Shown here: positions 1 to 64,000 of the stretch, one piece after another
Numbering within the stretch: position 1 is the first letter of the stretch
Layout: each line of letters starts with the position of its first letter
Assembly: GCA_965219325.1 (NCBI GenBank)
Contig: OZ244723.1
Location: forward strand, 1,981,803-2,045,802
Direction of reading: 5' to 3'
Origin: Dehalococcoidia bacterium
Lineage (GTDB): Bacteria; Chloroflexota; Dehalococcoidia; Lucifugimonadales; UBA2962
Length of the DNA: 64,000 bases
Notes under the pieces: generated by a model
Database searches by the model: none
Seen by the model: the letters and a program-made list of their open reading frames with translations, nothing else
Told to the model about the DNA's origin: nothing
Made by a program: the position numbers and the translations under genes

Positions 1-2
1 GC

Positions 3-1514
3 TTCGAACGCGATCCGGTGCTCCGCCCACTCGGCAACATCGAGCAGCGAGACGCGATCCTCGCCTGCGACGCCCAGGGCAACCCGGTCCCGGCTACCTG
101 GCCCGAGGCCGAGTTCGTCGTAGGCAATCCGCCCTTCCTTGGGGCGAAGCTGCTGCGAGGGAAACTCACCAGCGAGTACGTCGAGGCGATGTTTGCAGCG
201 TGGGGCAACGACGTCGCAGGCATGGCCGACCTTTGCTGCTACTGGCATGAGCTTGCTCGCCGGCAGGTCGCTACCGGGGCGAGCAAGCGCGTCGGGCTCC
301 TGGCCACAAACTCCATCCGGGGCGGTGGGAGTCGACAGACGCTGGAGCGCATCAAGGACAGCGGTGACATCTTCATGGCTTGGTCGGACGAGCCCTGGGT
401 CGTCGAGGGAGCCGCCGTCCGGGTCTCGATCGTCGCGCAGGACGATGGCTCGGAAACGGGACGGACACTCAACGGCAAGGTAGTGCCCGCGATCAACAGC
501 GCCCTCACGACCGGACCGGACCTCGCGACGGCCCACCGTCTTCCAGAGAATGGCGGCGTTGCGTACGTCGCTGACGTAAAGGGAGGGAAGTTCGACATCC
601 TGGGTGTCCGCGCCCGCGAGTTGCTGCTTCAACCGACGAACATCAACGGTCGGACGAACGAGGATGTCGTGTTCCCATGGGTGAACGGGCTTGATGTGAC
701 ACGGCGGCCACGAGACATGTTCATCATCGACTTCGGAGTCATGTCCGAGACGGATGCGGCCGCGTATGAAACACCTTTCGCGCACATCGAGGAGCATGTG
801 GGACCTGCACGCGCCAAGGTGAGACGAAAGTCCTACCGTGAGCGGTGGTGGCGACATGTCGAGCCACAGATGAAGATGCGCGAGCTCGTCGCTCCATTGT
901 CGCGCTTCATCGCCACGCCGACACTCGCGAAGCATCGTCTCTTCGTCTGGCTCTCTCCCCCGACATTGCCGGACCACCAACTCATCGCGATCGCGAGCGA
1001 GGACGACTACACATTCGGAGTGCTGCACTCACGCGCGCATGAACTGTGGTCGCTGCGCATGGGCACGAGTCTTGAGGACCGCCCGCGCTACACGCCCACT
1101 TCCACGTTCGAGACGTTCCCCTTCCCGTGGCCCCTCGACACGCCGGACGAGGCGCTCACCGACCAGCAACGCGCACACCGCGACGCCATCAGCAAGGCGG
1201 CGCGGGAGCTGGACCGAGCGCGGCAGCACTGGCTCAACCCGCCCGATCTCGTCCGCGAGGAGCCCGACGTGGTCCCCTCGCTGCCCCCTCGCCTGCTCCC
1301 GGTCGATGAAGACGCGGAGAAGCGACTCAAGAAGCGCACGCTCACCAACCTGTACAACGAGCGGCCGACATGGCTCGCCAACCTCCACGACGACCTCGAC
1401 GCCGCGGTGTTCGCGGCCTACGGGTGGCCGGAGGCCGCGGCGCCCCGAGAACTGGAAGAGGAAGAGATGATGGGGAGGCTGCTGGCCCTGAATCTGGAGC
1501 GTGGCGGGCGTTAG
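3..1514 (+). CDS. N6-adenine DNA methyltransferase, MmeI/type IIL-like, C-terminal part with target-recognition domain (5' end outside window)
   Basis: Motif IV VVGNPPFLG, then ADLCCYW and VGLLATNSIRGG; C-terminal RTLTNLYNERPTWL..HD.LD.AV..AYGW is typical of this family; frame is open from base 3. Confidence 0.88.
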   Translation, partial: FERDPVLRPLGNIEQRDAILACDAQGNPVPATWPEAEFVVGNPPFLGAKLLRGKLTSEYVEAMFAAWGNDVAGMADLCCYWHELARRQVATGASKRVGLLATNSIRGGGSRQTLERIKDSGDIFMAWSDEPWVVEGAAVRVSIVAQDDGSETGRTLNGKVVPAINSALTTGPDLATAHRLPENGGVAYVADVKGGKFDILGVRARELLLQPTNINGRTNEDVVFPWVNGLDVTRRPRDMFIIDFGVMSETDAAAYETPFAHIEEHVGPARAKVRRKSYRERWWRHVEPQMKMRELVAPLSRFIATPTLAKHRLFVWLSPPTLPDHQLIAIASEDDYTFGVLHSRAHELWSLRMGTSLEDRPRYTPTSTFETFPFPWPLDTPDEALTDQQRAHRDAISKAARELDRARQHWLNPPDLVREEPDVVPSLPPRLLPVDEDAEKRLKKRTLTNLYNERPTWLANLHDDLDAAVFAAYGWPEAAAPRELEEEEMMGRLLALNLERGGR

Positions 1515-1588
1515 CCCGTTGTCGCCAAAAGCCCCTCGCGGTCGTGCTAGGCACCGTTGGCCGCCACCAGGCTCTGCGAGGCCCACAC

Positions 1589-2101
1589 TTAGGCTGGTGT
1601 CGAGGCTTCAGCCCAGGCTGCAAGGCAGCCGATTGGCACACAACCCGAACAAGAGGAAGCCTGTGAGGCATGCGAAGGGACTGGAAGATGCGTGGAGACT
1701 CGGGAGTGAGGGGGCTTTGAGCACGGTGCATGTCCTGCGGCGGATCCGTGGCATGAGGTGAGCTCGTAGCGCCGACCTTTGGATCGACGGACCTTGAAAC
1801 CACCGGCGCTCTTTTGTTTGCGCACCCACCTGAGGTAAATGTTTACCTTGGGATTCGCCTTGGGGAGGGCAATGGAGTTCAATTCTTCGGCCAGGGTGGC
1901 CTCGGAGAAAAGGGCATGGATTTGGCGATGACAGACGCTGCAGAGGATCGCCGTGGGGCCCATCAGTCCACCTTTGGACCTTGGAACAAGATGATGGACC
2001 GTGTAGCCATCCACCTGCCTCAGGCAGAGCTCACACGAGGTGGCATCGATCTTGTCGAGTCGGGGTCGCGATCTCGTCCTCTCAAGATTCCTCTTGGCCA
2101 A
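1589..2101 (-). CDS. HNH endonuclease
   Basis: CELC..TVHHLVPRSKGG..LCSVCHRQIH; the C-terminal ~55 aa after KVRRSKGRR look like read-through of a lost stop. Confidence 0.8.
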   Translation of the reverse strand: MAKRNLERTRSRPRLDKIDATSCELCLRQVDGYTVHHLVPRSKGGLMGPTAILCSVCHRQIHALFSEATLAEELNSIALPKANPKVNIYLRWVRKQKSAGGFKVRRSKGRRYELTSCHGSAAGHAPCSKPPHSRVSTHLPVPSHASQASSCSGCVPIGCLAAWAEASTPA

Positions 2102-2157
2102 ACTATGCTAACCCTCATATGGTGGCGTGACCGACGCAACGGCTACGCGGTTTAGTC

Positions 2158-3039
2158 TTACGCGACCTCGATGAGCAGCCGGCAGTGATCGCTTGCGCCC
2201 CACTCTTCAACAGAGTTCATGGCCCGCACCCTGATGCCCTCGTGAAAGCCGCGGGAGGCGAAAACGTAATCGAGTTGATTGTTGCTTGTCGTCTCCGGCA
2301 TCTTGCCGGGGAGGCAGTATGTGACGACGTTGCGGGAGTCGACGGGCTCCCCCGTAGCCAGTGTCTCTGCCTGTCGACCATTCGGTGCCTGCGGCCCCAT
2401 GAACTCCAGCCCGATGGTGGTCATTCTCTCGAAAACGGACCGGTATCGTGACTCCCAGTAGGGATCGCCGCCATCGCCATAGCCGTGCGCGATGTTGAGA
2501 TCGCCGGCGGCCAGTATGCGATGGGTCTGCGGATTCTCGTGGCCAATGAAGGCCGAGAGGTCAGAGACGATTCGGTGGACGGAAGAGTCCGCGTAGCCAA
2601 AGCTCCACGCCGTCTTGACGCTTGGATGCGACCCGATCCAACGACCGTACATGGAGACGGCGATGAACGGTCCGGCCGAGCCGTCACGAGGCGTTATGCG
2701 GGCCGCCGCGATCGTCCCGATTCCGCTCACGGCGATCTCGTCACACTCTGTCCAACCTATCGGACTGACCTGCTTGAACCACTCAACTTCGACCCGGTCC
2801 GATAGCTTCACCACTATCGGCCAGCGGTCGTACAGTTTCGGGTACCGGTCTTCGAACCAGCGCGAGTTCCAGACGTGTGAATCCCAGTGCTCCACAGGGC
2901 CGATATCGACTCTATTGGCCACATCGGACGGCGGGCTGACCGCCTCCTGCAGCAGCGCGACGTCGGCGTCCACCTCCAGTAGCTGGCGCCACGGCTCAAT
3001 ACGCTTGGCGATGTTCCAGCTCACTATCCTTACGGCCAA
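2158..3039 (-). CDS. Endonuclease/exonuclease/phosphatase (EEP) family protein 1
   Basis: Catalytic motifs IVSWNI, ALLQEA, AGDLN, QLDYVF, SDHC. Confidence 0.9.
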   Translation of the reverse strand: MAVRIVSWNIAKRIEPWRQLLEVDADVALLQEAVSPPSDVANRVDIGPVEHWDSHVWNSRWFEDRYPKLYDRWPIVVKLSDRVEVEWFKQVSPIGWTECDEIAVSGIGTIAAARITPRDGSAGPFIAVSMYGRWIGSHPSVKTAWSFGYADSSVHRIVSDLSAFIGHENPQTHRILAAGDLNIAHGYGDGGDPYWESRYRSVFERMTTIGLEFMGPQAPNGRQAETLATGEPVDSRNVVTYCLPGKMPETTSNNQLDYVFASRGFHEGIRVRAMNSVEEWGASDHCRLLIEVA

Positions 3040-3271
3040 TTTATCCTCCGAGATCGTTCTGTGGGGGCATGTCAGTCTAGGATGTCACTTCTGATCGTAG
3101 GACGATTCCAGCACGCTGACTACGTACCATGTGTCCTCTTCGTTGCCTGAACCGACCAAGCAGGTCCACTCCTACTCTCGTAGGTCGGCGGGTCGCGTCG
3201 ACATCTTGGTGATCCGGGTCATGGCTTTTTTCTCCTGTCCTGATACGCAAGAAGGGCCGCATACATTGACG

Positions 3272-3316
3272 GGTAGGGGAGGCCGCCGACTCATGTCTGA
3301 CGACCTCCCCCGTACC
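3272..3316 (-). terminator. GC hairpin downstream of helicase-tail relic 1
   Basis: Imperfect stem ggtaggggagg...cctcccccgtacc immediately after the stop, followed on the minus strand by gtatgcggcccttctt. Confidence 0.5.
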
Positions 3317-3324
3317 TCTGCTAT

Positions 3325-3645
3325 CTAGCGCCCCGCTCCGGCCAACACGGCCTCTCGCTCCCGCTCAAGGGTCAGCGCCCACTCGAACAGAGATGGTGAT
3401 GTGGGCTGGGGCTTCCGGCTGCGGCGCCTGGGCTTGACCTGCTCCGCGGCCATGAACTCGGCCCATGAGAACAGCGACAGCGGCGGCTTGTCGGCACCGT
3501 CATGATGCCCATTGCCGTTGTGTCCATTGACCGGGACCAGTTCGACCTTGGGCCCGATGTCGGGGCCGTCATGATGACCGTTGCCGTTGACCTCCACGGT
3601 TGACGCCTCTACATCGGCCGGCCTCCAGTCCATGTCCACCGGGGA
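3325..3645 (-). pseudogene. Orphan C-terminal ~105 aa of the ICE SF2 helicase (relic 1)
   Basis: DWRPADVE..VNGNG..SLFSWAEFMAAE..KPQP.SLFEWAL..ERERE.V.GAGR aligns to the C-terminus of 22671-25007; all helicase motifs absent. Confidence 0.85.
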
Positions 3646-3689
3646 ACGTGCCACACCCTGCCAGCAGCCGTCCACACCCGGTATCCCTC

Positions 3690-5153
3690 CTACTCCGGGA
3701 TGACCTCAGCAGCAGCTTCGGGTTTTGGCCTGACCAGGACGATGGCGCTCTCCGGTATCCCCAGCAGCGGCAGCAACTCATCCAGCGCATCCACCACTGT
3801 CTGCGGCACCAGGGCCTCGATGAATATCCCGTCCCGCACCGTCGACCTGACGACCTTGTCGTCGGGACCCAGCGTCGCCTGCCCGGGACCGGCCGCAACC
3901 AGTACATCATCGTCATTTACCTGCCTGTTCTGGGACGGCTCCACGAGAGTAATTCCGATCGTGTTTCCGGCCGAATGCGCAAAACGGTTCAGGATCACCG
4001 ACCATCTCCACAGCTCGCCGTAGCTGTGACCCACGGGGATCAGCACCACCTCGGGTGGCGCTTCGGTTGGGAGCAACCTTGTGAACCCGTCGCCGAAGGC
4101 CGTGCACATGTTCGTCTCCTCCCTGCAGATCGCCGTGCTGCCGTCAGTGTGCGTGTACCTGCACAGACCGTCTTCGTCGAAATTCTCGTAGCAGAAGTAG
4201 GCGGCAGCAAAAGATAGATCGTCGGGAGGCGGGTACAGCTTCAGCTTCAGGGCCTCCAGCTCCTCCTCGTCCTGCGGCAGGGGTCCCTTGACCTGGAAGT
4301 AGCGACCGATTCTACCGGCGACGCGGGTCTCTGGAACCCTCTTCCAGACGGCACAGGAGACGTAGACCACAGGATCGGTATCGCAGTCGGGCTCCGGTAT
4401 GTCGGTCGTGGACACGTCCGACACATCTATGCTCAGCGGGACGTCGGAACCCCTGGGGGCATCCACGGTGGGCCACACCTGCCTCCACGCCGGCCAGCCC
4501 GCGACCGATTTCCGCGCCTCCGACCCACCCGGGTACAGGAAGATCTGGACGTAGTCCGAATCAAGCGGGAATGGCGGGAACAACTGGCCCGGGGGATAGT
4601 CGGTAAGGCCCCTGAAGTCGACCCAGCCCAGCGAGCACAGCTTCCACTCGCGGCCACTCAACCCCGTGCACTGCCGTTCGTCTATGTCCCTGTAGTGATT
4701 TACTCCCTGCGGGCCGTCCAGGAACTCGATGGCCTTCTGCTCAAACACACCGGCCAAGTCCCAGTCCAGGGGCCTGCTGCCCGCCAGGAATATGTGCAGC
4801 ACGGCGTTAGGCGCCTCGTACATCGCCACGACCTGGATCTCTCCATCCCTCTGCGCCTCCTCCAGCACATGGCAGTGCAGACTCTCCTTTGACAGCAGGC
4901 CTCCCCAGCAGTCCCCGGGCGGCGAGGTGCCCACGGCTGCCTTCTCCGGGGTCACCTCGACTTCGGCCGTCGGTTCCGGCGCGGCATCCGGCGTCTCGAC
5001 CGTGTCCGTATCCGAATCCCCCGCGGCTGCCGTTTCCGTCGGTTCCGGCGTCTCTCCGCCGCCGGTCTCCGAATCCCCGGGAGCAGCCGCCGGAGTGCAT
5101 GCCACCGCCAGTGCCAGAATCAGCACGACCGGCAAGGACTTGCCGACTCCCAT
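3690..5153 (-). CDS. Secreted Cys-containing lipoprotein, unknown function
   Basis: Likely start MGVGKSLPVVLILALAVAC (lipobox), acidic Pro/Thr linker, then a Cys-rich mature region. Confidence 0.7.
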   Translation of the reverse strand: MGVGKSLPVVLILALAVACTPAAAPGDSETGGGETPEPTETAAAGDSDTDTVETPDAAPEPTAEVEVTPEKAAVGTSPPGDCWGGLLSKESLHCHVLEEAQRDGEIQVVAMYEAPNAVLHIFLAGSRPLDWDLAGVFEQKAIEFLDGPQGVNHYRDIDERQCTGLSGREWKLCSLGWVDFRGLTDYPPGQLFPPFPLDSDYVQIFLYPGGSEARKSVAGWPAWRQVWPTVDAPRGSDVPLSIDVSDVSTTDIPEPDCDTDPVVYVSCAVWKRVPETRVAGRIGRYFQVKGPLPQDEEELEALKLKLYPPPDDLSFAAAYFCYENFDEDGLCRYTHTDGSTAICREETNMCTAFGDGFTRLLPTEAPPEVVLIPVGHSYGELWRWSVILNRFAHSAGNTIGITLVEPSQNRQVNDDDVLVAAGPGQATLGPDDKVVRSTVRDGIFIEALVPQTVVDALDELLPLLGIPESAIVLVRPKPEAAAEVIPE

Positions 5154-5160
5154 CAGATAG

Positions 5161-5300
5161 CTACTGCGAAAACCCGTGTGGACGGCCGCGCAGTATCTCG
5201 TAGCCGTCCACTGATTCGGCGTCCTCTTGGGGCTGTTCCAGGTCAGGGTCACCCTGTTCTCGACCAGGCTGATCGTCAGGCCGGTGGGCCGCAGGGGCCG
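5161..5300 (-). pseudogene. Frameshifted fibronectin type III domain fragment
   Basis: RPTGLTISLVENRVTLTWNSP in one frame continues as EDAESVDGYEILRGRP after a 1-nt shift; stop at 5161. Confidence 0.6.
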
Positions 5301-5642
5301 CCGGCCCAACTGCATGGACCGGTCTGTCGAGCGCCATGTGAATGCCTTCCTTCGCACGGTCGGGATTAGCGGCGTCTATAACCTCCTCCGCTATCCGCAG
5401 GTGGAGTTGCAGCCAGTGATTCCGCCTACCTTGTCATTCCTCTTACGCATGAACCCATAAAAACACTGGAGGCTCTTCATCGATTTGGTAAGTGCCTAAT
5501 CACACTTTTTCGGCAGCAATGTTGTTTGCTCTGGGAGAGAGTGTTTCTGCAACTGTTCGCTCTCGCCGGCGCAAACGGAACTGGCTGGATTAGCAGTCAT
5601 CCACAGCATCCCTGTGAGCCTGGAGAACGAGGTGAGACTGAT

Positions 5643-6449
5643 ATGCAGAATCCGGCAAGAATCCTGACGATACTGCTATTGGTCATTGTTGCCGTCGTGC
5701 TGGCGGGCTGCAACAGCAGCAGCGACGATGGACGCATCACCGCACTGGAGGAAGGCCTGAGCCGCGCCGAGGCGCAGGAGCGCGAGGGCCGGGAGACTGC
5801 CGCAGGCAAGCGAGCGGAAATTGCCGAACGGCTGTCCGTCCTGGAGCAGGCCTTGGAGCGGACTGAAGCCGAGCGCGATGCCAACGAGGAACTGAACGCG
5901 GAGACACGCTCTTTGGTGATGGCCCTGTTCACCGGGGAACCTGGTGTCAGCAATGCGGTGGGCATGAGGATGACCGACGAGCAGATGTTGCAGGAAGTGG
6001 GTATGGAACGAGAGAGGCTTGTGCAAGAGGAGCCGCGCTTCACTATTGAGGGCGCCAGCACCGAACAGAAGACGGTCATTGAAGCGGGAGCCAGGTGCCT
6101 GGCCTTACGGGACCAGGGAATGCCGGAACAGACGCAAGAACTGGTTCTCGAAAACTACCGGCTCAACGCGCAGCGGACGGAAGACGACGCCGAGTTGGTG
6201 ACGATGACGTATATGGCCTGCGGCACGGCGGGAATGGAGCCGAGAGACATCAGGGCTCCCTCCGCCGAACGGGCCGATGCGATAGCAACGCTGGTAGCTT
6301 GCTATGAGGGGTACGAGGCTATTGCGGAAGACCCGCCGTCGTTGGAGATGGTGGATCAGGCCCTCAGCATCTTTCAGGACGACGGTACGGCGACGGCCAT
6401 AGCCCGGCTGATTTGCCAGGACTTCTCCCGGGAGGCGATGCGGCAATAG
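5643..6449 (+). CDS. Coiled-coil lipoprotein, unknown function
   Basis: MQNPARILTILLLVIVAVVLAGC lipobox; E/R/A-rich helical region. Confidence 0.75.
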   Translation: MQNPARILTILLLVIVAVVLAGCNSSSDDGRITALEEGLSRAEAQEREGRETAAGKRAEIAERLSVLEQALERTEAERDANEELNAETRSLVMALFTGEPGVSNAVGMRMTDEQMLQEVGMERERLVQEEPRFTIEGASTEQKTVIEAGARCLALRDQGMPEQTQELVLENYRLNAQRTEDDAELVTMTYMACGTAGMEPRDIRAPSAERADAIATLVACYEGYEAIAEDPPSLEMVDQALSIFQDDGTATAIARLICQDFSREAMRQ

Positions 6450-6572
6450 CTGTCAAAGGCGGCGATCCTTTCATTTGGCGGTCGATGAGTCGTATCGTCA
6501 TCTCGGTATGCGGGGTCATGGTCTTCCTCCCTTGTTCGGAAACGAAAAAAAGGCGGCACATACGGGTTCGGG

Positions 6573-6607
6573 CGGGTGAGGATGCCGCATGGTGGCATCC
6601 TCACCCG
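6573..6607 (-). terminator. Perfect 14-bp hairpin downstream of helicase-tail relic 2
   Basis: cgggtgaggatgcc-N7-ggcatcctcacccg, followed on the minus strand by gtatgtgccgccttttttt. Confidence 0.6.
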
Positions 6608-6618
6608 TGTGTTGCGTC

Positions 6619-7232
6619 CTAGCGTCCCGCGCCCACCAACTCCGCTTCCCTTTCCTGCTCGATGGTCAGCGCCCACTCGAACAGTGACGCGGTTGCTGGC
6701 TGGGGCTTGCGCCTGCAGCCCTTTGGCCTGACCGGCTCAGCGGCCATGAACTCGGCCCAGGAGAACAGCGACTGCTGCGGTTCGGCATCCTCGTCGAGAT
6801 GACCATTGCCGTTGTGACCGTTGACCGCGACCAGTTCGACCGTAGGGCCCAGGGCCTCCTTATGGCCGTTGCCGTTGACCGCGACGGCCCCTGGCTCGAC
6901 CTCGACCGGTCTCCAGTGCTCGTCCACCAATAGTTCCTCGGCGGTGGCTTCGGCGTCCCGTGCCGCGGTGAAGACCTCCTCGACCGTCTCCGCGTCCTCT
7001 TTCTCGTCACCGCTGACGATCTTGCGGGCCAGGGCCATCATCAGGTCGTCGCCCTCGTCTCCGTATGCGGCCAGCCCGTCCTCCGGCAGCTCCCCCTCGA
7101 CGGCGAGGGAACTCTGCAGTTTCTTCGCCACCAGCTTCAGGGCGTCGGCCTGCAGGGTGCTGCGGTAGCTCATGAACACGACCCTCACGGGCTGGGTCTG
7201 CCCGATGCGCCACGACCGGCGCGACTTCTGCC
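6619..7232 (-). pseudogene. Orphan C-terminal ~200 aa of the ICE SF2 helicase (relic 2)
   Basis: RRSWRIGQT.PVRVVFMSYRSTLQADALKLVA.KLQSSLAVEGELPEDGLAA is near-identical to the intact helicase; homology ends a few bases from the stop of the next EEP gene. Confidence 0.9.
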
Positions 7233-7240
7233 TAGTGACG

Positions 7241-7963
7241 CTATGTTTCGTCGCGCGCTGAGAGTTCGGCAAAGATTCCGAAATGATCGGACAGCCTGCG
7301 ATCGCCGTCCATGTTGCTGATCACGCCCAGGGACTCCGCCGCAAGGTCATCGGTGAGGACTATGTGATCGATGCTCCTTCGTCCCTGGTGGCCGAGCGTG
7401 GAGGTCGCGATCGTCATCCCATCCGGTATGGCTCTCCTCAGCGCTATGAGCAGGTCCACCGGCGTATGGCCTCGTTGCGAGATACGCTGGTTGAAGTCCC
7501 CCATGACGATGAGGCGCTCGGTGCGGTCACGTGAGAGCACGCCGGCAAGACCGGCCAAGTACTCACGATGGTCCTCCCACATCTTCCGCCCGTCTTCCGA
7601 ACCCCGGACCCGCGATCCCGACCAGGGTATGCAGACCCCGATAACGGTGAGCTGGCCGATCGACGTATCCGTGACACCCGCGACGAACCTGCCCGGCGGC
7701 ATCGACCGGTCTCCTACGTCGTCGACCCGCTCCCACGGCCGCTTCGACCAGAGATGGACCTTCCTGCGGCCCTCCCTGATCGGGTATCCGTAGTCCTCCT
7801 GAGAACAGATCGTGTGCCCGTCTCCGGGAGACAACCCGATAACCGCCTCGGTGAGACAGACGATTTCAGGATCATGCCGCTCTATGCGCCTTCGGATCTC
7901 GACCGATCTTGGCGAACGGGGCGTCGCCCATTCGACGTTCCAATTGACCAGCCTCAGCTGCAT
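7241..7963 (-). CDS. EEP family protein 2 (divergent subfamily)
   Basis: LVNWNV, VCLTEA, MGDFN, SIDHI, LSDH. Confidence 0.88.
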   Translation of the reverse strand: MQLRLVNWNVEWATPRSPRSVEIRRRIERHDPEIVCLTEAVIGLSPGDGHTICSQEDYGYPIREGRRKVHLWSKRPWERVDDVGDRSMPPGRFVAGVTDTSIGQLTVIGVCIPWSGSRVRGSEDGRKMWEDHREYLAGLAGVLSRDRTERLIVMGDFNQRISQRGHTPVDLLIALRRAIPDGMTIATSTLGHQGRRSIDHIVLTDDLAAESLGVISNMDGDRRLSDHFGIFAELSARDET

Positions 7964-8052
7964 TGCACGTCGTTCCTACTCTCCCCTGGAATTGAGTCGA
8001 CCGTGATCGATCTGCATCTCCCCTCGCCGGATTGAACGGTCCCGCCCGAATC

Positions 8053-8628
8053 TCATTGTGCCGTTATGAACACGGGCTCCTTGCCGATGTACTGGAGTAC
8101 GCCCCGGACCCAATCGACCGTCGCATCAGAGGTTTCCGGGCCGGTCAGCACATCAACGTGGGGCGCCAGATGCGGTGGGTCTTCCCACCTCGTCACAACG
8201 ACCCTGTCCGGCCTGCTGGTCGAGGTGGCCAGCTGGCTCACCCCTATGGATGAGCCGGTGCTCGCAAGTACCGCCCGGGTCGGGCAGTGGCGGTCGAGTT
8301 CGGCCAGCACCCCGCGCTTGACCTCAAGACCACCTGCCGTCGCCTCCACGGCGAAGCCGACCTCGCCCATGGCGGCCGCGATAGAGGTGCTGGGCACCAG
8401 GTGCTCCAGGGCGCGCTCCGCTGTCCATCGATCCACCATTCCCTGTCGTTCGAGGCTGCCGAGCGCATTGCGGATATCGTCGAGCGCCCTGCATAGATTC
8501 TGTCGCGACGAGTCCACGAGAACGACTCTGAAGCCGCCGAGCGCGAGGGACAGCGCAATCCACTGTCCCTCATCCCCCACGCCGACCACTGCGGCATCTC
8601 CTACAGGTTGTACGCCTCCGTTTGGCAT
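8053..8628 (-). CDS. 3-hydroxyacyl-CoA dehydrogenase NAD-binding-domain-only protein
   Basis: Rossmann VVGVGDEG, FAVEAT, LEVK, LASTGSS; the catalytic HFFNP is replaced by RWEDP; no C-terminal domain. Confidence 0.7.
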   Translation of the reverse strand: MPNGGVQPVGDAAVVGVGDEGQWIALSLALGGFRVVLVDSSRQNLCRALDDIRNALGSLERQGMVDRWTAERALEHLVPSTSIAAAMGEVGFAVEATAGGLEVKRGVLAELDRHCPTRAVLASTGSSIGVSQLATSTSRPDRVVVTRWEDPPHLAPHVDVLTGPETSDATVDWVRGVLQYIGKEPVFITAQ

Positions 8629-8660
8629 CTACGCTCCCTGCGGGCTTGGCCGCCGCAGCT

Positions 8661-9485
8661 TCACGAGACCTCGATTTCGATGCGACAGTGATCGCTCGGA
8701 CCCCAAAGTTCTGGTTCGTTCAGAGCGCTCACGCGCACGGAATCGGCCATTCCCTTGGACGCGAATACGAAGTCCAACTGGCGGGTAGCAGTGGACGGGC
8801 CCTGGCCGATCCGGTAGTAAGAGGGGACATTCCTGCTGTCGTCGGGTAGCTCATCCGGCCAGGGATCCGCCCGCCGCCCGTTGGGGGCCTGTGGACCTAC
8901 GAAAGCGAGTCCCAGCGCCTCCATCCTGTCAAACACTGTTCCGTACCGCCCAGCCCAATATTCGCTGCCGCCATCTCCATATCCCCGAAGTATGTTGAGA
9001 TCGCCGGCAGCGAGGATCCGGTGTCCGCCCTGACTCCCGATGAACGTGGAGATATCCGAGATCACGCGGTGGGCAGACGCGTCCGAGACGATCCAGCTGC
9101 TGCCAGAAGAGGCGTGAGGCCTCTCCCACAGTGCGTACATGGAAATCGCCACGAATGGCTCGATCCCGGGAGCCGACACCTGCGCCGCGGCTACTGTCCC
9201 CGGACGGCTGACGGCGAACTCCCCCGAGCGCACCTCCTCCATTGCCTTGGGTATAATCCATGCAACCTCCACTCGGTCGGAGAGCCTTGCTATCGCCGTC
9301 CTGCGGGTCCAACCGGTCCATCCAACGGTTGTCCAGGGGGCGGGATCGACGTCAATCCGCCTGCTTAGCTCAACCGGAGGGCGATCCGCCTCCTGCAGGA
9401 GAGCGACATCGGCGTCCATCGCTATCAGACAATGCCAGGGATCCGTCCTGCCGTCGATGTTCCAGGAGACGATTCTCATTCCCAC
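8661..9485 (-). CDS. EEP family protein 3 (paralog of 1 and 4)
   Basis: IVSWNI, DADVALLQEA, ILAAGDLN, QLDFVFAS, WGPSDHC. Confidence 0.9.
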   Translation of the reverse strand: MGMRIVSWNIDGRTDPWHCLIAMDADVALLQEADRPPVELSRRIDVDPAPWTTVGWTGWTRRTAIARLSDRVEVAWIIPKAMEEVRSGEFAVSRPGTVAAAQVSAPGIEPFVAISMYALWERPHASSGSSWIVSDASAHRVISDISTFIGSQGGHRILAAGDLNILRGYGDGGSEYWAGRYGTVFDRMEALGLAFVGPQAPNGRRADPWPDELPDDSRNVPSYYRIGQGPSTATRQLDFVFASKGMADSVRVSALNEPELWGPSDHCRIEIEVS

Positions 9486-9518
9486 TGAATTGACCTTAGC
9501 CCGCTCCCCAAAATGCTA

Positions 9519-10255
<737 letters not shown>

Positions 10256-10481
10256 TCCAGCCGGTATGTTAGTACGCCGGACCTGTGTAAGGGTGAATGA
10301 CTCCGAGGAATAGCCGCACCTTTAGGCTGCAGGATGCGGCGTTATGCTTGAGCAGGCCCGCGGCGTCTCGACGTGGCGGAAATGGCGGCCATCGGCCTGA
10401 TTTCAGGCCCGTTCTCCCGAATACTCTGCCGGAAATGGTCACGGAGCAGTCACTCACGCTGTGTGCCAGTCAAGGAGAGAA

Positions 10482-11321
10482 ATGCCCACAAATATAGTTA
10501 GCTGGAACATCGCCAGGCGAAGAAAGCCGTGGCGTCAGCTGTTGCAGATGGACGCGGACGTGGCGCTGCTGCAGGAGGCGGGGCGAATCCCGGAGGATGT
10601 CTCCGAATCAATCGAGGTCGGCGACGACGAGCTCAGGGACTCGGATGCCTATGACCGATTCCCCATGGTAGCGAGGCTGTCCGATCGGGTCTCCGTTGAA
10701 TGGTTCAACCCGGCAGACCCTACACGCGAGACAGGTAGTGACGATTTCACCGTCAGTGACATCGGCACCATAGCCGCCGCCCGGATTGTTCCCAATGATT
10801 CGCCCCCGTTCATGGTGTTTTCCATGTATGCCCGCTGGGAACGGCCGCACCCATCGACCGGGACCAAGTGGTTTGTTGGCTATGCCGATGGCTCGGCTCA
10901 TCGCATGATCTCGGATCTATCGACGTTCATCGGCAGCGAGGACCTGAGCACACACCGTATCCTGGCAGCGGGTGACCTCAACCAGATCTACGGCGCCACC
11001 GACGACAACCGGTCTGCGCTCCCGGCCCGTGATCGCAGTGTCATGGACCGAATGGATGCGATTGGCCTGGAGTTCCTGGGGCCGCAGCACCCGGCGGGAA
11101 GGCGTGCGGACCCAACTCCCCAGGGCCTGCCGCCGGATACAAGGACCGTGCCCACCTGGCATAGCACCGTTGACTCTCCGGCGACCGCCCAGATTCAGCT
11201 GGACTATGTGTTCGCCTCCTGGGGATTTCACCGGGACGTTTCGGTGCGCGCGATGAACTCCGTAAAAGAGTGGGGTGCCAGCGATCACTGCCGTCTGCTG
11301 GTCGAGGTCGCCGGCAAGTGA
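10482..11321 (+). CDS. EEP family protein 4 (paralog of 1 and 3)
   Basis: SD aaggag; IVSWNI, DADVALLQEA, ILAAGDLN, QLDYVFAS, WGASDHC. Confidence 0.9.
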   Translation: MPTNIVSWNIARRRKPWRQLLQMDADVALLQEAGRIPEDVSESIEVGDDELRDSDAYDRFPMVARLSDRVSVEWFNPADPTRETGSDDFTVSDIGTIAAARIVPNDSPPFMVFSMYARWERPHPSTGTKWFVGYADGSAHRMISDLSTFIGSEDLSTHRILAAGDLNQIYGATDDNRSALPARDRSVMDRMDAIGLEFLGPQHPAGRRADPTPQGLPPDTRTVPTWHSTVDSPATAQIQLDYVFASWGFHRDVSVRAMNSVKEWGASDHCRLLVEVAGK

Positions 11322-11524
11322 TGGGCTCGGCTGAGGTGTTCAGGATTCCATGCGACCCGGATGCCGGCTCAACGCATCGCTCGCGCTGGAAGTTGGTCTT
11401 TCGGGCCAGGTCAGGCCCAGAAGGCCCCCGTCTCGGCAAGGGGCAGGTCGAGACAGCAGCACCCGGCTGTCGAATCAGGCGTCAAAACCCGTTCGATTGC
11501 GCCTCCCTCCGATGAGGACCTGAC

Positions 11525-13275
11525 ATGGCGAGAATGATCCCGGCCCAGATCGACGACTCGGTGGAGAGCTCGGCCGAGAGGCGGATCTTCGAACTGCTTG
11601 CCGCCGATCCGGAAACGGATGGATGGACGGTCCTCCACTCACTTGGATTGGCGCGTAGGCCGACCGGCCCATACGGAGAGATCGATTTCGTCATCCTCAT
11701 CCCCAACGAGGGCATCCTCTGCCTGGAAGTGAAGGGTGGACGTCTGTCCTGCGAGGGCGGAATCTGGAGGACCATGGACCGGCATGGCCGGGTGTCGGAG
11801 TTGAAGAGGAGCCCGTTCGCTCAGGCCAAGGATTCCATGTTTGCCCTGCGAGATTTGATCATCGGTCATTTCGGCAAGGGGACGCACGAGGCGAGTTGCC
11901 CGATTGGTTTCGCGGTCGCATTTCCCGACGTGGTCTGCCCACCGGCAAGTCCGGAATTCGAGCGCTCGGACGTCATCGACGCTGAGGACCTGAGGGGGCC
12001 GATCTCCGCGTCCATCGGTAGGGTCGCCCTGAGTCGCCTGAGGGAATTTCAGCCCCGGAGCGGCGAGCGCCTTCCGACGCTCTCTCAACTCAAGTCGATT
12101 GTGAGCTACCTGCGTCCGAGCTTCGATCTTGTGATCGCGAAATCTGCCTCCCTGAGCAGGACCGAAGACAGGCTGATGAGCCTGACCGGCGAGCAGTACG
12201 ACCGCCTGGATGAGCTTGCGGCCAATCCCCGCTGTCGGTTTACGGGGGCTGCCGGTACGGGCAAGACCCTCCTGGCTCTCGAATATGCGCGACGGGCTGA
12301 TCGCGCCGGGGCGAAGGTGCTGTTCGCCTGCTTCAACCGCCTCTTGGGGGATTGGCTTCAGCGGCAGACCAAGGGCACCGGGATCGCAGCTGGAAGCTGG
12401 CACAGGATCCTCAGGGGGATCATCGTTTCGAGCAGTGTGGGGGAGGAGTTCATCGAACACGAGCGCGAGGCCCTTGAGGGTGAGGACTTCCCGAGGCTCT
12501 TCGAGGAGCTGTACCCGTTTTATGGGGAAATTGCCCTGGAGGAGATGGACAGGCCGTTCGACGTGCTCGTCATGGACGAGACGCAGGACCTTCCCGGCGC
12601 AGCACCCTGAACCTGGTGAACCGGGCCGTGCGGGGAGGCCTGGCCGGAGGGACCTGGGGGATCTTCGGAGACTTCACTGGACAGGCCCTCTACGGAGGCG
12701 ATTCCGAAACTGCCGTGGACCTGTCGGAGTATTGCGAACATTACGTAAGGGCGACGCTCACCCTCAACTGCCGGAACACCCGGGCAATTGCCGAAGAGGC
12801 GGCTGTCATGGGTGGATTCAGCAGCCCACCGTTCAGGCTCGGTCGGGAGGCGGGGATGCCGGTTGAGCGTCGCTACTAGAAGACCGCACCCGGACTCACG
12901 AGGATCCTGGCAGAGACCATCGACCGCTTGACGAACAGTGGGGTGCCGATCGACGACATCGTTATCTTATCTCCCCGTCGTCTCGAAAATTCGGTCTTGG
13001 CCGAAGTCGAAAAGGTCGGCGAATTCCCGCTCGTCGACCGCTCGCGAATGTTGGACCCTCCCCAGGAGTGCGTCAGGTTCTCAACCATCCACTCGTTCAA
13101 GGGCCTCGAGAGTCAGGTGGTGATCATCGTTGACATAGAGGATGTAGACGATCCGAGATCGCAGTCTCTCCTCTATGTAGGCATGTCCAGAGCCCGGGGC
13201 CTTCTGATCCTGTTGGCCCATGAACGGGCCCGCAAGTCGATCGACACCCGAATAAGGGCGGCCTCGAAGACGTGA
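11525..13275 (+). pseudogene. NERD nuclease + SF1/UvrD-like helicase, disrupted
   Basis: NERD GEIDFVIL..CLEVKGG; Walker A GAAGTGKT; Walker B MDETQD; STIHSFKGLES; LYVGMSRAR. Frameshift near 12595-12610 and in-frame TAG at 12877-12879. Confidence 0.85.
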
Positions 13276-13412
13276 GGTCTGTTCCGGGCGATGATCCTTC
13301 AGTCTGTGGCAGGAAGCCGACAGTAGCGATTGGCAAGGGCCATTGGGGACGGCGTGGAGAATCGGTGGGGAAGAACGGGGCCTGAAGTTTGCTTATGGAG
13401 ACGGAGAAGAAC

Positions 13413-14432
13413 ATGGCATCTTTCGACCATCAGATGAATGAATACCAGACCAGCTGGCGCAAGAACCACTTGGATTGCACGGAACCGGGCGAGCAGCTGG
13501 GGCGCCGACGCTCCTGGATACTCCCGCGTGATCTGTGGGAGCAGGGTCTATGGCCCGGCATACGCACGGGCTCGGACAACCCTTTGCCCGACTATCTCAA
13601 AATGAATGAAGTGCAAAAGCACGGAGGCGTACACAACCTCAAGAGTTCGTGGGTCCTGTGCGCCAACATGTATTTCCCGTTTCGCGCGTCCGGCGAAGGT
13701 CGTGCCCTTCTTGCCTCGTTCCTGAAGACGCACGTCGAAGAGAAGATCGACACGCTAGAAACCATCGAGTTGGAATTCGCCGAGCCCAGGGGCAGCAAGC
13801 TGCACCCTTCGTGCCTGCTTGGGGAAGCGGGAGGGAACCGGGGAGCAAACCAGACATCGCCTGATCTCGGTTTACGCGTGAACGGCCGCCGGGGGCTTGT
13901 TCTGGTCGAGAACAAGTTCACCGAGCACAGCTTCTACGAGTGTTCTGCGTGGAGACATAAGGGCAGCTCCCGTCGACCCGGCAACCCCAACCCTGAGCGA
14001 TGCAATAGTCCGCTCAAGGTAGTCGAGGACGAGAGCAGGTGCCACCAGTCGTCCTGGGGTAGAAGATACTGGGAGCACCTGGCGCCCGACGTCGACAGGG
14101 AAGCGCTGGGGTCCCTGCCCATCTGTCCAGCGGCCAGGCATGGTTACCAGCTGTTCCGTCAGCAGGCCCTGGCCGAGGGCATCGCCCGATCAGGGGAATA
14201 TGATCTGGTCGTATCGGCGGTAGCGATAGATGATCGAAACGGGGAATTGGAAGCCGGGCTAAGACGGAGCGGGATTGGCGGGTTTGAGCAATGGGGCAAG
14301 ATCTTTCGCGGCCGTGCGCGCTTCGCTGTCTTCACGCACCAGAAGTGGGTTGACTGGGTAAGAGATAAAGGCGACAGCCGTTGGGGCGACTGGCTCTCAT
14401 ATGTGACCGAACGATACAACCTCAGGGCGTGA
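13413..14432 (+). CDS. Putative PD-(D/E)xK restriction endonuclease (PGN_0703-like)
   Basis: HNLKSSWVLCAN, NQTSPD...LVENKFTE nuclease core, conserved Cys, YQLFRQQALA. Confidence 0.65.
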   Translation: MASFDHQMNEYQTSWRKNHLDCTEPGEQLGRRRSWILPRDLWEQGLWPGIRTGSDNPLPDYLKMNEVQKHGGVHNLKSSWVLCANMYFPFRASGEGRALLASFLKTHVEEKIDTLETIELEFAEPRGSKLHPSCLLGEAGGNRGANQTSPDLGLRVNGRRGLVLVENKFTEHSFYECSAWRHKGSSRRPGNPNPERCNSPLKVVEDESRCHQSSWGRRYWEHLAPDVDREALGSLPICPAARHGYQLFRQQALAEGIARSGEYDLVVSAVAIDDRNGELEAGLRRSGIGGFEQWGKIFRGRARFAVFTHQKWVDWVRDKGDSRWGDWLSYVTERYNLRA

Positions 14433-14468
14433 AAGCCCGATCCAAACGAGTCCACTCGGGCGCCTCAC

Positions 14469-15268
14469 TCAAGAGCTCTCAGCTTCTGCCAACTCGAATT
14501 TCAGGACAGTCGCCACGACCTTCTCGAGCCATTTGATCAATCTGTCCACCTGGTCGCCGTCGAGTTCCCGGTCGGTTCGCCAGGCGAGATCGTCAGCCTT
14601 CCCTATTGGGACGAAGATACCGGTTTCCAGGGCTTCTTCTCTGAGGGATTCGATCACGCTTGGAGGCACATTGGAATTCTTCCTGATGTAGTAGAAGGCT
14701 GTATAGAAAGAAGATGGGTTGGAGACTGACGGCGGATACCCAAAGCAAATTGCCACCAAGGGCCGACGCGTGGCGACGTTCAGGGAAAATCCCTTTCTAC
14801 CCACCTAATCTGCATTCCTCCCCGCCTCCCAATAGCCAGCACGCGTACGTACAAGGCCCTCCCGTTCTCGTTGAACGATTCCAGGAAATCCGACTCATTG
14901 GTTCGGTTGTACTTGGACATCGCCTCGCGGTCCTCGGGTTCAAGATCAGACGCCTGCTCGCTGATCCTCGGCGTCACATCCTTGCCGGGCAGTATCTCGA
15001 GCAAGACTTCGACCTGATCAGGATTGATCTTGAAGAATTCCCGGGAGGCATTGATTCTGTGTGGCCCAAATGCCGCGTGCAGTGCGTCCTCCACTCTAGA
15101 CGCCTGCTGGTCTGCGACCTCTAGCGCGGCGACGCACTCAAATGGAAGAGGAACTCCCGTTGAGTAGAGTTCGCCCATTCGCAATCGAACGTCGTCCCTG
15201 TCGGTCATGCCAATCTTCACGATCCCCGGCATGGCGGGATTGGTGAGGACGTACACTATGTTGGACAT
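14469..15268 (-). pseudogene. GIY-YIG (T5orf172-like) nuclease with C-terminal domain, split by a frameshift
   Basis: IVYVLTNPAMPGIVKIGMT...REFF; adding one G in the aggtgggtaga run (~14800-14808) fuses it to the 14469-14804 ORF. Confidence 0.75.
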
Positions 15269-15497
15269 TTGCCTTCCCCTCATTCGTTGCGCAATAGAAC
15301 GGCTGGTCCATACCCCAGTACCTTGGGGCACCTATATTCTCACCCACCTGACTCTGGAAACAGGTGGAATACGAGCACTAGACTCGTTCCAGCGGTTGAG
15401 TTCGAGAGCGTGACATTGACAGCGACATGCTCGACATCCATAGCTCTATTCATCCCTTGCATAGCTGCTTGATCCACAGGCAGTTAAAGGAGTATTG

Positions 15498-17384
15498 ATG
15501 GACAACGTCGTTAATCTGGCAAGCCTCTTTCACGAGCGAGTCCTCCAAGTACCCGACTACCAGCGAGGCTACTCCTGGCAAGAGCGGCAAGTGAGGGAAT
15601 TCCTGGAGGATCTAGAGCTGCTAGCAGCCGATAAGTTCCACTATACGGGCACCGTGGTTTTATGTGTCGAGAATTCCCGCTTACCCCGCATGGATGAGGC
15701 TGGCAACGCCTTAGTAACCATGAACATCGTGGATGGACAGCAGCGGCTCACAACCATCATCCTGTTGCTCGACCAAATCCGCAGGTCGCTTTCCCGACTC
15801 TCCAAGAAGGCTCGGCGGCTCTCGCGTGGGATCGAAAAGAACTACATCGCCACAAAAGAAGCGAACGGGCTAAAGCTCTTCAAGCTGTCTCTTAACTCAG
15901 ACACGGATGACTTCTTCAAGTCCAGCGTTCTCGCCGAAAAACCTGGTGTAAGGGGACCGCAGATTCCTTCTGCAAAACGACTCCAAGCCGCAAAGAAACA
16001 GATCGCCGATTATCTGGATGTCAACATGGGCGCGCCGGATGGCGCAGCGGAGGATTGGCTCCAAGGCCTTTATGCCAAGGTCGCAACCCAACTCCGCTTC
16101 ACACTCTACGAGGTCGAAGACGAAGCTGAGGTCGGCGTCATATTTGAGGTAATGAATGACCGCGGCAAGCCTCTAACGGACCTGGAGAAAGTAAAGAACT
16201 ACATTCTTCATGCCGCAACTCGCCTTGACGTTTCCCATGACCTGGCGAGTTCTGTCAATGGCGCTTGGGCAGTGATCCTTAGGCAGTTGATGGCGGCTGG
16301 GCTCGACTCAAGTGCCGATGAAGATCGGCTGCTACGGGCCGACTGGCTGGCTCACTACAACCCTGCAGCCAAACTATGGAGGGGTAGCAGGAGCGTCAAA
16401 GACAGGTTTGATCTGAGGAAGTACAGGGCACGTTATCGAGACCTGCGAGACGAATTGCTCAGTTACACGGACCAGCTTCGGGAATCCGTCGTGAGTTTCT
16501 GCGACGCGTACGCTCCCCATAGGGGCGATGCCTTTGGATCATTCAAGGTTGATCCTAAGGCGCGGCTGAAGGTGATTGAGTGGAGCGAAAAGCTAAGAAG
16601 AGTTGGCGTCCTGGCACCATTTCTGCCGATCCTTCTCGCGATGAGAGAGCGCTGGCCCGAAGATCCTGCGAAGTACCTTGAGATCGTAAAGCTGTGTGAG
16701 TCCTTCGCCTTCCGTGTGTATCGACTTAAAGGGTCAAGAGCCGATGCCGGTCAGTTCACGTTGTTCCGCTTGGGATACGACCTAGCGCACGAATTGGAGG
16801 AATTTGACGGCGCGATCCTGCGCTTCAAGCTTGAACTCGACTACCGGTGCGGGAACGAGGCCTTCGAAGGTCTCCTGAGCGCGGATGACCAACAAATCAG
16901 CGAGGCTTATGACTGGAGGGGGCTACGTTACTTCCTATATGAGTATGAGACTGCTCTTGCATCGGAGCAGGGTGCGCCCAAGGTGACTTGGCATCAGTTG
17001 CAAAGTCGAGATCGCCGGGAAACGATTGAGCACATTCTTCCCCAGTCGATTGATAATCAGGCTTACTGGCGAAAGAGGTTCAGGGGACGGAAGCACCAGC
17101 GATTCCTTCACGATCTCGGTAATCTCACGCTGACAATTCACAACTCGTACTACCAGAACAAGTCGTTCCCCAAGAAAAAGGGAGCGGTAGACGTTAAGGG
17201 GCACTGCTACGCGAAATCACCTTTCTACATTGAAAGGGAACTGATGAAGTGGCAGGATTGGGACGTCTCCGCCATAGAAGGGCGCCGGACCCAATTGCTC
17301 GCATGGGCCCGGGAACGATGGGCGGTGGATCTAAGTGGCCTCGAAGATGACGAACGCGAATTGGAGTGGGATGAGGACGAGTAG
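15498..17384 (+). CDS. GmrSD-type fused DUF262/DUF1524 restriction nuclease (type IV-like)
   Basis: VPDYQRGYSW, IVDGQQRLTT, IFEVMNDRGKPL; C-terminal TIEHILPQ...LGNLTL; SD aaaggag. Confidence 0.88.
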   Translation: MDNVVNLASLFHERVLQVPDYQRGYSWQERQVREFLEDLELLAADKFHYTGTVVLCVENSRLPRMDEAGNALVTMNIVDGQQRLTTIILLLDQIRRSLSRLSKKARRLSRGIEKNYIATKEANGLKLFKLSLNSDTDDFFKSSVLAEKPGVRGPQIPSAKRLQAAKKQIADYLDVNMGAPDGAAEDWLQGLYAKVATQLRFTLYEVEDEAEVGVIFEVMNDRGKPLTDLEKVKNYILHAATRLDVSHDLASSVNGAWAVILRQLMAAGLDSSADEDRLLRADWLAHYNPAAKLWRGSRSVKDRFDLRKYRARYRDLRDELLSYTDQLRESVVSFCDAYAPHRGDAFGSFKVDPKARLKVIEWSEKLRRVGVLAPFLPILLAMRERWPEDPAKYLEIVKLCESFAFRVYRLKGSRADAGQFTLFRLGYDLAHELEEFDGAILRFKLELDYRCGNEAFEGLLSADDQQISEAYDWRGLRYFLYEYETALASEQGAPKVTWHQLQSRDRRETIEHILPQSIDNQAYWRKRFRGRKHQRFLHDLGNLTLTIHNSYYQNKSFPKKKGAVDVKGHCYAKSPFYIERELMKWQDWDVSAIEGRRTQLLAWARERWAVDLSGLEDDERELEWDEDE

Positions 17385-17628
17385 ATATTCCGTCTATTGG
17401 AGCGTCGATTGGGATTGCCTTCTAATGTTGTACGCCTTGAAGCCCTCAGGCAGACGGGGCTCAAGACAGGCAGTGTTGAACTGCCCTTCTCTCAGCCAGG
17501 ACATCAAGAGACGTTGAGATCGAGGGACAGGGCTGGGTCGATCGTATGAGCGACGACTTATCCAGTGACAGCGGCGAACCTGCCGGCCACTTCGTATTCG
17601 CTTTCGTTGCGGAGCTGGAGAGTGCCGG

Positions 17629-17898
17629 CTAGGCGTCATCATCGATCCACTTGATCACGTCGGCCGGCAAGCCTTCCCCTGCGGAAGGGGGCACCCATGA
17701 CCCGACAAGCAGCTTGTCGTTAGAGTCGAGCGCCGGCTTCAGGTAGTCCCGTACCTCTTTGGCAGTCCTAGCAGTCGCTACGCCCCATGTAGACTGCATG
17801 ATGTGCTTGTGGTTCCGGTACAGCTTATTGCAGCCTATCAAGGCGGCGTAGTTCTGTCCTGGATCCGAAGGATCATGGGTGACGATGTACCTCGCCAT
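17629..17898 (-). CDS. Small Cas2/VapD-like ferredoxin-fold protein
   Basis: YIVTHDPSDPGQNY..HIMQSTW..RDYLKPALDSNDKLLV resembles standalone Cas2-like proteins; SD ggagg. Confidence 0.55.
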   Translation of the reverse strand: MARYIVTHDPSDPGQNYAALIGCNKLYRNHKHIMQSTWGVATARTAKEVRDYLKPALDSNDKLLVGSWVPPSAGEGLPADVIKWIDDDA

Positions 17899-18580
17899 GC
17901 CGGAACCTCCGCTATCCTGATGCCTCTATCGTCCCATCAGCAGCGTTCTCACGGTCCATCTATTTTCCTCTCTGGATGTAACCAGCGTGTTGCTCACAGC
18001 GTCCCCGCTGAGTGCATGGTGTGTACCTCCTAGGCGAGCATTCGTGATTAGGATGTGGCTAGGCATCTTGGTCTTTGTACGGGTCGATCCGATGCTATAG
18101 TTAAAGGAAATGGCCTGTCCTCCCGCACTGGCCCTCAGATGGGCTAAGTGAAGGCTGACCCAGAGGGGCATGGCTTAGTCTAAACAGCCTTTTCTGCCAA
18201 GTCGGGAAGGGCTGATTTGTCTTCGGAGATTCTCGTACTCATGTTGGTTCATGATCGATGGTGGTCAAGGATTCCGGGAGACTGTGCGGTTTTGTGGCTC
18301 GCTAGGGAGATTTCGTGAGGACTGTTGTTCATTTCTATAGGAATGATCGGAATCGTAGGCGTGATCGTGGTCGCGACAGCTTTGCTGCGATTTTGCATCT
18401 TGATTCGTGTCGTTGGCTTCCTCTCTGTGTTGATCGACTTGATAGAGGAAGGAATTGGTGGCAGCGATTTGAGTCTGAGGATGATGCACGGAGGGCGGCC
18501 TATGCGCATGCTCGGAGTGAGGGCTTGGATGATGGTGCCGTGGTGGAGAACCCGAGGTGCTATCGTTGCTCGCGTGAGAG

Positions 18581-18862
18581 TTAGCTGACTAGCGTCTCGT
18601 AGTCTAGGCGTAGTTCCGGGAACCCGGCGGCCTGATATCTCACGGTCTGATGCCGAAACGGCAGGCGATTGTATCCATTGTTCTCGTCGGTATAGCCGAT
18701 GTCATTAGTTGTGACATCTTCACTGACGAATAGGTGAAGGGTTGACATGGATACATAGCGTTCGTGAGAAGCGTAAACTGGACCTGTAGCGCGATCCCGG
18801 ACGCCGCTGATTACTTCCTTAAAGAAAGGGAAATCCCCAATTCTCCATCCGGGTACGTCCAA
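18581..18862 (-). CDS. Hypothetical protein or fragment
   Basis: Low-GC ORF with TTG start, co-oriented downstream of 18963-20162. Confidence 0.3.
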   Translation of the reverse strand: MDVPGWRIGDFPFFKEVISGVRDRATGPVYASHERYVSMSTLHLFVSEDVTTNDIGYTDENNGYNRLPFRHQTVRYQAAGFPELRLDYETLVS

Positions 18863-18962
18863 TGTGCTTGACTATGACGGACACGGAATGACCATTAGCA
18901 GCCTGTTTGCGGGATCAAGGTAATACTGGTGAAACTGAACATATACTTGCGGCAACTTCATT

Positions 18963-20162
18963 CTATTTTTCTTGGAGGACTTGAGATTGTCTAAAAGTGC
19001 CCGTAATCAATTCTACACGTGGCGTGGAATAACCATTGATTACTACTACAGAATCAAAAGAAGTTAAGTCCATCGTATTCCAAGTGGTAGATTGGCTATC
19101 TATGTTTAGGTCTAGGACATTCAACAGCACCAGACAGAAGTATGGAACTTCCTCATCCGACTGCTCCTTATGACGTCCCTTGCTCCTGATCGCACGAGCT
19201 AATGCCATCTCGATATCCGCCTCTTGTATGGGAGGACTCTGTATGGCCATATCCATATTCTTCCCCGCATCCCTTGGCTTATCGAGAACCTGGCGACCTT
19301 CCAGTAGGTCGCCCAAAACGCGAGTAATCTCAAAATGCCACTGTACGCCATCTAGGCGGATTCGGTAGTCCGGAAAAGTCTTAGGACCATTGGGTTCATG
19401 GCAAACATCTTGAACCTCTATTCCCGCCTTGCGGAGATAGTCTTCCATTATTCGGATAGACCAGTTTTCGGCGACTGCCGTATCGGAGAGCAGGGGCGTT
19501 GGCTCCTTTAGTGTTAAGGGGCCTTGGGCCCCCACCCTTAAAACGAGTGCAGGAATTGCTGGATTGTACAAATGGACAATCAGCCATCTTGGGCTTGCAG
19601 TATGTCGGCTCGTCAAATCCATCTTGTACGGCTCGACAACGAAGTGACGTGTCTTTTCGCCAGTGCAGACGCTGATCAGTTTTTCGGTAGGCGAATCAGA
19701 CATCGCGGGTACAGGGAGTGTGGATAGATGGGAAAGGAGTTCGTTCTCGAGTCGCGGAGGATGAATCACATATACCTTTGTGGCGCCATCAATGTAGTCG
19801 GAGTCCTCGTTTCCGGCTATCTCGGCGATCATTGCCCTGAGCAAGGGGATACCAAGCCGTTTACCACTGGTGTCTGGTACGATGGAATCAGCGATGGTTG
19901 AAGAATAGAACTCCTTTGTGCTCTGTCCCATTCTCTCGTCGAGTAAACCGGACATGTACCCAGCAACGTTAGTGACGAGATTCTCACCAGCTTCAAATGT
20001 AACAGAATGCACACTTAATTCATCATACTCAGAGCTACCTGGTTGGATCACCTCAAGATGTACAAATGGAGGCACTAAGCGACGGAATAACTTCAGTCCT
20101 GGGCTATCCTCACCCAGAAGATACACTTGAGGCACTCTTATGCGAGTAGGTACGAAACTCAT
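18963..20162 (-). CDS. Hypothetical protein with a C-terminal PD-(D/E)xK-like nuclease domain
   Basis: 399-aa low-GC ORF; EP..PKTFPDYRI...HFEITR motif. Confidence 0.6.
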   Translation of the reverse strand: MSFVPTRIRVPQVYLLGEDSPGLKLFRRLVPPFVHLEVIQPGSSEYDELSVHSVTFEAGENLVTNVAGYMSGLLDERMGQSTKEFYSSTIADSIVPDTSGKRLGIPLLRAMIAEIAGNEDSDYIDGATKVYVIHPPRLENELLSHLSTLPVPAMSDSPTEKLISVCTGEKTRHFVVEPYKMDLTSRHTASPRWLIVHLYNPAIPALVLRVGAQGPLTLKEPTPLLSDTAVAENWSIRIMEDYLRKAGIEVQDVCHEPNGPKTFPDYRIRLDGVQWHFEITRVLGDLLEGRQVLDKPRDAGKNMDMAIQSPPIQEADIEMALARAIRSKGRHKEQSDEEVPYFCLVLLNVLDLNIDSQSTTWNTMDLTSFDSVVVINGYSTPRVELITGTFRQSQVLQEK

Positions 20163-20335
20163 CTATCTCACGTTCACCAGTTGGTTCGCCGGTATAATCC
20201 GTGTAGCAATGAGTTCCTGTGGACAGTATGGCCTCCAGAACAGTTGAGCCAAAGCAGAGAAGGCGGAATCAGTCGAATCGCATGACTTGATAGTGTCGAC
20301 GGCCACCCGGGCAGTCGCATGATGGCCTCCCCCTG

Positions 20336-21478
20336 CTAAAGGACGCTAGAGAGGTATGGGCGCATGGATGCGATGAGGTCCTTGCCTACCTTTCGCTCTA
20401 GAACTCTCCGATGTTGGTCCGATATCTGTTGCTCATAGTCACAGGGCGAGAAAAACGCATTCCCTATGCTACTCAAGACTTCAAACACTAGATTCATAGT
20501 TCCTTCGCTGGAACTGTTAGCCAGGTTGATCACTGACTTGATTCTATTGACCGTTATTGTTCTGCTTGCCGTGGAGGTACGCAAGTGCGAAACCACCAGC
20601 CTGTGTACATGAGCTCCCGAATAATTGACAGCTGAGCCGATGGGATAGAGCGTGAGGTATACTTCGCCGGCCCTTACGTTGTTGTACAGGGTGTATCGAC
20701 CTGACACAGCAAGTCGCAACGGTAACGGGATTATCTCATCTATTGACGTTTGAATTAGCGATGCAAACTGGCCACTAAGGTAACAGTCATCGAACAACGA
20801 TTTAGTTTTCCTAATTGTTTGAATACGCTCTCTATGGAGCCATTTCCCAATTGGGACTCGTTGATCTCGCCAGACGCCGTCTGTCAATTCGGGGGTTGCG
20901 CGTCCGAGACCAATCTGATCATCCAATTCCATCATCACCAAACGGTATGAAATCAGGAAACACTGTTCGTCCGTCAAGACCGGAGTGTCCAGCGGATGGG
21001 GCAAGCCGACTCCGTTTCGTTCAATCGGCCGGAACACCTCAGAGTCGTGCCATTCGCAGGCGAACCGACGCGTCGATGCTTCGCGGACGCCTATCTCTAT
21101 GGGATGCCATCTACTCCTGTCCACAAACACTGGGTACGGGTCGTCGTGGCGATTGACCAGGCGCGCCAGGATAGTAGGGATGTCGCGCGGGAACATCATG
21201 ACTTTGCCTCTTACGGCAAAGGATGAGAGCAATGCACGTTGGATCGAATGACTCCCAATAGGAGGGTTCGAACAGGTAGTAGCAGCTTTTGCTGGCACGA
21301 GGCAAAGGGATTGTGAGCGTCCCTTGCTCTGACGGATATGCGCCGTGTTGGACATCCGCATGCCTTCGCCAAAACGCTTGTCCCGCTTGATCTCTGCCCG
21401 GTCAGGTCTCCAATGCCGTCGCCCGTGTATCGATCCAAACCTCTTCTTGGCCCCACGCCTTCTACGTGACTTTGGCAA
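20336..21478 (-). CDS. Hypothetical Zn-binding, HNH-like protein
   Basis: C..C SNPPIGSHSIQ and ASTRRFACEWHD..F.PIE motifs; 380-aa low-GC ORF. Confidence 0.6.
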   Translation of the reverse strand: MPKSRRRRGAKKRFGSIHGRRHWRPDRAEIKRDKRFGEGMRMSNTAHIRQSKGRSQSLCLVPAKAATTCSNPPIGSHSIQRALLSSFAVRGKVMMFPRDIPTILARLVNRHDDPYPVFVDRSRWHPIEIGVREASTRRFACEWHDSEVFRPIERNGVGLPHPLDTPVLTDEQCFLISYRLVMMELDDQIGLGRATPELTDGVWRDQRVPIGKWLHRERIQTIRKTKSLFDDCYLSGQFASLIQTSIDEIIPLPLRLAVSGRYTLYNNVRAGEVYLTLYPIGSAVNYSGAHVHRLVVSHLRTSTASRTITVNRIKSVINLANSSSEGTMNLVFEVLSSIGNAFFSPCDYEQQISDQHRRVLERKVGKDLIASMRPYLSSVL

Positions 21479-21597
21479 TTCTTCTCCCGGCTTGGTCTTT
21501 GCCCAAACGATGGCTTAGCCTCTTACTTTCGACTCTTATCGCTTTGTCCGAAGAAACCGCCTTTGAAGGCGGCATCACCTGACCCCAGTCCAGTTCC

Positions 21598-21870
21598 TTA
21601 ATCGTCATGCAGAAGCTCCCAGTCCGGTTCGACGTCTCGCAGCCTGGGGGCGATTCTTGCTAGGTCGGCCTGGAGCGCCGACCAGACGATCTGGATTGCT
21701 TCGCGGCGTGAAGGCAGCCTTGGATGCCTCGCGGCGTAAGGAATGGCCTCACGACCCTGCACCATGAAGCTGCGGCCTTCGTGCCTTACGAGGAAGGCGA
21801 CCTGATAGGCCATCTTGGAGTGGTTGTCCACCGGGAAGATCTTGGTCGTGTAGACCTTCACTTGAAGCAC
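21598..21870 (-). CDS. Hypothetical protein
   Basis: 90-aa ORF co-oriented with its neighbours. Confidence 0.4.
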   Translation of the reverse strand: MLQVKVYTTKIFPVDNHSKMAYQVAFLVRHEGRSFMVQGREAIPYAARHPRLPSRREAIQIVWSALQADLARIAPRLRDVEPDWELLHDD

Positions 21871-22220
21871 TGGGATACTCCGTCTGGTCGATGCCAGCCC
21901 TCAACCGGCCGCTCTAGAATAGTGCCAACGGGCCGACGACAGCCCCGACTCATTGGCTCAGATGTTCTAAATCTATCACGGCGGCCATCGCCACGCCATC
22001 CATTCCCGCAGGTTCCGACCGATTAACGTGCTAGTCGGTCAGTCCCACATGCACGACACGGATGCTGGCATGGACATGCTCATACGCAAAAGGGGCGACA
22101 CTCATGGTCGTGCAGGAAGAAGGCACCACGTGACTATTGCAGCCTTCCACAGCGCATTCGGGCGCCAACGGACCTGCGCCAGCAAACGCAAGAGGCGCCC
22201 ACACATGGACGAGTTGCCTG

Positions 22221-22565
22221 TCATCCAGTCCAGTCGCCTGACATGCCCGGGTCGGTCTCCCTCGAAAGCGTATCGGCGAGCCGGCGGTAAGTCTCCGCCT
22301 CGTCCGTCATTCCTCCGTCCGCCAGCTCAGCACTGCGCATCCTCGCAAATGAAATTGCCGATACCTTGCAACGGTTGCACACCGTCGGAAGCGACAGATC
22401 GTGCCGCCTGCGCTGCAGGTAGTCCTGCACGGTGGTCAGGTCGTGGACGGAGGCGTCGGCTCCGCAGAGGGCTTTCTCTACCCTGGCATCGGCGTCGAAC
22501 AGGTGCATCTCGATCAATTCGCATCTCCCTTCGGTATCCGGTTCCCGGTCTCTCGCGTTTTCCAT
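22221..22565 (-). CDS. Small hypothetical protein downstream of the helicase
   Basis: ATG preceded by ggaaaagg; H..C and CNRC residues suggest metal binding. Confidence 0.55.
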   Translation of the reverse strand: MENARDREPDTEGRCELIEMHLFDADARVEKALCGADASVHDLTTVQDYLQRRRHDLSLPTVCNRCKVSAISFARMRSAELADGGMTDEAETYRRLADTLSRETDPGMSGDWTG

Positions 22566-22626
22566 CAGCCTTTTCCATTCCTCGAAAGTCCTGGAACGCA
22601 AAAAAGGCCGCATACATGGCCGGCCA

Positions 22627-22657
22627 GGGGGCAGTCGCATTTGCTGCGACTGCCCCC
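22627..22657 (-). terminator. Perfect 13-bp hairpin after the intact helicase
   Basis: gggggcagtcgca-tttgc-tgcgactgccccc, followed on the minus strand by gtatgcggcctttttt. Confidence 0.6.
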
Positions 22658-22670
22658 GTTGCGTTGCGTC

Positions 22671-25007
22671 CTAACTTCCCGCTCCGACCAACTCTGCCTC
22701 CCGCTCCCGTTCAAACGCCCACTCGAACATCGAGAGGGATGCGGGCTGAGGCTTGCTCTTGCGGGCCTTCGGCTTCGCCGGTTCTGCGACCATGAACTCG
22801 GCCCATGAGAACAGCGTCTGCTGCGGCTCCGGGGCCTCCTCGTGACGGCTGCTACCATTCCCGTTCCCGCTGGCGTGGTGGCCGTTTCCTAGGACCAGCT
22901 CGACCGTCGGCCCGACGACGTCGCGGTGGCCATTGCCGTTGACCGGAACCGCCTCTGGCTCGACCTCGACCGTCCTCCAACCCTCGTCCACCAGCAGTTC
23001 CTCTGCGGTGGCCTCCGCGTCCCTTGCGGCTGTGAAAACCTCCTCCACCGTCTCCGCGTCCTCTTTCTCGTCACCGCTGACGATCTTGCGGGCCAGGGCC
23101 ATCAACAGGTCGTCGCCGTCGTCGCCAAATGCGGCGAGCCCGTCCTCGGGAAGCTCACCCTCGACGGCGAGGGAGCTCTGGAGCTTCCTGGCCACCAGCT
23201 TGAGGGCGTCAGCCTGCAGGGTGCTGCGGTAGGACATGAACACGACCCTGACGGGCCGGGTCTGCCCGATGCGCCAGGACCGGCGCGAAGCCTGCCGCAT
23301 GGTGTAAACGGAGTAATCGGTTTCGAACCAGACCACGACAGGAAAGTCGATCAGGTCGAGGCCGGTCTGCACCAGTCGCGGATGGCAGATCAGGACATCT
23401 ATACCCTCATCCACCCTATCGGCGACCCATGCCTCCCGCCGGTCCGGGGCCACTACGTCGGCCTTCATGACCGCGACGCGGAACCCGTGCCGTGCGAGGA
23501 TCTCGTCCATCCGACCGGTGATGTCACGTGTCCCGGTGTGTGTGACGTAGACGAGGACCCGGCGTCCCTGGAGCCTTTCGGCGGCGACGAGGTCGATTAG
23601 CCCCCGCTCTTTTGGATATAGCCGCTCCTCCGACAGCGGCGGCACCTGCGCGAGCACCTCTCCGGTTTCAGGATCCAGCACGGTCTCGCCCCTGGTGCAC
23701 CCGTCGGGGAAGGCGAGCAGTGTCTGTAGATACGCGGCCAGGAGCCGCCTTGAGCCCCTTGCGAGGGCGTCTGCGAGTGCGGCCCTCAGGGTCTCGAACA
23801 GCGCCTCGTAGGCCGATCGCTGCGAGAGCCCGGTAGTGTCGGGATCTGAGTCCATGTCCGATACCAGCACCTCCTCTGTGTAGGGTGGAAGGCCGGATGC
23901 GACATCCGAGAGCCGCAGAAAGATTGACTGCCCGATCAGGTGAAACAGCGCTGCGGGGGCGAGGCCGGGCCGCTCGCGGACGACCTTTCGGTAGCGCCTC
24001 CTTCGGCTGGCCCGACCGTCCTCGTCGTGGCGGTCGCTGGGTTTGCCGATGGTGTGCTCTACGAAGCCGTAGCGCTCGACCCAGCGGTGCTCGTCGGACC
24101 GCCCGAACTCGGTCCTTATGCGGGGGCTGAAGCGATAGAGTAGGTGGAAGAGCGTGCTTGCGTACCCCCCCATGAGGGTGCCGCTCAGGCTGAGTGTCCT
24201 GCCGCAGACGTCGGCGAGGATGCCGGCGGCGATGCCCTGCGCCGAACCCCAGGATTTGAACTCGTGACATTCGTCTGCGATCAACAGGTCGAAGAAGCCG
24301 GCCATCCTGTGCTTGATGTAGTCCGCTAAGGGATATCGCCTGGGACCGGAGTTGTCGGCCTGCCACAGGGCGGAGCCGCATGCGTTGCAGGTGCGCCGCC
24401 TGCGTGACAGATCGCGGTCGGTGAGGGGTACGCCGTCGGTGTCCAGGACCATCACGTAACAGTCCGGGCAGCATGGAACCCGGAACGTCTCGCCGGTGGT
24501 GTCGGCGCGAAAGAGCCTGCCGCGCGCGGCGGCCCAGCGCTCGACGACGGCGGGCTGCCATCGATACGACAGTTTTGCTCTCTCCCTGGACATCACCGCG
24601 AAGAGCGGTCCTTCGTCGCCGAGCGTGCGCAGGCGCTCCAGGTCGGTGATCGAGGTGACGATGGCGGCATGGGCGCCGGGAACGGTCTCCTCCACCTCAC
24701 GCTTCCACTTTCGGGTCAAATGGGGCGGGCAAAGTACTAGCACACTACGGAATCCTGCCATGTGGGCTGCCGCTGCGGCGATGAAGGTCTTGCCGGTGCC
24801 CATCTCGCCGACGACGGTGGTGCCGCGGTTGGTCCTGAGCGAGAGGGCCGCGCCCCTTATGGCGTCGGCCTGGGCCCCTAGCGGTGAGCGCAGGAGCTCG
24901 GGCAGGCGGTGTCCGTTCTCGGACGGCCTGTAGAGGGGCGGGTAGGACGCGACCACCCGTCGGGCGATCGCGTCTCGGTATTTTTCTATGAAGTCTGCCA
25001 GGTTCAT
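22671..25007 (-). CDS. SF2 (SNF2/DEAD-like) helicase of the ICE
   Basis: GEMGTGKT, IADECH, LSLSGT, QTGLDL, QASRRSWRIGQ; Zn-ribbon insertion. Confidence 0.9.
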   Translation of the reverse strand: MNLADFIEKYRDAIARRVVASYPPLYRPSENGHRLPELLRSPLGAQADAIRGAALSLRTNRGTTVVGEMGTGKTFIAAAAAHMAGFRSVLVLCPPHLTRKWKREVEETVPGAHAAIVTSITDLERLRTLGDEGPLFAVMSRERAKLSYRWQPAVVERWAAARGRLFRADTTGETFRVPCCPDCYVMVLDTDGVPLTDRDLSRRRRTCNACGSALWQADNSGPRRYPLADYIKHRMAGFFDLLIADECHEFKSWGSAQGIAAGILADVCGRTLSLSGTLMGGYASTLFHLLYRFSPRIRTEFGRSDEHRWVERYGFVEHTIGKPSDRHDEDGRASRRRRYRKVVRERPGLAPAALFHLIGQSIFLRLSDVASGLPPYTEEVLVSDMDSDPDTTGLSQRSAYEALFETLRAALADALARGSRRLLAAYLQTLLAFPDGCTRGETVLDPETGEVLAQVPPLSEERLYPKERGLIDLVAAERLQGRRVLVYVTHTGTRDITGRMDEILARHGFRVAVMKADVVAPDRREAWVADRVDEGIDVLICHPRLVQTGLDLIDFPVVVWFETDYSVYTMRQASRRSWRIGQTRPVRVVFMSYRSTLQADALKLVARKLQSSLAVEGELPEDGLAAFGDDGDDLLMALARKIVSGDEKEDAETVEEVFTAARDAEATAEELLVDEGWRTVEVEPEAVPVNGNGHRDVVGPTVELVLGNGHHASGNGNGSSRHEEAPEPQQTLFSWAEFMVAEPAKPKARKSKPQPASLSMFEWAFEREREAELVGAGS

Positions 25008-25244
25008 CGTGGGCTGTCCTCGATATTCGGCGAGGACGCCCACCCGAACCGGGGGCATGTGCCCGGTATCCCCCGAGGAGAACGCCAGGACACTTTGATG
25101 CCCCCGCGTCGCTGGTCTGCTCCGCGGGTTCAGGTCCTGGAGGCGCCCTCCAGGTGGGGTATGGGGGGATTCATTTCGACTATTGGAAGGTGCGGGGCCC
25201 CGCCGGATCGAATGGCTGGCGGTGCCCCGTGTTGCGGCTCAGGG

Positions 25245-25448
25245 TCAGGCCGGCTGGGCGACTATGGTGGCCGTCACGGTCGAGTAGCCGTGCGCCCGCC
25301 ACGCATCCCGGCATGCACCGCCGGTGTGGTAGGAGCGGCCCGGGAGGGTGACGATCCTGCCGTCGCGGATGTCGATGGGATTTGTGTGGGCGACCGGCTG
25401 GCCGGGCCCTATGGGCAGGTTGCAGAGCGTGCAGTTGTTAGGGGTCAT
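25245..25448 (-). CDS. Small Zn-finger-like protein
   Basis: CTLC...H....C; strong SD gaaagga. Confidence 0.6.
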   Translation of the reverse strand: MTPNNCTLCNLPIGPGQPVAHTNPIDIRDGRIVTLPGRSYHTGGACRDAWRAHGYSTVTATIVAQPA

Positions 25449-25508
25449 CGATTTGTCCTTTCCTTATATACGCGTGTACATGTCCTTGCTTCGGGCTGAG
25501 AAAAAGAG

Positions 25509-25543
25509 CGGGGCCCCTCCAGGTCTTGTCTGGAGGGGCCCCG
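25509..25543 (-). terminator. Intrinsic terminator after the methyltransferase
   Basis: Perfect 14-bp stem cggggcccctccag/ctggaggggccccg followed by ctcttttt on the minus strand. Confidence 0.7.
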
Positions 25544-25568
25544 TGATTGCGGCTGCGATGAGAGCCGT

Positions 25569-26606
25569 CTATGCGGCGATATCGGTGATCTGCCCGTCGG
25601 TCAGGTCGAGGGAGACGACGGTGGTGCGGAGTCTCTCGCGGTAGGTCTCCTTGTCCTCGGTAGCCTCGACGAGCACGAACTCCTTGCCGGTCCTTCCCTT
25701 CACGAGGATCCTCCGTCCCTCCGATTCGAGGCAGAGGTTGTCGAGGAACCCGGCGGCGACCAACATCGCCATGTGGCCTTTCCTGAGCGGCATCAGCGGG
25801 CGTGTGCGAAGGTCGCCCGTGGGCCACAGGGAGTCTGTGATCTCCGGGCTTGCCCACAGTCCCGCCCGCCGTGCCTCGGCTGCAGCGGCAACCGGGTCGA
25901 CGGTGCGGGTTGCGAACAGGATGTCGCCGGCTGTCGTGGACGCGGCGGTGTAGACGGGGTAACGGTGGGCCGAGAGGGTCTCGGGCTCCCCGTCCGCCCA
26001 CTCCCTTATCTGCTCCTCCGCATGCGGGTCGGAGTGCGGCTCGGCCTTTCGGTATGCCATGAGGACGACCTGGTCGAAGGCCTCTCGCTCGGGCTCGGGG
26101 AAGGCCCAGCACCTGATCCTTCTGTAGTGGGATGCCAGGTACCGCGCCGAGACGGCGAGGCGCCTTCGGGGAACGATGAAGATGAGCAGGCCGTCCTCTG
26201 CGAGGTACCGGGTCGTGTGCACCAGGAAGCGATGCTCGACCCGCCTCTTGTCCCCTGCGTCCGCATCATAGGGCGGGTTCAAGAGGAGCATCCCGAAGGC
26301 GCCGTTGGCGATGGAGGTGCCGAAGAGGTCGACGGAGAGCGTGCGGTCGAGCCGCTCCCGCGCCTGTTCGGTGCGTTCGGTGTGTAGCTCGACTCCGAAG
26401 GTCTCGACGGGCACTGCGCCGGGTCCGCCGAGTCTTTCGGCGAGCCGGGCGAGCGCCTCGCCGGCCCCGCAGCACGGATCGAGGATGCGGACGGTCTCGC
26501 GGCAGCCGTAGTAGCTGGATGGCACGTGGACCAGTCCGGCGATAAGGTCCACGATGGTTGGCGGCGTCGGGTAAAACCCTCCCTTCGCCTGAGCTGAAAG
26601 TCTCAT
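25569..26606 (-). CDS. Orphan N6-adenine DNA methyltransferase (ICE type, DUF6094-like)
   Basis: GFYPTP, ILDPCCGAG (motif I), LNPPY (motif IV). Confidence 0.88.
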   Translation of the reverse strand: MRLSAQAKGGFYPTPPTIVDLIAGLVHVPSSYYGCRETVRILDPCCGAGEALARLAERLGGPGAVPVETFGVELHTERTEQARERLDRTLSVDLFGTSIANGAFGMLLLNPPYDADAGDKRRVEHRFLVHTTRYLAEDGLLIFIVPRRRLAVSARYLASHYRRIRCWAFPEPEREAFDQVVLMAYRKAEPHSDPHAEEQIREWADGEPETLSAHRYPVYTAASTTAGDILFATRTVDPVAAAAEARRAGLWASPEITDSLWPTGDLRTRPLMPLRKGHMAMLVAAGFLDNLCLESEGRRILVKGRTGKEFVLVEATEDKETYRERLRTTVVSLDLTDGQITDIAA

Positions 26607-26663
26607 GTGTCTTCTCCTTTTCTTGCCTGTTCCTTCTCTGATTGCGCTGATGTGCTCCGGTCG

Positions 26664-27050
26664 CTAGGCCGCCACCCTCGAGGACTCTCTCCTGATCGCC
26701 CCGAGGGTCTTCGGCCTCCAATAGAGGTCGCGCTCCACTGCGGGAACGCCGCCGAACACGGTGGCCTCCGCCAACTCGGTCAGCTCAAAATAGCCCAGTT
26801 CCTCCTCGAACCCTTCGACTAGGCCGAAGCAGAGTCCGGTCTCCCGGTCCCACTCGGTCACGTACCAGCGCCAGCCGGCATAGGGACTGAACAATTTTGC
26901 TCGCGCCAGGACCGAGTCGTAGTCCGCGACGTTTTCGTTTGCGTAGAGGGCGGGAATGGTGTCCCCGATCTCCTTCGTCATGAGCCTGTGCCTGCGGAGC
27001 CTGCTGTGTTTGTCCTCCCAGGTCGTGGTGGTTCCCTCTACGCCGGGCAT
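26664..27050 (-). CDS. DUF2958-like protein
   Basis: IPALYANE...AKLFSPY.GWRWYVTEWD...CFGLV.GFE.ELGYF.L.EL...VERDLYW.P. Confidence 0.8.
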   Translation of the reverse strand: MPGVEGTTTTWEDKHSRLRRHRLMTKEIGDTIPALYANENVADYDSVLARAKLFSPYAGWRWYVTEWDRETGLCFGLVEGFEEELGYFELTELAEATVFGGVPAVERDLYWRPKTLGAIRRESSRVAA

Positions 27051-27445
27051 GGTCTCTCCTTTCCGTTCGGACTGATGCCGACGCCCTCGCCGACGGCGGT
27101 GTTTCGCTGGTAACAGGCCACTTGCGTCGTGTTCATTTCCCTGGCGCATTCGGTGCAAAAGACGGTGATGAGTTCGGCTGCCCTGGCGACGACCATGCGC
27201 CTTACTAGGACCGGGCCGTTCTCCGGTGTCTCGTGCCGGTAGAGCCTTACCGAGCGGCTGTGTCTCTCGGCGTCGGTTGCGGGCCGGTAGAAATGGGGTT
27301 GGGAGGAAGTACACAGGTGCGTGGAGGCGTCGTGCCGGCAGTAGCGACAAGTGCTGCCATCGGTTGAGAAACCCTGCCATGCGGTGAGGTTTCGCTCCTG
27401 CCGCCGCCTGTTGCCGCGGCTGGCCTTCCTGAGCGTCCTATCCAT
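27038..27445 (-). CDS. Hypothetical protein with two CxxC motifs
   Basis: CRYC and CTEC; overlaps both neighbours (translational coupling). Confidence 0.65.
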   Translation of the reverse strand: MDRTLRKASRGNRRRQERNLTAWQGFSTDGSTCRYCRHDASTHLCTSSQPHFYRPATDAERHSRSVRLYRHETPENGPVLVRRMVVARAAELITVFCTECAREMNTTQVACYQRNTAVGEGVGISPNGKERPCPA

Positions 27446-28076
27446 GGGTGTCTCCCCGTGCCTCCTCGGTCAGGGTCAGCGTCCCCGACGCGACCGCCTC
27501 CGACAGGTCGTTCCTGAGCCGCTCGCCGTCGGGCCGGCACAGGTACGCTGCGATGCCGGCCGACTGCAGCAGTGTGATCTCGCCGGTGGCGATGCCCCTG
27601 TCCCAGAGCCAGCCGGCCCAGGAGCGGTGGAGGGGCAGGAGGCTGCGCCGGTCGAGGAACCGGTGGTGCAGGGTTGGGGCATCTTGCTCGTCTCCCGCCA
27701 ACAGCAGGAACGAGTCGGATTCGTGGGAGAACTCCGCCCACTTCGTGTACACCATCGCATGGTAGCCGCCGCTTACGGGCAGGCGGATGATCTTGGTGGT
27801 CCATGTTCCCACGGTCTGCGGCGGGATCGTGCACCTCTGGTAGCCGCCCGACAGCGCGGTGCCGTCGGCGCCGCGTATCAGGTGCGCGGCCTCGGGCGGC
27901 TGCTTGAGCAGCGCGGCCCAGATGGCCTTTAGGGCGGTCTGTGAGCCGACCATAGACAGGAACCAGATCGTCCGGTCCCGGTCGTCCCGGGCGAAGGCGT
28001 CGACCGTCGCTGAGAAGCCGGCCGCGCTGATCGTGTGAAGGTCGTCCGGGCCAGCCGGATCGCAGCTTGCATTCAT
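27438..28076 (-). CDS. Conserved ICE hypothetical protein
   Basis: 212-aa ORF within the operon; WFLSMVGSQTALKAIWA segment. Confidence 0.7.
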   Translation of the reverse strand: MNASCDPAGPDDLHTISAAGFSATVDAFARDDRDRTIWFLSMVGSQTALKAIWAALLKQPPEAAHLIRGADGTALSGGYQRCTIPPQTVGTWTTKIIRLPVSGGYHAMVYTKWAEFSHESDSFLLLAGDEQDAPTLHHRFLDRRSLLPLHRSWAGWLWDRGIATGEITLLQSAGIAAYLCRPDGERLRNDLSEAVASGTLTLTEEARGDTHG

Positions 28077-28116
28077 GTGATGTCTCCTGGGCGTGGGATT
28101 GCGATCCGGTGGTCTT

Positions 28117-28620
28117 CTAGGCCGGTATGTGGCCGCGGTCGCACAGGCTCACGAAGTCGTCCGGTCCGCCTATCACGATGTGGTCGAGCAGGTCGATGCG
28201 AAGGAGCTTCGCGGCATCGACGAGGTCCTGCGTCACGGCGATGTCCTCGGGGCTGGGCGTAGGGTCTTGCGACGGGTGATTGTGAAGAACTATGACGTGG
28301 GGGACGGCCTCGATGACGGCGGGGCGGAAGACCTCGGCGGGCCTCACGATCGCAGAGTAGGAATTCCCTTGATAGATGACCCTCTGGCCGACGACGTGGT
28401 TCTTTCGGTCGAGGAGCAGGACGCGGACCTGCTCCTGTGCGAGCTGCGACATCTCGGGTCCGACCAGCCGGCACACGTCCTCGGGTGAGGAGACGGTGGG
28501 CGGGTCGGCCTCGCGCTCCGGGAGCGTCTCAACGTCGTAGCGGATGGCCAGCTCGCTGAGCAGGTCGAGGTTGCGGCGCAGTGCGTCGAGCAGGGTGTCG
28601 GTGTGGGTGGCGGTGGTCAT
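28117..28620 (-). CDS. radC: RadC-like JAB/MPN domain protein
   Basis: EQVRVLLLD, HNHPSQDPTPSPED, LLDHIVIG. Confidence 0.92.
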   Translation of the reverse strand: MTTATHTDTLLDALRRNLDLLSELAIRYDVETLPEREADPPTVSSPEDVCRLVGPEMSQLAQEQVRVLLLDRKNHVVGQRVIYQGNSYSAIVRPAEVFRPAVIEAVPHVIVLHNHPSQDPTPSPEDIAVTQDLVDAAKLLRIDLLDHIVIGGPDDFVSLCDRGHIPA

Positions 28621-28665
28621 TTCGGTTCTCCTGTAACGGGGAATGTGATCGGGCTGAAACGAAGG

Positions 28666-28698
28666 CGGGGCCGCTCCAAACGTGTCGGAACGGCCCCG
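28666..28698 (-). terminator. Hairpin between ssb and radC
   Basis: cggggccgctcc/ggaacggccccg followed by ccttcgtttc on the minus strand. Confidence 0.55.
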
Positions 28699-28740
28699 TT
28701 GTGCGCCCGGGACTTCCGGGCGGCGGATTGCGTAAAGCTG

Positions 28741-29118
28741 CTAGAAGGGCGAGTCGGCCTCGGCCTGCTCGACCTCCGCGCCCTTCCCGTTGCCGTTACG
28801 GGTGTCGAGGAAGATGACCTCGTTTGCGTGGATCTCGGTGCGGAAGCGGCGCTGACCGTCGGATGTCTCGTAGGAGCTGTAGGAGAGCCTGCCGGCGACG
28901 AATATGCGGTCGCCCTTGCCGACGAACTGGTTCACGACCTCGGCGGTCTTTCCCCACGCGACGACCGAATGCCAGTCGGTCTCCGAATCGCCGTTCTGAC
29001 GGCGGCGGTCGGTGGCCAGCCTCACCTGGGTCACGGCGGTGCCGGACTGCGTGTATCGCATCTCGGGCTCTGTGCCCACGCGTCCGAGCAGCTCAACCCT
29101 GTTGATGGTCCTTGCCAT
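28741..29118 (-). CDS. ssb: Single-stranded DNA-binding protein
   Basis: INRVELLGRVG..PEMRYT, TDWHSVVAWGK, acidic C-terminal DSPF. Confidence 0.95.
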   Translation of the reverse strand: MARTINRVELLGRVGTEPEMRYTQSGTAVTQVRLATDRRRQNGDSETDWHSVVAWGKTAEVVNQFVGKGDRIFVAGRLSYSSYETSDGQRRFRTEIHANEVIFLDTRNGNGKGAEVEQAEADSPF

Positions 29119-29176
29119 TTCGTTCCTCCCTGAGGTGTCTTGCGGTGCGGCCGATCCGCACCCGGTCGAAACAAAG

Positions 29177-29211
29177 CGGGGCCGCCTCCCGAAGTGTGGA
29201 AAGCGGCCCCG
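29177..29211 (-). terminator. Hairpin between the exonuclease and ssb
   Basis: cggggccgc...gcggccccg followed by ctttgtttc on the minus strand. Confidence 0.55.
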
Positions 29212-29235
29212 TCCAGCGCTCCGTCGGCGGAGCGT

Positions 29236-30258
29236 CTATGTCACCCGCACGTGTTCGGAGATGTTCTCGGAGACGACCTCCGCCCGCGTCTCGGGATCGA
29301 GCAGTGCGCTGAGGCGCCGGTGGTTGACGGCGAACCTGGTGGTCCGCACGAGGCTGACGGTCCTTCCCCCGATGCTCTCCTTGCCGTTGTTCCTTCCTCG
29401 CATCCAGACCTTCAGCGTGTCCAGCGCCTCCCGCTTTGTCCGCTCGGGCTCCCTTGCCGCCTCCTGTGCGGCGGTGTATGAGGCCACCGCGAGGCGTGCC
29501 TCCTCGGTGCTCACCTTCCTAGGCTCGATTTCCGGAGCTTCCTCCTCGGCATCGCCGGGCTGGCAGGCCAGTAGGAACGGGCAGCCCTTGCAGCGCCAGC
29601 TTCCCGCGGCAAAGTCCCGCTGCGGCAGAGCTTCGGGGTCCGGTCCGTTAGCGGCGAGGTGCTGTGCCAGCGGGGCGAGCCACGACCGCGTCTTCTCCAG
29701 CGCTCCGGTCACCCGCGCGGCCGGTATGACCTCGAAGTCCCATTGCCGTGAGCCCGTGTCCATCGTGGCTATGACCGCGTGGCGTGGCCCGCCGAAGGTG
29801 CCGTAGGAGTAGACGGCGGCCTGTGCGACCGAGTCGGGGTGGCTGATCTCAGCCCCCATCGCCTGCCAGCGTTTGAACGCTGCGGGTCCCCGGGTCTTGA
29901 CCTCTACGATCGTCTCCGCCCCGCCGAACACCGGCATGCGCCCGGTGGCGTCCGGGTGACCGGTGACGGTCAGGTTGGGCGCGAGCCTGACCGATACCCT
30001 CGCGGGGCTCGCCGGATCGCTGGGAGATATCTCCCAGCCGGCCCTGCCCATGGCCCGAAGGACCACGGGCTCGAGGGCGGTCCCGGCCTCCATGACGGTG
30101 ACGGACTCGTCCGTCGGAGGGTTGGTGGGCTGGTGCCCCGTTGCCGCGTACCACAGTGCCCTTCGGCAGCCCATGGCCGCGGACGCCCTGACCTCGAGCC
30201 CGCCGTCATCGCCGATGCGGGCGGCGGGTCGCGAGAGGGCCTCGTCCTTATCTTTCAT
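29236..30258 (-). CDS. Cas4/AddB-like PD-(D/E)xK exonuclease
   Basis: ASAAMGCRRALWY, GHPD..., VEVKT, C-terminal CKGCPFLLAC (four-Cys cluster pattern). Confidence 0.8.
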   Translation of the reverse strand: MKDKDEALSRPAARIGDDGGLEVRASAAMGCRRALWYAATGHQPTNPPTDESVTVMEAGTALEPVVLRAMGRAGWEISPSDPASPARVSVRLAPNLTVTGHPDATGRMPVFGGAETIVEVKTRGPAAFKRWQAMGAEISHPDSVAQAAVYSYGTFGGPRHAVIATMDTGSRQWDFEVIPAARVTGALEKTRSWLAPLAQHLAANGPDPEALPQRDFAAGSWRCKGCPFLLACQPGDAEEEAPEIEPRKVSTEEARLAVASYTAAQEAAREPERTKREALDTLKVWMRGRNNGKESIGGRTVSLVRTTRFAVNHRRLSALLDPETRAEVVSENISEHVRVT

Positions 30259-30418
30259 TTCGTCTTTCTCCTGTAGAAAAATGCATGGGCTCTCCGTTCC
30301 CTGTTTGCTAGACTCCGGGAAGCCGCCGAACGCACTGGGTGGCTGCTTGCGGGGCCGTGGGAGGGGGGGCGCTGTAGGATCCTCCCCGGCCCCGTCGCTC
30401 TTCCCGCTCCTTCGCCGC

Positions 30419-30799
30419 TCAGGCGGCCATGGCGTGCTCGATCACCTCCGCCTCGTCTTCCGTCGCCGCGATCTCCCGCAGCACGTGCGCGATGCCGTCG
30501 GCTATTCCCCTCACCTGGACGGTCCTGCCGCCGGGCATCAGGTTCGGCCACGGCTGCATCTCGCCGATGCCCCGGCACTGGCCGACGATCTCGTCCACGG
30601 GCGTGCCGCGGCGAAGGTGAAGGGAGATGAGTCTGCAGGCCGTCTCCGCCATCCCGTGCTCCGGCGATCCGGCCTTCCCGAGCGATCCGAGGACCTCGTA
30701 CGGCCGGCCGTCGTCGTCGACGCAGACGGTGACGAAGAGGCTGCCGCGCTCTGTGGCCAGCTTCGTTGTGGTGCTCCGAAGAGTCCTGGGCCGGGTCAT
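30419..30799 (-). CDS. Stand-alone TSCPD domain protein
   Basis: TTKLAT..GSLFVTV..DDDGRPYEV...GKAG...ISL.LR.G...EI..Q..GI resembles the class II RNR C-terminal domain. Confidence 0.7.
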   Translation of the reverse strand: MTRPRTLRSTTTKLATERGSLFVTVCVDDDGRPYEVLGSLGKAGSPEHGMAETACRLISLHLRRGTPVDEIVGQCRGIGEMQPWPNLMPGGRTVQVRGIADGIAHVLREIAATEDEAEVIEHAMAA

Positions 30800-31557
30800 G
30801 ACGCGTTCTCCTTGCCGCCGTCCCTGCCGAGCTTTCCAGCCGCGCCCTCGATCAGCGGCGCGAGTTCGGCGGCGGTGACCTCCTCGAGATCCCTTCCGGT
30901 CTTGGTCCTCACCGCGGCCCGCACCTGCTCCTCGCCGAAGCCCTGCATGACGCCGAGCCGGACGAGTGTTGCCCGCAGGGACGGGGTGAGAGAGTCGGCG
31001 GAGCCGGTAAGGCTGACCGCCGGGTGCTCGCCGTACAGGCCGTTGCCGAAACGGTCGCCGAAGCTGCGCAGCGCCCGCTTCATGCCGTCGGTGACCGCGC
31101 CCTTCAGGGCGGTTTCGTGCCCGTCCGCGGACTCATCCGTCACCGCGTGGAAGCCCACGTCGGTCCTGGGAGGGGCGCCGGGGACGGTGACCCTTACTGG
31201 AGCCGAGTAGGCCCGCGTGCACTTCACCTCTCCGGTCTGGGGATCGACGGTCTCGATCTCCCTGAGGGTGACCTCGCCGGCGAGCTCGTAGCCCCAGCCT
31301 CCGAAGCCGAACACCTGGTTGGCGACGGCGATGGCGACGTGCCCTTCTATGTATGAGAACGTCTTGCCGCCGCGTCCCCTGCGCTGCGAAACGAGCGCCG
31401 GGTCGAGGGGGAGGGTCAGCTCCCTGGTGACCGCCGGGGGCAGTGCGTCCCACCCCAGGTCGTGGTTGTCGACCGCGGCGTCGTCCCGGTGGACGCCGTT
31501 TGATCCGTTCTTCGCCGTGCCGTTCGTGCTGCCGTTTCTTCGTGTTCCGTTGAGCAT
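30796..31557 (-). CDS. Rad52/Rad22 (Sak-like) ssDNA annealing protein
   Basis: VSQRRGRGGKTFSYIEG..AI..ANQVFGFGGW, DVGF, KGAVTDGMKRALRSFG..FGN.LY. Confidence 0.9.
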   Translation of the reverse strand: MLNGTRRNGSTNGTAKNGSNGVHRDDAAVDNHDLGWDALPPAVTRELTLPLDPALVSQRRGRGGKTFSYIEGHVAIAVANQVFGFGGWGYELAGEVTLREIETVDPQTGEVKCTRAYSAPVRVTVPGAPPRTDVGFHAVTDESADGHETALKGAVTDGMKRALRSFGDRFGNGLYGEHPAVSLTGSADSLTPSLRATLVRLGVMQGFGEEQVRAAVRTKTGRDLEEVTAAELAPLIEGAAGKLGRDGGKENAS

Positions 31558-31775
31558 GTCGTCTCCTTCATTGATTCGCCAAAACTGGGTGGTGGATGCG
31601 GTTTCCTGTAGGAAAGCCGTGGGTTGAGAAGGCCCCGGACGCGTGGATGGGCCTCTCGAGGCCATGCGCGTACTGGTGGACGCAAAGATGTGCGTCCGGG
31701 GCCGCTGTCGGGGGGAAGGTCCCGCGTGATAGCCCGGTCATCGGGCGGCGGGACCTTTGGGGTGGGGGAGCGCCG

Positions 31776-32816
31776 CTAGCGGGCGTTGCGGGCGGCTGCC
31801 TTCAGCAGACGCATGAAGGCGGCCCTGCCGCCGGGGAGGGCGGCGATCTCGGCGGCGTCCGATATGCCACCCGGAAGGGTGACGGGCGCCGCCCTGCGAC
31901 CGAGCAGCGCTGTGAGCTGCCCGGTCATCTCCCGGCCCGCGTCGTCCGCATCGAAGGCTAGGAAGACGCGCCCGCAGCCCCGGAGGGATGCGGCGATGCG
32001 CTCTGCGCCCTGTGTGCCGAGCGCACTGCAGGCCGGGAGGCCCCAGCCGGCGAGCGCGACCCAGTCGAACAGTCCCTCCGTGAGCACGAGCCACGGAGGC
32101 GCGGCGCCGAGCCGCGAGAGCCCGAGCACCGGCTTGGTTCCGGGCGGTGCCTGGAACCGGGGCGAGGCGCCGGGGTCGATGGCCCTTGCGGCCATCCAGC
32201 GCGTGATTGAGCCGGCGGCGTCGGGCACGACGATCATGCCGGCGAAGCGTTCGCCCCGTGGGGTGAACAGTCCCGAGCGGCTGAGACGCTCGGCGCCGAA
32301 ACCTGCGGATTCCAGGTGTGTCCGCAGCCCCGATCCCGGTGCGTAACCGAGCCCGAGACGGGCGGCCGCGCCGGCGCCGATGCCCCTTGCGGCAAGGTAC
32401 TCCCCCGCCTCCGGACTGCGCCGCAGCCGCCCCGCGTAGAACCTCATCGCCGCGGTGAGCGCCGCGGGGTCGCGGGCGAACCCCGGTGCGGCGACCGGCC
32501 GCCGATCGACGGCCTCACCTGACCGGACGGTGCATCCACCCTCCGCCTCCAGCCTGCGTATCGCCTCCGGCAGACCGACCCCCTCCACTCTCTGGACAAA
32601 ATCCAGCACGTCCCCTCCGGCGCCGCAACCGAAACACCACCACCTCTCCGTGTCGCCGTACACTGTGAACGACCCTTCGGCCTCTGCGTGGAAGGGGCAG
32701 ACGCCCTGCCGGACCCTGCCCCTTCCACTGAGCTCGACCCCGGCAGCCTCGACGGTATCGCCGAGGGGGTGCCGGCTCTTGAGCGCGGCGATGTCGACCG
32801 TCGCCGATGCCGTCAT
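31776..32816 (-). CDS. DnaG-type primase (CHC2 zinc finger + TOPRIM)
   Basis: CPFHAE..GSF..WWCFGC..GGDV; TEGLFD; FDADDAG. Confidence 0.9.
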   Translation of the reverse strand: MTASATVDIAALKSRHPLGDTVEAAGVELSGRGRVRQGVCPFHAEAEGSFTVYGDTERWWCFGCGAGGDVLDFVQRVEGVGLPEAIRRLEAEGGCTVRSGEAVDRRPVAAPGFARDPAALTAAMRFYAGRLRRSPEAGEYLAARGIGAGAAARLGLGYAPGSGLRTHLESAGFGAERLSRSGLFTPRGERFAGMIVVPDAAGSITRWMAARAIDPGASPRFQAPPGTKPVLGLSRLGAAPPWLVLTEGLFDWVALAGWGLPACSALGTQGAERIAASLRGCGRVFLAFDADDAGREMTGQLTALLGRRAAPVTLPGGISDAAEIAALPGGRAAFMRLLKAAARNAR

Positions 32817-33262
32817 CGACCGTTCCCGTCCAGCGGCCGAAGCCCCCGGACCGAGCGCCGCGAGACCAGGTGTCCCGGCCGCCACCTCATCCCGATCGCC
32901 GCCGCGACCTCAAGCATGCCGTCCGCCGCAGGCCGCAGCACGGCGCCGCGCCCCGTGCCCTGTCCGTAGAGCAGGGCGCCTGAGCCGGCGAACCCCCTGC
33001 GCGCGAGCGCGAGCCACTCGGAGTACACCCAACGGGCCTCTCCCTCCGTGGCGCTGCGGACATCCACACTACCGAGCACGGCCATCGCGCCGCCCGCATC
33101 CCCGGACCGCCGGAGGCGCCTTGCGTCGTGGACGCTGCGCGCTACGCTCTGGGCCTCCCCCGAGGTCTTCCCGAGCACCGCATCCATCACCCTGTCCACC
33201 AGCTCCTCGAGGCTTCGCCCGGGAGCCGCAACCGTCTGGTTGGTCATCGTCATCGTCGTCAT
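32813..33262 (-). CDS. Hypothetical protein
   Basis: 149-aa ORF with SD aggag; its stop overlaps the primase start. Confidence 0.7.
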   Translation of the reverse strand: MTTMTMTNQTVAAPGRSLEELVDRVMDAVLGKTSGEAQSVARSVHDARRLRRSGDAGGAMAVLGSVDVRSATEGEARWVYSEWLALARRGFAGSGALLYGQGTGRGAVLRPAADGMLEVAAAIGMRWRPGHLVSRRSVRGLRPLDGNGR

Positions 33263-33302
33263 GTTTTTCTCCTTTGCGGCAGGCCTCGGCCGCCGTCTTC
33301 GA

Positions 33303-33485
33303 TTACTTGCCTTTCAAAGCCCTCAAGGCCGTGAAGCCCAGGAAGCCGATCGCCAGTCCATTGACGGCAAACAGCTCAAGGCTCTCGGTCAGGGCCAAGG
33401 GCGCCACCAGGACGGCCACAGCGACCGACCGCCGGTGCCGCCAGAGGAAGCCGGGAAGCCCGAGTACGAATCCGAATGCGTTCAT
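33303..33485 (-). CDS. Small membrane protein
   Basis: SD aaggagg; hydrophobic 60-aa ORF. Confidence 0.6.
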   Translation of the reverse strand: MNAFGFVLGLPGFLWRHRRSVAVAVLVAPLALTESLELFAVNGLAIGFLGFTALRALKGK

Positions 33486-33841
33486 GTGCGCACCTCCTTG
33501 CGTGCAATGCCCGGCCGGCACCCATGGCCCGGGTCGTGGTTCTACGGTCGGTAGGTGACACACCTCGCCCGCGAACGGTGCCTGTCACGGAGGGAGGTGC
33601 GGTGGGGAAAGCGAGGTGGAAGCCACCGACGCAGGAGCGTGCGTAACCGGCGGGGCAGCTCGGGGAGCTACGCCGCGGGCGTGGAGAGCCGACCGGAGGG
33701 CGTCAGGCGCTCAATCGGCGGCGTCTATGGGCCAGGCGCAGGGTGCGCGCAGGCCGTGGTGTCCGGTCGGCGAAGGAATGGTGCATCTCCACCTGCCGAA
33801 CGGTACCGGGGACGAGGATCGCTATCACCTCGCCCCTGCGG

Positions 33842-34897
33842 CTATTCCCTCTCAGGCCGGTCGGGGAGAGCTTCGCTCGAATCCAACCTCACGCCCGGGC
33901 AACAGGGATCACGCCCCCAGGATTTGCATCTTGGCCAAACCCCGGAAAAAGCCGAAAACAGTGCTCCCAGTATTGCGTCCGTGCGCCGACGACTGTCAAC
34001 GGAAATCGGCCGGATTTTGGGCATCCGGCGCCAAAGTGCTAGCAGGCTGCTAGCACCGGAAGGCCACCGGCGCCACAGGTGCACCAGGCCGAGGGTCAGC
34101 ACGCTTCTCAACAGCCTGCGCCTTGCCAGCGCCCTGCGAGTGTCATCGAGGGCGCTGCGGCGCCAGCCCGTCTGGCCCCTGCGCGCAAAGCCCCTGAGCG
34201 GCTCGATCTCCGGCGGCAGCGTCAACCCGTGCTCCTCCAGCATCGCCAGCTCCAGGTTCAGCAGCCTCTCCTCGTCCATGAGCCACGACAGCCCCCGGCC
34301 CTCGTTGGGGTGGGCGTCCCTGAGCTCCCTCCAGTCGGTCACCAGCGGCCATGCGTCCCCGAACACCTCCGGGTCGTCGGGTGCAGGCTCGCGGGTCACG
34401 AGTCCGGGATTCTCGCGCCTGATGACGCCGCGCGGCGCCGGGACGGGAGGGCCGGTCTTCGCCTCGGCGACAGGGGCCGCACTCGCCTCCTCGAGATCGG
34501 ACAGCCTCCTTCCGATCCTGCCCATGCCCCGCGCGAACTCCTCGCGCAGCCTCGCCTCCCGCTCCTCGAATACGGACCGCACCGTCTCAAGACCCGTGCC
34601 TAGCCGTTCCGAGAGCTCGTCGACCCTCTCCTCCAGCGTCTCCAGTCGCCTGCCCTGGTCGGCGACATCGGCGTCGGCCCTCTCGACAAGGGCCCGCTCC
34701 AGCGCCTCGCGGCAGCGCCTGGTCAGCCGTCCCTCGTCCAGGCTGACCTTGATCGTGCGATGGTCGATGCCCAGCTCGCGTGCGGCGCCCTTCAGTCCAC
34801 CCCTGCGGACCATCTCGCTCAGGACGGACTCCAGCCGCAGAAGGTGTGGGTCCTCGACGCTCGTTATGTCATCTAGGGTTGACTTCACCTCATCCAT
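33842..34897 (-). CDS. HTH + coiled-coil protein (possible regulator or relaxosome accessory factor)
   Basis: GLKGAARELGIDHRTI HTH; SD ggaggaggg; the last ~75 codons overlap promoter/operator-like DNA and may be read-through. Confidence 0.65.
   Translation of the reverse strand: MDEVKSTLDDITSVEDPHLLRLESVLSEMVRRGGLKGAARELGIDHRTIKVSLDEGRLTRRCREALERALVERADADVADQGRRLETLEERVDELSERLGTGLETVRSVFEEREARLREEFARGMGRIGRRLSDLEEASAAPVAEAKTGPPVPAPRGVIRRENPGLVTREPAPDDPEVFGDAWPLVTDWRELRDAHPNEGRGLSWLMDEERLLNLELAMLEEHGLTLPPEIEPLRGFARRGQTGWRRSALDDTRRALARRRLLRSVLTLGLVHLWRRWPSGASSLLALWRRMPKIRPISVDSRRRTDAILGALFSAFSGVWPRCKSWGRDPCCPGVRLDSSEALPDRPERE
33969..33999 (-). promoter_or_regulatory. Putative sigma70 promoter of the leftward operon
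   Basis: Perfect TTGACA (33999-33994); weak -10 caatac/aatact at an 18-19 nt spacing. Confidence 0.4.
34033..34056. promoter_or_regulatory. Palindromic operator-like site
   Basis: gtgctagcag-g-ctgctagcac perfect inverted repeat; contains AAGTGCTAGCAG, also present at 35033 and 54187. Confidence 0.65.
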
Positions 34898-34909
34898 TTA
34901 TCCCTCCTC

Positions 34910-35011
34910 CCCCGGGTACAAAATGTCACTTTCGGGGGGGTTTTTGTCCGGGGCCGCCCATCCGGGCGGGGTACAAAATGTCACTTTCGCCGGGGTTTTT
35001 GTACCGCGGGG
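34910..35011. repeat. Two 21-bp direct repeats (55-bp period), each in a hairpin; oriT/iteron candidate
   Basis: gggtacaaaatgtcactttcg at 34914-34934 and 34969-34989, each closed by tttttgt(a)cc. Confidence 0.7.
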
Positions 35012-35032
35012 CTGGAATACGGCCTGTCACCG

Positions 35033-35045
35033 AAGTGCTAGCAGC
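35033..35045. promoter_or_regulatory. Second copy of the AAGTGCTAGCAG operator-like motif
   Basis: Exact 12-nt match to 34034 and 13-nt match to 54187. Confidence 0.55.
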
Positions 35046-35421
35046 ATCTGTCCTGTAGGGACCCCGCCGCCCCTGTAGCAGGCCGCCCGTGCCTCTCTTT
35101 CGTCTCCCGGATTCCCCTCCGAATTCCTGTACACGTCTATGACATCACCTGTCGGCCGGTGAATCCCATGCCGCGGGAGCCGGGGTGCACCGAGCCCCCC
35201 CTGCGGGTCATTACATACAGCACATACGTTCGCGAGACTCGATTGCAGCCGGGACGATCCGTCGCCGGCATCGAGGAGGCGAGTTGCCACTGCAATCGAG
35301 ATCCGGGTCCCCCGGTTTCCCTGCCGACCGTGCATCCACGGATGCCGGGAGGTCGGGTCCGACCTTTTCCGAAGACGCCCTCAGGGGCACATATGTTCTG
35401 CTGAAAAGGGCAAAAAGGGGG

Positions 35422-36009
35422 GTGGCCCGGAGCGTGGGGCGACCGCTGGCGCTCGCCGCGGCCGTGCTGCTCTCCGCACTTGTCGCACTCCCGCCCGTAA
35501 GCGTTGCCCACGCCCAGACCCCGCCGGACGAGATAGTCCTGGTCAACGCCGCCGACGGTCCCGTCGAGCGAAAGAAGGACGGGCGCTTCGTCGCGAGGCC
35601 GGTCTTCGACCGAAGGCTCGACGGTCTGTTCTACGGCATCCGCGATCCAGACAGCGGCGACTGGCTGACGGCCGTGTACCGGGTGATCGGCGGAGAGACC
35701 GCGCTGGTGGACGGGTGGCAGTACGAGTGGGAGTACCCGGCGCTCCCCGAGCAGCCGGCGCTCGAGCCGGACCGAGCCTACCTGCTTGTGATGCTCGCGG
35801 CGGAGACCCTTCCGGGGGACCCGCAGACGATCCGCGCGCTCGTGCCGGTCTATGAGCCGGGGAGCCTGTGGGAGCGGGTGATCCGGGCGATGGACCCGGG
35901 CAGATGGGCGAGGGCTTTCGCCCGCTGGGTGATAGAGGGCGTGCACGGGACCCTGTGCGGGGTGGTCGAGCGGGCGAGCGGCGCGGTCGCGGCGAACTGC
36001 GGGGGCTGA
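35422..36009 (+). CDS. Secreted protein, first gene of the transfer operon
   Basis: GTG start; signal peptide ending AHA-Q. Confidence 0.7.
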   Translation: MARSVGRPLALAAAVLLSALVALPPVSVAHAQTPPDEIVLVNAADGPVERKKDGRFVARPVFDRRLDGLFYGIRDPDSGDWLTAVYRVIGGETALVDGWQYEWEYPALPEQPALEPDRAYLLVMLAAETLPGDPQTIRALVPVYEPGSLWERVIRAMDPGRWARAFARWVIEGVHGTLCGVVERASGAVAANCGG

Positions 36010-36014
36010 TCGGC

Positions 36015-36995
36015 ATGGGCGACGTGATCACCGGCACCCCGGCCAACCTGACCTACGAGCACGAGCTGGTCAGGCAGGCGTGGATAGCCGTCTGGGCGAT
36101 CGCGTCAGGGGCGCTGGTGGTGATCATCGGCTGGATCGGGCTTTCGATGATCGTGTCCGAGCACCTCGGGCGGCCGCAGGCGGGGTGGCGGGAGATGGTG
36201 CCGCGCCTCGTGCTCGGCCTGGTCGCGGCGGCGACGTCGCTGTGGTGGTGCGCGCTGGTGATCGATGTCGCGGACGCGGTCTCGGGATTCATCGCCGGGG
36301 TCTTCGCCCTGGCGCCCGGCGCGCTCCTGCGCTCGTCGATAGACACCCTTCTGACGGCGGTCACGGCCGGGAGCGTGGGGATGGCCCTGCTGCTGGCGTT
36401 CCTCTACCTGCTCTATGGATTTTTCGTGCTCTACGTCCTGGTGCAGATGATCGTCCGCCTGGCCCTGATCGACCTGCTGCTCGCGCTTGCGCCGATGGCG
36501 CTGGGGCTGTGGATCCTGCCGCACACGGCGGGCTGGGGAAGGCACTGGCTGAAGCTGTTCATGACGACCGTGTTCCAGCAGGCGGTGCAGCTGATCGCCC
36601 TGGCGCTTGCGTTCGGGTTCCTTGCGGACTTCGCGGCCATAGGCCCGTTCGAGCCGGTGCAGGACCTGGTCTGGAAGCTGCTGATCTCGCTCTCGTTCGT
36701 CTACCTGACGACCCGCGTGCCGAGCCTGATGGGCAACCCGGGCACGTTCGACGCCTGGCTTCACACGCTGTATTTCGGGATGTCGCTGCCGGGCTCGATC
36801 GTGCGGTCGGCGAGGTCGATCGGGACGGTGGCCGGGGGCATGACGGGTGGCGGTCCTGCTGGCGGCGTGGCCGCGGCCGTCGCAGGCACGGGGCTGGCCG
36901 CGGGAGCGACAGCCGCGATCCGGTCGATGGCCGACGTATCGACACCGTCGTATGCGGGTGGCGAGGGCGCAGCCCCGAGGAGCTCGGGCGAGTGA
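36015..36995 (+). CDS. VirB6/TrbL-like polytopic T4SS membrane protein
   Basis: Multiple TM helices; ..LLLALAPMALGLWILP.T.GWGR.W...F...VFQQ; Gly/Ala-rich tail. Confidence 0.8.
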   Translation: MGDVITGTPANLTYEHELVRQAWIAVWAIASGALVVIIGWIGLSMIVSEHLGRPQAGWREMVPRLVLGLVAAATSLWWCALVIDVADAVSGFIAGVFALAPGALLRSSIDTLLTAVTAGSVGMALLLAFLYLLYGFFVLYVLVQMIVRLALIDLLLALAPMALGLWILPHTAGWGRHWLKLFMTTVFQQAVQLIALALAFGFLADFAAIGPFEPVQDLVWKLLISLSFVYLTTRVPSLMGNPGTFDAWLHTLYFGMSLPGSIVRSARSIGTVAGGMTGGGPAGGVAAAVAGTGLAAGATAAIRSMADVSTPSYAGGEGAAPRSSGE

Positions 36996-37152
36996 TGGCG
37001 GGCGCAAAAGACTTCATGAAGACACGGCCCGGTGGGGCGAGGGGGGGAGGGGCCATGTGCATGTAGGGACCGGTCATGAGGGGACGGAAGAAACGGAAGG
37101 AAAGCGATGAGACGCCGGGCGGGGGAATACCGTCCGGGGAGAGGAGAAGGAA

Positions 37153-37446
37153 ATGGGTGATCTGACGCAGACGATTTCGAACATTGTCGGGATCCTGCTT
37201 GGGCTCGTCGGAGCGGTCGGAGTCGGCTTTTTCATCTACGGGGCGTACCTGTATTTGACGGCTTCCGGCGCACCGCACCAGATGGAGCGTGGCAAGAGCG
37301 CGATGATGACGGCCCTGGCGGGCATCGTCCTGGCGATGGTGGGTTACGGGGTGGTGGAGCTGGTGATGAACGCCGTGGTCAACCCGGCGGTGGAGATCGA
37401 CTCCATACCGGCGCCCGGCACTCCGACGCCGACGCCGACCGGCTGA
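37153..37446 (+). CDS. TrbC/VirB2-like pilin 1
   Basis: Two hydrophobic helices around YLYLTASG..QMERGK. Confidence 0.8.
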   Translation: MGDLTQTISNIVGILLGLVGAVGVGFFIYGAYLYLTASGAPHQMERGKSAMMTALAGIVLAMVGYGVVELVMNAVVNPAVEIDSIPAPGTPTPTPTG

Positions 37447-37460
37447 TGGGAGGTGGCGGT

Positions 37461-39149
37461 ATGACGGAGCACGAGGTGCCGACTCACGTGCAGGCGGAGG
37501 ACAGAGTGGTCCTGTGGTTCACGTTCCCGCAGATCGTTGCCATGACGGCGGTGTGCGCCCTGGGGTACGGGGTTTACCGGTACGCGCCGGTAGGGCCGTC
37601 GGAGGTCCGGATGGGGCTGGCGGTGGTGTTCGCCCTGTTCGGGCTGGCGATGATCGTCGGGAAGGTGGGGGGCAGGCGTCTGCCGGTGGTGCTGGCGGAC
37701 CTTTTGCGGTTCGGCCTGGGGCCCCGGCGATACGTCGGGCCCCCTGCCGACCTGGTGCGCAGCGAGCCTCCCGCGCCGCCGACCCCGCCGCAGATGTCCG
37801 AGAGGGACAGGCGGGCGGACAGGTGGCGAAGGAGACGCTGCAGGGCGAGGGCCCGGCGGACCTTCAGGGCACACGGCTGGTTCGGAAAGCGGCGGCGGCG
37901 GCGCAGGCGGGACCGCTGCAGGGCCCGGCAGGCAAGGGACGAGAAGCCCCGGCGGGGTTGGAAGTGGCTGATGGCAGCGGGGGTCGCCGCACTCTCGGCG
38001 GCGGCCCTTGCCGCCATGTCGCTCACCGCTCCTCCCCCGGCATCGGGGCAGGAGCCGGAGATCGAGGACATCGGCCTGTGGGACATAGAGAGCGAGATCG
38101 AGTTCGAGCCGCGCGAGCCGGTGCCCGGAAGGAGGCTGTACCTCCAGGAATTGAAGGTCAGTGGCGACCGGGCGCACGTCACGCTCCGTGCGGCGACGGA
38201 CCTGGAGGTCCGTGTGAGGGCCTTCGGTGGACTGTGGGGAAGGGAGCTCCGGTTCTGGAGCGCGGCGTCACTGGACGGGCGCGAGACGGTCACCTACTCG
38301 CTTCCCCTGGCGGGCGACGAGCCCTCATTGACGTTTTCCTGGGAAGAGGGGATCGGACAGGGCGGTGCGTTCACCGTCAGGAGGGACCGGATCCCGCGCC
38401 CTCTTCCTTCCATCGCTGGAGAGCTCTGCGACGTCGAGGTCACGTCGCTGGGCTGGACCCCGGGGCTGGTGAGGGGCGTCATCGACGCCGATTGCGTCGG
38501 CCGGCTCGACGAGGTGGTGAAGGTGTGGACGGCGGTGGGCCATGACCTGATCGGCGTCGACGCGGTGATCGAGTCGACGGTGACGGCGATAACCGGCACC
38601 TACACGGTCACCGACGGGGGCTATCACGTGACGGTCCCGTTCGCCGAGGGCGAGACGGAATTCAGCCTCCCGGTGGCGATCGGCGACGTCGTCCGCACGG
38701 TGGAGATCGAACTTGCGCTCGAGGCGACGCTCGAGGTGCCGATGCCGGACCTCGTGAGGCTCACGCACCACCCGGCGCGCACCGAGATGCAGACCCGGTC
38801 GGTGAAGCTCTGGCGTCCGGGCACGGGAAGGACGGTGTCAAGGACGGTCACCATCAGCCACGGTGACGGCACGACATCACGGCACACGATCTCGGCGTAC
38901 CTGTCCATCCCGGGCGCGAACGTCACGAAGAACGTGACGCTGTCGATCCAGCACGAGGAGCACGTGCGCGCCGAGGTGGAGTCCCAGCCGTCCATCGAGC
39001 GAACGCGCATGGAGGAAATGGCCCTCGCGGCGGACATCGGGGCGGACGCCGCATTCCGGGTCATGGTCTATCCCGATCCCGTCGAGGAGACGGCTCCCGC
39101 CGATCAGAGGCCGGCGACGGAGGAGGAAGTGGAGGACCTGTTCGATTGA
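37461..39149 (+). CDS. PrgI-family protein fused to a large extracytoplasmic domain
   Basis: HEVPTHVQAEDRVV..FTFPQ PrgI-like N-terminus; Arg-rich linker; second TM; beta-rich C-terminus. Confidence 0.7.
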   Translation: MTEHEVPTHVQAEDRVVLWFTFPQIVAMTAVCALGYGVYRYAPVGPSEVRMGLAVVFALFGLAMIVGKVGGRRLPVVLADLLRFGLGPRRYVGPPADLVRSEPPAPPTPPQMSERDRRADRWRRRRCRARARRTFRAHGWFGKRRRRRRRDRCRARQARDEKPRRGWKWLMAAGVAALSAAALAAMSLTAPPPASGQEPEIEDIGLWDIESEIEFEPREPVPGRRLYLQELKVSGDRAHVTLRAATDLEVRVRAFGGLWGRELRFWSAASLDGRETVTYSLPLAGDEPSLTFSWEEGIGQGGAFTVRRDRIPRPLPSIAGELCDVEVTSLGWTPGLVRGVIDADCVGRLDEVVKVWTAVGHDLIGVDAVIESTVTAITGTYTVTDGGYHVTVPFAEGETEFSLPVAIGDVVRTVEIELALEATLEVPMPDLVRLTHHPARTEMQTRSVKLWRPGTGRTVSRTVTISHGDGTTSRHTISAYLSIPGANVTKNVTLSIQHEEHVRAEVESQPSIERTRMEEMALAADIGADAAFRVMVYPDPVEETAPADQRPATEEEVEDLFD

Positions 39150-39463
39150 AGCTGCGAAGGCTCATATTACCGGCGCTGCTGGTCGCCGCATCCGTGACGT
39201 CGATGGCTGCCGAACCTCCCGGTGACGCCGAGATGATCGCGCAGTTCGACCGCGTGCTGACGGCGATGGCCTATGCGGCGGCGGGACTTGCGGTCTTCTC
39301 TATCGTCTGGGCCAGCTTCCTGCTCATGGCCGAGGGAAGCGAGGAGCGGGGCAGGGGACGGGCGAGGGCCGCGGTCATGGGCTCTGTGATCGGGCTCGTC
39401 CTGGTGCTCTCTGCGAAGGGCGTTACGTTCGCGCTGACCAGTGCCGTCGGCACGGTCCCGTAG
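39146..39463 (+). CDS. TrbC/VirB2-like pilin 2
   Basis: Signal-like N-terminus; two TM helices around EE.GRGRARAAV. Confidence 0.7.
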   Translation: MKLRRLILPALLVAASVTSMAAEPPGDAEMIAQFDRVLTAMAYAAAGLAVFSIVWASFLLMAEGSEERGRGRARAAVMGSVIGLVLVLSAKGVTFALTSAVGTVP

Positions 39464-39481
39464 GGGAAGGAGTACTCCGGC

Positions 39482-41758
39482 TTGAAGATCCCGTTTCGAA
39501 TCCCGACGGCATTTATGCCCGAAAAAGAGAAGGGGCAGTCCGATCAGCAGATCGGACCGCCCCGGCACCAGGTTAGTCACCCGAACCCAGACTACCAGAT
39601 GTCGACTGACGCGACACCGAAGCCGCCTCCGTCGCTGCCGCTGTTCTTCCTGATGTCGCACCTTGAGAACGACGGTCCGGTGCGGATCGACGGCGTGAAG
39701 GTCGGCGTCTGTGAGCTGATGGGCCTTGAGATCGACGGGCCGAAGCTGGGCGCGTTCGCCGGGGCGCTCAACGCCCTGGACTTCCCGCTGCAGCTCCTGG
39801 TGCGCCAGCACCCTCCGGACCTCGGCGGCCTGCGGGCAAGGCTCAGGGAGGCACAACCCGAGGACCTTCCCGAGCGGACGGGCAGGGCGGCCGAGTCGCT
39901 GCAGGGCCTGCTCACAGACCTTGAAAGCCGCGACGGCATCCTTGACCGGCGCTTCTACGCGGTCTGCCCGGCCGACCACCTCGACGACCTGTGCGGGCTG
40001 CTCGCAAGGGCGGGGCTCTCGGTCCATCCGCTAAGGGGCCGCCAACTCCGGATGCTGGTCCTGGCGTCGGCGCTGGGCGGCTCGCCGGCGGAGATGGACG
40101 AGGACGGGCCGATCGAGATCGAGGTGGGCCGCCGGGACGTCCGCATCGGCGACCGCCTCACCCGGTCGCTGCACCTCGGTCGCTGGCCGCGCAGCCTTGC
40201 GCCCGGTTTCCTGCAGGGCCTTATGGCCGCGGGCGCCCCGATGGACATCTCGATACACCTGGGGGCCATACCTGCCGAACAGGCGGCCCGGACGCTGGAG
40301 TGGCAGAAGGTGCGCTTTGAGTCCGCGCACAGCCTCTCGCTAAAGCGCGGCAGGACTATGTCGCCCGAGGCGGAGATCGCCCTCGAGGACGTTACCCGCC
40401 TCCGGGACGAGGTGCAGCGCGGGCGCGAGCGGCTGTTCCACGCATCGCTGTCGCTCAGGCTCCACGCCGATGACGAGGCTTCCCTCAAGGACATGACCCA
40501 GCGCGCGAGCGCCCACTTCGGAGCCACGCTCGGAAAACTCGACGGGCTGTCGCATCGCCAGCGCGAGGGCCTGGTCTCGGCGCTCACTCTCGGGATGAAC
40601 GCGGTAGGCGCGTGGCGGACGCTGGACACCTCGTCGGTGGCCAGGCTGTTCCCGTTCTCCCCGCCCGACATGGACACACGGAGTGGGACGCTTTACGGGA
40701 TAGACCTGCGGGCCTGCTCGCCGGTGGTCTACGACCCGTTCGACGGTACGCACCTGAACGCGAACACGGCGGTGCTGGCCCGCTCCGGGTCCGGCAAGTC
40801 GTTCTCGACCAAGCTCGGCGTGCTGCGGGGCCTGTGCCACGGGGTGATCGCGTACGTGATTGACCCCGAGGGGGAATACGCGGACATGGCTCGGGCGGCC
40901 GGGGGGCGGGTGCTGTCTCCGGGCGTTCCCGGCCAGGGGATGAACCCGTTCGTGATCGACGCGGGCGACCCCGAGGAGCTCCTTCAGCGCATAGGGAGCC
41001 TTCGGCGCCTGATCGAGGTGATGGTGGGCGAGCGCCTGAGCGCGGAGCGTCGAGCCTCGCTGGACCACTGGCTTGCGACCTACTACGCACGTCCGCGGGA
41101 GCGCACGGGGTTCCGTGACTTCTACGGCTTCCTTGAGGGAGAGGACCGGGATCTGTCGCTGCTGCTGCGGCCGTTCGCGACGGGGAGCCTTCGGCACCTG
41201 CTTAGCGACGGGGGCGACGACCTGCTCGGGAGCGAGGCGCTGGTTACGGTGTTCGACCTCCGGCTGCTGGAGCCCGAGCTGCGGCCGGCCGCGGCGATGG
41301 TGTGCACGGAGACCGTGTGGGCTGCTGCTGCCCAGAACCCGAGGCCCAGGCTGCTGGTGGTCGACGAGGTGTGGAGCATCATGCAGCACCCGGAGGGAGC
41401 GGCGTTCATGGTGAGCATGGCAAAGCGCGCGAGAAAGCACCGGCTCGGCCTCCAGTTCATCACGCAGGACGTTCAGGACCTTTTGAGCGAGGACACGTCG
41501 CGGGCGATCACGGGCCACTCGGGCAGGGCGCTTCTGCAGAACGCGGCGTTCAAGCTGCTCCTCCAGCAGGACGCGGCGGCGATCGGGACGGTGTGCGATG
41601 CGTTCGACCTTCCGGATGAGCTCGGCCGCTGGCTGCTGTCCTGTCCGCGCGGCGACGGTCTGCTGCTCGCCCGCGGCAACCGGATCCCCATTCGCATCGA
41701 GGCGACGGCGGATGAGAAGGACGTCGTCGAGTGGCGGCCAGGAGCCAACCGCGGCTAG
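39482..41758 (+). CDS. VirB4-like conjugation ATPase
   Basis: Walker A ARSGSGKS, VIDPEGEY, Walker B VVDEVW, KRARKH..L.FITQ. Confidence 0.92.
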   Translation: MKIPFRIPTAFMPEKEKGQSDQQIGPPRHQVSHPNPDYQMSTDATPKPPPSLPLFFLMSHLENDGPVRIDGVKVGVCELMGLEIDGPKLGAFAGALNALDFPLQLLVRQHPPDLGGLRARLREAQPEDLPERTGRAAESLQGLLTDLESRDGILDRRFYAVCPADHLDDLCGLLARAGLSVHPLRGRQLRMLVLASALGGSPAEMDEDGPIEIEVGRRDVRIGDRLTRSLHLGRWPRSLAPGFLQGLMAAGAPMDISIHLGAIPAEQAARTLEWQKVRFESAHSLSLKRGRTMSPEAEIALEDVTRLRDEVQRGRERLFHASLSLRLHADDEASLKDMTQRASAHFGATLGKLDGLSHRQREGLVSALTLGMNAVGAWRTLDTSSVARLFPFSPPDMDTRSGTLYGIDLRACSPVVYDPFDGTHLNANTAVLARSGSGKSFSTKLGVLRGLCHGVIAYVIDPEGEYADMARAAGGRVLSPGVPGQGMNPFVIDAGDPEELLQRIGSLRRLIEVMVGERLSAERRASLDHWLATYYARPRERTGFRDFYGFLEGEDRDLSLLLRPFATGSLRHLLSDGGDDLLGSEALVTVFDLRLLEPELRPAAAMVCTETVWAAAAQNPRPRLLVVDEVWSIMQHPEGAAFMVSMAKRARKHRLGLQFITQDVQDLLSEDTSRAITGHSGRALLQNAAFKLLLQQDAAAIGTVCDAFDLPDELGRWLLSCPRGDGLLLARGNRIPIRIEATADEKDVVEWRPGANRG

Positions 41759-41803
41759 ACGGACCGGGACCGGCCGTTCAGGCCGGCACGGGAGGAGGAC
41801 ATC

Positions 41804-44392
41804 ATGCAACCTAAGCGGCGAGGACTGATACTCGGAGGCAGCGGGCGGACCGCAGAGCCCGTCCTGCTGTCGGTCACGCCGCCGCGGACCGGGGAGCGCA
41901 CGCTGCTCGGGGTCGAGAACCTGCTCGGCTCGATAGCCGTTCCCGAGCCGTTCTCCCTGGAGATGGCCGGCGATTCGGACGGCGTCACGCTGATGGCGCG
42001 CTGCATCGACGGCGAGGTGGTCCGCGGCCAGATAGCGGTGCGGTACCCGCAGGCGCGCATAGCCGAGGTGCCGCCGCGGGACGATCCGCTGGCGCTTCGC
42101 GAGGGCGAGCGGGCATGGGGCATGACGCTGCGGTCCGGTGGTCCCGCAAATGCGCCGCTGCGCACCTTCCGGGACGAGGACCTGCTCAGCCCGGGCTCCG
42201 ACCCGCTGATGGCGATCATCGGGGCGCTCTCGTCGCTGAACGAGGGCGAGCGCATCGTCGCCCGCCTGCTGCTGCGCTCGCTCGGTCCGGACTGGGGCGC
42301 GGGCCAGCAGGCCGCCCCCGGAACGGGCGCCACGCAGGTGCCCCGCCCGGGCTCCGGGACCGAGCCGCCGGCCGGCGGCGGCCCGGAGGGCATGCGGATG
42401 GCCGTGCTCGGCATCGGCGCCCTGGTCGCGCTCAGGGGCTACTTCTGGGTCCGCGACGGCGAGATCTTGAAGGCGGCGGTGCTCGGCATCGGGGTCCTTG
42501 CGGCCGCGGCGGTCGGGGGGTGGGCGTGGTCGCGGTGGAGGGGCTCGCGCGATCGCGTGTGCGACCCCCTGCAGGTCAGGGAGAAGGTCTCGCGCATCGC
42601 CTTCGATGCCGAGGTGCAGGTGACGGCCATCCTCCCTGAGGACACCGGTCCCGGGCGGGCCGCAGAGCTCCTCGAGCCGGTGGCCGCCGCCTACCGCCAC
42701 TACGACAACCCGGCCGGGGCGCGCCTGCGCGTGGGCCGGATGCGGCCGGTCGTCCCGTCCCCGTCCCTGCATCCGTCGGGCCCGGGGCTGTTCGGGTCCA
42801 GGAGCATCCTGGGTGTGCGCGAAGCAGCGTCCCTGTGGCACCCTCCGGGGGCGAAGGACGAGACCCCGCTCGTCGCCCGGTCCGGAGCGAGGGTGCTGCT
42901 GCCCTCGTCCCGCGGCACAAGGGGCGGAGCCCACGTCGGCGACACCACATCCGGGAGCCCGCGGGAGATACGCTTCCCCCCGGACCTGCTCAGGCGCCAC
43001 CACCTGTACGTTGCGCGCACGCGGATGGGCAAGTCCACGCTCATGCGTCACATAGTCGCCCACAGGATGCGCGAGAAAGCGGAGGGCAGGGACGGGGACG
43101 CGATCGTGGTGGTCGACCCGCACGCCGACCTCGTCGAGGACCTGCTCGGGCAGGTGCCCGGCCCGCTGGCGAACCGGGTCAGGCTCATAGACCTCGCCGA
43201 CACCAGTGCGTCCGTCGGGATAAACCTGCTCGACACCAGGGTGTTCTCCGACCGGGACAGGACGGCCGACTCCGTCGTGCGCGTCGCGAGGAGCCTCTGG
43301 TGGGACCAGTGGGGCCCGCGCATGCAGTCGATCCTCGAGCACACCGTGAAGAGCCTGCACGAGGCCAACCGCTCACGGCCCGCCGACGAGCAGTACACCA
43401 TCCTCGACGCCCTCCGGATGGTCTCGAACGAGAGCTTCAGGACCGAGGTGTTCGCCGAGATGAGCGACCCGTACATCCTCGAGTGGTGGGGGAGCGTATT
43501 CGCGAAATGGAGCAGGGACTACAGCGCCGACTCCCTGGCCCCGGTGCAGACCCGCCTGTCTTACTACGCCTCATCGAAGCGGGCCAGGGCAATCCTCGGG
43601 CAGCCGCGCTCGACGATCGACCTGCGCCGGATCGTCCTCGACGGGGGCATCCTGCTGGTCTCGACCGCCCAGGGAGACGTCGGCAGGGACGTTGCGGCCC
43701 TCATAGGATCGTCGCTCCTCAACCTGGTCGATGCGGTGATACGGGAGCAGGGCAGGCTGCCGGCCGCCAGACGACGGGGCGCGCTGGTGGTGATCGACGA
43801 GATGCAGACGATGCCCGGGGTCGACTACGAGTCGATGCTCAGCGAGCTCGGCAAGTTCGGGGCATCCCTCGTCCTGGCCACCCAGAGCCTGGCGAAGCTG
43901 GCGGACCTCTCCCCGACGATGCAGGACACCGTTCTCGCCAACGTCGGGTGCCTTGCGGTCTTCCAGGTGGCGGGCGCCGACGCCCGCAGGCTGGTCTGGG
44001 AGCTGGGAACCGACAGGGTGTCAGAGGACGACATCACATCGCTCCCGGTGCACAACTGCTACGTCCGTGCGACGGTCGGAACCGACCGCATGCCCGCCTT
44101 CTCCATGGCGGTCAGGAGACCGGAGCCGGGGGACCCGGAGATCGCCGGCTACATCCGCGCCGCGACCGCAGGCTACACGCTGTCGGCGCAGGCCCTCGCG
44201 GCGGCGCGGGCGGCGATGGATGGCAAGGTGGAGGACCTACACAAGGGAGTGAACGATCTCTCCAAGGGAGAGTCGGTCCCGGCGGGCGACGCGCCCGGGC
44301 AGACCCAGCCGCGGAGCGACCGTAAGGGCTGGCGGCGGGATGCCGATGAACCCTCCGCAGGCGACGGGGGCGGAGCGTCCTCCGGGGAGTGA
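41804..44392 (+). CDS. VirD4/TraD-like type IV coupling protein
   Basis: Two TM helices; HLYV.ARTRMGKST; VVDPHAD; VIDEMQ; LATQSL. Confidence 0.9.
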   Translation: MQPKRRGLILGGSGRTAEPVLLSVTPPRTGERTLLGVENLLGSIAVPEPFSLEMAGDSDGVTLMARCIDGEVVRGQIAVRYPQARIAEVPPRDDPLALREGERAWGMTLRSGGPANAPLRTFRDEDLLSPGSDPLMAIIGALSSLNEGERIVARLLLRSLGPDWGAGQQAAPGTGATQVPRPGSGTEPPAGGGPEGMRMAVLGIGALVALRGYFWVRDGEILKAAVLGIGVLAAAAVGGWAWSRWRGSRDRVCDPLQVREKVSRIAFDAEVQVTAILPEDTGPGRAAELLEPVAAAYRHYDNPAGARLRVGRMRPVVPSPSLHPSGPGLFGSRSILGVREAASLWHPPGAKDETPLVARSGARVLLPSSRGTRGGAHVGDTTSGSPREIRFPPDLLRRHHLYVARTRMGKSTLMRHIVAHRMREKAEGRDGDAIVVVDPHADLVEDLLGQVPGPLANRVRLIDLADTSASVGINLLDTRVFSDRDRTADSVVRVARSLWWDQWGPRMQSILEHTVKSLHEANRSRPADEQYTILDALRMVSNESFRTEVFAEMSDPYILEWWGSVFAKWSRDYSADSLAPVQTRLSYYASSKRARAILGQPRSTIDLRRIVLDGGILLVSTAQGDVGRDVAALIGSSLLNLVDAVIREQGRLPAARRRGALVVIDEMQTMPGVDYESMLSELGKFGASLVLATQSLAKLADLSPTMQDTVLANVGCLAVFQVAGADARRLVWELGTDRVSEDDITSLPVHNCYVRATVGTDRMPAFSMAVRRPEPGDPEIAGYIRAATAGYTLSAQALAAARAAMDGKVEDLHKGVNDLSKGESVPAGDAPGQTQPRSDRKGWRRDADEPSAGDGGGASSGE

Positions 44393-46080
44393 ACCTCGCC
44401 GAACGCGAGGCGGACCTCCTGCGCTGGCTGGCCCGCGCCCCGCTGGCCGACCGGCTGGACCTCGTCGGTCTGACCGGCTGGTCCAGAGGCTCCGTCTACG
44501 GGGGCGTTGCCAGGCTCGCCGCCGCGGACCTGATCTCCTCGGTGCCCCACTCGTCGCCCCTCGTACCAGCCACCCGCAGGTTCCACCTTTCGGCCGCCGG
44601 ACTTCGCGCGCTGGCCAGGACCGACGGGACGGACATCGGGAGCCTGCTCGGCGCGCATCCCGTGTCACGCCGTTGGGTTCGCATCCTCCTCGAGCGGCTC
44701 GATGCGGTCGCCGTCATCTACCGCTTCGCCTCTGCAGTCTCGACTGTCGCACATCCGATCGGGCTTCGCTGGTACAGGGCGATGCCGCTGGATGCCGCCA
44801 TCTCGCTCCCCTCGGGGCGGACCGTGGGCGTCGTCAGGCAGGGATTGACCTCGGGCAGGACGGGGTTCGCCAAGCGGACCTGGAGGATGCGGCAGGGTCC
44901 CGTGCCCGCAGCCGTGTTCGTGCTCTCGCCCGATCCCGTGAGGCTGCGCCACGCGCGAAGGCTGCTGTCGGGCGGTCCCGGCATGGCGTATCTCGCGCTC
45001 GAGGGCGACGTGGCCGCGGCCGGTGCCTCCGACCGGGTGTGGCGGACTCCCGCGGGTCCGGTGGTGATGGACCTGGCAACGGCGCTCGCCCACCTGGGCA
45101 GGAGCACTGACTGGCCCGCCGAGGAGCCCCTGGCAAGGACATCCGCCCTCGGGGAGGGTGAATCCGACAGGCCAAGCCACGAGCGCCCGGATCGCCCGCG
45201 CAACTACCTGCTGCCGACGATGATCGGCCCCGCCGACAAGCAGGCGCTCGATCTCCTCTGGGACTGGCCCTGGATCACGGCCCCGCACCTGTCGGGGCTG
45301 ATGGCCGTCGAGAGTAGAACGATGTCCATACTCCTGGGCCGCCTGGGCAGGCTGGGCCTGGTGTGCCATGCCGATGCCGGAGGCCACCGTCGCCTTGCAC
45401 TGACCGACAGGGGACTCGCCCTGCTCGCTCGAAGGGACCGCATGTCCGTCGGCGCGGCGAGGAGGAGGTGGAGCGCCGAACCCGCAGATCCCGGCTCCCC
45501 CCTGACCTGGCGCAACGTCTCCGGCTCCGGCAGCAGGCAGCTCCTCCGGCACATCGAGCACACGGATGCCGTGCACTGGTTCTCGGCGGTGCTGGCACGG
45601 CAGGCGCGCGAAGCGTCATCGAAGGTGGCCCAGCTCGACCCGCCCCGCAGGGCGTCCCGGTACTTCAGCCTCGACGGCAGGCTCCACTCGGTTCGCCCCG
45701 ACGCCTTCGGGGTGCTCCGCAGGGACGGGAGGAACCTCCCGTTCTTCCTGGAGTGGGAGCGGCGGGCGGTGCGTCCGGCGACCATGGCCGCCCGGCTCGC
45801 GCCCTACCTTCGTTACTACTCCACGAGGCGTCCCGTCGACGATCACGGTACGCTGCCGTCGGTCCTTGTGGTCTTCGAGGAAGAGCTTGCGGCGGGCCAA
45901 TTCCTGCGCGTGGCCCGGGAGGACATGGGCAGGGCGGGGGTCGAAGTTCCCCTGTGGGTCTCTTGCCGGAGTGTGCTGGAGAGGGTTGGGCCGCTTGGAC
46001 CTGCGTGGAGGTGCGCTGAAGCTAGAGTTCCTGGGGACTCCTCTGCAGGTCCGGTAAGATTCCGGTTACACCCGCGGTAG
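44389..46080 (+). CDS. Replication-relaxation family protein (putative relaxase), tandem domains
   Basis: Two wHTH-nuclease-like halves; the second has HTDAVH, VRPDAFG, FFLEWER; start overlaps the VirD4 stop. Confidence 0.75.
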   Translation: MNLAEREADLLRWLARAPLADRLDLVGLTGWSRGSVYGGVARLAAADLISSVPHSSPLVPATRRFHLSAAGLRALARTDGTDIGSLLGAHPVSRRWVRILLERLDAVAVIYRFASAVSTVAHPIGLRWYRAMPLDAAISLPSGRTVGVVRQGLTSGRTGFAKRTWRMRQGPVPAAVFVLSPDPVRLRHARRLLSGGPGMAYLALEGDVAAAGASDRVWRTPAGPVVMDLATALAHLGRSTDWPAEEPLARTSALGEGESDRPSHERPDRPRNYLLPTMIGPADKQALDLLWDWPWITAPHLSGLMAVESRTMSILLGRLGRLGLVCHADAGGHRRLALTDRGLALLARRDRMSVGAARRRWSAEPADPGSPLTWRNVSGSGSRQLLRHIEHTDAVHWFSAVLARQAREASSKVAQLDPPRRASRYFSLDGRLHSVRPDAFGVLRRDGRNLPFFLEWERRAVRPATMAARLAPYLRYYSTRRPVDDHGTLPSVLVVFEEELAAGQFLRVAREDMGRAGVEVPLWVSCRSVLERVGPLGPAWRCAEARVPGDSSAGPVRFRLHPR

Positions 46081-46118
46081 GGGTTTGGCAAACGTTGGCA
46101 TTAGCTAAGATGTGGATC

Positions 46119-48068
46119 ATGAGAGTCTACGGCCTGTTGTTCGGATCCCTCCTAGCAATTGGTTGTTCCTTACCGGGCGATTCTCCTCCACAAAACGAGC
46201 CGCCGGACATCGAGGCAACGGTACAGGCGCTCGTGGCCGAGGCACTACCCACTGAAACCGCTGTGCCGACGCCGGACATCGAGGCGACGGTACAGGCGCT
46301 CGTGGCCGAGGCACTACCCACTGAAACCGCTGTGCCGACGCCAGACATCGAGGCGACGGTACAGGCGCTCGTGGCTGAGACACAGCCGACCGAGACTGCC
46401 GTCCCGACGCCGGTTCCGACACCGACGCGTTCTCACACCCCCACGCCGGTTCCAACACCAACACCCACACCCACACCTACACCGACGCCCACGCCCACGC
46501 CCACGCCGGTTCCGACGCCGACGTTGGAGACCGGCGTGACCGGTCAGCGGTTCGGCGGAGATCTTCGGATAGTCTCGCAGGGCTCGATCAGCACGCTGGA
46601 CCCGGTGTTCTCGCTCTTCTATGTGGTGAACGTGGTGGCAACCCAGATCTACGAGGGTCTGTATGGCTGGGACGGGAACTTAGAGCCACAACCTCGATTG
46701 GCCGAGTCGTTCGCGACGAACGCGGATGGGAAGGTGTACACGTTCAAGCTGCGATCGGGTATCGAGTTCCACAACGGTGACACCTTCAAGGCTTCTGACG
46801 CGGTAGCGTCGATCAACCGGTGGAGGGATGGAGGTACGCCTGCTGCGGGCATGGTGCGGCGTTTTACTTATGGCTATGCACTGCAGGCAGTGGACGACAC
46901 GACGTTTTCTTGGAGGTTCAACGAGCCCCTGGGTGCAGTGATCTTCATCCTTGGAATCCCGCACGGTTTGATGCCGATGGTTCCCGAGGAAATGGCAGCG
47001 ACGCCGTTCACGGAGCCGATGTCAGCGAACATAGGTACGGGAGCCTACAAGTTCGTCGAATGGCTGCAGGGAGACAGGGTGGTGCTTGAACGCCACGACG
47101 GGTTCCAATCCAGGAGAGAGCCGAGTTCCCCCGGTGCGTACGCGGGAGAGAACATTGCGTACCTGGACACGCTGACGTTCCTAGAGGTTGCCTGGGAAGA
47201 GACGAAGATAGCGGGTCTCGAGACCGGCAAATGGGATATGGTGGACGGAGCGGCGTTCGACTTCTTCCAGCGGCTCACGGACGACCCCGACATCGAGGTA
47301 ACGCAGTACAGGCCGGGTATCCGGTCGAACGTGTACCTGAACCCGCAGGTCCCGCCGTTCAGATACCAGAAGGGTCGCCAGGCGCTGATGACGGGAATCG
47401 ACGTAGAGGACTTCATGTTCGCGCTTGGTCCGCCCGACCTGTGGATCACGTGCCCGGCGCTATATTTTTGCGGGACCCCGCTGGAGACGGACATAGGGGC
47501 CCGGTTTGACGTTCAGCTTGCCGACGGCAGCACTGCCAGAATCGGCTACGACGTCAACAACATGGATCTTGCCCGGCAGCTCTTGGCGGAGTCGGACTAC
47601 GCCGGTGAGACTGCGGTGATCATGAACCCGACGGACTACGGCACGATCACGCCCCTGGGTCCGGTGCTCAAGTCGGCGATGGAGGACATCGGGTACGCGG
47701 TGGAGATGCCGGCCCTTGACTGGGCGACGGTGACGTCGATGTTCGGCAACACGGACTCGTACAGTCTTGCGACGGACTGGTACTCGCACTGGTGCTGCGG
47801 CAACCCGATCCAGGACCACCTGATCAGCGGTACGCTGGACTTCATCATCCGGGACGAGGAGCTGATCAACCTTCAGCTGGAGTTCGTACGCGAGACGGAT
47901 GCGGCCAAGCGATTCGAGATCGTAGAGGAGATCCAGTCCCTGCGGTGGCAGAAGGTGACATCGCTGTCGCTGGGACAGTTCTTTCCGATCGTGCCACACA
48001 CGAATGACCTGAAGGGGTTTGAGGTGAAGGCGATCCCGTTCTACGCTAACACTTGGCTGGAACGGTAG
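46119..48068 (+). CDS. Family 5 ABC substrate-binding lipoprotein with N-terminal repeats
   Basis: Lipobox LAIGC; 3x PDIEATVQ repeat; PT linker; TLDP, IYEGL, P.LAES, IGTGAYKF; no permease genes nearby. Confidence 0.88.
   Translation: MRVYGLLFGSLLAIGCSLPGDSPPQNEPPDIEATVQALVAEALPTETAVPTPDIEATVQALVAEALPTETAVPTPDIEATVQALVAETQPTETAVPTPVPTPTRSHTPTPVPTPTPTPTPTPTPTPTPTPVPTPTLETGVTGQRFGGDLRIVSQGSISTLDPVFSLFYVVNVVATQIYEGLYGWDGNLEPQPRLAESFATNADGKVYTFKLRSGIEFHNGDTFKASDAVASINRWRDGGTPAAGMVRRFTYGYALQAVDDTTFSWRFNEPLGAVIFILGIPHGLMPMVPEEMAATPFTEPMSANIGTGAYKFVEWLQGDRVVLERHDGFQSRREPSSPGAYAGENIAYLDTLTFLEVAWEETKIAGLETGKWDMVDGAAFDFFQRLTDDPDIEVTQYRPGIRSNVYLNPQVPPFRYQKGRQALMTGIDVEDFMFALGPPDLWITCPALYFCGTPLETDIGARFDVQLADGSTARIGYDVNNMDLARQLLAESDYAGETAVIMNPTDYGTITPLGPVLKSAMEDIGYAVEMPALDWATVTSMFGNTDSYSLATDWYSHWCCGNPIQDHLISGTLDFIIRDEELINLQLEFVRETDAAKRFEIVEEIQSLRWQKVTSLSLGQFFPIVPHTNDLKGFEVKAIPFYANTWLER
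46203..46409 (+). repeat. Three tandem 69-bp coding repeats (PDIEATVQALVAEALPTETAVPT)
   Basis: Units start at 46203, 46272 and 46341. Confidence 0.9.
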
Positions 48069-48134
48069 CGTCGCAGCCGCAATCGCATTGGGTGACCGGG
48101 GGCCTTGTCTCCTCACTGGCTTAAGATGTGACCC

Positions 48135-50216
48135 ATGAGGGTCTCTAGCCTGCTGTTCGTCGCTCTTCTACTAGCGGGCTGTTCGACCCTTGGCGAGACG
48201 CCTCGACGGGCTGCGGCCCCGGACATCGACGCGACTGTGCGGGCGAGTGTAGCTGCGGCGCTGCCGACCGAAACGCCCATTCCTACGCCGGATATAGATG
48301 CAACGGTGCAAGCTGCCGTTGCTGCGGCGCTGCCGACCGAAACGCCCGTCCCTACCCCGGACATAAACGCAACGGTCGAAGCACGGATGGCAGCCACTGC
48401 CGCTGCTATGCCCATGCCAACCCTGACCCCGACCGCAGCATCGACTCCCACGCACACGCCCTCTCCGACTCCAACTGCTGCGCCAACTCCCACTCACACG
48501 GCGACGCCGACTCCGACTCACACGCCTACGCCCACGGCCACAGCCACGGCTACACCAACACCGACAGCAACAGCGACACCAACACCAACCAATACGCCCA
48601 TTCCGGACCGGGCAGAGAACTTGGAGGTGGCGGTGAGCGAAATGGTCAAACGGGTGCGGCCCGCCGTTGTCAGGATTTCGAGCACCAGCGGGACCGGGAC
48701 GGGGGTGATCTTCGATACGGTAGGCGATGTGGGCTACGTCGTCACCAACTTCCATGTTGTGGAGGGTCGGCGGTCGGTGAGCGTGACTGTGGGGGACTCG
48801 GTCACACATGACGGCAGAGTTCTGGGTGTGGACACTGTGAGAGATCTGGCCGTGGTCAGCCTCTGCTGTGGCCAGTTCACTTCGCTGGCCTTCGGCGATT
48901 CCTCAGACCTGGATCCCGGCGATGAGGTCGTAAGCATCGGCTACGCTCTGGGCATCCAGGGATCCGCGACGGTCACCAAGGGCATCGTGTCGGCCGTGCG
49001 ATACGATCCCGCCTACCGGGCTCATGTCATACAGGCCGACGCCCCCATCAACCCAGGTAACAGCGGTGGTCCGATGCTGTCCCTAGATGGCCTGGTACTG
49101 GGCATAAACACCTTCAAACACTTCGGAGCCGACGTGGAGGGCCTGGGATTCGCAATATCTGCGGATACCGTGCTTGATCAGATCCCGGTGCTCCGGGCGG
49201 GCACCGAATTGCCGGACCCCGAACCCCCGGTCGTACCGTTACAGGGTGACTCGTGGGGGCCGATGAGTGGCGAGCTAAGGCATGACCCAACCTCCACATT
49301 GATTAATGTTGAATTCGCCGATGCCTGGGTCACAGACATGGTAGTTGAGGCCAGTTTTGTGAATCCCTATGGAGCCTCCGACAATACTTGGGACTACGGC
49401 TTCATCCTGCGAAACAGCCTCGACCGTCCTTTCCTGCAATTCGTGGTCTCAAGCGACCGCCATTGGGTCGTCCTGACTGGACAGGAACCTCCATACGATC
49501 AGATTGCGCGCGGCACTTTCAGCGGCCTCAACACGGGAGCCAGAGGGCGGAACCACCTCATGGTGATCGCCATTGGGGAGCGAGGATGGTTCGTTGTCAA
49601 CGGCGAGCTAATGGCGGCCGCAGGGCTTGAGAGTGCCACGCACAGTGGCGACGTCGCCGTCATGACAGGAGCTTACGAGGGAGATGAGGTTGCTGGAGCG
49701 TCCACCCTCTACGAGGACTTCCAGGGCTACAGTCTCGAGAGACGATACGGTCCTTCTGATGGCACAATCGTGGACGATGAGAGCGGCAACATCAGCGCGC
49801 AACAGAGTGGTGTGTGGACACGGGATGTGGTTGTTGAGGCGGAGTTTGTAAATCCCTCGGATGGGCAATGGGATTATGGGTTTCTAATACGACAACCTGA
49901 ATACAACCGTCTTGAGGTTATCAACTTTGCGAACAACGGATGGTGGTCACATCAAACACGCGATGTGCGTGATTCAGAATACACGGAAGTGGCGTCCGGT
50001 CCACTTGCGAATTCACTGGCCACGCCATCAAGACGCAACCATATGCTATTGATCGCGATCAGAGACGCCGGTTGGCTATTCATCAATGACCAGTTGGTAA
50101 GCAAATTGGACTTGGCGCACAATCAGGCCGAAGGCTACGTCAGCGCCGCCGCCAACTTCTGGCTCGGCCACCGCTCAGAGGTGGACCTTCATAACTTCAC
50201 TGTTTGGAAGCGTTAA
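48135..50216 (+). CDS. Trypsin-like (HtrA/DegP-type, no PDZ) serine protease lipoprotein with two C-terminal beta-sandwich repeats
   Basis: Lipobox LLAGC; PDIDATV repeats; triad TNFHVV, RDLAVV, GNSGGP; duplicated VEA.FVNP...WDYGF..R domain. Confidence 0.88.
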   Translation: MRVSSLLFVALLLAGCSTLGETPRRAAAPDIDATVRASVAAALPTETPIPTPDIDATVQAAVAAALPTETPVPTPDINATVEARMAATAAAMPMPTLTPTAASTPTHTPSPTPTAAPTPTHTATPTPTHTPTPTATATATPTPTATATPTPTNTPIPDRAENLEVAVSEMVKRVRPAVVRISSTSGTGTGVIFDTVGDVGYVVTNFHVVEGRRSVSVTVGDSVTHDGRVLGVDTVRDLAVVSLCCGQFTSLAFGDSSDLDPGDEVVSIGYALGIQGSATVTKGIVSAVRYDPAYRAHVIQADAPINPGNSGGPMLSLDGLVLGINTFKHFGADVEGLGFAISADTVLDQIPVLRAGTELPDPEPPVVPLQGDSWGPMSGELRHDPTSTLINVEFADAWVTDMVVEASFVNPYGASDNTWDYGFILRNSLDRPFLQFVVSSDRHWVVLTGQEPPYDQIARGTFSGLNTGARGRNHLMVIAIGERGWFVVNGELMAAAGLESATHSGDVAVMTGAYEGDEVAGASTLYEDFQGYSLERRYGPSDGTIVDDESGNISAQQSGVWTRDVVVEAEFVNPSDGQWDYGFLIRQPEYNRLEVINFANNGWWSHQTRDVRDSEYTEVASGPLANSLATPSRRNHMLLIAIRDAGWLFINDQLVSKLDLAHNQAEGYVSAAANFWLGHRSEVDLHNFTVWKR

Positions 50217-50398
50217 GAGGCGACGGCCAACGATGTACAACATGAACAGACTGCGCCACTCTCAGATTGTTCCTCAAGGGCTTGGGGAGCTTGCATGCTT
50301 GACCGCCCTCGTGGATGGACCGACCCGCCGCTTAGCACACGCAGACGTGGTGCCCTCCACGGGTATAGTCACTTGATAGGGTAGGGTTCGGGTCAATC

Positions 50399-51058
50399 AT
50401 GGTCGCGAAATTTGACGAATTTGTGAAAGGTGTCTTGCACTGCAAAAGGAGTCAATGCCCTTTCCGTCAGTGTCGCCCTGGAGCGTACCCCAAGTTCTCC
50501 TATGGGAATCCGCAAGCTGAGGTGATGGCAGTTTTCCAGAACCCGGGTCAGCCAATTGGCCAAGAGCTGCGCAGGACCATTGAGACAGTGACGCCTAGCG
50601 AGATGCGGCGATGGGCCAACTCCGGCGTTAGTGGCTGGCTGAAGGAGAACTTAGGCGGCACTTCTATCCTAGAGTATGGCGCACGGCCCTTTCTAGCCTC
50701 GTACTACATAACTCAGGCTTACAGATGTCCCGACCCCATAGATAAGAGGAGGGCAAAACGTTCAGAGGAAGCAAGGCGACACTGCTCAGACTACCTCGAA
50801 CAGGAGATCCAAATTGTCAAACCGAAGGTCATTCTCTGCTTTGGGGCACGGGCATTGAGTAGCGTAAGAGAAATCCTCTCTCCTCGCTGTAGAGCGGAAG
50901 GGATTAAGTCACTGTTTCGTGAGAAGATGGTCTTCGAGTGGTCCGGCATACGAGTGTTCCCATTGGTACATCCCAGCGCGTGCCGAAGAGATCCCAGTAT
51001 GAAGGAGCAATATGTCAGGACACTTCGTTGGTATGTCAGCCAAATTGAGGGAGTGTAG
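50399..51058 (+). CDS. Uracil-DNA glycosylase superfamily protein
   Basis: FQNPG motif A; YRCP; CSDYLEQEI.IVKPKVILCFG; LVHPS motif B; lower GC. Confidence 0.8.
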   Translation: MVAKFDEFVKGVLHCKRSQCPFRQCRPGAYPKFSYGNPQAEVMAVFQNPGQPIGQELRRTIETVTPSEMRRWANSGVSGWLKENLGGTSILEYGARPFLASYYITQAYRCPDPIDKRRAKRSEEARRHCSDYLEQEIQIVKPKVILCFGARALSSVREILSPRCRAEGIKSLFREKMVFEWSGIRVFPLVHPSACRRDPSMKEQYVRTLRWYVSQIEGV

Positions 51059-51295
51059 GCTCCAAGACTTATGTATCCAAACTTCGAGCCTTCTGACTCA
51101 AACGGGTCGTCGCACTGCGACAGTTCACACTCGGTGAGGGGATTGTCCGAGCGTAGGTGGGAAAACCGCTTTACCCCAGGGCGGTGACGGTGTCACACGG
51201 GAGGTGTGAACGCCGTAACCGACCTGCAGCGCCGCTTGCGGGAGGCCGAGACGGGTTCGGCCGAGACGGTGGCCTCCTCAGGATCGGCTGTAGCC

Positions 51296-51950
51296 TCACA
51301 CCCCGCAGTGTCCCTCACATTCGTTGACGAATCCGTCCCTGTCCGCTCCCGGGTCCATTTCCTCCCGATCGAGCCGCACGGCTTCGGCGAGCGGGATTCT
51401 CCGGGGGTGCAGGTAGGGCTCCTTTGCGAAGGCCAGCCTGTCCCTCATGTTGGCGTCGATCTCGACGGCCTCTGCGAACAGCTCCGGCCACCTGCGCATG
51501 GTCTCGACCCACCGCCTGCGCGACTGGTAGGGACAGCCCACGCAGGCCGATCTCTCAAGCGGCCTGTCGTAGCACGCGCCCCAATCATGCCATGCAATCG
51601 CGTCCGGTTATGCCGGCCTTCTTCAGGGGATGGCAGTTGCGAGCCCACCCCGGTCGCGCGAGGTACTAGTGGGGCTGAACTCTTCCGTGGATGTCCTAAG
51701 CCAGGGCTCCATCGCGGTACCTGCGGGGACCCGGCGGCCAAGGCGCACCCCCAATAGCTCGTGTATCTTGATCCTGATGAGCCTGACCCTGTAGTTGGGT
51801 GGTGCAGAGGTTCCGCAAAATGCCATTGCTCTTTTCGTGACTGCGACTGGGGCGGCCACTGGGGTGACCATCTCTTTGGCGCTGGTAGTCCACGACTAGG
51901 TTCGGGAGTGCCAAGGCGGACGGCCGTCCACTTGTTCGGGTTCAAATCGG
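51296..51950 (-). pseudogene. Multiply frameshifted PAPS-reductase-like (mobile-element type) gene
   Basis: Fragments in different frames: IKIHELLG..RRVPAG, HPLKKAGIT.RDC, ERSACVGCPY, YLHP, FVNECEGHCGV. Confidence 0.65.
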
Positions 51951-52084
51951 CAGGCGGCTAATTCTTCTCGAATCTCTCGTCTAGCAACCTGACCGGAAGG
52001 AGTAGAACGATGGCTAACGCAGGGTATTCGGCATCCGGCTCGGCTAAAGTCACTCTCAGGCCCGCCCATGAGTGGGCTAGGAAG

Positions 52085-52648
52085 ATGGCTGAAGTCAAAA
52101 GGAACGGTAGCAAGGTTGCTAGGCGCATGCGGGAGGAGGGGAGGCGGTTTGAGATAGAAGTGCTGGCCCCTGAGGAGATTAGGGAGGGGGACACGGTTCC
52201 CCTCGGTGCGGTCATCCTCTATCCCAACTGGAAGATTGCTACTAGGCTGGACATGGTGGAACCGGCGAGAGAATTGATTAGTCGGGCCTACACCATTGAA
52301 TCCCTCGACCCGGCTCTGCCGACTGTCCTGAGGGCGGTCATCGAGGGCAAAGGGCTGTACGAACACAGCATCGGGGAGTTCTTTGAACTGTTCGGTAGAT
52401 TCCTTGGCAAGTACGGATTGGCCAAGCAGGACGAGGTCAGAGACAGGATGACGTCCTTGGTGGACGGTGACCGAAGGTACCTAAAGGCGTACATGGCTCG
52501 GGGTAAATCTGAACTCCATCCCCTGCCATTTGCGGTCAGGAATATCCTGGCTCATCCCGAAAACAAGGCTAACGCTCTTGATCCCAAGGGCGAAGAACTG
52601 AGAAAGTCCATAGAATTGCTCCGGGCGTGGTTGGCTCTAAAGAAGTAG
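52085..52648 (+). CDS. Hypothetical protein with a HEPN-like RxxxxH motif
   Basis: LPFAVRNILAHPEN...ELRKSIELLR. Confidence 0.6.
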   Translation: MAEVKRNGSKVARRMREEGRRFEIEVLAPEEIREGDTVPLGAVILYPNWKIATRLDMVEPARELISRAYTIESLDPALPTVLRAVIEGKGLYEHSIGEFFELFGRFLGKYGLAKQDEVRDRMTSLVDGDRRYLKAYMARGKSELHPLPFAVRNILAHPENKANALDPKGEELRKSIELLRAWLALKK

Positions 52649-52754
52649 CTTGCAAAAGCCGAGGGATCGACCCGGGCGCTAGCCAGCGTCGGCAGCGCTG
52701 GCCATCAGGACCATGACTGGTTGCCGCGGCCGAGTCCGATAATGATGAGATCCG

Positions 52755-53027
52755 TCACCGATCCTCGCCGCCGCCGACATCTACCTCGGGCAGCAGGATA
52801 TGCAGCATGTCCATCCGCGCGGCCAGGCTGAACAGCGAATAGAGGTTGCCCGGACCCGGCCGTGTACCGTTCTTCCAGCGCCGTACCACGCGGGGGTCCG
52901 TCCGCAGCATCCGGGCAAGGCCCCGCCACGACAGTCCGGCCGCCTCCTTCAGCTGCTCGAGCCGCTCCGGGAAGTCGCGGGGAAGCTCCGATCGCTCCCG
53001 GCGGTAGACGCATCTCTGGCGACCCAT
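52755..53027 (-). CDS. Small XRE/Cro-like HTH protein D
   Basis: PRDFPERLEQLKEAAGLSWRGLARML..VRRWKNG.RP. Confidence 0.8.
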   Translation of the reverse strand: MGRQRCVYRRERSELPRDFPERLEQLKEAAGLSWRGLARMLRTDPRVVRRWKNGTRPGPGNLYSLFSLAARMDMLHILLPEVDVGGGEDR

Positions 53028-53031
53028 GGCC

Positions 53032-53295
53032 CTATGACTCCCCGCCGCCTTCCCGGATCCCCTCACCGAACAGCGCGTCGGTGCCTCCGGGAACCCGTGA
53101 GGCAAGAGTGCGCAGGGCGGTCATCCCGCGATCGTTCGGGCGGACGCCGGAGCGCCAGCGAAACACCTGCTCGTGCCTGACCCCGATCATCCTGGCGAAG
53201 GCGACCCACGACAGCCCGGTGAGCGACCTGAGGTGGTCGAGTCGCCGCGGGAAATCCGGCGGCAGGCGTTCGTCCATGGACCCCGCGTCATTCAT
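53032..53295 (-). CDS. Small XRE/Cro-like HTH protein C
   Basis: PPDFPRRLDHLRSLTGLSWVAFARMIG..VFRWRSG.RP. Confidence 0.8.
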   Translation of the reverse strand: MNDAGSMDERLPPDFPRRLDHLRSLTGLSWVAFARMIGVRHEQVFRWRSGVRPNDRGMTALRTLASRVPGGTDALFGEGIREGGGES

Positions 53296-53594
53296 CGCCC
53301 GGCATCCTCCCCCCGCCTGCGCGTTTCGAACGGCTCCTCGCCCAGGAGCGCCCTGAGCCCCCCGGGGACCATGACGGCCATCCGGCAGATGGCGAGCATG
53401 GGTCCCCCGCTGGGATGGGCTCCCCTGCGCCACCGAAGGACCTGCCTGCAGTCGACGCCGAGGCAGGCCGCGAATCCCTCCCATGAAAGCCCGGAGGCCT
53501 CCTTGAGCACGCACAGTCGCCGGGGGAAGTCGTCCGGCATCAGCGCGACGCCGGGCGTGAAGAGGGCACGGGAGGATGTGCGCTCAGCTCTCAT
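53292..53594 (-). CDS. Small XRE/Cro-like HTH protein B
   Basis: PDDFPRRLCVLKEASGLSWEGFAACLG..VLRWRRG.HP. Confidence 0.8.
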   Translation of the reverse strand: MRAERTSSRALFTPGVALMPDDFPRRLCVLKEASGLSWEGFAACLGVDCRQVLRWRRGAHPSGGPMLAICRMAVMVPGGLRALLGEEPFETRRRGEDAGR

Positions 53595-53841
53595 CGATGA
53601 GAGTCTCCTTGCAGTGCTCGATCACGAAGATGTCACTGAAAGTGACGCCCAGCACCTCTACGAGACGCTGCATGGTCTCGATGGATGGGCTGCGCTTTCG
53701 GTTCACCAGTTGCGACAGATAGGCCCCGGTGATGCCGGCCCTGCGTGCGAGCTCGTTCTGGGAGATGCCCCTCGCGCGCAGCAGCTCCCACAGTGCGTCG
53801 GCGTCGATCCATACCCTGAGCGGGCGGTGCTCAGGCCGCAT
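53584..53841 (-). CDS. XRE/Cro-like HTH protein A
   Basis: RGISQNELARRAGITGAYLSQLVNRKRSPS. Confidence 0.85.
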   Translation of the reverse strand: MRPEHRPLRVWIDADALWELLRARGISQNELARRAGITGAYLSQLVNRKRSPSIETMQRLVEVLGVTFSDIFVIEHCKETLIDES

Positions 53842-54110
53842 GGCGGCGGTCGTCCTCGACGGCCTGCCCCCCTCCGGGCGGTCTTGCAGCGTGAAGCCCT
53901 CTCGGCCTCGCTGGCGCCCATGTGGGACTCGGCAATCATGGGCGCCAGCGCGTCGAGGCCCCGATCGGGCAGTTCCTCCTGCCCTAATGTCTGCTGTATG
54001 TCGTCCGGCAGCGGTCAATTCCTTGGCGATGGGGCCGGACCGGCGTCCCGCGGTTGTGCGCATGGGCACATGAGCGATATACTGGCAACGCCTCGTGGAA
54101 CAATAGTTCT

Positions 54111-54210
54111 AGTGCTTGCCAGACTGTAGCAATCGGTGCTAACTAATGGCAAGGGTTTGCGGGGCATATCCGGGCACGTCGGCCCAAAGTGCTAGCAGCG
54201 AGCTAGTGCC
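54111..54210. promoter_or_regulatory. Divergent switch region with operator-like repeats
   Basis: agtgcttgcc, ggtgctaact, aagtgctagcagc, agctagtgcc; possible leftward TTGCCA-N18-TACAGT promoter. Confidence 0.55.
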
Positions 54211-54228
54211 GATTGTTTATCTACAGCC

Positions 54229-54633
54229 ATGACTGACACCGCAGACGAGAGGCAGGGCCTGGGCAGCCTGCTGCGCGAGCTGCGTGGCGCGATGAGCCTT
54301 AGGGAGGTCCGCCGCCACACGGGCATCTCCGACCCCTACCTGTCGCAGATAGAGAAGGGTCAGCGGAGGCCCGGCCCCCGGGTCCTTAAGCGCCTGGCCG
54401 CGCTGTACGCCGTCGATGTGCACGACCTGCTCAGGCGTGCGGGTCACCTCGACTACGAGGGTGAGAAGCCGGACGTTGACCAGAACCTGGAGATTGAGCG
54501 GGCCTACCAATACGTGCTGTCCGACCCGCGGTTTCGGATGGGAACCAGGCCCAGCGGACCCCTGTCGGAGGAGGCCAAGCGCTTCATAGTCGAGATGTAC
54601 GAGCGATTCACTGGCAAGAGGCTGCTCGATTGA
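54229..54633 (+). CDS. ImmR/CI-like XRE repressor
   Basis: LRELRGAMSLREV...GISDPYLSQIEKGQR.P; directly upstream of an ImmA-like gene. Confidence 0.85.
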   Translation: MTDTADERQGLGSLLRELRGAMSLREVRRHTGISDPYLSQIEKGQRRPGPRVLKRLAALYAVDVHDLLRRAGHLDYEGEKPDVDQNLEIERAYQYVLSDPRFRMGTRPSGPLSEEAKRFIVEMYERFTGKRLLD

Positions 54634-54665
54634 GGGCCACGCTGGGGCGGTTCCGCGATCACGTG

Positions 54666-55682
54666 ATGGCCGGATCGTCCAGTCGCAGGAGCCTGGAGGC
54701 GGAATATGCGGCGGCGGAGTTCGTGCGGTTCTACGGCATGTCTGCGCGTCCGGACCTGGAGGAGATCAAGGGCCTGCTGGCGGAGATCGGCGCGGGCTCG
54801 ATCGTCGCGAGGCGTCTGCCGGATGGACTCCGGGGCGCGCACGTGCCCATGGCCGACGGCGGGTACGTCATCCACCACCTTCCTGACGACTGGAGGGGCG
54901 GGATAGAGCACACGCTGCTGCACGAGATCTACGAGATCACCCACGAGACCGAGGGCGAGGGCCACGGAGGTCCGGAGACGATCGCGCGGGTGTGCAACGA
55001 GGCCAACCGGTTCGCGGCGGCGGTGCTGATGCAGCGGGAGCCGTTCGAGGTGTTTACCATGGCGACGGGTCTGGATGTGATTGCACTCCGGGGGCAGTTC
55101 CAGCGTTCGTACCGGTCGGTGGCGCTGCGACTGGGGGAGGTGATGAGTCACCAGCCGCTGCTGGCGGTCCTCTATGAGCGGAGGGAACAGGGTGACCCGT
55201 CGTCCTGGTGCTCCGCTCCTGAGGCCAGCGATTTCAGGGCATCGGTGGTCGTTAGGACGCCCGGGTTCGGAATCCGGAGTTCGCGGATGCTCTGCGGGGT
55301 GAGGGGAGGAATGCCCCGGTGGGGCACCGTACCGTACATCGGGTCGATGGCCGCCCGGGTATCTCTGGCCGGTGGGTTCGGTTACGGCGAGGAGGAGCCC
55401 GGCGGCGGTGATGGCGATGTCGCGGTGGCGGCGAGGGCCGTCACCTGGTACGGACGCATCGCGAAGGTTGCGGTCGTCGCGGTCCCGTACGGCGACCGGC
55501 ATGTCCTGTCGCCCCAACTGACAGGGCTCGCCCGCTCCCGATCTGGACGCGTCCGCAGTCGTCGGCTGGTGCGCGGTCACGGGGAGGCGAGACCTCGAGA
55601 TGCGTCTGCAGGGGACGAGTGCGCCGAGGGGCGCGGCGCTGCTGCGTGGGCAAGTTCCGCTTCGTTCCCGACGTCCATATAG
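54666..55682 (+). CDS. ImmA/IrrE-family metallopeptidase (anti-repressor), HExxE variant
   Basis: HTLLHEIYE, then CNEANRFAAAVLM; long C-terminal domain. Confidence 0.8.
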   Translation: MAGSSSRRSLEAEYAAAEFVRFYGMSARPDLEEIKGLLAEIGAGSIVARRLPDGLRGAHVPMADGGYVIHHLPDDWRGGIEHTLLHEIYEITHETEGEGHGGPETIARVCNEANRFAAAVLMQREPFEVFTMATGLDVIALRGQFQRSYRSVALRLGEVMSHQPLLAVLYERREQGDPSSWCSAPEASDFRASVVVRTPGFGIRSSRMLCGVRGGMPRWGTVPYIGSMAARVSLAGGFGYGEEEPGGGDGDVAVAARAVTWYGRIAKVAVVAVPYGDRHVLSPQLTGLARSRSGRVRSRRLVRGHGEARPRDASAGDECAEGRGAAAWASSASFPTSI

Positions 55683-55789
55683 GGATGTGGCATCACTCAA
55701 ACAGTCCATCAGGATTTTGAATGGGCAATCCTGAACATCTGAAGCCAGCGACGCTGTACGGGAGGGTGTAGCGCGGCCAATTCAGCATT

Positions 55790-56266
55790 ATCTCTCTTCG
55801 GAGGTCGCTCCTGTGCTCATATGCCCCCGCGACCCTGCAGTTGGGAGAGGTATGGAATGTACAGCCTCTGCTTGCGGTGCTGCATAAGGGTAGGGAACGC
55901 GGCAGGCCGTCGTAATGGTGCCTTGCACAGGAGGCCAGGGACTTCAGAGCGTCAGTGGTAGTGAGGACGCCTAGTTTTGGAGTACGTGACTCTCGGATTC
56001 TATGCGGCGCCAGGGGCTCCATGCCGCGCCGGGGAAGCATGCCGTACCTGGGATCAATGGCATCCCAAGTCGCCCTCAATGGCGGGACAGGCTACGCCGA
56101 GATGCGGCCGGACAAGGATGGCGGCAGGGTAGGGGACTTCGCAGTTACGGCAAGGCCGGTCAAGTGGGCCGGCAGCGTCGCGAAGGTGGCGGTCGTAGCC
56201 GTCCCATACTGTGACCGACACGTCCTTTCCCCACAGTTGACCGGAACCCACAGGTCCCAATACTAG
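55790..56266 (+). pseudogene. Degenerate second copy of the ImmA-like C-terminal region
   Basis: LGEV..QPLLAVL, an internal stop, then VVRTP.FG.R.SR.LCG.RG.MPR...AKVAVVAVPY.DRHVLSPQLTG. Confidence 0.8.
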
Positions 56267-56697
56267 TGATCACAACAGATGGGGCAGTTGCCAGAGGGCC
56301 CACTTCACTTCTAAGGCTTCATGCTCACCTTCCAGGGCCAAACTGGGTTCAGGATAACGCTGTGCCCAGCGGCTCGGCGACAGCAGGACTGCATCCCTCT
56401 TGCCTCCTATTGATCGGCCCTCCACTGGCGATTGATGAATACTGCCGATCGTCGACAATCGCTTACTAGGTCGGCTAAGTTGGAGTCGCTACTGCGGGAC
56501 CTTTCTCCTTCTTCGCTTGCTCGGGACTGTGCTTGCGTCTTGCCCACGTTCATCTCTATCCGCCTGTGCACCACCGTGCAGACGTTCCCCAACGCATCCA
56601 TTCCGACAACCTTTCACACGGTCAAGTGCTCGGATTTGTAACAACTCTTCGGAGGCCATGGTAGGATCAGAACATCTGAGTCAGAGCCGAGGTCGAC

Positions 56698-56964
56698 GTG
56701 GGTGAGTCAAGGGCAGAGCGACGCAGAAAGGGTAAACAAGCCCAAAGAGGAGATGCGATCAATACGGGGCAGTTCAGAGCACCGTGTGGAGATCTAGTGG
56801 TATACGCAACGCAAATACCGGCTTCGCGGCGTGAATGGATTCGCGTTTTCTCTCTGCTGGACCATTTACCAGGCACAAACGCAGGCGGTGACTGTTCCAA
56901 ACCCGAGGCTTGCGGGGCCGAAGTGGACCGCCTCAGCCATGAACTTGGTATCGACGGTGTGTAA
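56698..56964 (+). CDS. Hypothetical protein
   Basis: 88-aa ORF, GTG start, co-oriented with downstream genes. Confidence 0.3.
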   Translation: MGESRAERRRKGKQAQRGDAINTGQFRAPCGDLVVYATQIPASRREWIRVFSLLDHLPGTNAGGDCSKPEACGAEVDRLSHELGIDGV

Positions 56965-57005
56965 CCAAGCAATTGGGCCACAATGCGGAGGCGCGGAGGA
57001 GTCAA

Positions 57006-57458
57006 ATGGCCGATTCGGAACTCCTTAGGCCATCACGGGTCGCGAAGATGGAACGTGATGTTCTTCAAGCGATTAGTGATTTGGGCCCATTTACACCCCT
57101 TCCTACAACGCCAGAGCAATTTTCACCCGCATTCCGCCGACTTCGCGAGACTTACTCTGAAGAGCATGAACAACGTCAACTGACGGTTGTTGTTAACCAC
57201 CTCGTACAAGATCGGTACCTCTACCCTCGGTGGAATCGAGGTCACAACCCCGTTGCTGATGGATATGCCAGCGGCATAACGGCAGCGGGCAGGAAGAGGC
57301 TTGAAGAGCTTCGCCACACAACAAGGACCTGGCTTAAGCGGAATTGGTTCGCTGTAAGCATCGCCGTAATCACAGCCTTTGCGGCGTTGGCAGGCGTTGC
57401 GATCGGGTCGCTAGATTTGGCCATCTCGAGCGGAACGGAGATCCGGCCAGCCGATTAG
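57006..57458 (+). CDS. Winged-helix-like protein with a C-terminal TM helix
   Basis: SD ggaggag; GITAAGRKRL wing motif; hydrophobic C-terminus. Confidence 0.65.
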   Translation: MADSELLRPSRVAKMERDVLQAISDLGPFTPLPTTPEQFSPAFRRLRETYSEEHEQRQLTVVVNHLVQDRYLYPRWNRGHNPVADGYASGITAAGRKRLEELRHTTRTWLKRNWFAVSIAVITAFAALAGVAIGSLDLAISSGTEIRPAD

Positions 57459-57462
57459 GGAC

Positions 57463-57933
57463 TTGCGGCGCCACCTTATTCTGCTTGTCGAGGCTGTAGG
57501 GATGGGAGCGAATGAACTATTCATCGTCCCTTTCGCATGGCCTTACCGACTTGCGGTCTATTGCGGGATAGTGGCAATTACCGCCGTGGCCCTATACGGC
57601 AGCGATATCGTCGGATGGCTCCATTCTGGGGAAAGAATACGCCGGAGAGCTATCAAGCAGCGAGAACAGGATCGGAAACAGCGCACGCGCGAAAATGAAA
57701 GGCGTGTTGCTGATCGCCTCCGAGAGATCAAGAGAACGCCTTGGCTAGGAGAGCCAGATTACGATCCTGAGACCGGGATCATAAGGAGCCCGATAGAGCC
57801 TAGGCGCACATGGAGGGGACGGGTGATGAATGTCTTGATCTGGGTGTCTAATCGGTCTTGGTGGGTGAATTGGTCAATCACCGAAAAGGTAGTGCAAACA
57901 TTAGCTAAGCGTATCGGCATACGTGTGTCGTAG
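57463..57933 (+). CDS. Hypothetical membrane protein
   Basis: Two N-terminal TM segments, charged helix, Trp-rich C-terminus. Confidence 0.55.
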   Translation: MRRHLILLVEAVGMGANELFIVPFAWPYRLAVYCGIVAITAVALYGSDIVGWLHSGERIRRRAIKQREQDRKQRTRENERRVADRLREIKRTPWLGEPDYDPETGIIRSPIEPRRTWRGRVMNVLIWVSNRSWWVNWSITEKVVQTLAKRIGIRVS

Positions 57934-58014
57934 TCTGCGACACCAGTTCGCTAGCCTAACGCGGCCTTTGCTGGCCACCTGAATCTGAAGGGAGTCAAAT
58001 CAAGCTGATGCCGA

Positions 58015-58195
58015 AGATGGGTGAGGAAGAAGCGAACTACGCCGGAGAAGGGATGTATGAGCCAGACAGCTACGGTCGTTCAACCCACCTGATGGAGAGC
58101 CGGATGCAGTGAAGGCCGCACGCCCGGTTCGGTGGTGGGATGGCCCATACCAGCAGGAGCAGTCCGGTCATTGGCGCCGCCGGCCCCACCCAAAT
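58015..58195 (+). ncRNA. 3' fragment (DIV-DVI) of a related ORF-less group II intron
   Basis: 31-nt identity (58029-58059) with 9679-9709; DV gagccggatgcagtgaaggccgcacgcccggttc; ends ccccacccaaat; DI-DIII absent. Confidence 0.8.
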
Positions 58196-58598
58196 CACGA
58201 TTCGGGGGCAGGTCACCTGGGCTCGTTTGACAGTTACCAAGGTGAGCGCTGGCAGATTCTGAATGAATCGGTTCAGGTGAAGGTTGCGGAGAGGGCGAAG
58301 GAACGTGATGATGCGTCACTCAGAATTTGGGCAGCCGCATGTAGTTCGTCAAACGTGGGGCGTCTGGAAACGGCGACCACGTAGTTTGCCGAAGGGAACT
58401 GATGAAACCGGTGCAAGGGTGGTGGGTGCGGCTGGCCCGGCCGATGCCATTGGAGTCGCCTATCCTTCTCCCCCTAGTCGGCAAGTGCCGGTGTTGATAG
58501 ACTCGACTCAAGGAGACTTGGCCAGCGAGCTAGGCGATTGCTGGCGTTGAGTTTCTGGGGCAGCCAGTCGTGAACACGTCATTCATGAAGTTCAACGG

Positions 58599-59276
58599 AT
58601 GATTGCGCTCGATTCAATCAATAAGCTGAAGACTTCAGTCGTGTATGTGACCGATAGTTCGGGGCGGGAACCCGATTTGGGCCTGCTTATCGGGGCGGAC
58701 CCCGATGTCATGCGTCGATTTATCGATGCTCCAGAGGCCAGCCCTTCTGCCGCTGGTGGGGTCGTCCTAACCAGTATGCGCAATCAGTTTAAAGTCACTA
58801 TAGATGCAAACAGGCTAGATTTTGATGACGGCAGTGAGCAGTTACCCGCACGGTCAGACTTTCCAGAACGCGTAGCAACGACAGCCGAACATATCGTAAG
58901 GCAGAGCGACAAGATTTGTTCTGCGATCGGCCTTAACTTCCATATCGAGGCCGCGTCCGATGACGGAGAGCTGCCTAGTAATGCAGTCTTAGCGCGGCTG
59001 ACAAGAGTAGACAGGCTCAACAGCGTCGGCTACAAAGCGATAGGCGTATCAGCGAGATTTTGGTACGAAGCTGGCGATAGCGAAAAAAAGAGGTATGATC
59101 TTCGCCTTGAACCCAGAGGCAGCCAATATGCAGGCGCGAATTACTTCGCATCCTTGAACGTCCACTTTGCTCTGTCGGGCGGCGTTCCCTCAGTGGACTG
59201 GCTCTCAGATGGGCTGAATGCAGAGTACAGAGAATTCTTGAGGATCTTGATGCAGCTTCTGGATAAGAAGGGTTAA
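58599..59276 (+). CDS. Hypothetical protein, TIGR04255-like (gene 1 of triad)
   Basis: 225-aa alpha/beta pattern with AIGLNF, YDLRLEP and LNVH; family assignment from memory only. Confidence 0.55.
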   Translation: MIALDSINKLKTSVVYVTDSSGREPDLGLLIGADPDVMRRFIDAPEASPSAAGGVVLTSMRNQFKVTIDANRLDFDDGSEQLPARSDFPERVATTAEHIVRQSDKICSAIGLNFHIEAASDDGELPSNAVLARLTRVDRLNSVGYKAIGVSARFWYEAGDSEKKRYDLRLEPRGSQYAGANYFASLNVHFALSGGVPSVDWLSDGLNAEYREFLRILMQLLDKKG

Positions 59277-59279
59277 GCG

Positions 59280-59774
59280 ATGAGAACTCCCTACGTTTAT
59301 CACTCTGAGACATCGGCTACGAACCTCGAAACGAATTCGCCATCCGATTACGGTGTTGCCAATCGATCAGTTTTCCAACCGTTGTCTTTCCAGTGGAGAA
59401 TTGTCCACGATTCGAAGCCTACGCCGGTTGCCTACGGTCAAGTCGGTTACCTTGCGCTCGTAAGTAGATTCTCGGATCTTCTGAAGTTGGAGCGGCAGAT
59501 CAAGGAGCGGACGGCGGCGGTTTCTTTGAATTCGGGTGCTCTACAGTTGATGGATGCGCTGGACAAAGAAACCTCCATAAGGTGGGAAGATCTGCCGGAG
59601 CGTTCTGGGGGAGACTGGATGGAGGCATGTCGGGCTGCCACGCTCTTGGCTGGTGCTAATCTGTGTGATGCGAGTCCTACGCGCCTCAGACTTACCGAGC
59701 ACGGACATAGAATGCTTGGCGGGGCAGAACTATCCGAGCGGATGGACTCTGAGGTTGGCCCCCCAGCAGCCTGA
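59280..59774 (+). CDS. Low-complexity N-terminus + winged-helix C-terminus (gene 2 of triad)
   Basis: ALQLMDAL..IRWEDL...LRLTEHG; starts 3 nt after the gene 1 stop. Confidence 0.6.
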   Translation: MRTPYVYHSETSATNLETNSPSDYGVANRSVFQPLSFQWRIVHDSKPTPVAYGQVGYLALVSRFSDLLKLERQIKERTAAVSLNSGALQLMDALDKETSIRWEDLPERSGGDWMEACRAATLLAGANLCDASPTRLRLTEHGHRMLGGAELSERMDSEVGPPAA

Positions 59775-60291
59775 CAGCCTCCTTGCTCGAGAGAGCTTGC
59801 GTGTCGTCGTCTTGGGTCCGGGCGAGGCGCAACCAGAGGATCTCTGCAAACGTCTCCAGGTTAAGTCTCGCTTGGTGGATAAGGGCTACATCCGGGCTCA
59901 ATTGGGGGAGGAAGTCATCGGCGACGCAGAGATGCCTTTGCACATGGCGCTCTTGTCTGCGCTGGGCGACATCGATCTGCTCCTTGTGCTCAACACGGGC
60001 CCGGCTCCCTTGGCAGAATTGGCCGCCATCAGCCATATCTATAGAGCGAGAGAGATCACCAGAGTCTGGTTTAAGCGAGAATACGTCCAGGGCGGGCGTT
60101 CGACTCCAACAGACGTTGTGAGCACATTTGAAAACTGGCCGTTTAACCCAGATGAGTTCACAAGTTGCGAGTTAGTTGAATCACTGTTGGAAGCTACAGA
60201 ACGGGCCTGCATCACGAAGGCACAGAAAGAAGGTCGGCTAGCTAGTATAGGCTTTCTCCCTCCAAGCGAGGATACTCCAAGCGTATCGTGA
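59755..60291 (+). CDS. Nucleoside 2-deoxyribosyltransferase/TIR-like Rossmannoid protein (gene 3 of triad)
   Basis: RVVVLGPG..KR..L..GY..GEE...DLLLVLNTGPAPLAELAAI; start codon uncertain (TTG 59755 overlaps the gene 2 stop). Confidence 0.55.
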   Translation: MAPQQPDSLLARESLRVVVLGPGEAQPEDLCKRLQVKSRLVDKGYIRAQLGEEVIGDAEMPLHMALLSALGDIDLLLVLNTGPAPLAELAAISHIYRAREITRVWFKREYVQGGRSTPTDVVSTFENWPFNPDEFTSCELVESLLEATERACITKAQKEGRLASIGFLPPSEDTPSVS

Positions 60292-60555
60292 CTTTCGTGA
60301 TACTGGATGCTACGCGAGTCGGATGGCTCGGCGAATTTCCTGTACGTGGTGTCCACCGGCCGTAGCTCCTACATTGAAAGAGTCCAAGCAAACTTAGCAT
60401 CAGAAGGTTTGTACAACGCGGCAGGCTGAGAAGGCTTGTCCGTGTTGGAACGCTACTCCCCAATGTATGAGCGGCAACGCTAGTACTCCAGCAGCCACAG
60501 AAAACCGATCAAACTTGGGCATTCCTCGGACAAACATGACAACGGACATAGAGAG

Positions 60556-61752
60556 ATGGGACCTTTCAGTGAACCGCGCGAGCATTCAGATGAGGTCGAT
60601 CAACAGCAGGTAAGCTGCCGACCATTAAACGATCCGGCGCTTTGCGAGAGAACCGATTCGATTGGCTGCAGAAGTCAAGCTAGACGCCTGTACCGGCTGG
60701 TCGGCATAGTCTCGGGGGCGCTGGCAATGACGGTCCTGTTGACTGGTTGCCAGACGGATGCTCAGCGAATCCGAACGACGAATGAGGCCCTTGCCACGCT
60801 GGGAGTGGAAGGTACTGCTCTCAGCGCGCAGATCCAGTCAATCGACCTGAAGGAGGGAGACTGCATAGATTCGACCCTTCCGGAGGGTGTCAGCATCGAG
60901 ACGGTGGAGATAGTCGTTTGTGCCGGCGAGTGGCAATATAGAGTCTTGAATTCGTTCGAGGTCGCTGGTGCCGACCACTATCCGGGGGAGCGTTACTTCT
61001 CGAGGAGGGCAGAGGAAAGCTGCGATCGGCGTTTCACCTACTTTCTGTACCCACTATCGGACTCCTGGAATCTGGGGGAACGGACGGTTGACTGCCTGCA
61101 ACACAGCTTTGGACTCGCAGTAGATGACCCCGACAAGCTCGATCGTCTAGTCAACTCTACCCTACTTGCGGTAGGGGAGTGTTTCAATGAAGCTCCCGAG
61201 ACCGGAGGCCAGTCCGTAGAGCTAGTCGAGTGCTCGGGCGAGTGGGATTTCAAGGTCCTAGCGTCGTTCGAGGTACCCGATTATGACGCATATCCGGGAG
61301 ACGACTACTTCAGTGAACAGGCTAACGAGAGGTGCGATTCCCGGCACAGCTCCATCCTTTACCCACTTGCCGAGACTTGGGACCTGGAGGACCGTACCGT
61401 CAGTTGCCTACAGGATAGCTTCGGGCTCTCGTTCAGTGACCCTGACAAGCTGGACAGGCTGGTCAATGTTGGTTCACTCAATCCTGGACAGTGCTTTAAC
61501 GAACCTCCAGAAACCGATCATGTTCTCGTCGAGGTAGTCCATTGCGACCGCGACTGGGAACTCCAGGTGACGGAACGTTTCCAGGTATCGGTTGACGGAG
61601 CGTTTCCAGGCGCCGGCTACATCGAACGCCAAGCCACACAGCATTGCGGGTCCGCTTGGGACTTCTACTACGGGCCCTCCGCCGAAACCTGGACGTGGGG
61701 GAATCGGACTATAGTCTGCGCAAAGGCGAGTGAGCCCTTGAGCCAGCCCTAA
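60556..61752 (+). CDS. Lipoprotein with three septum-formation-like Cys repeats
   Basis: Lipobox LLTGC; repeated G.C....V.C..EW..V...F...YPG...A...C...P..TW..G.RT..C; true start probably downstream of 60556. Confidence 0.75.
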   Translation: MGPFSEPREHSDEVDQQQVSCRPLNDPALCERTDSIGCRSQARRLYRLVGIVSGALAMTVLLTGCQTDAQRIRTTNEALATLGVEGTALSAQIQSIDLKEGDCIDSTLPEGVSIETVEIVVCAGEWQYRVLNSFEVAGADHYPGERYFSRRAEESCDRRFTYFLYPLSDSWNLGERTVDCLQHSFGLAVDDPDKLDRLVNSTLLAVGECFNEAPETGGQSVELVECSGEWDFKVLASFEVPDYDAYPGDDYFSEQANERCDSRHSSILYPLAETWDLEDRTVSCLQDSFGLSFSDPDKLDRLVNVGSLNPGQCFNEPPETDHVLVEVVHCDRDWELQVTERFQVSVDGAFPGAGYIERQATQHCGSAWDFYYGPSAETWTWGNRTIVCAKASEPLSQP

Positions 61753-62450
61753 TGCCCGGCGTGCCAGACATGGAGCGTTCCCATCGCCCAGCGTCCCTCC
61801 GCAGTTGATCCGAAGGTCAAGTGACAGGAATTCGCCCCGGCTCACAGTGCACCTAGCGGCTACCGTCCCCCTTGGGCGTAGCGGTCCTGGTAGTACTTGG
61901 GGGGGCAGAAATCCAGGCTCAGGGACTCGATTGCACCCAAGTCATCGGCCCGCGAGCCGCGTAGGTTGATCTGCCTCCAACATTCCTACCAATGGCTATG
62001 CTATTGGCATGAGCACCGGAGCGGGGCGTTGCAGTACATTCTCGGCGACTTCCTATTGATCCCGGCGCTCTCCAGACCGACCTAGCAGGTCGTACGGGAA
62101 ACGGGGCAAGTCCAACTGGCCCAACGCGTCGACATTTTGGCCATCCCAAGATTGCGGGTAGGCCAATACGATCCAACCTCGATTCAGGAATCTAAGCCAC
62201 TAGAATGAGAGTTGGGACGAAAACGATGCACAGCCTTTTTCGCACGAGCGTATAGACATCCCCATGTTCGTACAGTGGTAGCGGCCGAATAGCCCCCTCG
62301 CCGCATACGCACACGATTGCAGCGCTTCTCCCACCCAAGCCTAGTTGCCGGCGCAACACGCGTTTGCAGCGAGGTTGATCGCTACCTGCCTGTGCCGATC
62401 ATAACGACCAAATCGAAAGTCGGCGGATGGCAAGCGGTCAGTGGATGCGC

Positions 62451-64000
62451 CTAGGAGTAGGCGACTCCTCCACCTCCGGCACGGGGGTCAGAACCTCCCT
62501 CAAACGAGCCGTCAGACTTCTTGATCGCAGCCTGAACCCTGGCCATGATCGGGTTCAGTGGAAACGGGTCGCGGCGAATCTGGTGGCCAAGTCCTTCTAG
62601 CTCGGCGGCTACGTCTCCCCTGAACCGCGCCTCAAGGAATAGGGGGCCTCCCTCGCAGTGCACTCGCGGTGCCGATACCGCCTCTACGGCGGACATGTCA
62701 AAGTCGATCAGGTGCACGGCGGCCTGAAAGACGGCGCTGACGATGACCGCGCCCCCAAGGGCCCCGATAGCGACACTCGGTTGATCACCATCCCAAATGA
62801 GCATTGGCACCATGTTGCTCATGCGCGCTTTGCCCGGGGCGATAGAGTTGGGATGGCCGGGCCTAGGGTCGGCCAGGTTCATCCCGTTGTTGTAGATGAA
62901 TCCCAGACCCTTCGTAACCACTCCGGAAGCCCACCCTAGGGTGTGCGTAAGTGAAACCATGCTGCCCTGCTCGTCGGCAACACTCACCGTGGTCGTATGA
63001 CCGTGCTCAATTGAGGCCTGTCGCGTCGAGCGGAATAGACCACTGCGTATCTGCTCCACCTGATCGGCGAGCCGGCCCTCGTTCAGGATCGTATCCTCAA
63101 TGGGGACGGTAGCGAATTCCGGGTCGGCGTTGTATTCGAGCCGGTCGATGTGAGCCAGCCCGAGAGCTGATCCGATCACTCTCAGATACTCGACACTTCC
63201 GTGACGCATGGCCCCAAGGTCAAACGGTTCTACGAGCCTAAAGAGTTGCAGAAGGGACTGGCCGGTGTCGGGAGGCCTCACTGCGGTTACCTTGCGCCCC
63301 CGGTAGCTACCTGCCAGCGGCTCGTAGACTCTTGGCCGGTAGGCACTCAGGTCATCAGACGTAACAAAGCCTCCGCCTTTTGCGATGTCGTCGGCGACCT
63401 CGCGTCCCAACTCTCCAGTGTAGAATTCTTCTGGCCCGCCTCTCGCCAGTCTGTCCAGCGTGTCCGCCATGTCCGCCATGTCTATGAAATCGCCATACCT
63501 ATAGAAGTCCCCATCCGCATCGAGAAAGATCCGGGCGCACTCCTCGGTTGCCGAGAAACGTTGCAGCGCCGTAGGTTGGCCTGGCATCGTCGGCATGACG
63601 ATCCAGTCCATGAAGGTCGAATGAACCGGAAGCCCGGCCCGCGCCTGATCAACCGCGGGTTGCAGCAGGTCTGACCAACTCATGGTGCAGTACCTGCGAT
63701 GTATTTCGGCAAGGCCTGCGACTACTGTCGGGGTCATGATTGACGTATAGCCCAGTTCGCTGCGGTGGTCGGGGAACGAAAAAAGGCTAGATACCTCGGT
63801 CCGGACTGGAAGGTCTCGAGCCCACATGTCCTCGCGAGCCCGAGAGCCGGCACGGGCGGCAAAGCTGACCACCTTGTTCTCACCGGTCCGTCCGTCATAC
63901 AGCTGCGCCACACCCATACCGCCAGGACCGCACATGAATGGGTCCCATACCCACTGGGTGAAGGCGGCGGCTAGCGCCGCGTCGAACGCGTTGCCTCCCG
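62451..64000 (-). CDS. ggt: Gamma-glutamyltransferase (5' end outside window)
   Basis: GGNAFDAA, HTTTVSVAD (catalytic Thr), THTLG, PGKARMSNM, GALGG. Confidence 0.93.
   Translation of the reverse strand, partial: GGNAFDAALAAAFTQWVWDPFMCGPGGMGVAQLYDGRTGENKVVSFAARAGSRAREDMWARDLPVRTEVSSLFSFPDHRSELGYTSIMTPTVVAGLAEIHRRYCTMSWSDLLQPAVDQARAGLPVHSTFMDWIVMPTMPGQPTALQRFSATEECARIFLDADGDFYRYGDFIDMADMADTLDRLARGGPEEFYTGELGREVADDIAKGGGFVTSDDLSAYRPRVYEPLAGSYRGRKVTAVRPPDTGQSLLQLFRLVEPFDLGAMRHGSVEYLRVIGSALGLAHIDRLEYNADPEFATVPIEDTILNEGRLADQVEQIRSGLFRSTRQASIEHGHTTTVSVADEQGSMVSLTHTLGWASGVVTKGLGFIYNNGMNLADPRPGHPNSIAPGKARMSNMVPMLIWDGDQPSVAIGALGGAVIVSAVFQAAVHLIDFDMSAVEAVSAPRVHCEGGPLFLEARFRGDVAAELEGLGHQIRRDPFPLNPIMARVQAAIKKSDGSFEGGSDPRAGGGGVAYS

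Follow-up and report, generated by a model that had tools for sequence, protein, structure and literature searches.

Displaced helicase tails in a Dehalococcoidia defence island and a candidate serine recombinase site within the ICE helicase gene

The island and its three helicase 3' ends

The window analysed here is a stretch of 64,000 nucleotides from the genome of an uncultured Dehalococcoidia bacterium, assembled as one 3.25-Mb contig. The whole genome holds five full, syntenic copies of the T4SS ICE found in the window, together with 12 helicase tails that reach the C terminus. To the left of the window, the island goes on with IS copies and recombinase fragments. The window was found to contain the following features.

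1..3039: distal cargo, with EEP1 (2158-3039, minus strand), an HNH nuclease gene (1589-2101, minus strand) and an MmeI-like methyltransferase/TRD gene (3-1514, plus strand, extending beyond the window edge), from Pfam
3237..3640, minus strand: relic 1, covering helicase residues ~688-794 and the next 88 nt; more truncated and apparently older
3275..3311, minus strand: hairpin after the relic 1 stop, from folding and alignment
3676..6572: cargo B, with a 307-aa gene (5526-6449, plus strand) and a 555-aa gene (3690-5357, minus strand)
6573..6607, minus strand: hairpin after the relic 2 stop, 14-bp stem, z -3.6, also detected as an inverted repeat
6604..7232, minus strand: relic 2, helicase residues ~587-794; probable pseudogene fossil with its 5' edge on the B' side of the predicted att site
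7241..7963, minus strand: EEP2, endonuclease/exonuclease/phosphatase family (Pfam Exo_endo_phos 2e-17), ending the arm directly before relic 2
7964..21597: cargo A, with EEP3, EEP4, a NERD gene, REase-ARP, T5orf172/PDC-S57 and a GmrSD/HEC-06 type IV restriction enzyme, from Pfam and PADLOC
9519-10266: ORF-less group II intron in cargo A (Rfam Intron_gpII at 9519-9619)
21598..22640, minus strand: start of the conserved helicase-side arm, with a 139-aa gene (22221-22640) and a 90-aa gene (21598-21870)
22627..22657, minus strand: terminator-like GC-rich hairpin past the stop of the intact helicase, with GCGGCC-T6 behind it, -54 kcal/mol, z -4.7
22671..25058, minus strand: intact ICE helicase, 795 aa, SF2 type (Pfam ResIII and Helicase_C)
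25569..46080: resident ICE core, with DUF6094 methyltransferase, DUF2958, RadC, Rad52-type annealase, VirB4, coupling protein and Replic_Relax relaxase, from Pfam
39482-41758: VirB4 (P-loop_TraG/AAA_10)
41804-44392: coupling protein (TrwB_AAD_bind)
44389-46080: relaxase (Replic_Relax)

The VirB4 ATPase, coupling protein and relaxase stand in one block, identifying the resident element as a T4SS ICE. A tblastn of the window with both serine recombinase families found no such gene; related ICE copies elsewhere do encode large serine recombinases. The intact helicase, with the DUF6094 methyltransferase gene immediately upstream, is an ICE-borne helicase of SF2 type (ResIII 8e-7, Helicase_C 1e-6), with no Pfam match to SNF2-rel_dom and weak NCBIfam matches to the SCO1167 helicase family and DISARM DrmD. 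The four other full-length helicases of the genome are 84-90% identical to it in amino acid sequence. In the source genome, three further helicase copies or relics have a homologue of the 139-aa gene downstream, homologues were also found at 14 other loci, and the stretch 21604-23300 showed DNA homology to ICE-B.

The helicase 3' end is present in three copies, all on the minus strand and in the same orientation, and nucleotide and protein comparisons bore out the original prediction that they are similar but diverged. The intact gene (22655-23296) was 80.6% identical to relic 2 (6604-7232) over 649 nt and, at 22588-22992, 68.3% identical to relic 1 (3237-3640) over 423 nt, and the two relics (3183-3640 and 6480-6928) were 72.8% identical to each other. 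Protein identities were 78.6% for intact/relic 2, 58% for intact/relic 1 and 63% for relic 2/relic 1. At such identities the tails are not recent identical duplications, a possibility that had been raised against the prediction. The relic coordinates first proposed, 3325-3645 and 6619-7232, captured the open reading frames but were slightly off, as homology runs beyond the stop codons to 3183 in relic 1 and 6480 in relic 2. Both relics lack everything before motif VI, leaving open frames of 217 codons (relic 2) and 116 codons (relic 1), and the last ~50 helicase residues (LFSWAEF...SLFEWA) are the best-conserved stretch.

The hairpin claimed for each helicase end was recovered by folding. About 15 nt past each of the three stops lies a GC-rich hairpin of 13-14 bp (z-scores -2.6 to -4.7), whose position is conserved and whose stem sequences differ with the pairing kept. 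The genes downstream of each copy differ, as predicted, and so do the 5' cut points: relic 2 starts at residue ~587, 8 nt past the stop of EEP2, and relic 1 at residue ~688, 50 nt past the stop of the 555-aa gene. The view that both abut unrelated genes held less well, since the junction with EEP2 recurs and is therefore no chance neighbourhood. Both truncated copies are probably non-functional, decaying fossils of earlier helicase genes from ICEs of the same family.

Helicase splits and the LSR-A recombinase

In related genomes, the helicase was found split by inserted elements. The four inspected cases (G031, G022:C1, G167 and G168) contained elements of 20-44 kb, each with the recombinase gene LSR-A at one junction and with inverted-repeat arms. 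In G031, helicase residues 18-589 are followed by a 42.4-kb element encoding VirB4, a coupling protein, a relaxase and LSR-A, and then by residues 581-794. The elements measured about 44 kb in G022:C1, 23.5 kb in G167 and 20.5 kb in G168, where LSR-A is convergent on the 5' fragment, and a 21-kb split was read from coordinates only in G084. Insertions in both orientations were found, and none of the four inspected elements carries a helicase itself. Helicase 5' fragments ending at residues 589-596 were present in G000, G022, G031, G032 and G039, and also in G084, G120, G128, G137 and G144.

From its domain content, LSR-A (at L034:8364-9992; Resolvase 7e-25, Recombinase 2e-21, Zn_ribbon_recom 2e-11, motif YARVSDKSQ) appears to be a bona fide large serine recombinase. 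The ends of LSR-A elements are the inverted repeats TGTCGATTG...CAATCGACA. In G031 these arms are present in attL and attR, and the two flanks have residues 579-589 of a single helicase in common; arms and rejoining flanks were likewise found in G022, G167 and G168. Junctions of at least five classes, whose upstream DNA is unrelated, have one common boundary within ~30 nt, amounting to independent insertions at one helicase position. On the evidence of these att structures, helicase codon ~579 is identified as the putative attB of LSR-A and as a hotspot for site-specific recombination. The intact helicase of the window carries the corresponding site:

23301..23331, minus strand: predicted unoccupied LSR-A attB, codons ~572-583, CTGGTTCGAAACCGATTACTCCGTTTACACC

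The pattern has one exact match in the window, lies between motifs V and VI with its boundary at codon ~579, and is homologous to the split position in G031, G022, G167 and G168. The homology of relic 2 to the intact gene ends 5 nt short of it. A B' side is recognisable at relic 2 only; relic 1, with a unique junction, is cut elsewhere. With the longer relic cut exactly at a serine recombinase insertion site, the island appears to record elements landing inside one another. The original prediction of growth by serial ICE integration thus fits relics with tail and cargo, but the locus of integration would be the helicase gene itself, entered by nested insertion, and not an att site outside it. 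Its alternative, a recombination hotspot in the tail, was right in spirit, the hotspot being the predicted att site at the tail's 5' edge.

Only scars are left in the window itself, which lacks LSR-A, the P arm TGTCGATTG and helicase 5' fragments; no recombinase lies at either relic junction, the neighbours being EEP2 (relic 2) and the 555-aa gene (relic 1). The two LSR-A-like genes of the source genome adjoin non-helicase DNA. The simplest model of the original prediction was also weighed, in which plain tandem ICE arrays formed at an external att site and random deletions happened to end within helicase genes two and three. A genome with five copies of the ICE and many fragments of it, the relic 1 cut at no recognised site and the recombinase-free relic junctions would all agree with it. 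However, all 12 tails in the source genome start at residue 584 or later, which under uniform truncation over residues 1-765 has a chance of about (182/765)^12, ~3e-8. The related loci (n = 80) have ~16 relic tails, of which 10-12 begin within residues 563-581. Cut points thus cluster at codon ~579 across genomes, with no longer tail, whereas random deletions should also leave longer pieces, such as methyltransferase plus helicase. With the EEP2-tail junction also recurring at four loci, this origin is considered unlikely.

An architecture of full helicase, short arm, LSR-A and tail was observed directly in G022:C5, where a methyltransferase gene, a full helicase, 1.2 kb of normal arm, an intact LSR-A and a tail of residues 579-770 are all co-oriented. 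L085 has this order too, with a decayed arm and no recombinase. An intact intermediate, in which an ICE with its own helicase sits inside another helicase and shows its two ends, was not found.

Group II introns break this helicase at several sites in relatives, and at locus L056 an ORF-less intron sits at TTCG|AGAC inside the LSR-A site (codon 578/579). The relic 2 boundary could accordingly stem from a former intron at that codon, the 5' exon and intron having been deleted later, and the ORF-less intron of cargo A lies 2.3 kb from relic 2. Neither relic 2 nor its paralogous junctions have an intron domain V/VI beside them, though, and an ancestral deletion would have had to stop precisely on the 3' splice site, making this origin quite improbable.

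Junctions, cargo and a model of island growth

EEP2 directly followed by a helicase tail occurs in the window, at two more loci in the source genome and once in the sister species G003; two of these junctions, downstream of the ICE-B helicase, are directly oriented and separated by 37 kb. The three genomic copies of EEP2 are all intact and 91-93.5% identical in nucleotide sequence, gap-free. The tails beside them are 74-79% identical with 127-358 gap columns, and a 14-nt deletion (frameshift), an in-frame TAG and a truncation were seen among the paralogous copies. Only for two of the three pairs was the divergence of the tails greater than that of EEP2 third positions. At the best-preserved paralogous junction (1687 kb), the tail reaches the GATT of the att core and is preceded by CAGAGACTGA/AGACAGAGAC, similar to the inner arm of LSR-A element ends. 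With a length of only about 10-17 nt, this motif may match by chance. Of att repeats that would bound the units, the B' side is recognisable at relic 2 alone, and the arm motif of the paralogous junction is deleted in the window copy.

The open frames of both relics, the stop-free condition of several 579-type tails in other genomes and the best conservation being in the last ~50 residues would also suit selected stand-alone genes, for example ones whose C-terminal-domain product regulates the ICE helicase or competes with it. The decay of relic 2 paralogues beside intact EEP2 argues against such genes, as do start points ranging from residue 584 to 765, a tail divergence at or above the synonymous level, and the failure to find a conserved start codon or ribosome-binding site. 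Selection of this kind is judged very unlikely.

The 307-aa and 555-aa genes of cargo B had no significant Pfam, PADLOC or NCBIfam match, and paralogues of cargo B genes elsewhere adjoin recombinase fragments. Besides the listed genes, cargo A holds two low-GC genes without known function, and GC drops to 49-51% at 18-21 kb. The relic 1 junction was spanned by zero-mismatch Logan contigs from four public runs (e.g., 3293-4294), a support that may not be independent, since the runs may derive from the genome's own sample. The repetitive relic 2 junction was not bridged by short unitigs, which break in the tail at 7000-7240, and one spurious joint of 3471 to 7076 was seen, as would be expected had repeats been joined wrongly in assembly. 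Copies that differ by 19-32% are, however, not collapsed repeats, the genome is a single contig, and the relic 2 junction exists at three other loci, one of them in another species. Together with the four runs, this makes an artefact extremely improbable.

Helicase copies proved to be mosaics, with identities of 77-98% in alternating blocks, and sliding-window identity among the intact helicases showed no sharp switch at codon 579. The mosaic copies and the Rad52-family annealase encoded by the ICE make recombination among helicase copies plausible. The islands of ICE-B and ICE-D have the NERD gene, EEP genes and tails in common at 84-90% identity in a different order. These observations, and the presence of RadC, would fit cargo swapping by homologous recombination, with the helicase 3' end as one arm, an illegitimate join opposite and no site-specific recombinase. 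Double crossovers would, however, exchange cargo and leave no relics, and the single relic start position, with LSR-A and arms at that position in relatives, would go unexplained. Swapping is regarded as an improbable source of the relics.

The reading favoured here, and the probable one, is that related elements repeatedly inserted into the helicase of a resident ICE and that redundant cores were then lost. The helicase gene would carry the attachment site for a family of LSR-A elements, many of them T4SS elements related to the host ICE. Insertion would split the helicase and push its 3' piece, terminator hairpin and downstream cargo arm away from the core. An incoming element would place its own helicase and arm before the displaced tail, giving a direct array in the order intact helicase, cargo A, tail 2, cargo B, tail 1. 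The disabled older core could then be lost by homologous recombination between directly repeated cores or by deletion. Since the window holds neither a recombinase nor a remnant of an old core, we infer this serial history rather than read it directly; relic 2 would be the product of an LSR-A-type insertion. Weighing against this reading are the scars-only state of the window, the short arm motif, the absence of a helicase from the inspected insertions and of an intact nested intermediate, the off-site cut of relic 1, the non-helicase surroundings of the two LSR-A-like genes, the missing identity switch at codon 579 and the tail divergence that is in excess for two pairs only. The proximal relic is less diverged from the intact gene (80.6%) than the distal one (68.3%), the order that serial accretion predicts. 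For relic 1, the likeliest origin is an older tail of this type that subsequently lost its junction and its first ~110 codons.

More tentatively, Dehalococcoidia ICEs of one family may use each other's helicase as a landing site, so that nesting and collapse build defence islands. A newcomer would disable the resident ICE by splitting its helicase, setting its own helicase and cargo arm before the old tail, and core-core recombination, possibly aided by the Rad52-type annealase, would leave one working core with both cargo arms. The favoured reading would itself provide a mechanism for the growth of defence-rich islands in uncultured Dehalococcoidia, with displaced tails as a built-in record of insertion order. 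Were the more tentative proposal true, nested self-targeting and collapse would be a general engine, and the tails a readable stratigraphy of past invasions. A puzzling repeat can now be described as a defined recombination site, the predicted attB at 23301-23331, for which an attP is reconstructible from G031 and an intact recombinase gene exists. In these genomes, helicase tails also offer a cheap marker for locating the scars of ICEs and the limits of cargo.

Relation to known systems

Islands at att sites of the ICESt1/ICESt3 type grow by accretion, forming CIMEs through successive site-specific integrations with loss of recombination and conjugation modules, and SXT/R391 ICEs form tandem-array hybrids via Bet/Exo, their own recombination proteins reshuffling tandem copies. 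Accretion with module loss and reshuffling by ICE recombination proteins are likenesses to the present case. Those arrays use a chromosomal att site and tyrosine integrases, whereas here the recombinase is of the serine type and its predicted site is internal to a gene of the ICE.

Within the same bacterial class, the ssrA-specific islands of Dehalococcoides also employ a large serine recombinase, DsiB, whose repeated integration gives tandem islands (McMurdie et al. 2011, PMC3146451). These are separated by direct repeats of the target 3' end and include integrase-less islands (PMC3146451). DsiB targets the chromosomal tmRNA gene, which survives intact thanks to a repeat of only 20 bp. The target gene of the present case belongs instead to another mobile element and is destroyed by each insertion, which displaces a piece of about 650 bp.

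The closest precedent is the nesting of serine-integrase elements in the snf2 gene of streptococcal ICEs. In the Tn5252 superfamily/ICESa2603 family, serine-integrase IMEs and CIMEs and Tn1806-like ICEs integrate in snf2, and integrase-less derivatives occur there too (PMC5357655, PMC12942858, PMC9815147). A group II intron also targets snf2, and the preference for this gene was called unexplained (PMC9815147). In both systems serine recombinases place elements, even whole ICEs, at one fixed position of the SF2-type helicase gene in a resident T4SS ICE, giving nested composites. The likeness is one of kind of site and enzyme, the helicase, integrase and site being set beside the snf2 system by description. 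Targeting of an ICE helicase by serine-recombinase elements and a group II intron would thus occur in Chloroflexota as well as in streptococci, through a shared constraint or convergence, and the logic proposed here, if true, might account for the snf2 preference. The present system differs in its host phylum, Chloroflexota (uncultured Dehalococcoidia), and in gene structure, snf2 being a helicase/methyltransferase gene where the DUF6094 methyltransferase and the helicase are here separate genes. It differs further in having insertions in both orientations and inserted elements with T4SS genes in common with the host ICE family. Finally, the streptococcal cases described in these papers are single nested insertions, whereas here arrays of displaced tails are found, each with its own cargo.

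The helicase gene and its relics

The window belongs to a single-contig genome of 3.25 Mb (G000), which contains five full, syntenic ICE copies (75 to 95% protein identity) and one partial copy. The helicase is the last gene of a co-oriented block (Rad52-type annealase, RadC, DUF2958, DUF6094 methyltransferase, helicase) that is divergent from the T4SS block of VirB4, coupling protein, and Replic_Relax relaxase. Of 151 genomes sampled from the order, 48 had the family, and the relatives of the window genome were uncultured Dehalococcoidia/Chloroflexota MAGs throughout.

Helicase copies and cargo in the window
22671-25058, minus strand: intact gene for an SF2 helicase of 795 residues (Pfam domains ResIII and Helicase_C)
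6604-7232, oriented like the intact gene: relic 2, a partial helicase copy (3' end)
3237-3640, oriented like the intact gene: relic 1, a partial helicase copy (3' end)
7964-21597: cargo A, the gene set downstream of the intact helicase
3676-6572: cargo B, the gene set downstream of relic 2

The original prediction of three co-oriented, diverged helicase 3' ends with differing downstream genes was borne out. Relic 2 matched positions 22655-23296 of the intact copy with 80.6% nucleotide identity over 649 nt, relic 1 matched 22588-22992 with 68.3%, and the two relics were 72.8% identical to each other; the respective protein identities were 78.6%, 58%, and 63%. At these values, the copies are neither identical recent duplications nor collapsed repeats. 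In all three, a GC-rich hairpin of 13 to 14 bp lies ∼15 nt past the stop codon, its stems changing in sequence from copy to copy with pairing retained. Relic 2 starts 8 nt past the stop of an endonuclease/exonuclease/phosphatase (EEP)-family nuclease gene (7241-7963), relic 1 starts 50 nt past the stop of a gene of 555 residues, and the genes downstream of the three copies are unlike one another. The relic 1 junction was spanned by zero-mismatch contigs from four public runs, which may share a sample with the genome assembly; the relic 2 junction was not bridged in the public runs, as unitigs were too short in the repeat. Relics 1 and 2 are almost certainly fossils.

Cargo of the island
Cargo A: GmrSD/HEC-06 type IV restriction enzyme
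Cargo A: T5orf172/PDC-S57 gene
Cargo A: REase-ARP nuclease
Cargo A: NERD-domain gene
Cargo A: three EEP nuclease genes
Cargo A: two low-GC genes without function assignment
Cargo A, 9519-10266, minus strand: ORF-less group II intron immediately upstream of EEP3 (Rfam family Intron_gpII, match to 9519-9619)
Distal part: one more EEP gene, an HNH nuclease, and an MmeI-like gene
2158-3039, 7241-7963, and 8661-9485 (minus strand) and 10461-11321 (plus strand): four EEP paralogues within 9 kb

From these contents, the arms carry mostly defense-type genes; the genes of cargo A and B without function assignment gave no PADLOC or NCBIfam match. More EEP copies occur in the genome's other ICE islands, EEP2 being the final gene ahead of the helicase tail in every case, and in ICE-B, another ICE copy, an EEP C-terminal fragment immediately follows the relaxase. 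The intron recurs at genome positions 791855-792240 (92.7% identity), and a piece of it at window positions 58015-58193 (76%). The cargo B genes at 3690-5357 and 5526-6449 have paralogues at G000:2505770-2507549 and 920466-926132, which adjoin a coupling-protein fragment and fragments of a second serine recombinase family, LSR-B; they may be genes conserved at the ends of a different kind of element.

Leftward, the island continues beyond the window edge into insertion sequence (IS) copies and recombinase fragments. An IS-like element of ∼1.65 kb, one copy of which lies just left of the window (G000:1977774-1979433), is present in ∼12 genome copies, and their 98 to 99.6% identity indicates recent activity. 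Two further repeat families lie in the same island (G000 1975569-1977319 and 1944590-1945786). Between the two ICE operons is a tRNA-Thr (CGT) at window positions 32049-32124 (minus strand), with an oddly placed anticodon (ARAGORN) and no Rfam gathering-score match; it was rejected as the ICE att site, being present in just one of the five ICE copies and unconfirmed by Rfam.

Insertion at helicase codon ∼579

Among ∼20 helicase fragments in the genome, 12 reach the C terminus, and all 12 start at residue 584 or later; under uniform 5' truncation across residues 1 to 765, the chance of this is ∼3e-8. At 80 related loci, relic tails started mostly at residues 563 to 581. The aligned junctions share one boundary, between ...GGTTCGAAAC and CGATTAC..., with upstream DNA of at least five unrelated kinds. 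In one junction class, the upstream gene encodes a large serine recombinase, LSR-A, with Resolvase, Recombinase, and Zn_ribbon_recom domains and the catalytic motif YARVSDKSQ.

In the related genome G031, helicase residues 18 to 589 and 581 to 794 are encoded on one strand with 42.4 kb between them. The inserted element encodes VirB4, coupling protein, and relaxase, with LSR-A at its end, and terminates in inverted repeats, TGTCGATTG...CAATCGACA; a methyltransferase and the remaining host ICE lie upstream of the helicase 5' piece. A second insertion of ∼44 kb (G022:C1) matches this structure. The element is reversed in two further genomes, G167 (23.5 kb) and G168 (20.5 kb): LSR-A converges on the 5' piece of the helicase, and the tail adjoins the element end that has no recombinase. 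A fifth split helicase, in G084, is known from coordinates only. Helicase fragments ending at residues 589 to 596 recur widely, and locus L056 has an ORF-less group II intron between TTCG and AGAC within the same core. In the window helicase, the site (23301-23331) is unoccupied. At the level of sequence, the complete insertions prove that the boundary at codon ∼579 is an LSR-A insertion hotspot.

At its 3' end, the LSR-A reading frame runs over the att site/junction (L034, L055), so the last residues of the enzyme would be altered upon integration. Both LSR-A-like genes of the window genome (G000:1186958 and 1895309) terminate with the palindrome TGTCGATTGATTCnCAGnCATCGACA and adjoin DNA for (I)DM(A/S)GY instead of a helicase. 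Copies of the element-end (P/P') arm were found at G000:762920-762965, 1289968-1290013, and 424534-424570, where the adjoining non-helicase DNA contains TCGA(A/T)A; they may be secondary-site insertions or orphan ends. Group II introns interrupt the helicase of relatives at residues ∼96, 160, 245, 266/300, and 578 (L040, L054, L056, L057, L077, L092), three of them within the single gene of L056; the helicase is a preferred target for introns as well as for the recombinase. A search of the intact helicases for an abrupt phylogenetic break at codon 579 was uninformative, their mosaic blocks being distributed over the full gene length.

Homology of relic 2 to the intact gene stops 5 nt short of the site. 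The block of EEP3, spacer, EEP2, and tail is repeated at 1687 kb (83.7% identical across 2.8 kb) and 1650 kb (86.4%), with a remnant in the sister species G003. The EEP2-tail junction thus recurs among loci; the relic 1 junction is unique. In the 1687-kb copy, helicase-derived sequence reaches GATT of the core, and before GATT is a short motif, CAGAGACTGA / AGACAGAGAC, similar to the inner element-end arm; so short a match is only suggestive. The window copy lacks ∼30 nt at the corresponding stretch. Conservation drops sharply at the junction: the three EEP2 genes are intact, gapless, and 91 to 93.5% identical, whereas their linked tails are 74 to 79% identical with 127 to 358 gap columns, and lesions among the tails include an in-frame TAG, a truncation, and the deletion of 14 nt. 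The tails diverge as much as, or more than, EEP2 does at third positions, and they are therefore pseudogenes. It is probable that the relic 2 boundary is linked to the att site. Relic 1, which begins at residue ∼688, is the most diverged copy, and we infer an older tail eroded by later deletion. Cutting by LSR-B at residue ∼688 was rejected as its source, as LSR-B genes are not next to helicase tails.

Proposed formation of the array

Every LSR-A insertion disrupts the helicase it hits; where a displaced tail has an intact helicase ahead of it, that helicase must be the newcomer's. This arrangement occurs in G022:C5, where the co-oriented order is methyltransferase, full helicase, 1.2-kb ordinary arm, intact LSR-A, and tail 579 to 770; L085 has this type of order with the arm decayed and the recombinase absent. 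The inverted class (G167, G168) would give an equal order if the inserting ICE brought its own helicase. Successive hits on the newest helicase would yield helicase, arm-n, tail-(n-1), arm-(n-1), and so on, with disabled older cores ending up on the opposite side as direct repeats, and serial insertion would be followed by collapse of these cores.

Helicase copies are mosaic, with alternating blocks of 77 to 98% identity; the ICE encodes a Rad52-family annealase; ICE-B has two EEP2-tail junctions below the helicase, 37 kb apart in direct orientation; and in the window the proximal relic (relic 2) has diverged less than the distal one (relic 1). All of this agrees with serial insertion and core collapse. 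Counting against the chain, no LSR-A, arm 9-mer, or helicase 5' fragment was found in the window, and no intact intermediate with both ends was found. On balance, the whole chain is somewhat favored. Across the family, the mechanism is well documented; for the window island we infer it. The originally proposed growth by accretion is supported in part and has become more specific.

Small tail-plus-recombinase cassettes that restore the helicase were rejected, as their attP would have to bear a B'-type arm, not a normal serine-integrase substrate, and the G031 element has no tail at its far end; the idea is retained only as the helicase-arm-LSR-A-tail architecture. Two ICEs, ICE-A and the partial copy, have a helicase tail starting at residue ∼736 that lies 64 to 77 nt past the relaxase stop in the same orientation (G000:1160668-1160772 and 1384652-1384828). 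The intervening stop codon excludes a shared relaxase C-terminal domain, and these tails look like eroded recombinase-side junctions of an ICE landed in a helicase gene.

Relation to known systems

In streptococci, ICEs of the Tn5252 superfamily and the ICESa2603 family carry an snf2 helicase/methyltransferase gene in which a single position receives serine-integrase IMEs and CIMEs as well as Tn1806-like ICEs, giving nested composites (PMC5357655) that have been demonstrated experimentally (PMC12942858). The snf2 gene is also a group II intron target, a preference termed unexplained by the authors (PMC9815147). In Dehalococcoides, serine-integrase islands accumulate at ssrA, with 20-bp repeats of the ssrA 3' end between them (PMC3146451). 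By analogy, the present case would resemble the streptococcal snf2 system in mode of action and the Dehalococcoides ssrA islands in the resulting pattern. Serine-integrase nesting in an ICE helicase gene was already known; the present case differs in the phylum, the methyltransferase and helicase as separate genes, insertion in both orientations, and displaced gene tails of 0.3 to 0.65 kb, each with its own cargo.

Follow-up and report, generated by a model that had tools for sequence, protein, structure and literature searches.

Can the immunity switch of an integrative conjugative element (ICE) be wired directly to the operons of its distant backbone? The question is raised by a 64,000-nt stretch of DNA (the window) from an uncultured member of the Dehalococcoidia (Chloroflexota), which contains an ICE of the type IV secretion system (T4SS) type. 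A second, paralogous ICE, referred to here as element B, resides in the same 3.25-Mb genome. Sponges, corals, sediments and soils harbor abundant Chloroflexota, most of which are uncultured. To our knowledge, nothing is known about the regulation of conjugative elements in this phylum, and no paper on ICEs of Dehalococcoidia was found in the literature searched. The first-pass annotation had proposed that an exact 12-mer, AAGTGCTAGCAG, is an operator shared by the immunity switch and two backbone promoters.

Three copies of one sequence

An exact scan of the window finds AAGTGCTAGCAG at the three positions that had been listed for it and always on the plus strand (sites 1, 2 and 3; Table 1). 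The chance expectation is 0.01 copies, and none of 100 shuffles reached three. The whole genome (3,247,277 bp) likewise holds three copies, every one inside the window, which disposes of the concern that the motif might be common genome-wide. The 12-mer does have the palindromic core attributed to it, the 8-bp TGCTAGCA, which is present 13 times in the genome and 5 times in the window. Sites 1 and 2 are 999 bp apart and sites 2 and 3 are 19,154 bp apart. Sites 1 and 3 have 15 nt in common (34031–34045 and 54184–54198), and the palindrome at site 1 resembles 54184–54211 over 28 nt (repeat family D18). The other exact copies in the genus (at 1675803 in G007, and in G009) are site-2 remnants from other elements of the same type, and in more distant genomes single copies are no more frequent than those of a reversed-pattern control.

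Table 1. Features of the element discussed in the text, in window coordinates.
Feature	Position	Strand	Details
DNA-processing operon	22671–33563	-	Primase, Rad52, TSCPD, SSB, RadC, DUF2958, methyltransferase, helicase
p351	33842–34897	-	First gene of minus-strand operon; HTH-like N-terminus, coiled coil
Leader block	33880–33968	-	Nearly invariant, with GGCTTTTTCC; anchor for site 1
DNA-processing promoter-like site	33969–33999	-	TTGACA (33999 to 33994), AATACT (33974 to 33969), 19-nt spacer
Site 1	34034–34045	+	Exact AAGTGCTAGCAG; left half of palindrome
Perfect 21-bp palindrome	34036–34056	.	GTGCTAGCAGGCTGCTAGCAC = GTGCTAGCAG-G-CTGCTAGCAC; two TGCTAGCA units 11 bp apart
Twin 34-nt direct repeats (D15)	34914–35002	.	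Each GGTACAAAA-N17-TTTTGTACC; directly upstream of p351
CTGGAAT	35012–35018	+	Local version of conserved GTGGAAC box; 21 nt before site 2
Site 2	35033–35044	+	Exact 12-mer; lone unit, T4SS side
Conserved box CCTGTACACGTCTATGACATCAC	35126–35148	+	Fixed distance downstream of site 2
Transfer operon	35284–46080	+	First gene, VirB6-like, two pilins, PrgI-like, VirB4, coupling protein, Replic_Relax relaxase
Cro-like HTH_3 gene (53584–53841), then three small paralogous HTH genes	52755–53841	-	Rival candidate binders
Degenerate copy	54110–54122		TAGTGCTTGCCAG
Overlapping divergent promoter-like sites	54116–54152	.	Plus TTGCCA-18-TAACTA, minus TTGCCA-18-TACAGT
Site 3	54187–54198	+	Exact 12-mer; 30 nt before immR ATG (54229)
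Partner unit	54199–54210	+	CGAGCTAGTGCC; 11–12 bp from first unit; GAGTTAGCACC in relatives
immR-like XRE repressor gene	54229–54633	+	134 aa; recognition helix ISDPYLSQ; proposed binder
immA/IrrE-like gene	54630–55682	+	Overlaps immR stop codon (54630–54633)

The surroundings of the three copies also agree with the first-pass description. At site 1, the 12-mer is half of a perfect 21-bp palindrome, and the TTGACA that had been placed ~35 bp downstream of it is found 34 nt off when the sequence is read on the minus strand. With its 19-nt spacer, this promoter-like site is not called by a strict consensus scan. Both of its hexamers are kept, with a diverged spacer, in the alignment to G007a, a copy of the element in another species of the genus, and relatives have TTCCAA or TTCCAT with AATACT or ATAATC at this position. 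The center of site 1 lies ~75–80 bp upstream of the start of its promoter, making simple occlusion unlikely, such that looping, a roadblock or activation would be needed. The leader block that anchors site 1 is more conserved than the surrounding coding DNA and overlaps a weak terminator-like hairpin (33970 to 33952); Rfam covariance models gave no match at E ≤ 1 between 33000 and 35500. Site 1 falls inside the annotated 351-aa ORF of p351, a protein for which no match to a known family was found. Homology of p351 ends at about residue 245, and here the ORF continues through site 1 with a tail that is not conserved; in relatives, the gene stops just short of the motif. The twin repeats upstream of p351 are a second element-specific cis system, separate from the 12-mer; they are kept in G007a, and element B has different twin repeats instead.

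Site 2 was described as lying upstream of both divergent operons, and it does, within the 387-bp gap between the p351 ATG (34897) and the TTG of the first T4SS gene (35284; this start and its ribosome-binding site were taken from the G007a alignment). It consists of one 8-bp palindrome, a small target for an HTH dimer, and no T4SS-operon promoter was identified near it. The GTGGAAC box was found in 19 elements, in 18 of which it is 113–118 nt upstream of a CTGTACA box; in G298a the distance is 102 nt.

Site 3 is located between immR and the HTH array, as had been claimed, and the degenerate copies reported near it are real (54199–54210, 54110–54122 and 54127–54141). The last of these, TAGCA-N5-TGCTA, is within the spacer common to the two overlapping divergent promoter-like sites, the minus-strand member of which was called by the promoter scan. 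In most relatives, the immR promoter reads TTGACA-N16–18-TAACAAT, with the operator inside the spacer. In the subfamily, a −10-like TAYNNA is found exactly 5 nt before the immR ATG with no Shine-Dalgarno, and an RNA contig from a 90–95% relative terminates at 54230; the immR start is apparently leaderless.

Concerted change across related elements

How well is this arrangement conserved? G007a, with 73–84% DNA identity, has the exact 12-mer at all three equivalent places. The flanks immediately beside the 12-mers have diverged, and at site 1 the second arm of the palindrome is degraded with the 12-mer intact. In 20 related elements, all with the same gene order, a motif is found at the same three anchored positions: in or beside the immR promoter; 81–86 nt from the leader block, upstream of the DNA-processing promoter; and 21 nt past the GTGGAAC box, before the T4SS operon. 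In 12 elements, the site-1 core is seen at +81/82 nt from its anchor (+85/86 in the present subfamily).

The sequence at these fixed positions varies from element to element, with 5-nt cores of CTAGC, TTCGC, CTCGC, CTTGC, CTGCC and TTGCC. The core at site 2 recurs in the same element's immR upstream region in 16 of 20 cases, as compared with 15.9% for foreign cores, and in its site-1 window in 14 of 20, as compared with 20.7% (permutation p < 5e-5 and 1.5e-4, respectively, values that ignore relatedness between elements). Unanchored tests of co-variation are weakly significant (p = 0.03 to 0.005). In element B, all three equivalent places carry TTCGCC(GG), and two of the 10 genomic occurrences of TTCGCCGGAT are its sites 2 and 3. 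Core changes are symmetric and preserve the palindrome (TGCTAGCA here, TGTTAACA in G007d and CGCCGGCG at site 1 of element B), a pattern that fits symmetric dimer binding. Concerted change at the immR promoter and both backbone sites is what a single shared, element-specific DNA-binding protein predicts. Judged by sequence comparison, co-variation at all three anchored places points to the 12-mer being a shared, element-specific operator and supports the proposal that it ties the immunity switch to the backbone.

Candidate readers of the proposed operator

Which protein would bind such an operator? The genes for ImmR, the Cro-like protein, the small HTH paralogues, p351 and the ImmA-like protein diverge together between elements, so co-variation alone cannot name the binder. 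The 12-mer is probably the operator unit of the element's own 134-aa ImmR/DdrO-like XRE repressor, which would control all three points. The N-terminal HTH of this protein matches Pfam HTH_31 (5.8e-12) and HTH_3 (2.1e-9), and its closest solved structures are DdrO proteins of similar length (6jq1 and 6rnz; E 5e-9 to 1e-7), with XRE proteins also among its PDB matches. The adjacent ImmA-like protein scores 19.9 bits against Pfam Peptidase_M78, below the 22-bit cutoff, and has no NCBIfam or PHROG match. It has the motif HEIYEITHE rather than HEXXH; the motif appears as HE[TA][YCF]EIIHE in 6 relatives, and the pattern search was blank in the other 15 homologues compared. The Cro-like gene and immR are divergently oriented, and each of the 21 elements in which immR was matched has the same arrangement, as does G007d.

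A real shared operator could instead be read by the Cro-like protein, a small HTH paralogue or p351, a reading that we regard as unlikely but worth weighing in full. After the switch flips, such a reader would activate both backbone operons and shut off immR, and the Cro-like protein and ImmR could share sites in lambda fashion. The distance of site 1 from its promoter is typical of an activator, which also counts against repression by ImmR, and site 2 adjoins the GTGGAAC box, a possible partner site. Between the present element (A) and element B, p351 is 38% identical, Cro 46% and h2/h3 46–49%, as compared with 72–96% for the backbone, and A and G007a, which have the operator in common, hardly differ in the p351 HTH. 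The mapping of ImmR recognition helix to operator class is also not one-to-one: one helix, ISDPYLSQ, accompanies TGCTAGCA as well as TGTTAGCA, and another, SGSYLSQ, accompanies CTCGC as well as CTTGC.

Several observations nonetheless favor ImmR over the other HTH proteins. First, in most relatives the immR promoter has the motif within its spacer, flanked by the −35 TTGACA and the −10 TAACAAT, which is the classical geometry of autoregulation and the usual spot for a repressor's own operator. Second, the Cro-like HTH, including its recognition helix, is the same in A and G007d despite their different operators, whereas ImmR differs. Third, elements with CTTGC and CTCGC cores have one and the same p351 HTH, whereas ImmR again differs. 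Fourth, p351 has its own element-specific twin repeats beside its start. Fifth, the DdrO relatives control their regulon through one palindromic motif (PMC6868357).

Two further readings dispense with a repressor operator. It is very improbable that the copies are att-like or recombination repeats around the 20-kb transfer module, relaxase/oriT sites, or products of chance. All three are in direct orientation, with the longer match between sites 1 and 3, and A and B also differ strongly in their relaxase (54%). However, the shuffles, the genome-wide count and the other-genome control exclude chance; no recombinase gene accompanies the copies, and none of the 20 elements lacks the intervening segment; and neither an oriT nor an att site explains why one copy is always in the immR promoter. 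Least credible of all is that the palindromes are RNA hairpins that work as a terminator or attenuator downstream of p351 and within the immR leader, since, although 54189–54209 plus CGATTGTTTA is called terminator-like on the plus strand and the site-1 palindrome is followed by TTTGG on the minus strand, the terminator scan called only site 3 of the three and so not site 1, the lone 12-mer of site 2 lacks the second arm that a hairpin needs, the same positions are occupied in relatives by units that are non-palindromic or directly repeated (GTTCGCCGGCGTTCGCC in element B, ATTGCTCGCTCCGATGTAGCAG in others), and primary sequence rather than pairing is conserved, as at site 1 of G007a.

A model for three-point control

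The motif, its uniqueness and conservation, its fixed positions and the co-variation of its core are observations, and from there the binder, the sign of control, the location of the T4SS-operon promoter, and any looping and cleavage are inferences. With ImmR as the reader, the repressor would hold all three points in the integrated state. At its own promoter, ImmR would bind the 12-mer and partner unit, which span about −42 to −19 of the apparently leaderless start, and the weaker units in the divergent promoters (54116–54152) that would also drive the Cro-like gene and HTH array. It would further bind the 21-bp palindrome past p351, 34 bp upstream of the −35 element of the primase/Rad52/SSB promoter, and the lone unit at its fixed position before the T4SS/relaxase operon. 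At the immR promoter and site 2, the repressor would work by occlusion; at site 1, bound repressor may act as a roadblock, or may loop to site 2, 1 kb off, enclosing p351. Once the repressor is inactivated, a step presumably carried out by the protease-like protein encoded next to it, all three points would be freed together.

What might such wiring achieve? Our tentative reading, which could well be wrong, is that this ICE family has diversified into at least six operator/repressor classes, each connecting the immunity switch to two distant backbone points, possibly with a repression loop around p351, and that these orthogonal pairs avoid cross-repression and cross-induction. Related copies do coexist: there are two ICEs in the present genome and six backbone-gene copies in a sister species, some of them in decayed elements. 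If true, this reading would provide a concrete wiring diagram for a widespread ICE family, with one repressor and three control points, and would explain the coexistence of as many as six related copies within a single genome. It would also offer a natural panel of presumably orthogonal repressor/operator pairs in which changes of specificity can be read from sequence. What is new is the family, together with its three-point layout and its specificity classes. The underlying principle, in which a mobile element has repressor operators at more than one promoter, is already familiar from lambda, ICEBs1 and RK2.

Comparison with known systems

ICEBs1 of Bacillus subtilis resembles the present element in having, at one end of the ICE, an XRE repressor gene that overlaps a COG2856/M78-like gene, and divergent promoters with operators in the repressor's own promoter. 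In relatives of the present element, an integrase adjoins the immunity module. In ICEBs1, ImmR sites are confined to the stretch between immR and xis, and the transfer genes are part of a single long transcript from Pxis, whereas in the present element two separate backbone operons, 19 and 20 kb away, have the same operator again. Sequence similarity to ICEBs1 is limited to the HTH, and the protease-like protein here has HExxExxH, unlike the HEXXH of ICEBs1.

DdrO of Deinococcus is a small XRE repressor with a C-terminal dimerization domain and a COG2856 protease partner, and one palindromic motif is common to many of its promoters (PMC6868357, PMC5552922); DdrO repressors are cleaved by the protease (PMC6868357). 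The present system shares with DdrO/IrrE a small XRE repressor with a C-terminal dimerization domain, here next to a candidate COG2856-type protease gene, and one palindromic motif common to several promoters. However, the radiation-desiccation regulon of DdrO/IrrE is a chromosomal stress response whose motif, RDRM, has 17 bp, whereas the present system is on a mobile element, has three sites, and has a motif that varies from element to element.

In the kor regulon of RK2 (IncP), short identical palindromic operators across the backbone bind replication/processing and transfer operons to one repressor. The identical palindromic operator at several backbone promoters here is similar, a resemblance in mode of action only: RK2 is a plasmid with many more sites, unrelated proteins (the KorA HTH family and ParB-like KorB) and no protease-controlled immunity switch. 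No KorA- or ParB-family repressor domain was found among the 54 proteins scanned against Pfam.

Lambda CI/Cro, with its OL–OR looping, offers a further parallel. As in lambda, repressor and Cro-like genes are divergent, with multipartite operators shared by their overlapping promoters, further operator clusters lie kilobases away, and specificity classes (immunity types) may let relatives coexist. The present element differs from lambda in being an ICE rather than a phage, in its shorter operator unit, and in its DdrO-like repressor, as opposed to a self-cleaving, LexA-like S24 protein.

Three copies of an operator-like sequence

The region is a T4SS-type integrative conjugative element (ICE), element A, as judged from Pfam scans. 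It has two divergent backbone operons and, at its far end, a regulatory module in which the XRE repressor gene immR faces a Cro-like gene and an array of small HTH genes (table). An uncultured Dehalococcoidia (Chloroflexota) is the host; relatives carry that designation in public records.

Features of element A and its surroundings, in window coordinates
Feature	Position	Strand	Remarks
DNA-processing operon	33.6 to 22.7 kb	minus	p351, two small ORFs, primase, Rad52, TSCPD, SSB, RadC, DUF2958, methyltransferase, helicase (Pfam)
tRNA-Thr(CGU), ARAGORN	32049-32124	minus	inside primase gene; probably spurious, the coding DNA being G+C-rich
Leader block	33880-33977	minus	downstream of DNA-processing promoter
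TTGACA	33999->33994	minus	DNA-processing promoter
p351 ORF, run-on past the stop of relatives	33842-34162	minus	
Site 1, 12-mer	34034	plus	after p351
Site 1, palindrome	34036-34056		21 bp, perfect
Twin 34-nt direct repeats	34914-34947, 34969-35002		directly upstream of p351 start
Site 2, 12-mer	35033	plus	ahead of transfer operon
11-bp stem	35239-35300		around ribosome-binding site and TTG start (35284) of first T4SS-operon gene
Transfer operon	35.3-46.1 kb	plus	VirB6-like, two pilins, PrgI-like, VirB4, coupling protein, Replic_Relax relaxase (Pfam)
Cargo genes	downstream of transfer operon		
Cargo repeats	46200-46560, 48217-48560		69-nt tandem and Pro/Thr-rich N-terminal repeats
Operator-like inverted repeat	52108-52121		TAGCAAGGTTGCTA, inside unannotated 212-aa ORF near HTH array
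Three small paralogous HTH genes, Cro-like HTH_3 gene	52755-53841	minus	regulatory module
Weaker operator units	54110-54122, 54127-54141, 54199-54210		beside site 3
Subfamily promoter pair	54116-54152		overlapped by TAGCA-N5-TGCTA
Site 3, 12-mer	54187	plus	before immR
immR	54229-54633		XRE repressor
ImmA-like gene	54630-55682		M78/IrrE-like, Pfam M78 score below cutoff; overlaps immR
gamma-glutamyltranspeptidase gene	62451-63935		chromosomal flank

The first-pass annotation had proposed that a shared operator ties the immunity switch to backbone promoters 20 kb away. The 12-mer on which it relied, AAGTGCTAGCAG, is indeed found at the three places named, where dinucleotide-preserving shuffles predict 0.01 copies in the window, and an exact scan of the genome (3,247,277 bp, 62.7% G+C) returned these three copies and no others. 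The 10-mer GTGCTAGCAG has seven genomic copies, four of them in the window; the remaining three fit chance. The local architecture was also described correctly: at site 1 the 12-mer forms the left half of a perfect palindrome, GTGCTAGCAGGCTGCTAGCAC, and ends 34 nt upstream of a TTGACA on the minus strand, and degenerate copies do accompany site 3. Sites 1 and 3 are 82% identical over 28 nt, comprising CCAAAGTGCTAGCAG and a second unit 11 bp further, on the same helix face, while site 2 is a single unit. Family-wide, site 2 generally reads TGC-NN-GCA and the double sites TGCT-N11-AGCA. The pattern TAGCA-N(0-12)-TGCTA has 13 matches in the whole genome, and the operator-like repeat near the HTH array reads TAGCAA-GG-TTGCTA.

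Searches of PHROGs and NCBIfam gave no family for p351 (the 351-aa product of the first minus-strand gene, with an HTH-like N-terminus), the small HTH genes or the first T4SS-operon gene. No integrase was recognised within the window; in close relatives a tyrosine integrase or a serine recombinase directly follows immA. In a relative's contig from a coral metagenome, 55670 is followed directly by 62441, which makes about 6.7 kb within 55700-62450 an extra insert here. The cargo repeats are shared by a solute-binding protein and a trypsin-like protease.

Conservation and co-variation of the proposed operator

What is the evidence that the three sites belong together? First, they are conserved as a set. 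A different species of the genus (G007, OZ242262.1) carries the 12-mer at 1961096, 1962087 and 1983111; the spacings, 999 bp and 19,154 bp in element A, are 991 bp and 21,024 bp there. DNA identity between the two elements is 73-84%, and at all three sites the 12-mer is an island of identity amid diverged flanks. A promoter-like minus-strand footprint is visible in the alignment at site 1, with TTGACA kept, the spacer diverged and AATACT nearly invariant, as are the ~90 nt of leader beyond it. Two more copies, the fourth in G007 and the only one in G009, another genome of the genus, are what remains of site 2 in other elements of this type; the latter lies in a 300-bp control-region remnant that lacks immR, p351 and the backbone gene. 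In distant genomes, single copies are no commoner than a reversed-pattern control.

Second, the genome that carries A holds a collinear second ICE, element B (C1 ~1,717,400-1,755,500), whose sites differ. Backbone proteins of the two are 72-96% identical and regulators are far more diverged: identity is 38% for p351, 46% for the Cro-like protein, 46-49% for the small HTH paralogues, 51% for the ImmA-like protein and 70% for ImmR, with the relaxase at 54%. GCTAGC has no copy in the control regions of B. Instead, B has GGTTCGCCGGCGTTCGCC, two units spaced 10-11 bp, immediately past the stop codon of its p351, AAGTGTTCGCCGGAT at site 2 and CGTTCGCTCCAATTCGCCGGAT before immR; TTCGCCGGAT has only 10 copies in the genome, two of which are B sites 2 and 3. 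The core is palindromic, and its symmetry is kept through matched changes, as TGCTAGCA in A, TGTTAACA in the G007 element G007d and CGCCGGCG at B site 1.

Third, the sites co-vary across the family, which is the strongest evidence for a shared operator. The comparison set comprised 21 elements from 16 genomes, 20 of which entered the core tests. Site 2 was defined by position alone, as starting 21 nt after a conserved GTGGAAC box, which is in turn 113-118 nt upstream of a conserved CCTGTACAC...ATGACATCAC box; its 5-nt cores fall into the classes CTAGC, TTCGC, CTCGC, CTTGC, CTGCC and TTGCC. An element's site-2 core recurs in its own 170 nt upstream of immR in 16 of 20 cases, versus 15.9% for cores of other classes (permutation p<5e-5, ignoring relatedness), and in its own site-1 window in 14 of 20, versus 20.7% (p=1.5e-4, likewise ignoring relatedness). 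Cores agree across sites in at least six of seven classes, and in 12 elements the site-1 core sits at a fixed +81/82 nt (+85/86 in A) from a conserved GCTGGAAAAAGCC anchor. These position-anchored tests supersede unanchored shared-word tests (longest common substring, best ungapped match) on 20-21 elements, which had low power (p=0.03 to 0.005). The specificity letters thus change together at three positionally fixed sites, exactly the pattern that a single element-specific DNA-binding protein predicts.

Of 401 sampled genomes, 32 encode ImmR relatives, and the family is found widely in the class, frequently as multiple copies; a JGI metagenome scan for close ImmR relatives gave none above 61% identity. 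Relatives are encoded at 303 genome loci and 352 metagenome loci. G007 alone has six copies of the backbone gene, some within IS-disrupted elements. In two of its elements, G007d (C1:2904500-2935230) and 1675803, the same IS end interrupts the conserved CTGTACAC box and separates p351 and sites 1 and 2 from the transfer operon; both copies are therefore decaying.

Which protein reads the proposed operator?

Three sequence comparisons favour ImmR over the neighbouring HTH proteins as the putative binder. A and G007d share an identical Cro-like HTH despite their different operators, whereas the ImmR recognition helix differs (ISDP vs ISSP); between the CTTGC and CTCGC classes ImmR differs but the p351 HTH does not; and the p351 start is directly preceded by element-specific twin repeats of its own. 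These points leave another HTH protein of the element, as binder or co-binder, an unlikely though still serious candidate; recognition helix and operator class are not one-to-one, and ISDPYLSQ repressors also adjoin TGTTAGCA. A one-residue code (ImmR Asp to Ser with CTAGCA to TTAACA), suggested by comparing G007d with G007a, the G007 element that has the exact 12-mer of A, was rejected on these grounds. Roles in recombination, as an oriT or of some other kind are very improbable. Least probable is that the palindromes act as RNA hairpins: a scan calls the site-3 pair terminator-like, but site 2 lacks a second arm, and it is sequence, not pairing, that relatives conserve.

The candidate binder, ImmR, has the DdrO repressors as its nearest solved relatives; DdrO, which a COG2856 protease cleaves, controls a regulon via a shared palindrome (PMC6868357). 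The ImmA/IrrE-like protein of A has HEIYEITHE (HExxExxH) in place of the canonical HEXXH, and several relatives have HE[TA][YCF]EIIHE.

Control regions

Most relatives have the motif inside the immR promoter, flanked by TTGACA and TAACAAT, where a repressor's own operator is usually found. In the subfamily of A the corresponding pair is at 54116-54152 (table), with the strong 12-mer pair placed 30 nt ahead of the immR ATG. No Shine-Dalgarno sequence precedes immR, five of six subfamily elements have a -10-like TAYNNA exactly 5 nt upstream of the ATG, and an RNA contig of a 90-95% relative (Logan, coral metatranscriptome) ends at 54230. From these features, the last a weak hint, the immR start is read as leaderless, with the operator over the -35 and spacer. 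Logan contigs of 90-95% relatives from one coral metatranscriptome indicate transcription of immR/immA-like, relaxase-like and leader regions; they gave no usable 5' ends.

No transfer-operon promoter was identified near site 2. Reading site 2 as an ECF-type -10 (GGAAC-N16-GTG) was rejected, the letters varying between elements (GTGC/TTGC/CCGC/ATGC), and so was a sigma-54 site, for which the GG-N10-GC spacing is wrong. A, B, G007a and G007d share a conserved stem of 11 bp, CTCGATTGCAG / CTGCAATCGAG, whose loop varies and which surrounds the ribosome-binding site GGAGGAGG and TTG start of the first T4SS-operon gene; it may be a translational control hairpin.

Each twin repeat ahead of p351 is an inverted repeat, GGTACAAAA-N17-TTTTGTACC. 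The repeats are kept in G007a and replaced by others in B and other relatives (ATGTCCCA...GGGACAT); they suggest a second element-specific cis system, which may represent the operators of p351. The p351 stop that relatives have just before site 1 is lost in A and G007a, where the ORF extends ~70-100 unconserved codons through operator and promoter. The leader block, more conserved than the surrounding genes, contains GGCUUUUUCC, and gggagagcgaggctcgatcc units are repeated further downstream in relatives. It could be an attenuator or structured leader; an Rfam scan of 33000-35500 gave no match.

Proposed mechanism and comparison with known systems

While the element is integrated, ImmR dimers would sit on sites 1 and 2 and on the immR/cro control region. 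In that region, site 3 and the units at the subfamily promoter pair would serve immR autoregulation and silencing of the Cro-like/HTH array, and site 2, at its fixed place in the T4SS-side scaffold, would control the transfer operon. Site 1 is unlikely to work by simple occlusion, since its position relative to the DNA-processing promoter is about -75 to -80, shortly beyond where p351 stops in relatives; it may instead be a roadblock to read-through, a loop partner of site 2 (1 kb off, enclosing p351) or an activator site. Induction by cleavage is an assumption, because the protease-like partner has HExxExxH rather than HEXXH.

The same logic is found in ICEBs1 ImmR/ImmA, in lambda CI/Cro with its distant operators and in DdrO/IrrE, and the RK2 kor regulon is alike in its manner of working. 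A literature search found nothing on this ICE family. New here are the family itself, the unusual protease motif, the putative direct wiring of an immunity operator to two distant backbone operons and the apparently co-diversifying specificity classes, which plausibly allow paralogous ICEs to coexist in one genome.

Follow-up and report, generated by a model that had tools for sequence, protein, structure and literature searches.

A three-gene cassette in a Dehalococcoidia genome with a predicted NDT/TIR-like effector: a candidate toxin-antitoxin or defence module

The window analysed here, a stretch of 64,000 nucleotides, contains three small and tightly coupled genes (g1, g2 and g3) which together form a credible candidate for a new toxin-antitoxin (TA) or defence module. 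On the basis of remote homology and a structure prediction, the product of g3 is predicted to be an NDT/TIR-like N-glycosidase effector. Its constant companion g2 probably has a winged helix as its C-terminal domain, and g1 is an optional first gene with a predicted TBP-like fold. The features are as follows.

g1: 58599-59276, + strand, 225 aa, acidic; predicted TBP-like double repeat; optional first gene of the cassette
g2: 59280-59774, + strand, 164 aa; probable winged-helix C-terminal domain; constant companion of g3
g3: 59755-60291, + strand, 178 aa; NDT/TIR-like predicted N-glycosidase effector
Invariant residues of g3: K32 (59848-59850), E88 (60016-60018) and C138 (60166-60168), + strand; from an alignment of 43 sequences
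Low-GC island: 56250-61750, no strand; the triad and its neighbours, described from composition, Pfam, NCBIfam and Rfam

The three open reading frames were confirmed and run in the same direction. A gap of 3 nt separates g1 from g2, and the last 20 nt of g2 are shared with the start of g3, which agrees with the initial annotation of the genes as one abutting or overlapping module. The longest open reading frame that holds g3 is 59653-60291. It has an in-frame TTG at 59755, and since the Met of 20 homologues aligns with this codon, the gene is taken to be 59755-60291. Promoter and terminator scans of the locus gave results at or below chance level.

The triad is a horizontally acquired cassette, foreign in composition. 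Its GC content is 0.539, compared with 0.628 for the window and 0.661 for positions 33000-56000, and it is thus lower in GC, as had been noticed at the outset. The GC3 values of the three genes are 0.56-0.61, against 0.81 in the nearby M78 gene. Around the triad there is a 5.5-kb island of low GC (55.4% at 56250-61750), which adjoins regulatory and transfer genes of an ICE. Apart from the triad it contains two membrane-protein ORFs without a known family, a gene for a Septum_form/LppU-like lipoprotein, and a group II intron DV-DVI remnant at 58095-58195, this last being the sole match in an Rfam scan of 55500-61000 (E≤1). Direct repeats of the att type were looked for on the flanks of the island, and none were found.

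The intact triad, with identical gene order and tight spacing (gaps or overlaps of a few nt), is present in at least 14 other lineages, among the Dehalococcoidia, SAR202 and 'Latescibacterota' MAGs. Because it recurs at this many other loci, the arrangement is not a matter of chance, and the co-occurrence of the genes across genomes, which had been put forward as a check on the module, is clear. The link between g2 and g3 is particularly close: g2 accompanies g3 at every one of about 25 loci, and g3 is never found without it. Their overlap at the other loci ranges from 11 to 62 nt. In three lineages (L003, L004/L069-71 and L010) the pair occurs without g1, and at one locus (L021) g2 is alone. 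Pairwise identity matrices for the three genes are correlated (Mantel r 0.82-0.88, a value reached by none of 2000 permutations); shared descent alone would also lead to such co-divergence. Conservation is highest in g3, with a mean identity of 67%, compared with 49–52% for the other two. Swapping of g3, a further possibility raised earlier, was not seen within the g1/g2 family, and all 129 clusters of g2 homologues are close relatives; in distant relatives the variable element is the gene that partners the NDT-like one. Within the host phylum g3 is present in 1 of 401 genomes, and a scan of metagenome contigs with g2 returned a single locus, one already in the set. Two apparent irregularities, a missing g1 at L139 and a truncated g3 at L140, were artefacts of gene calling, both genes being intact by tblastn.

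Direct searches with g3 return no family. There is no match in Pfam, NCBIfam or PADLOC (PADLOC at E≤0.1), Pfam being equally silent for sets of 21 and 43 relatives, and a PDB profile search found nothing. The PF05014 HMM does not detect g3, its sole match in a six-frame search of the genome being another gene, a canonical NDT at 738240-738584. The TIR HMM (PF13676) does not match g3 either, and among 43 members of the family it matches one, at E 0.03. The g3 homologues fall into 61 clusters, and a profile of the family finds 53 representatives. Compared with the PF05014 alignment by hhalign, this profile gives a probability of 71.5% (E 3.6e-5), and compared with TIR_2 a probability of 50% (E 1.6e-4), with controls below 0.5%.

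The AlphaFold2 (AF2) model points the same way. The core of g3 has a pLDDT of 80–90, and the chain ends after an NDT-like core and one helix. The best Foldseek matches are the retron-Eco1/Ec86 effector (8qbl_E and 7xjg_J, E about 1e-4), TIR-STING, DNPH1, MilB and NDT, with TM scores of 0.44–0.65. Foldseek and hhalign agree on a flavodoxin-like fold with a glutamate in the catalytic position after β4. This residue, Glu88, aligns with the catalytic glutamate of both the NDT profile (the ElG glutamate) and the TIR profile. It is present in all 43 sequences, and Lys32 and Cys138 are likewise invariant across the wider family, as expected of an active enzyme. The description of g3 as NDT/TIR-like is therefore upheld by fold match, profile-profile comparison and the invariant glutamate. 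With PF05014 NDT and DNPH1 it has in common the flavodoxin-like fold, the β1-Gly loop and the Glu after β4, through a link made by profile-profile similarity only (71% probability); to these g3 adds the motifs VWxKRE and RSTPxD, the invariant cysteine and a C-terminal helix. As regards the TIR NADases (TIR_2, TIR-STING, ThsB), Glu88 aligns with the catalytic glutamate in the TIR_2 comparison and TIR-STING is among the fold matches, but the similarity is weaker than to NDT and the TIR HMM finds nothing in g3.

By sequence, the nearest relatives that can be detected are retron effectors. Type II retron effectors combine NDT-like and wHTH domains (Mestre et al. 2020, PMC7736814), which in subtype II-A2 are separate (PMC7736814), and release makes the effector of retron Ec86 toxic, with depletion of adenine derivatives (bioRxiv 10.1101/2023.08.16.553469). 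The g3 family profile also recovers genuine type II-A retron effectors, and distant members of the family match PADLOC NDT_II-A (E 4.7e-19 for L110 and 2.5e-8 for L108) and adjoin retron RTs, so that the analogy with retrons drawn in the initial annotation is well founded. In the type II-A retrons Retron-Eco1/Ec86 and Retron-Sen2/St85, whose effectors are the best structural match of g3, an NDT-like domain with a catalytic Glu cooperates with a winged-helix module, as g3 would with g2. There are also clear differences. The retron effector is matched by PADLOC NDT_II-A whereas the g3 of the window is not, and its wHTH is fused C-terminal to the NDT domain, while here it would be a separate gene upstream. 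The retrons need an adjacent RT and msr/msd; the triad has neither, and adds a TBP-like first gene. No RVT_1 match lies in the window, and the 3.25-Mb genome has just one, a fragment at 665735-666007 at a distance of about 1.3 Mb, in keeping with the earlier remark that no RT is nearby. Rfam, in which retron RNAs are poorly covered, gave no msr/msd RNA in 55500-61000 at E≤1.

The g2 protein consists of a poorly conserved N-terminal region of about 65 aa and a conserved C-terminal domain of about 95 aa, which contains the motif LLAGANLCEVSPTRIRLSEYGDKLL. The C-terminal domain is probably a winged helix, judging by its alignment, which shows the motif pattern H3-wing-'LxExG', and by a similarity to HemN_C (E 2e-4). 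Support for the wHTH domain proposed at the outset is weak. The HemN_C match is sub-threshold (21.8 bits, below the cut-off of 24) and was obtained for 2 of 12 members. The domain is also acidic, with a pI of about 5; for these reasons DNA binding and autorepression by g2 are doubtful. A PDB profile search gave only spurious matches to GCP6 repeats, and comparison with the wHTH domains of the partners at distant loci was not significant (hhalign probability 4%). The length of g2 follows the presence of g1. It is 157–198 aa in all triads and 102–129 aa wherever g1 is absent, the N-terminal extension of about 60 aa being present in all triads and absent at all loci without g1.

The g1 homologues form 16 clusters at 47–62% identity. 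Direct scans place g1 in no Pfam, NCBIfam or PADLOC family, and a PDB profile search found nothing. Its AF2 model (pLDDT 81.5, pTM 0.83) has two S1-H1-S2-S3-S4-S5-H2 repeats, an order of secondary structure that fits the TBP double repeat exactly, and the top 43 PDB matches in Foldseek are all TBP, at E 3e-5 but with TM scores of only 0.30–0.43 and an rmsd of 8–9 Å. The best BFVD match is an unnamed viral protein of 202 aa (TM 0.59/0.65). A TBP-like double-repeat fold is thus predicted from the model. It differs from DNA-binding TBP, which is not acidic: g1 has a pI of 5.2, it and all 22 relatives are acidic (pI 4.4–5.6), and in none of them is there the basic DNA-binding surface expected of TBP. 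The initial annotation had called g1 TIGR04255-like, which no sequence test supports. There is no NCBIfam match for g1 or for three divergent orthologues, and hhalign gives a probability of 0.2–0.35%; a six-frame search of the genome for TIGR04255 gave no match, and none was found for the TIGR04255 profile among solved structures.

A survey of the genes within 8 kb of the cassette in other genomes shows that its surroundings change. They include a SIR2-STAND/ThsA-like gene with an OLD/Gabija-like ATPase (L018), type I RM (L068), type IIG RM with PIN-RHH and AAA_15/DUF3696 (L140), an AbiLi-like ATPase with IS30 (L072), PLD-DpnI_C (L021), Fic/PIN/IS110 (L004 and L069) and a phage portal with a transposase (L139), and at L019 and L003 the cassette lies among housekeeping or metabolic genes. 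Viral contigs in IMG/VR and plasmids gave no match to g3, and a phage collection gave none to g1. At the disrupted loci decay strikes g3 only, leaving g1 and g2 intact. An IS30-family insertion splits it at L072, and 1-nt deletions break it at L015 and L136; the two deletions are thus single-base indels, both in MAGs from long reads, and the one that falls in a C6 run could be a sequencing error.

On balance we favour the view, as somewhat probable, that the cassette is a horizontally mobile, TA-like conflict module with an NDT-like effector, g2 as its partner and an optional g1. The enzymatic activity of g3, its substrate, toxicity and binding partners, and the trigger, we infer as follows. 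The product of g3 would be a stand-alone NDT/TIR-like N-glycosidase, remotely homologous to the N-terminal domain of the type II-A retron effector. Its predicted reaction is cleavage of the N-glycosidic bond in NAD+ or adenine nucleotides by means of Glu88, leading to growth arrest. Its obligatory and translationally coupled partner g2, a putative split counterpart of the wHTH domain fused to NDT in retron effectors, is predicted to attach to g3 by the winged-helix-like domain and to hold it inactive. On the prevailing view, the RT-msDNA complex restrains the effectors of type II retrons. This guard role may be taken here by g1, as a sensor or modulator that would bind the N-terminal extension of g2, and g3 would be released upon phage infection or loss of the element. 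In organisation g2 and g3 are like a type II TA pair, being small, adjacent, co-oriented and coupled genes that are always together. In Xre-RES and MbcTA, too, a small upstream partner is coupled to a predicted NAD- or nucleotide-degrading enzyme. Three-gene TA systems (omega-epsilon-zeta, TAC) have an optional third gene, as g1 is here, and a sporadic, mobile distribution is common to all of these and the triad. The protein families are nevertheless unrelated, and g1 is neither a SecB-like chaperone nor an omega repressor.

Other functions have to be considered. A role in nucleotide metabolism would make g3 a DNPH1/NDT/MilB-type N-glycosidase for the salvage or detoxification of (modified) nucleotides, with no part in toxicity or immunity, while g2 would regulate it and g1 would be an accessory protein that binds a ligand. 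The fold matches to DNPH1, MilB and NDT are consistent with this, as are the metabolic surroundings of several loci (L019, L003) and the NUDIX hydrolase gene just upstream in the 'Latescibacterota' loci. It appears improbable, given that the genome already has its canonical PF05014 NDT gene elsewhere, that only one of the 401 genomes of the phylum has the triad, that the triad is foreign in composition and its neighbourhoods change and are often defence-rich, that an IS has inactivated it in one genome, and that retron effectors are the closest relatives detected. We give equally little credence to a pure addiction module of an ICE or island, in which the same chemistry would act by post-segregational killing and stabilise a mobile element rather than oppose phage. 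The location in an island of low GC that borders on regulatory and transfer genes of the ICE, the gene order and overlap typical of type II TA pairs, and the IS, transposase and prophage genes near the cassette in other genomes would all suit it. Many copies, however, occupy chromosomal slots beside RM, SIR2-STAND and OLD-like genes, not recognisable mobile elements; none was in the plasmids searched with g3; and the homologous retron effectors act in defence.

It has also to be asked whether g3 is an effector at all. At L105, L109, L129-L131, L135 and L137, the gene directly after a distant g3-like gene encodes an HsdR subunit or another large protein with an N-terminal wHTH, which suggests that contact between NDT-like and wHTH domains controls a different effector there. 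By extension, g3 might be a nucleotide- or ligand-sensing regulatory subunit acting via its wHTH partner, and the cassette an accessory sensor attachable to defence systems. We consider this very unlikely for the family in the window, which has no other effector, and in which g3 is the most conserved protein of the three, with Lys32, Cys138 and the catalytically placed Glu88 invariant throughout.

Returning to the conflict module that we favour, it would have a remote relative of a retron toxin conserved with separate winged-helix and TBP-like proteins, and without a reverse transcriptase. If g3 is active, the NDT-like and wHTH effector core would be a free-standing module, open to different sensors, with RT-msDNA, type I restriction subunits and a TBP-like protein as its possible controllers. 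The immune or addiction effectors that deplete NAD or nucleotides would then gain a family that none of Pfam, NCBIfam and PADLOC contains, and whose hosts belong to poorly studied phyla (Chloroflexota and 'Latescibacterota'). The cassette also directs attention to TIGR04255-headed three-gene cassettes, a possible class of conflict systems so far unexplored.

A more specific proposal, which we regard as doubtful, is that g1 guards a retron-type effector in place of RT-msDNA, and is a very divergent TIGR04255 relative belonging to a class of 'head' genes. Such genes would be a broad, undescribed class that precedes swappable two-gene pairs of partner and toxin, with third genes that are NDT-like, HEPN-like, 'LYRR' or 'SQxCD' within the host phylum. 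Sensing of an infection cue by g1 would free the toxin by way of the N-terminal tail of g2. TIGR04255 proteins and g1 are both of about 225–260 aa and both head a tight cassette of three genes, and a forced alignment of the two is collinear, yet no HMM match to g1 results. The first gene of one distant triad (L107) can be recognised as a relative of TIGR04255 (E 3e-4 in hhalign), with a score of 15.3 bits against 4.3 bits for the best of 500 shuffles.

The genes of the triad (g1, g2 and g3, in that order) and the features accompanying them are as follows.

56250-61750 (approximate), low-GC island of 5.5 kb, delimited by composition, containing the triad
58095-58195, + strand, group II intron domain V-VI remnant (Rfam RF00029, 38.9 bits; gathering score 40)
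58599-59276, + strand, g1, ORF of 225 aa
59280-59774, + strand, g2, ORF of 164 aa
59653-60291, + strand, third ORF as first read, its start later moved
59755-60291, + strand, g3, 178 aa, start set by alignment
60556-61752, + strand, Septum_form/LppU-SCO3897-like protein of 398 aa, inside the low-GC island

An alignment of the third ORF with 20 homologues places their initiator methionine on an in-frame TTG at 59755, which was therefore taken as the start of g3. The gap between g1 and g2 is 3 nt, and g2 and g3 overlap by 20 nt.

The three genes form a unit, as proposed in the initial annotation. The three proteins were compared by tblastn with every locus fetched from other genomes (L-numbers), and the intact triad, with the same order and tight spacing, was found at L001, L005, L007, L008, L009, L011/L138, L012, L014, L018, L019, L068, L139 and L140, in Dehalococcoidia, SAR202 and 'Latescibacterota' MAGs. 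Across 12 triads the pairwise-identity matrices of g1, g2 and g3 are correlated (Mantel r 0.82-0.88, reached by 0 of 2000 permutations), with mean identity highest for g3 (67%), followed by g1 (52%) and g2 (49%). Three lineages have g2 and g3 without g1 (L003/L013, L004/L069-L071 and L010), and L021 has g2 by itself; g3 without g2 was not seen among the loci examined. Homologues form 61 clusters for g3, 129 for g2 and 16 for g1, none with a name or a Pfam domain, and a literature search found no description of the family. It is sparsely distributed: among 401 host-phylum genomes a single one has g3.

No flanking gene outside the triad is conserved across lineages. In qualitative terms, the genes within 8 kb of the cassette in other genomes include the following: a SIR2-STAND/ThsA-like gene and an OLD/Gabija-like ATPase (L018); type I RM (L068); type IIG RM, PIN-RHH and an AAA_15/DUF3696 ATPase (L140); an AbiLi-like ATPase and IS30 (L072); PLD-DpnI_C (L021); Fic, PIN and IS110 (L004, L069); and a phage portal gene and a transposase (L139). 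Housekeeping genes surround the cassette in L019 and L003. It is worth adding that in L005, L072 and related 'Latescibacterota' loci only, a co-oriented NUDIX hydrolase gene (Nudix_hydro and NUDIX) lies directly upstream of g1, and in that lineage it may tie the cassette functionally to the metabolism of nucleotides or ADP-ribose.

Neither g3 nor its relatives are matched by any Pfam, NCBIfam or PADLOC model; judged by the family models, g3 belongs to neither PF05014 nor TIR_2. The AlphaFold2 model (core pLDDT 80-90) has as its top PDB matches the retron-Eco1/Ec86 effector (8qbl_E, 7xjg_J), TIR-STING, DNPH1/RCL, the MilB/BcmB CMP N-glycosidases and nucleoside deoxyribosyltransferases (NDTs), with E of 8e-5 to 1e-2 and TM up to 0.65 on the target. 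The g3-family profile retrieved 53 proteins from 1.8 billion representatives; in the 43 of these that were aligned, only Lys32, Glu88 and Cys138 are invariant. The profile of this wider family was compared by hhalign with 19 PF05014 proteins of the same phylum (probability 71.5%, E 3.6e-5) and with TIR_2 domains (50%, E 1.6e-4), against 0.1-0.4% and E 0.15-0.5 for three unrelated control alignments. Both the PF05014 and the TIR_2 alignment match Glu88 to the catalytic glutamate. These results make g3 a branch of its own within the NDT/TIR-like assemblage, with a putative catalytic Glu retained, which bears out the fold first suggested for it. A six-frame search of the genome with PF05014 did not find g3; its single match is a different, canonical nucleoside 2-deoxyribosyltransferase gene (738240-738584, 96.9 bits), and g3 is therefore not the only NDT-fold protein of the genome.

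The wider profile was also run against genomes of two phyla, 401 from that of the host and 168 from 'Latescibacterota', and reached distant relatives in several settings. In L132-L134, relatives of about 300 aa are immediately followed by a retron-type RT, and these are ordinary type II-A retrons. In L105 and L109 a g3-like gene lies directly upstream of a type I HsdR with an extra N-terminal winged-helix region of about 140 aa (in L109 the order is hsdM-hsdS-NDT-like-hsdR), and in L106, L108, L129-L131, L135 and L137 g3-like genes precede other proteins with an N-terminal wHTH. L107 is a single distant triad, with the layout seen in the window. Judged from these settings, the recurring core is a predicted NDT-like protein with a winged-helix partner, a pairing likewise found in type II retron effectors (Mestre et al., PMC7736814). 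A further setting of this kind is L110:6444-8440, where a small genome (1.7 Mb) in the same class has a type II-A-like retron split into three separate genes: NDT-like (188 aa; PADLOC NDT_II-A, E 4.7e-19), wHTH (98 aa; a weak match to the C-terminal part of NDT_II-A) and RT (335 aa; RT_II-A/III-A, E 1e-74). A thymidylate-synthase-like gene adjoins it.

The triad itself was rejected as a retron, because it lacks an RT, an msr/msd RNA and a wHTH fused to the effector; a search of the window's genome found no RT near it, in agreement with the first reading. Its predicted way of working is closest to that of a type II-A retron effector that has been split and separated from the RT.

For g2, support for the initial annotation of a wHTH is weak. 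The conserved C-terminal 95 or so residues show a helix-wing pattern, LLAGANLCEVSPTRIRLSEYGDKLL, and the match to HemN_C (winged-helix) is below threshold. With a pI of about 5 the domain is acidic, so a role in binding protein is rated no less likely than one in binding DNA. The protein has 157-198 aa in every triad against 102-129 aa wherever g1 is absent, the first 60 or so residues being missing at all loci without g1, from which we infer that g1 would act through this N-terminal extension.

The suggestion that g1 is TIGR04255-like failed every sequence test. NCBIfam gave no match for g1 or its divergent orthologues, a six-frame search of the genome with TIGR04255, a family that 20 out of 201 genomes in the phylum carry, found nothing, and hhalign gave a probability of 0.35%; judged by the family model, g1 is not a TIGR04255 member. 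A remote link is kept open by two observations. The first gene of L107 is recognisably related to TIGR04255 (hhalign E 3e-4; 15.3 bits, where 500 shuffles gave no more than 4.3), and in each of L022-L041, which come from 20 genomes within the phylum of the window, a TIGR04255 gene heads a tight three-gene cassette. Genes 2 and 3 of these cassettes vary together (at least four co-varying pairs), the third genes including a 'LYRR..P' protein of about 130 aa, 'ISQDCD'/'SQxCE' proteins and HEPN-like proteins; the literature search found no mention of TIGR04255 or its cassettes. Forcing g1 onto TIGR04255 gives a collinear alignment that is not significant.

The AlphaFold2 model of g1 (pLDDT 81.5, pTM 0.83) has two S1-H1-S2-S3-S4-S5-H2 repeats. 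TATA-binding proteins are its best 43 PDB matches, at low TM (0.30-0.43). An unnamed viral protein of 202 aa, A0A515MGR4, the best match in the viral library, fits far better than any PDB entry (E 1.2e-8, TM 0.59/0.65), so a virus encodes a protein with the g1 fold. Like g1, every one of its relatives is acidic.

All functional statements on the triad are inferred. We lean, at slightly better than even chances, towards a toxin-antitoxin-like conflict module. In this, g3 would act as the toxin, an NDT-like N-glycosidase; g2, the predicted winged-helix partner coupled to it, would inhibit it; and g1 would be an optional modulator working via the g2 N-terminal tail. The module would have a role in abortive-infection defence or element addiction. 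The Ec86 effector, once released, depletes adenine derivatives (bioRxiv 10.1101/2023.08.16.553469). Ordinary nucleotide metabolism would be an improbable role, addiction only is rated just as low, and that g3 is a ligand sensor and not a toxin appears less probable still. At three loci g3 is broken: in L072 it is interrupted by an IS30-family element, and in L015 and L136 a single-base deletion, in L015 within a C6 run, breaks it just before the catalytic Glu codon, with g1 and g2 intact in all three. A sequencing artefact cannot account for the insertion, but might for the single-base indels.

GC content in the triad is 53.9%, compared with 62.8% over the window and 66.1% in the adjacent ICE region, and its genes have GC3 of 0.56-0.61 against 0.81 in one neighbouring gene. 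The island also holds two membrane-protein ORFs of no assigned family and the intron remnant, which lies 400 nt upstream of g1 and has no intron-encoded protein. The protein at 60556-61752 contains three internal repeats of about 110 aa with the motif CxxxxxE...C...W...C. An XRE/M78-peptidase pair lies left of the island, as does the ICE. An ORF at 55955-56266 (+) partly duplicates the C-terminal part of the M78-peptidase-like ORF at 54630-55682 (common sequence VVRTPxFGxRxSRxLCGxRG...AKVAVVAVPYxDRHVLSPQLTG), which suggests that the ICE regulatory region has been rearranged or duplicated.
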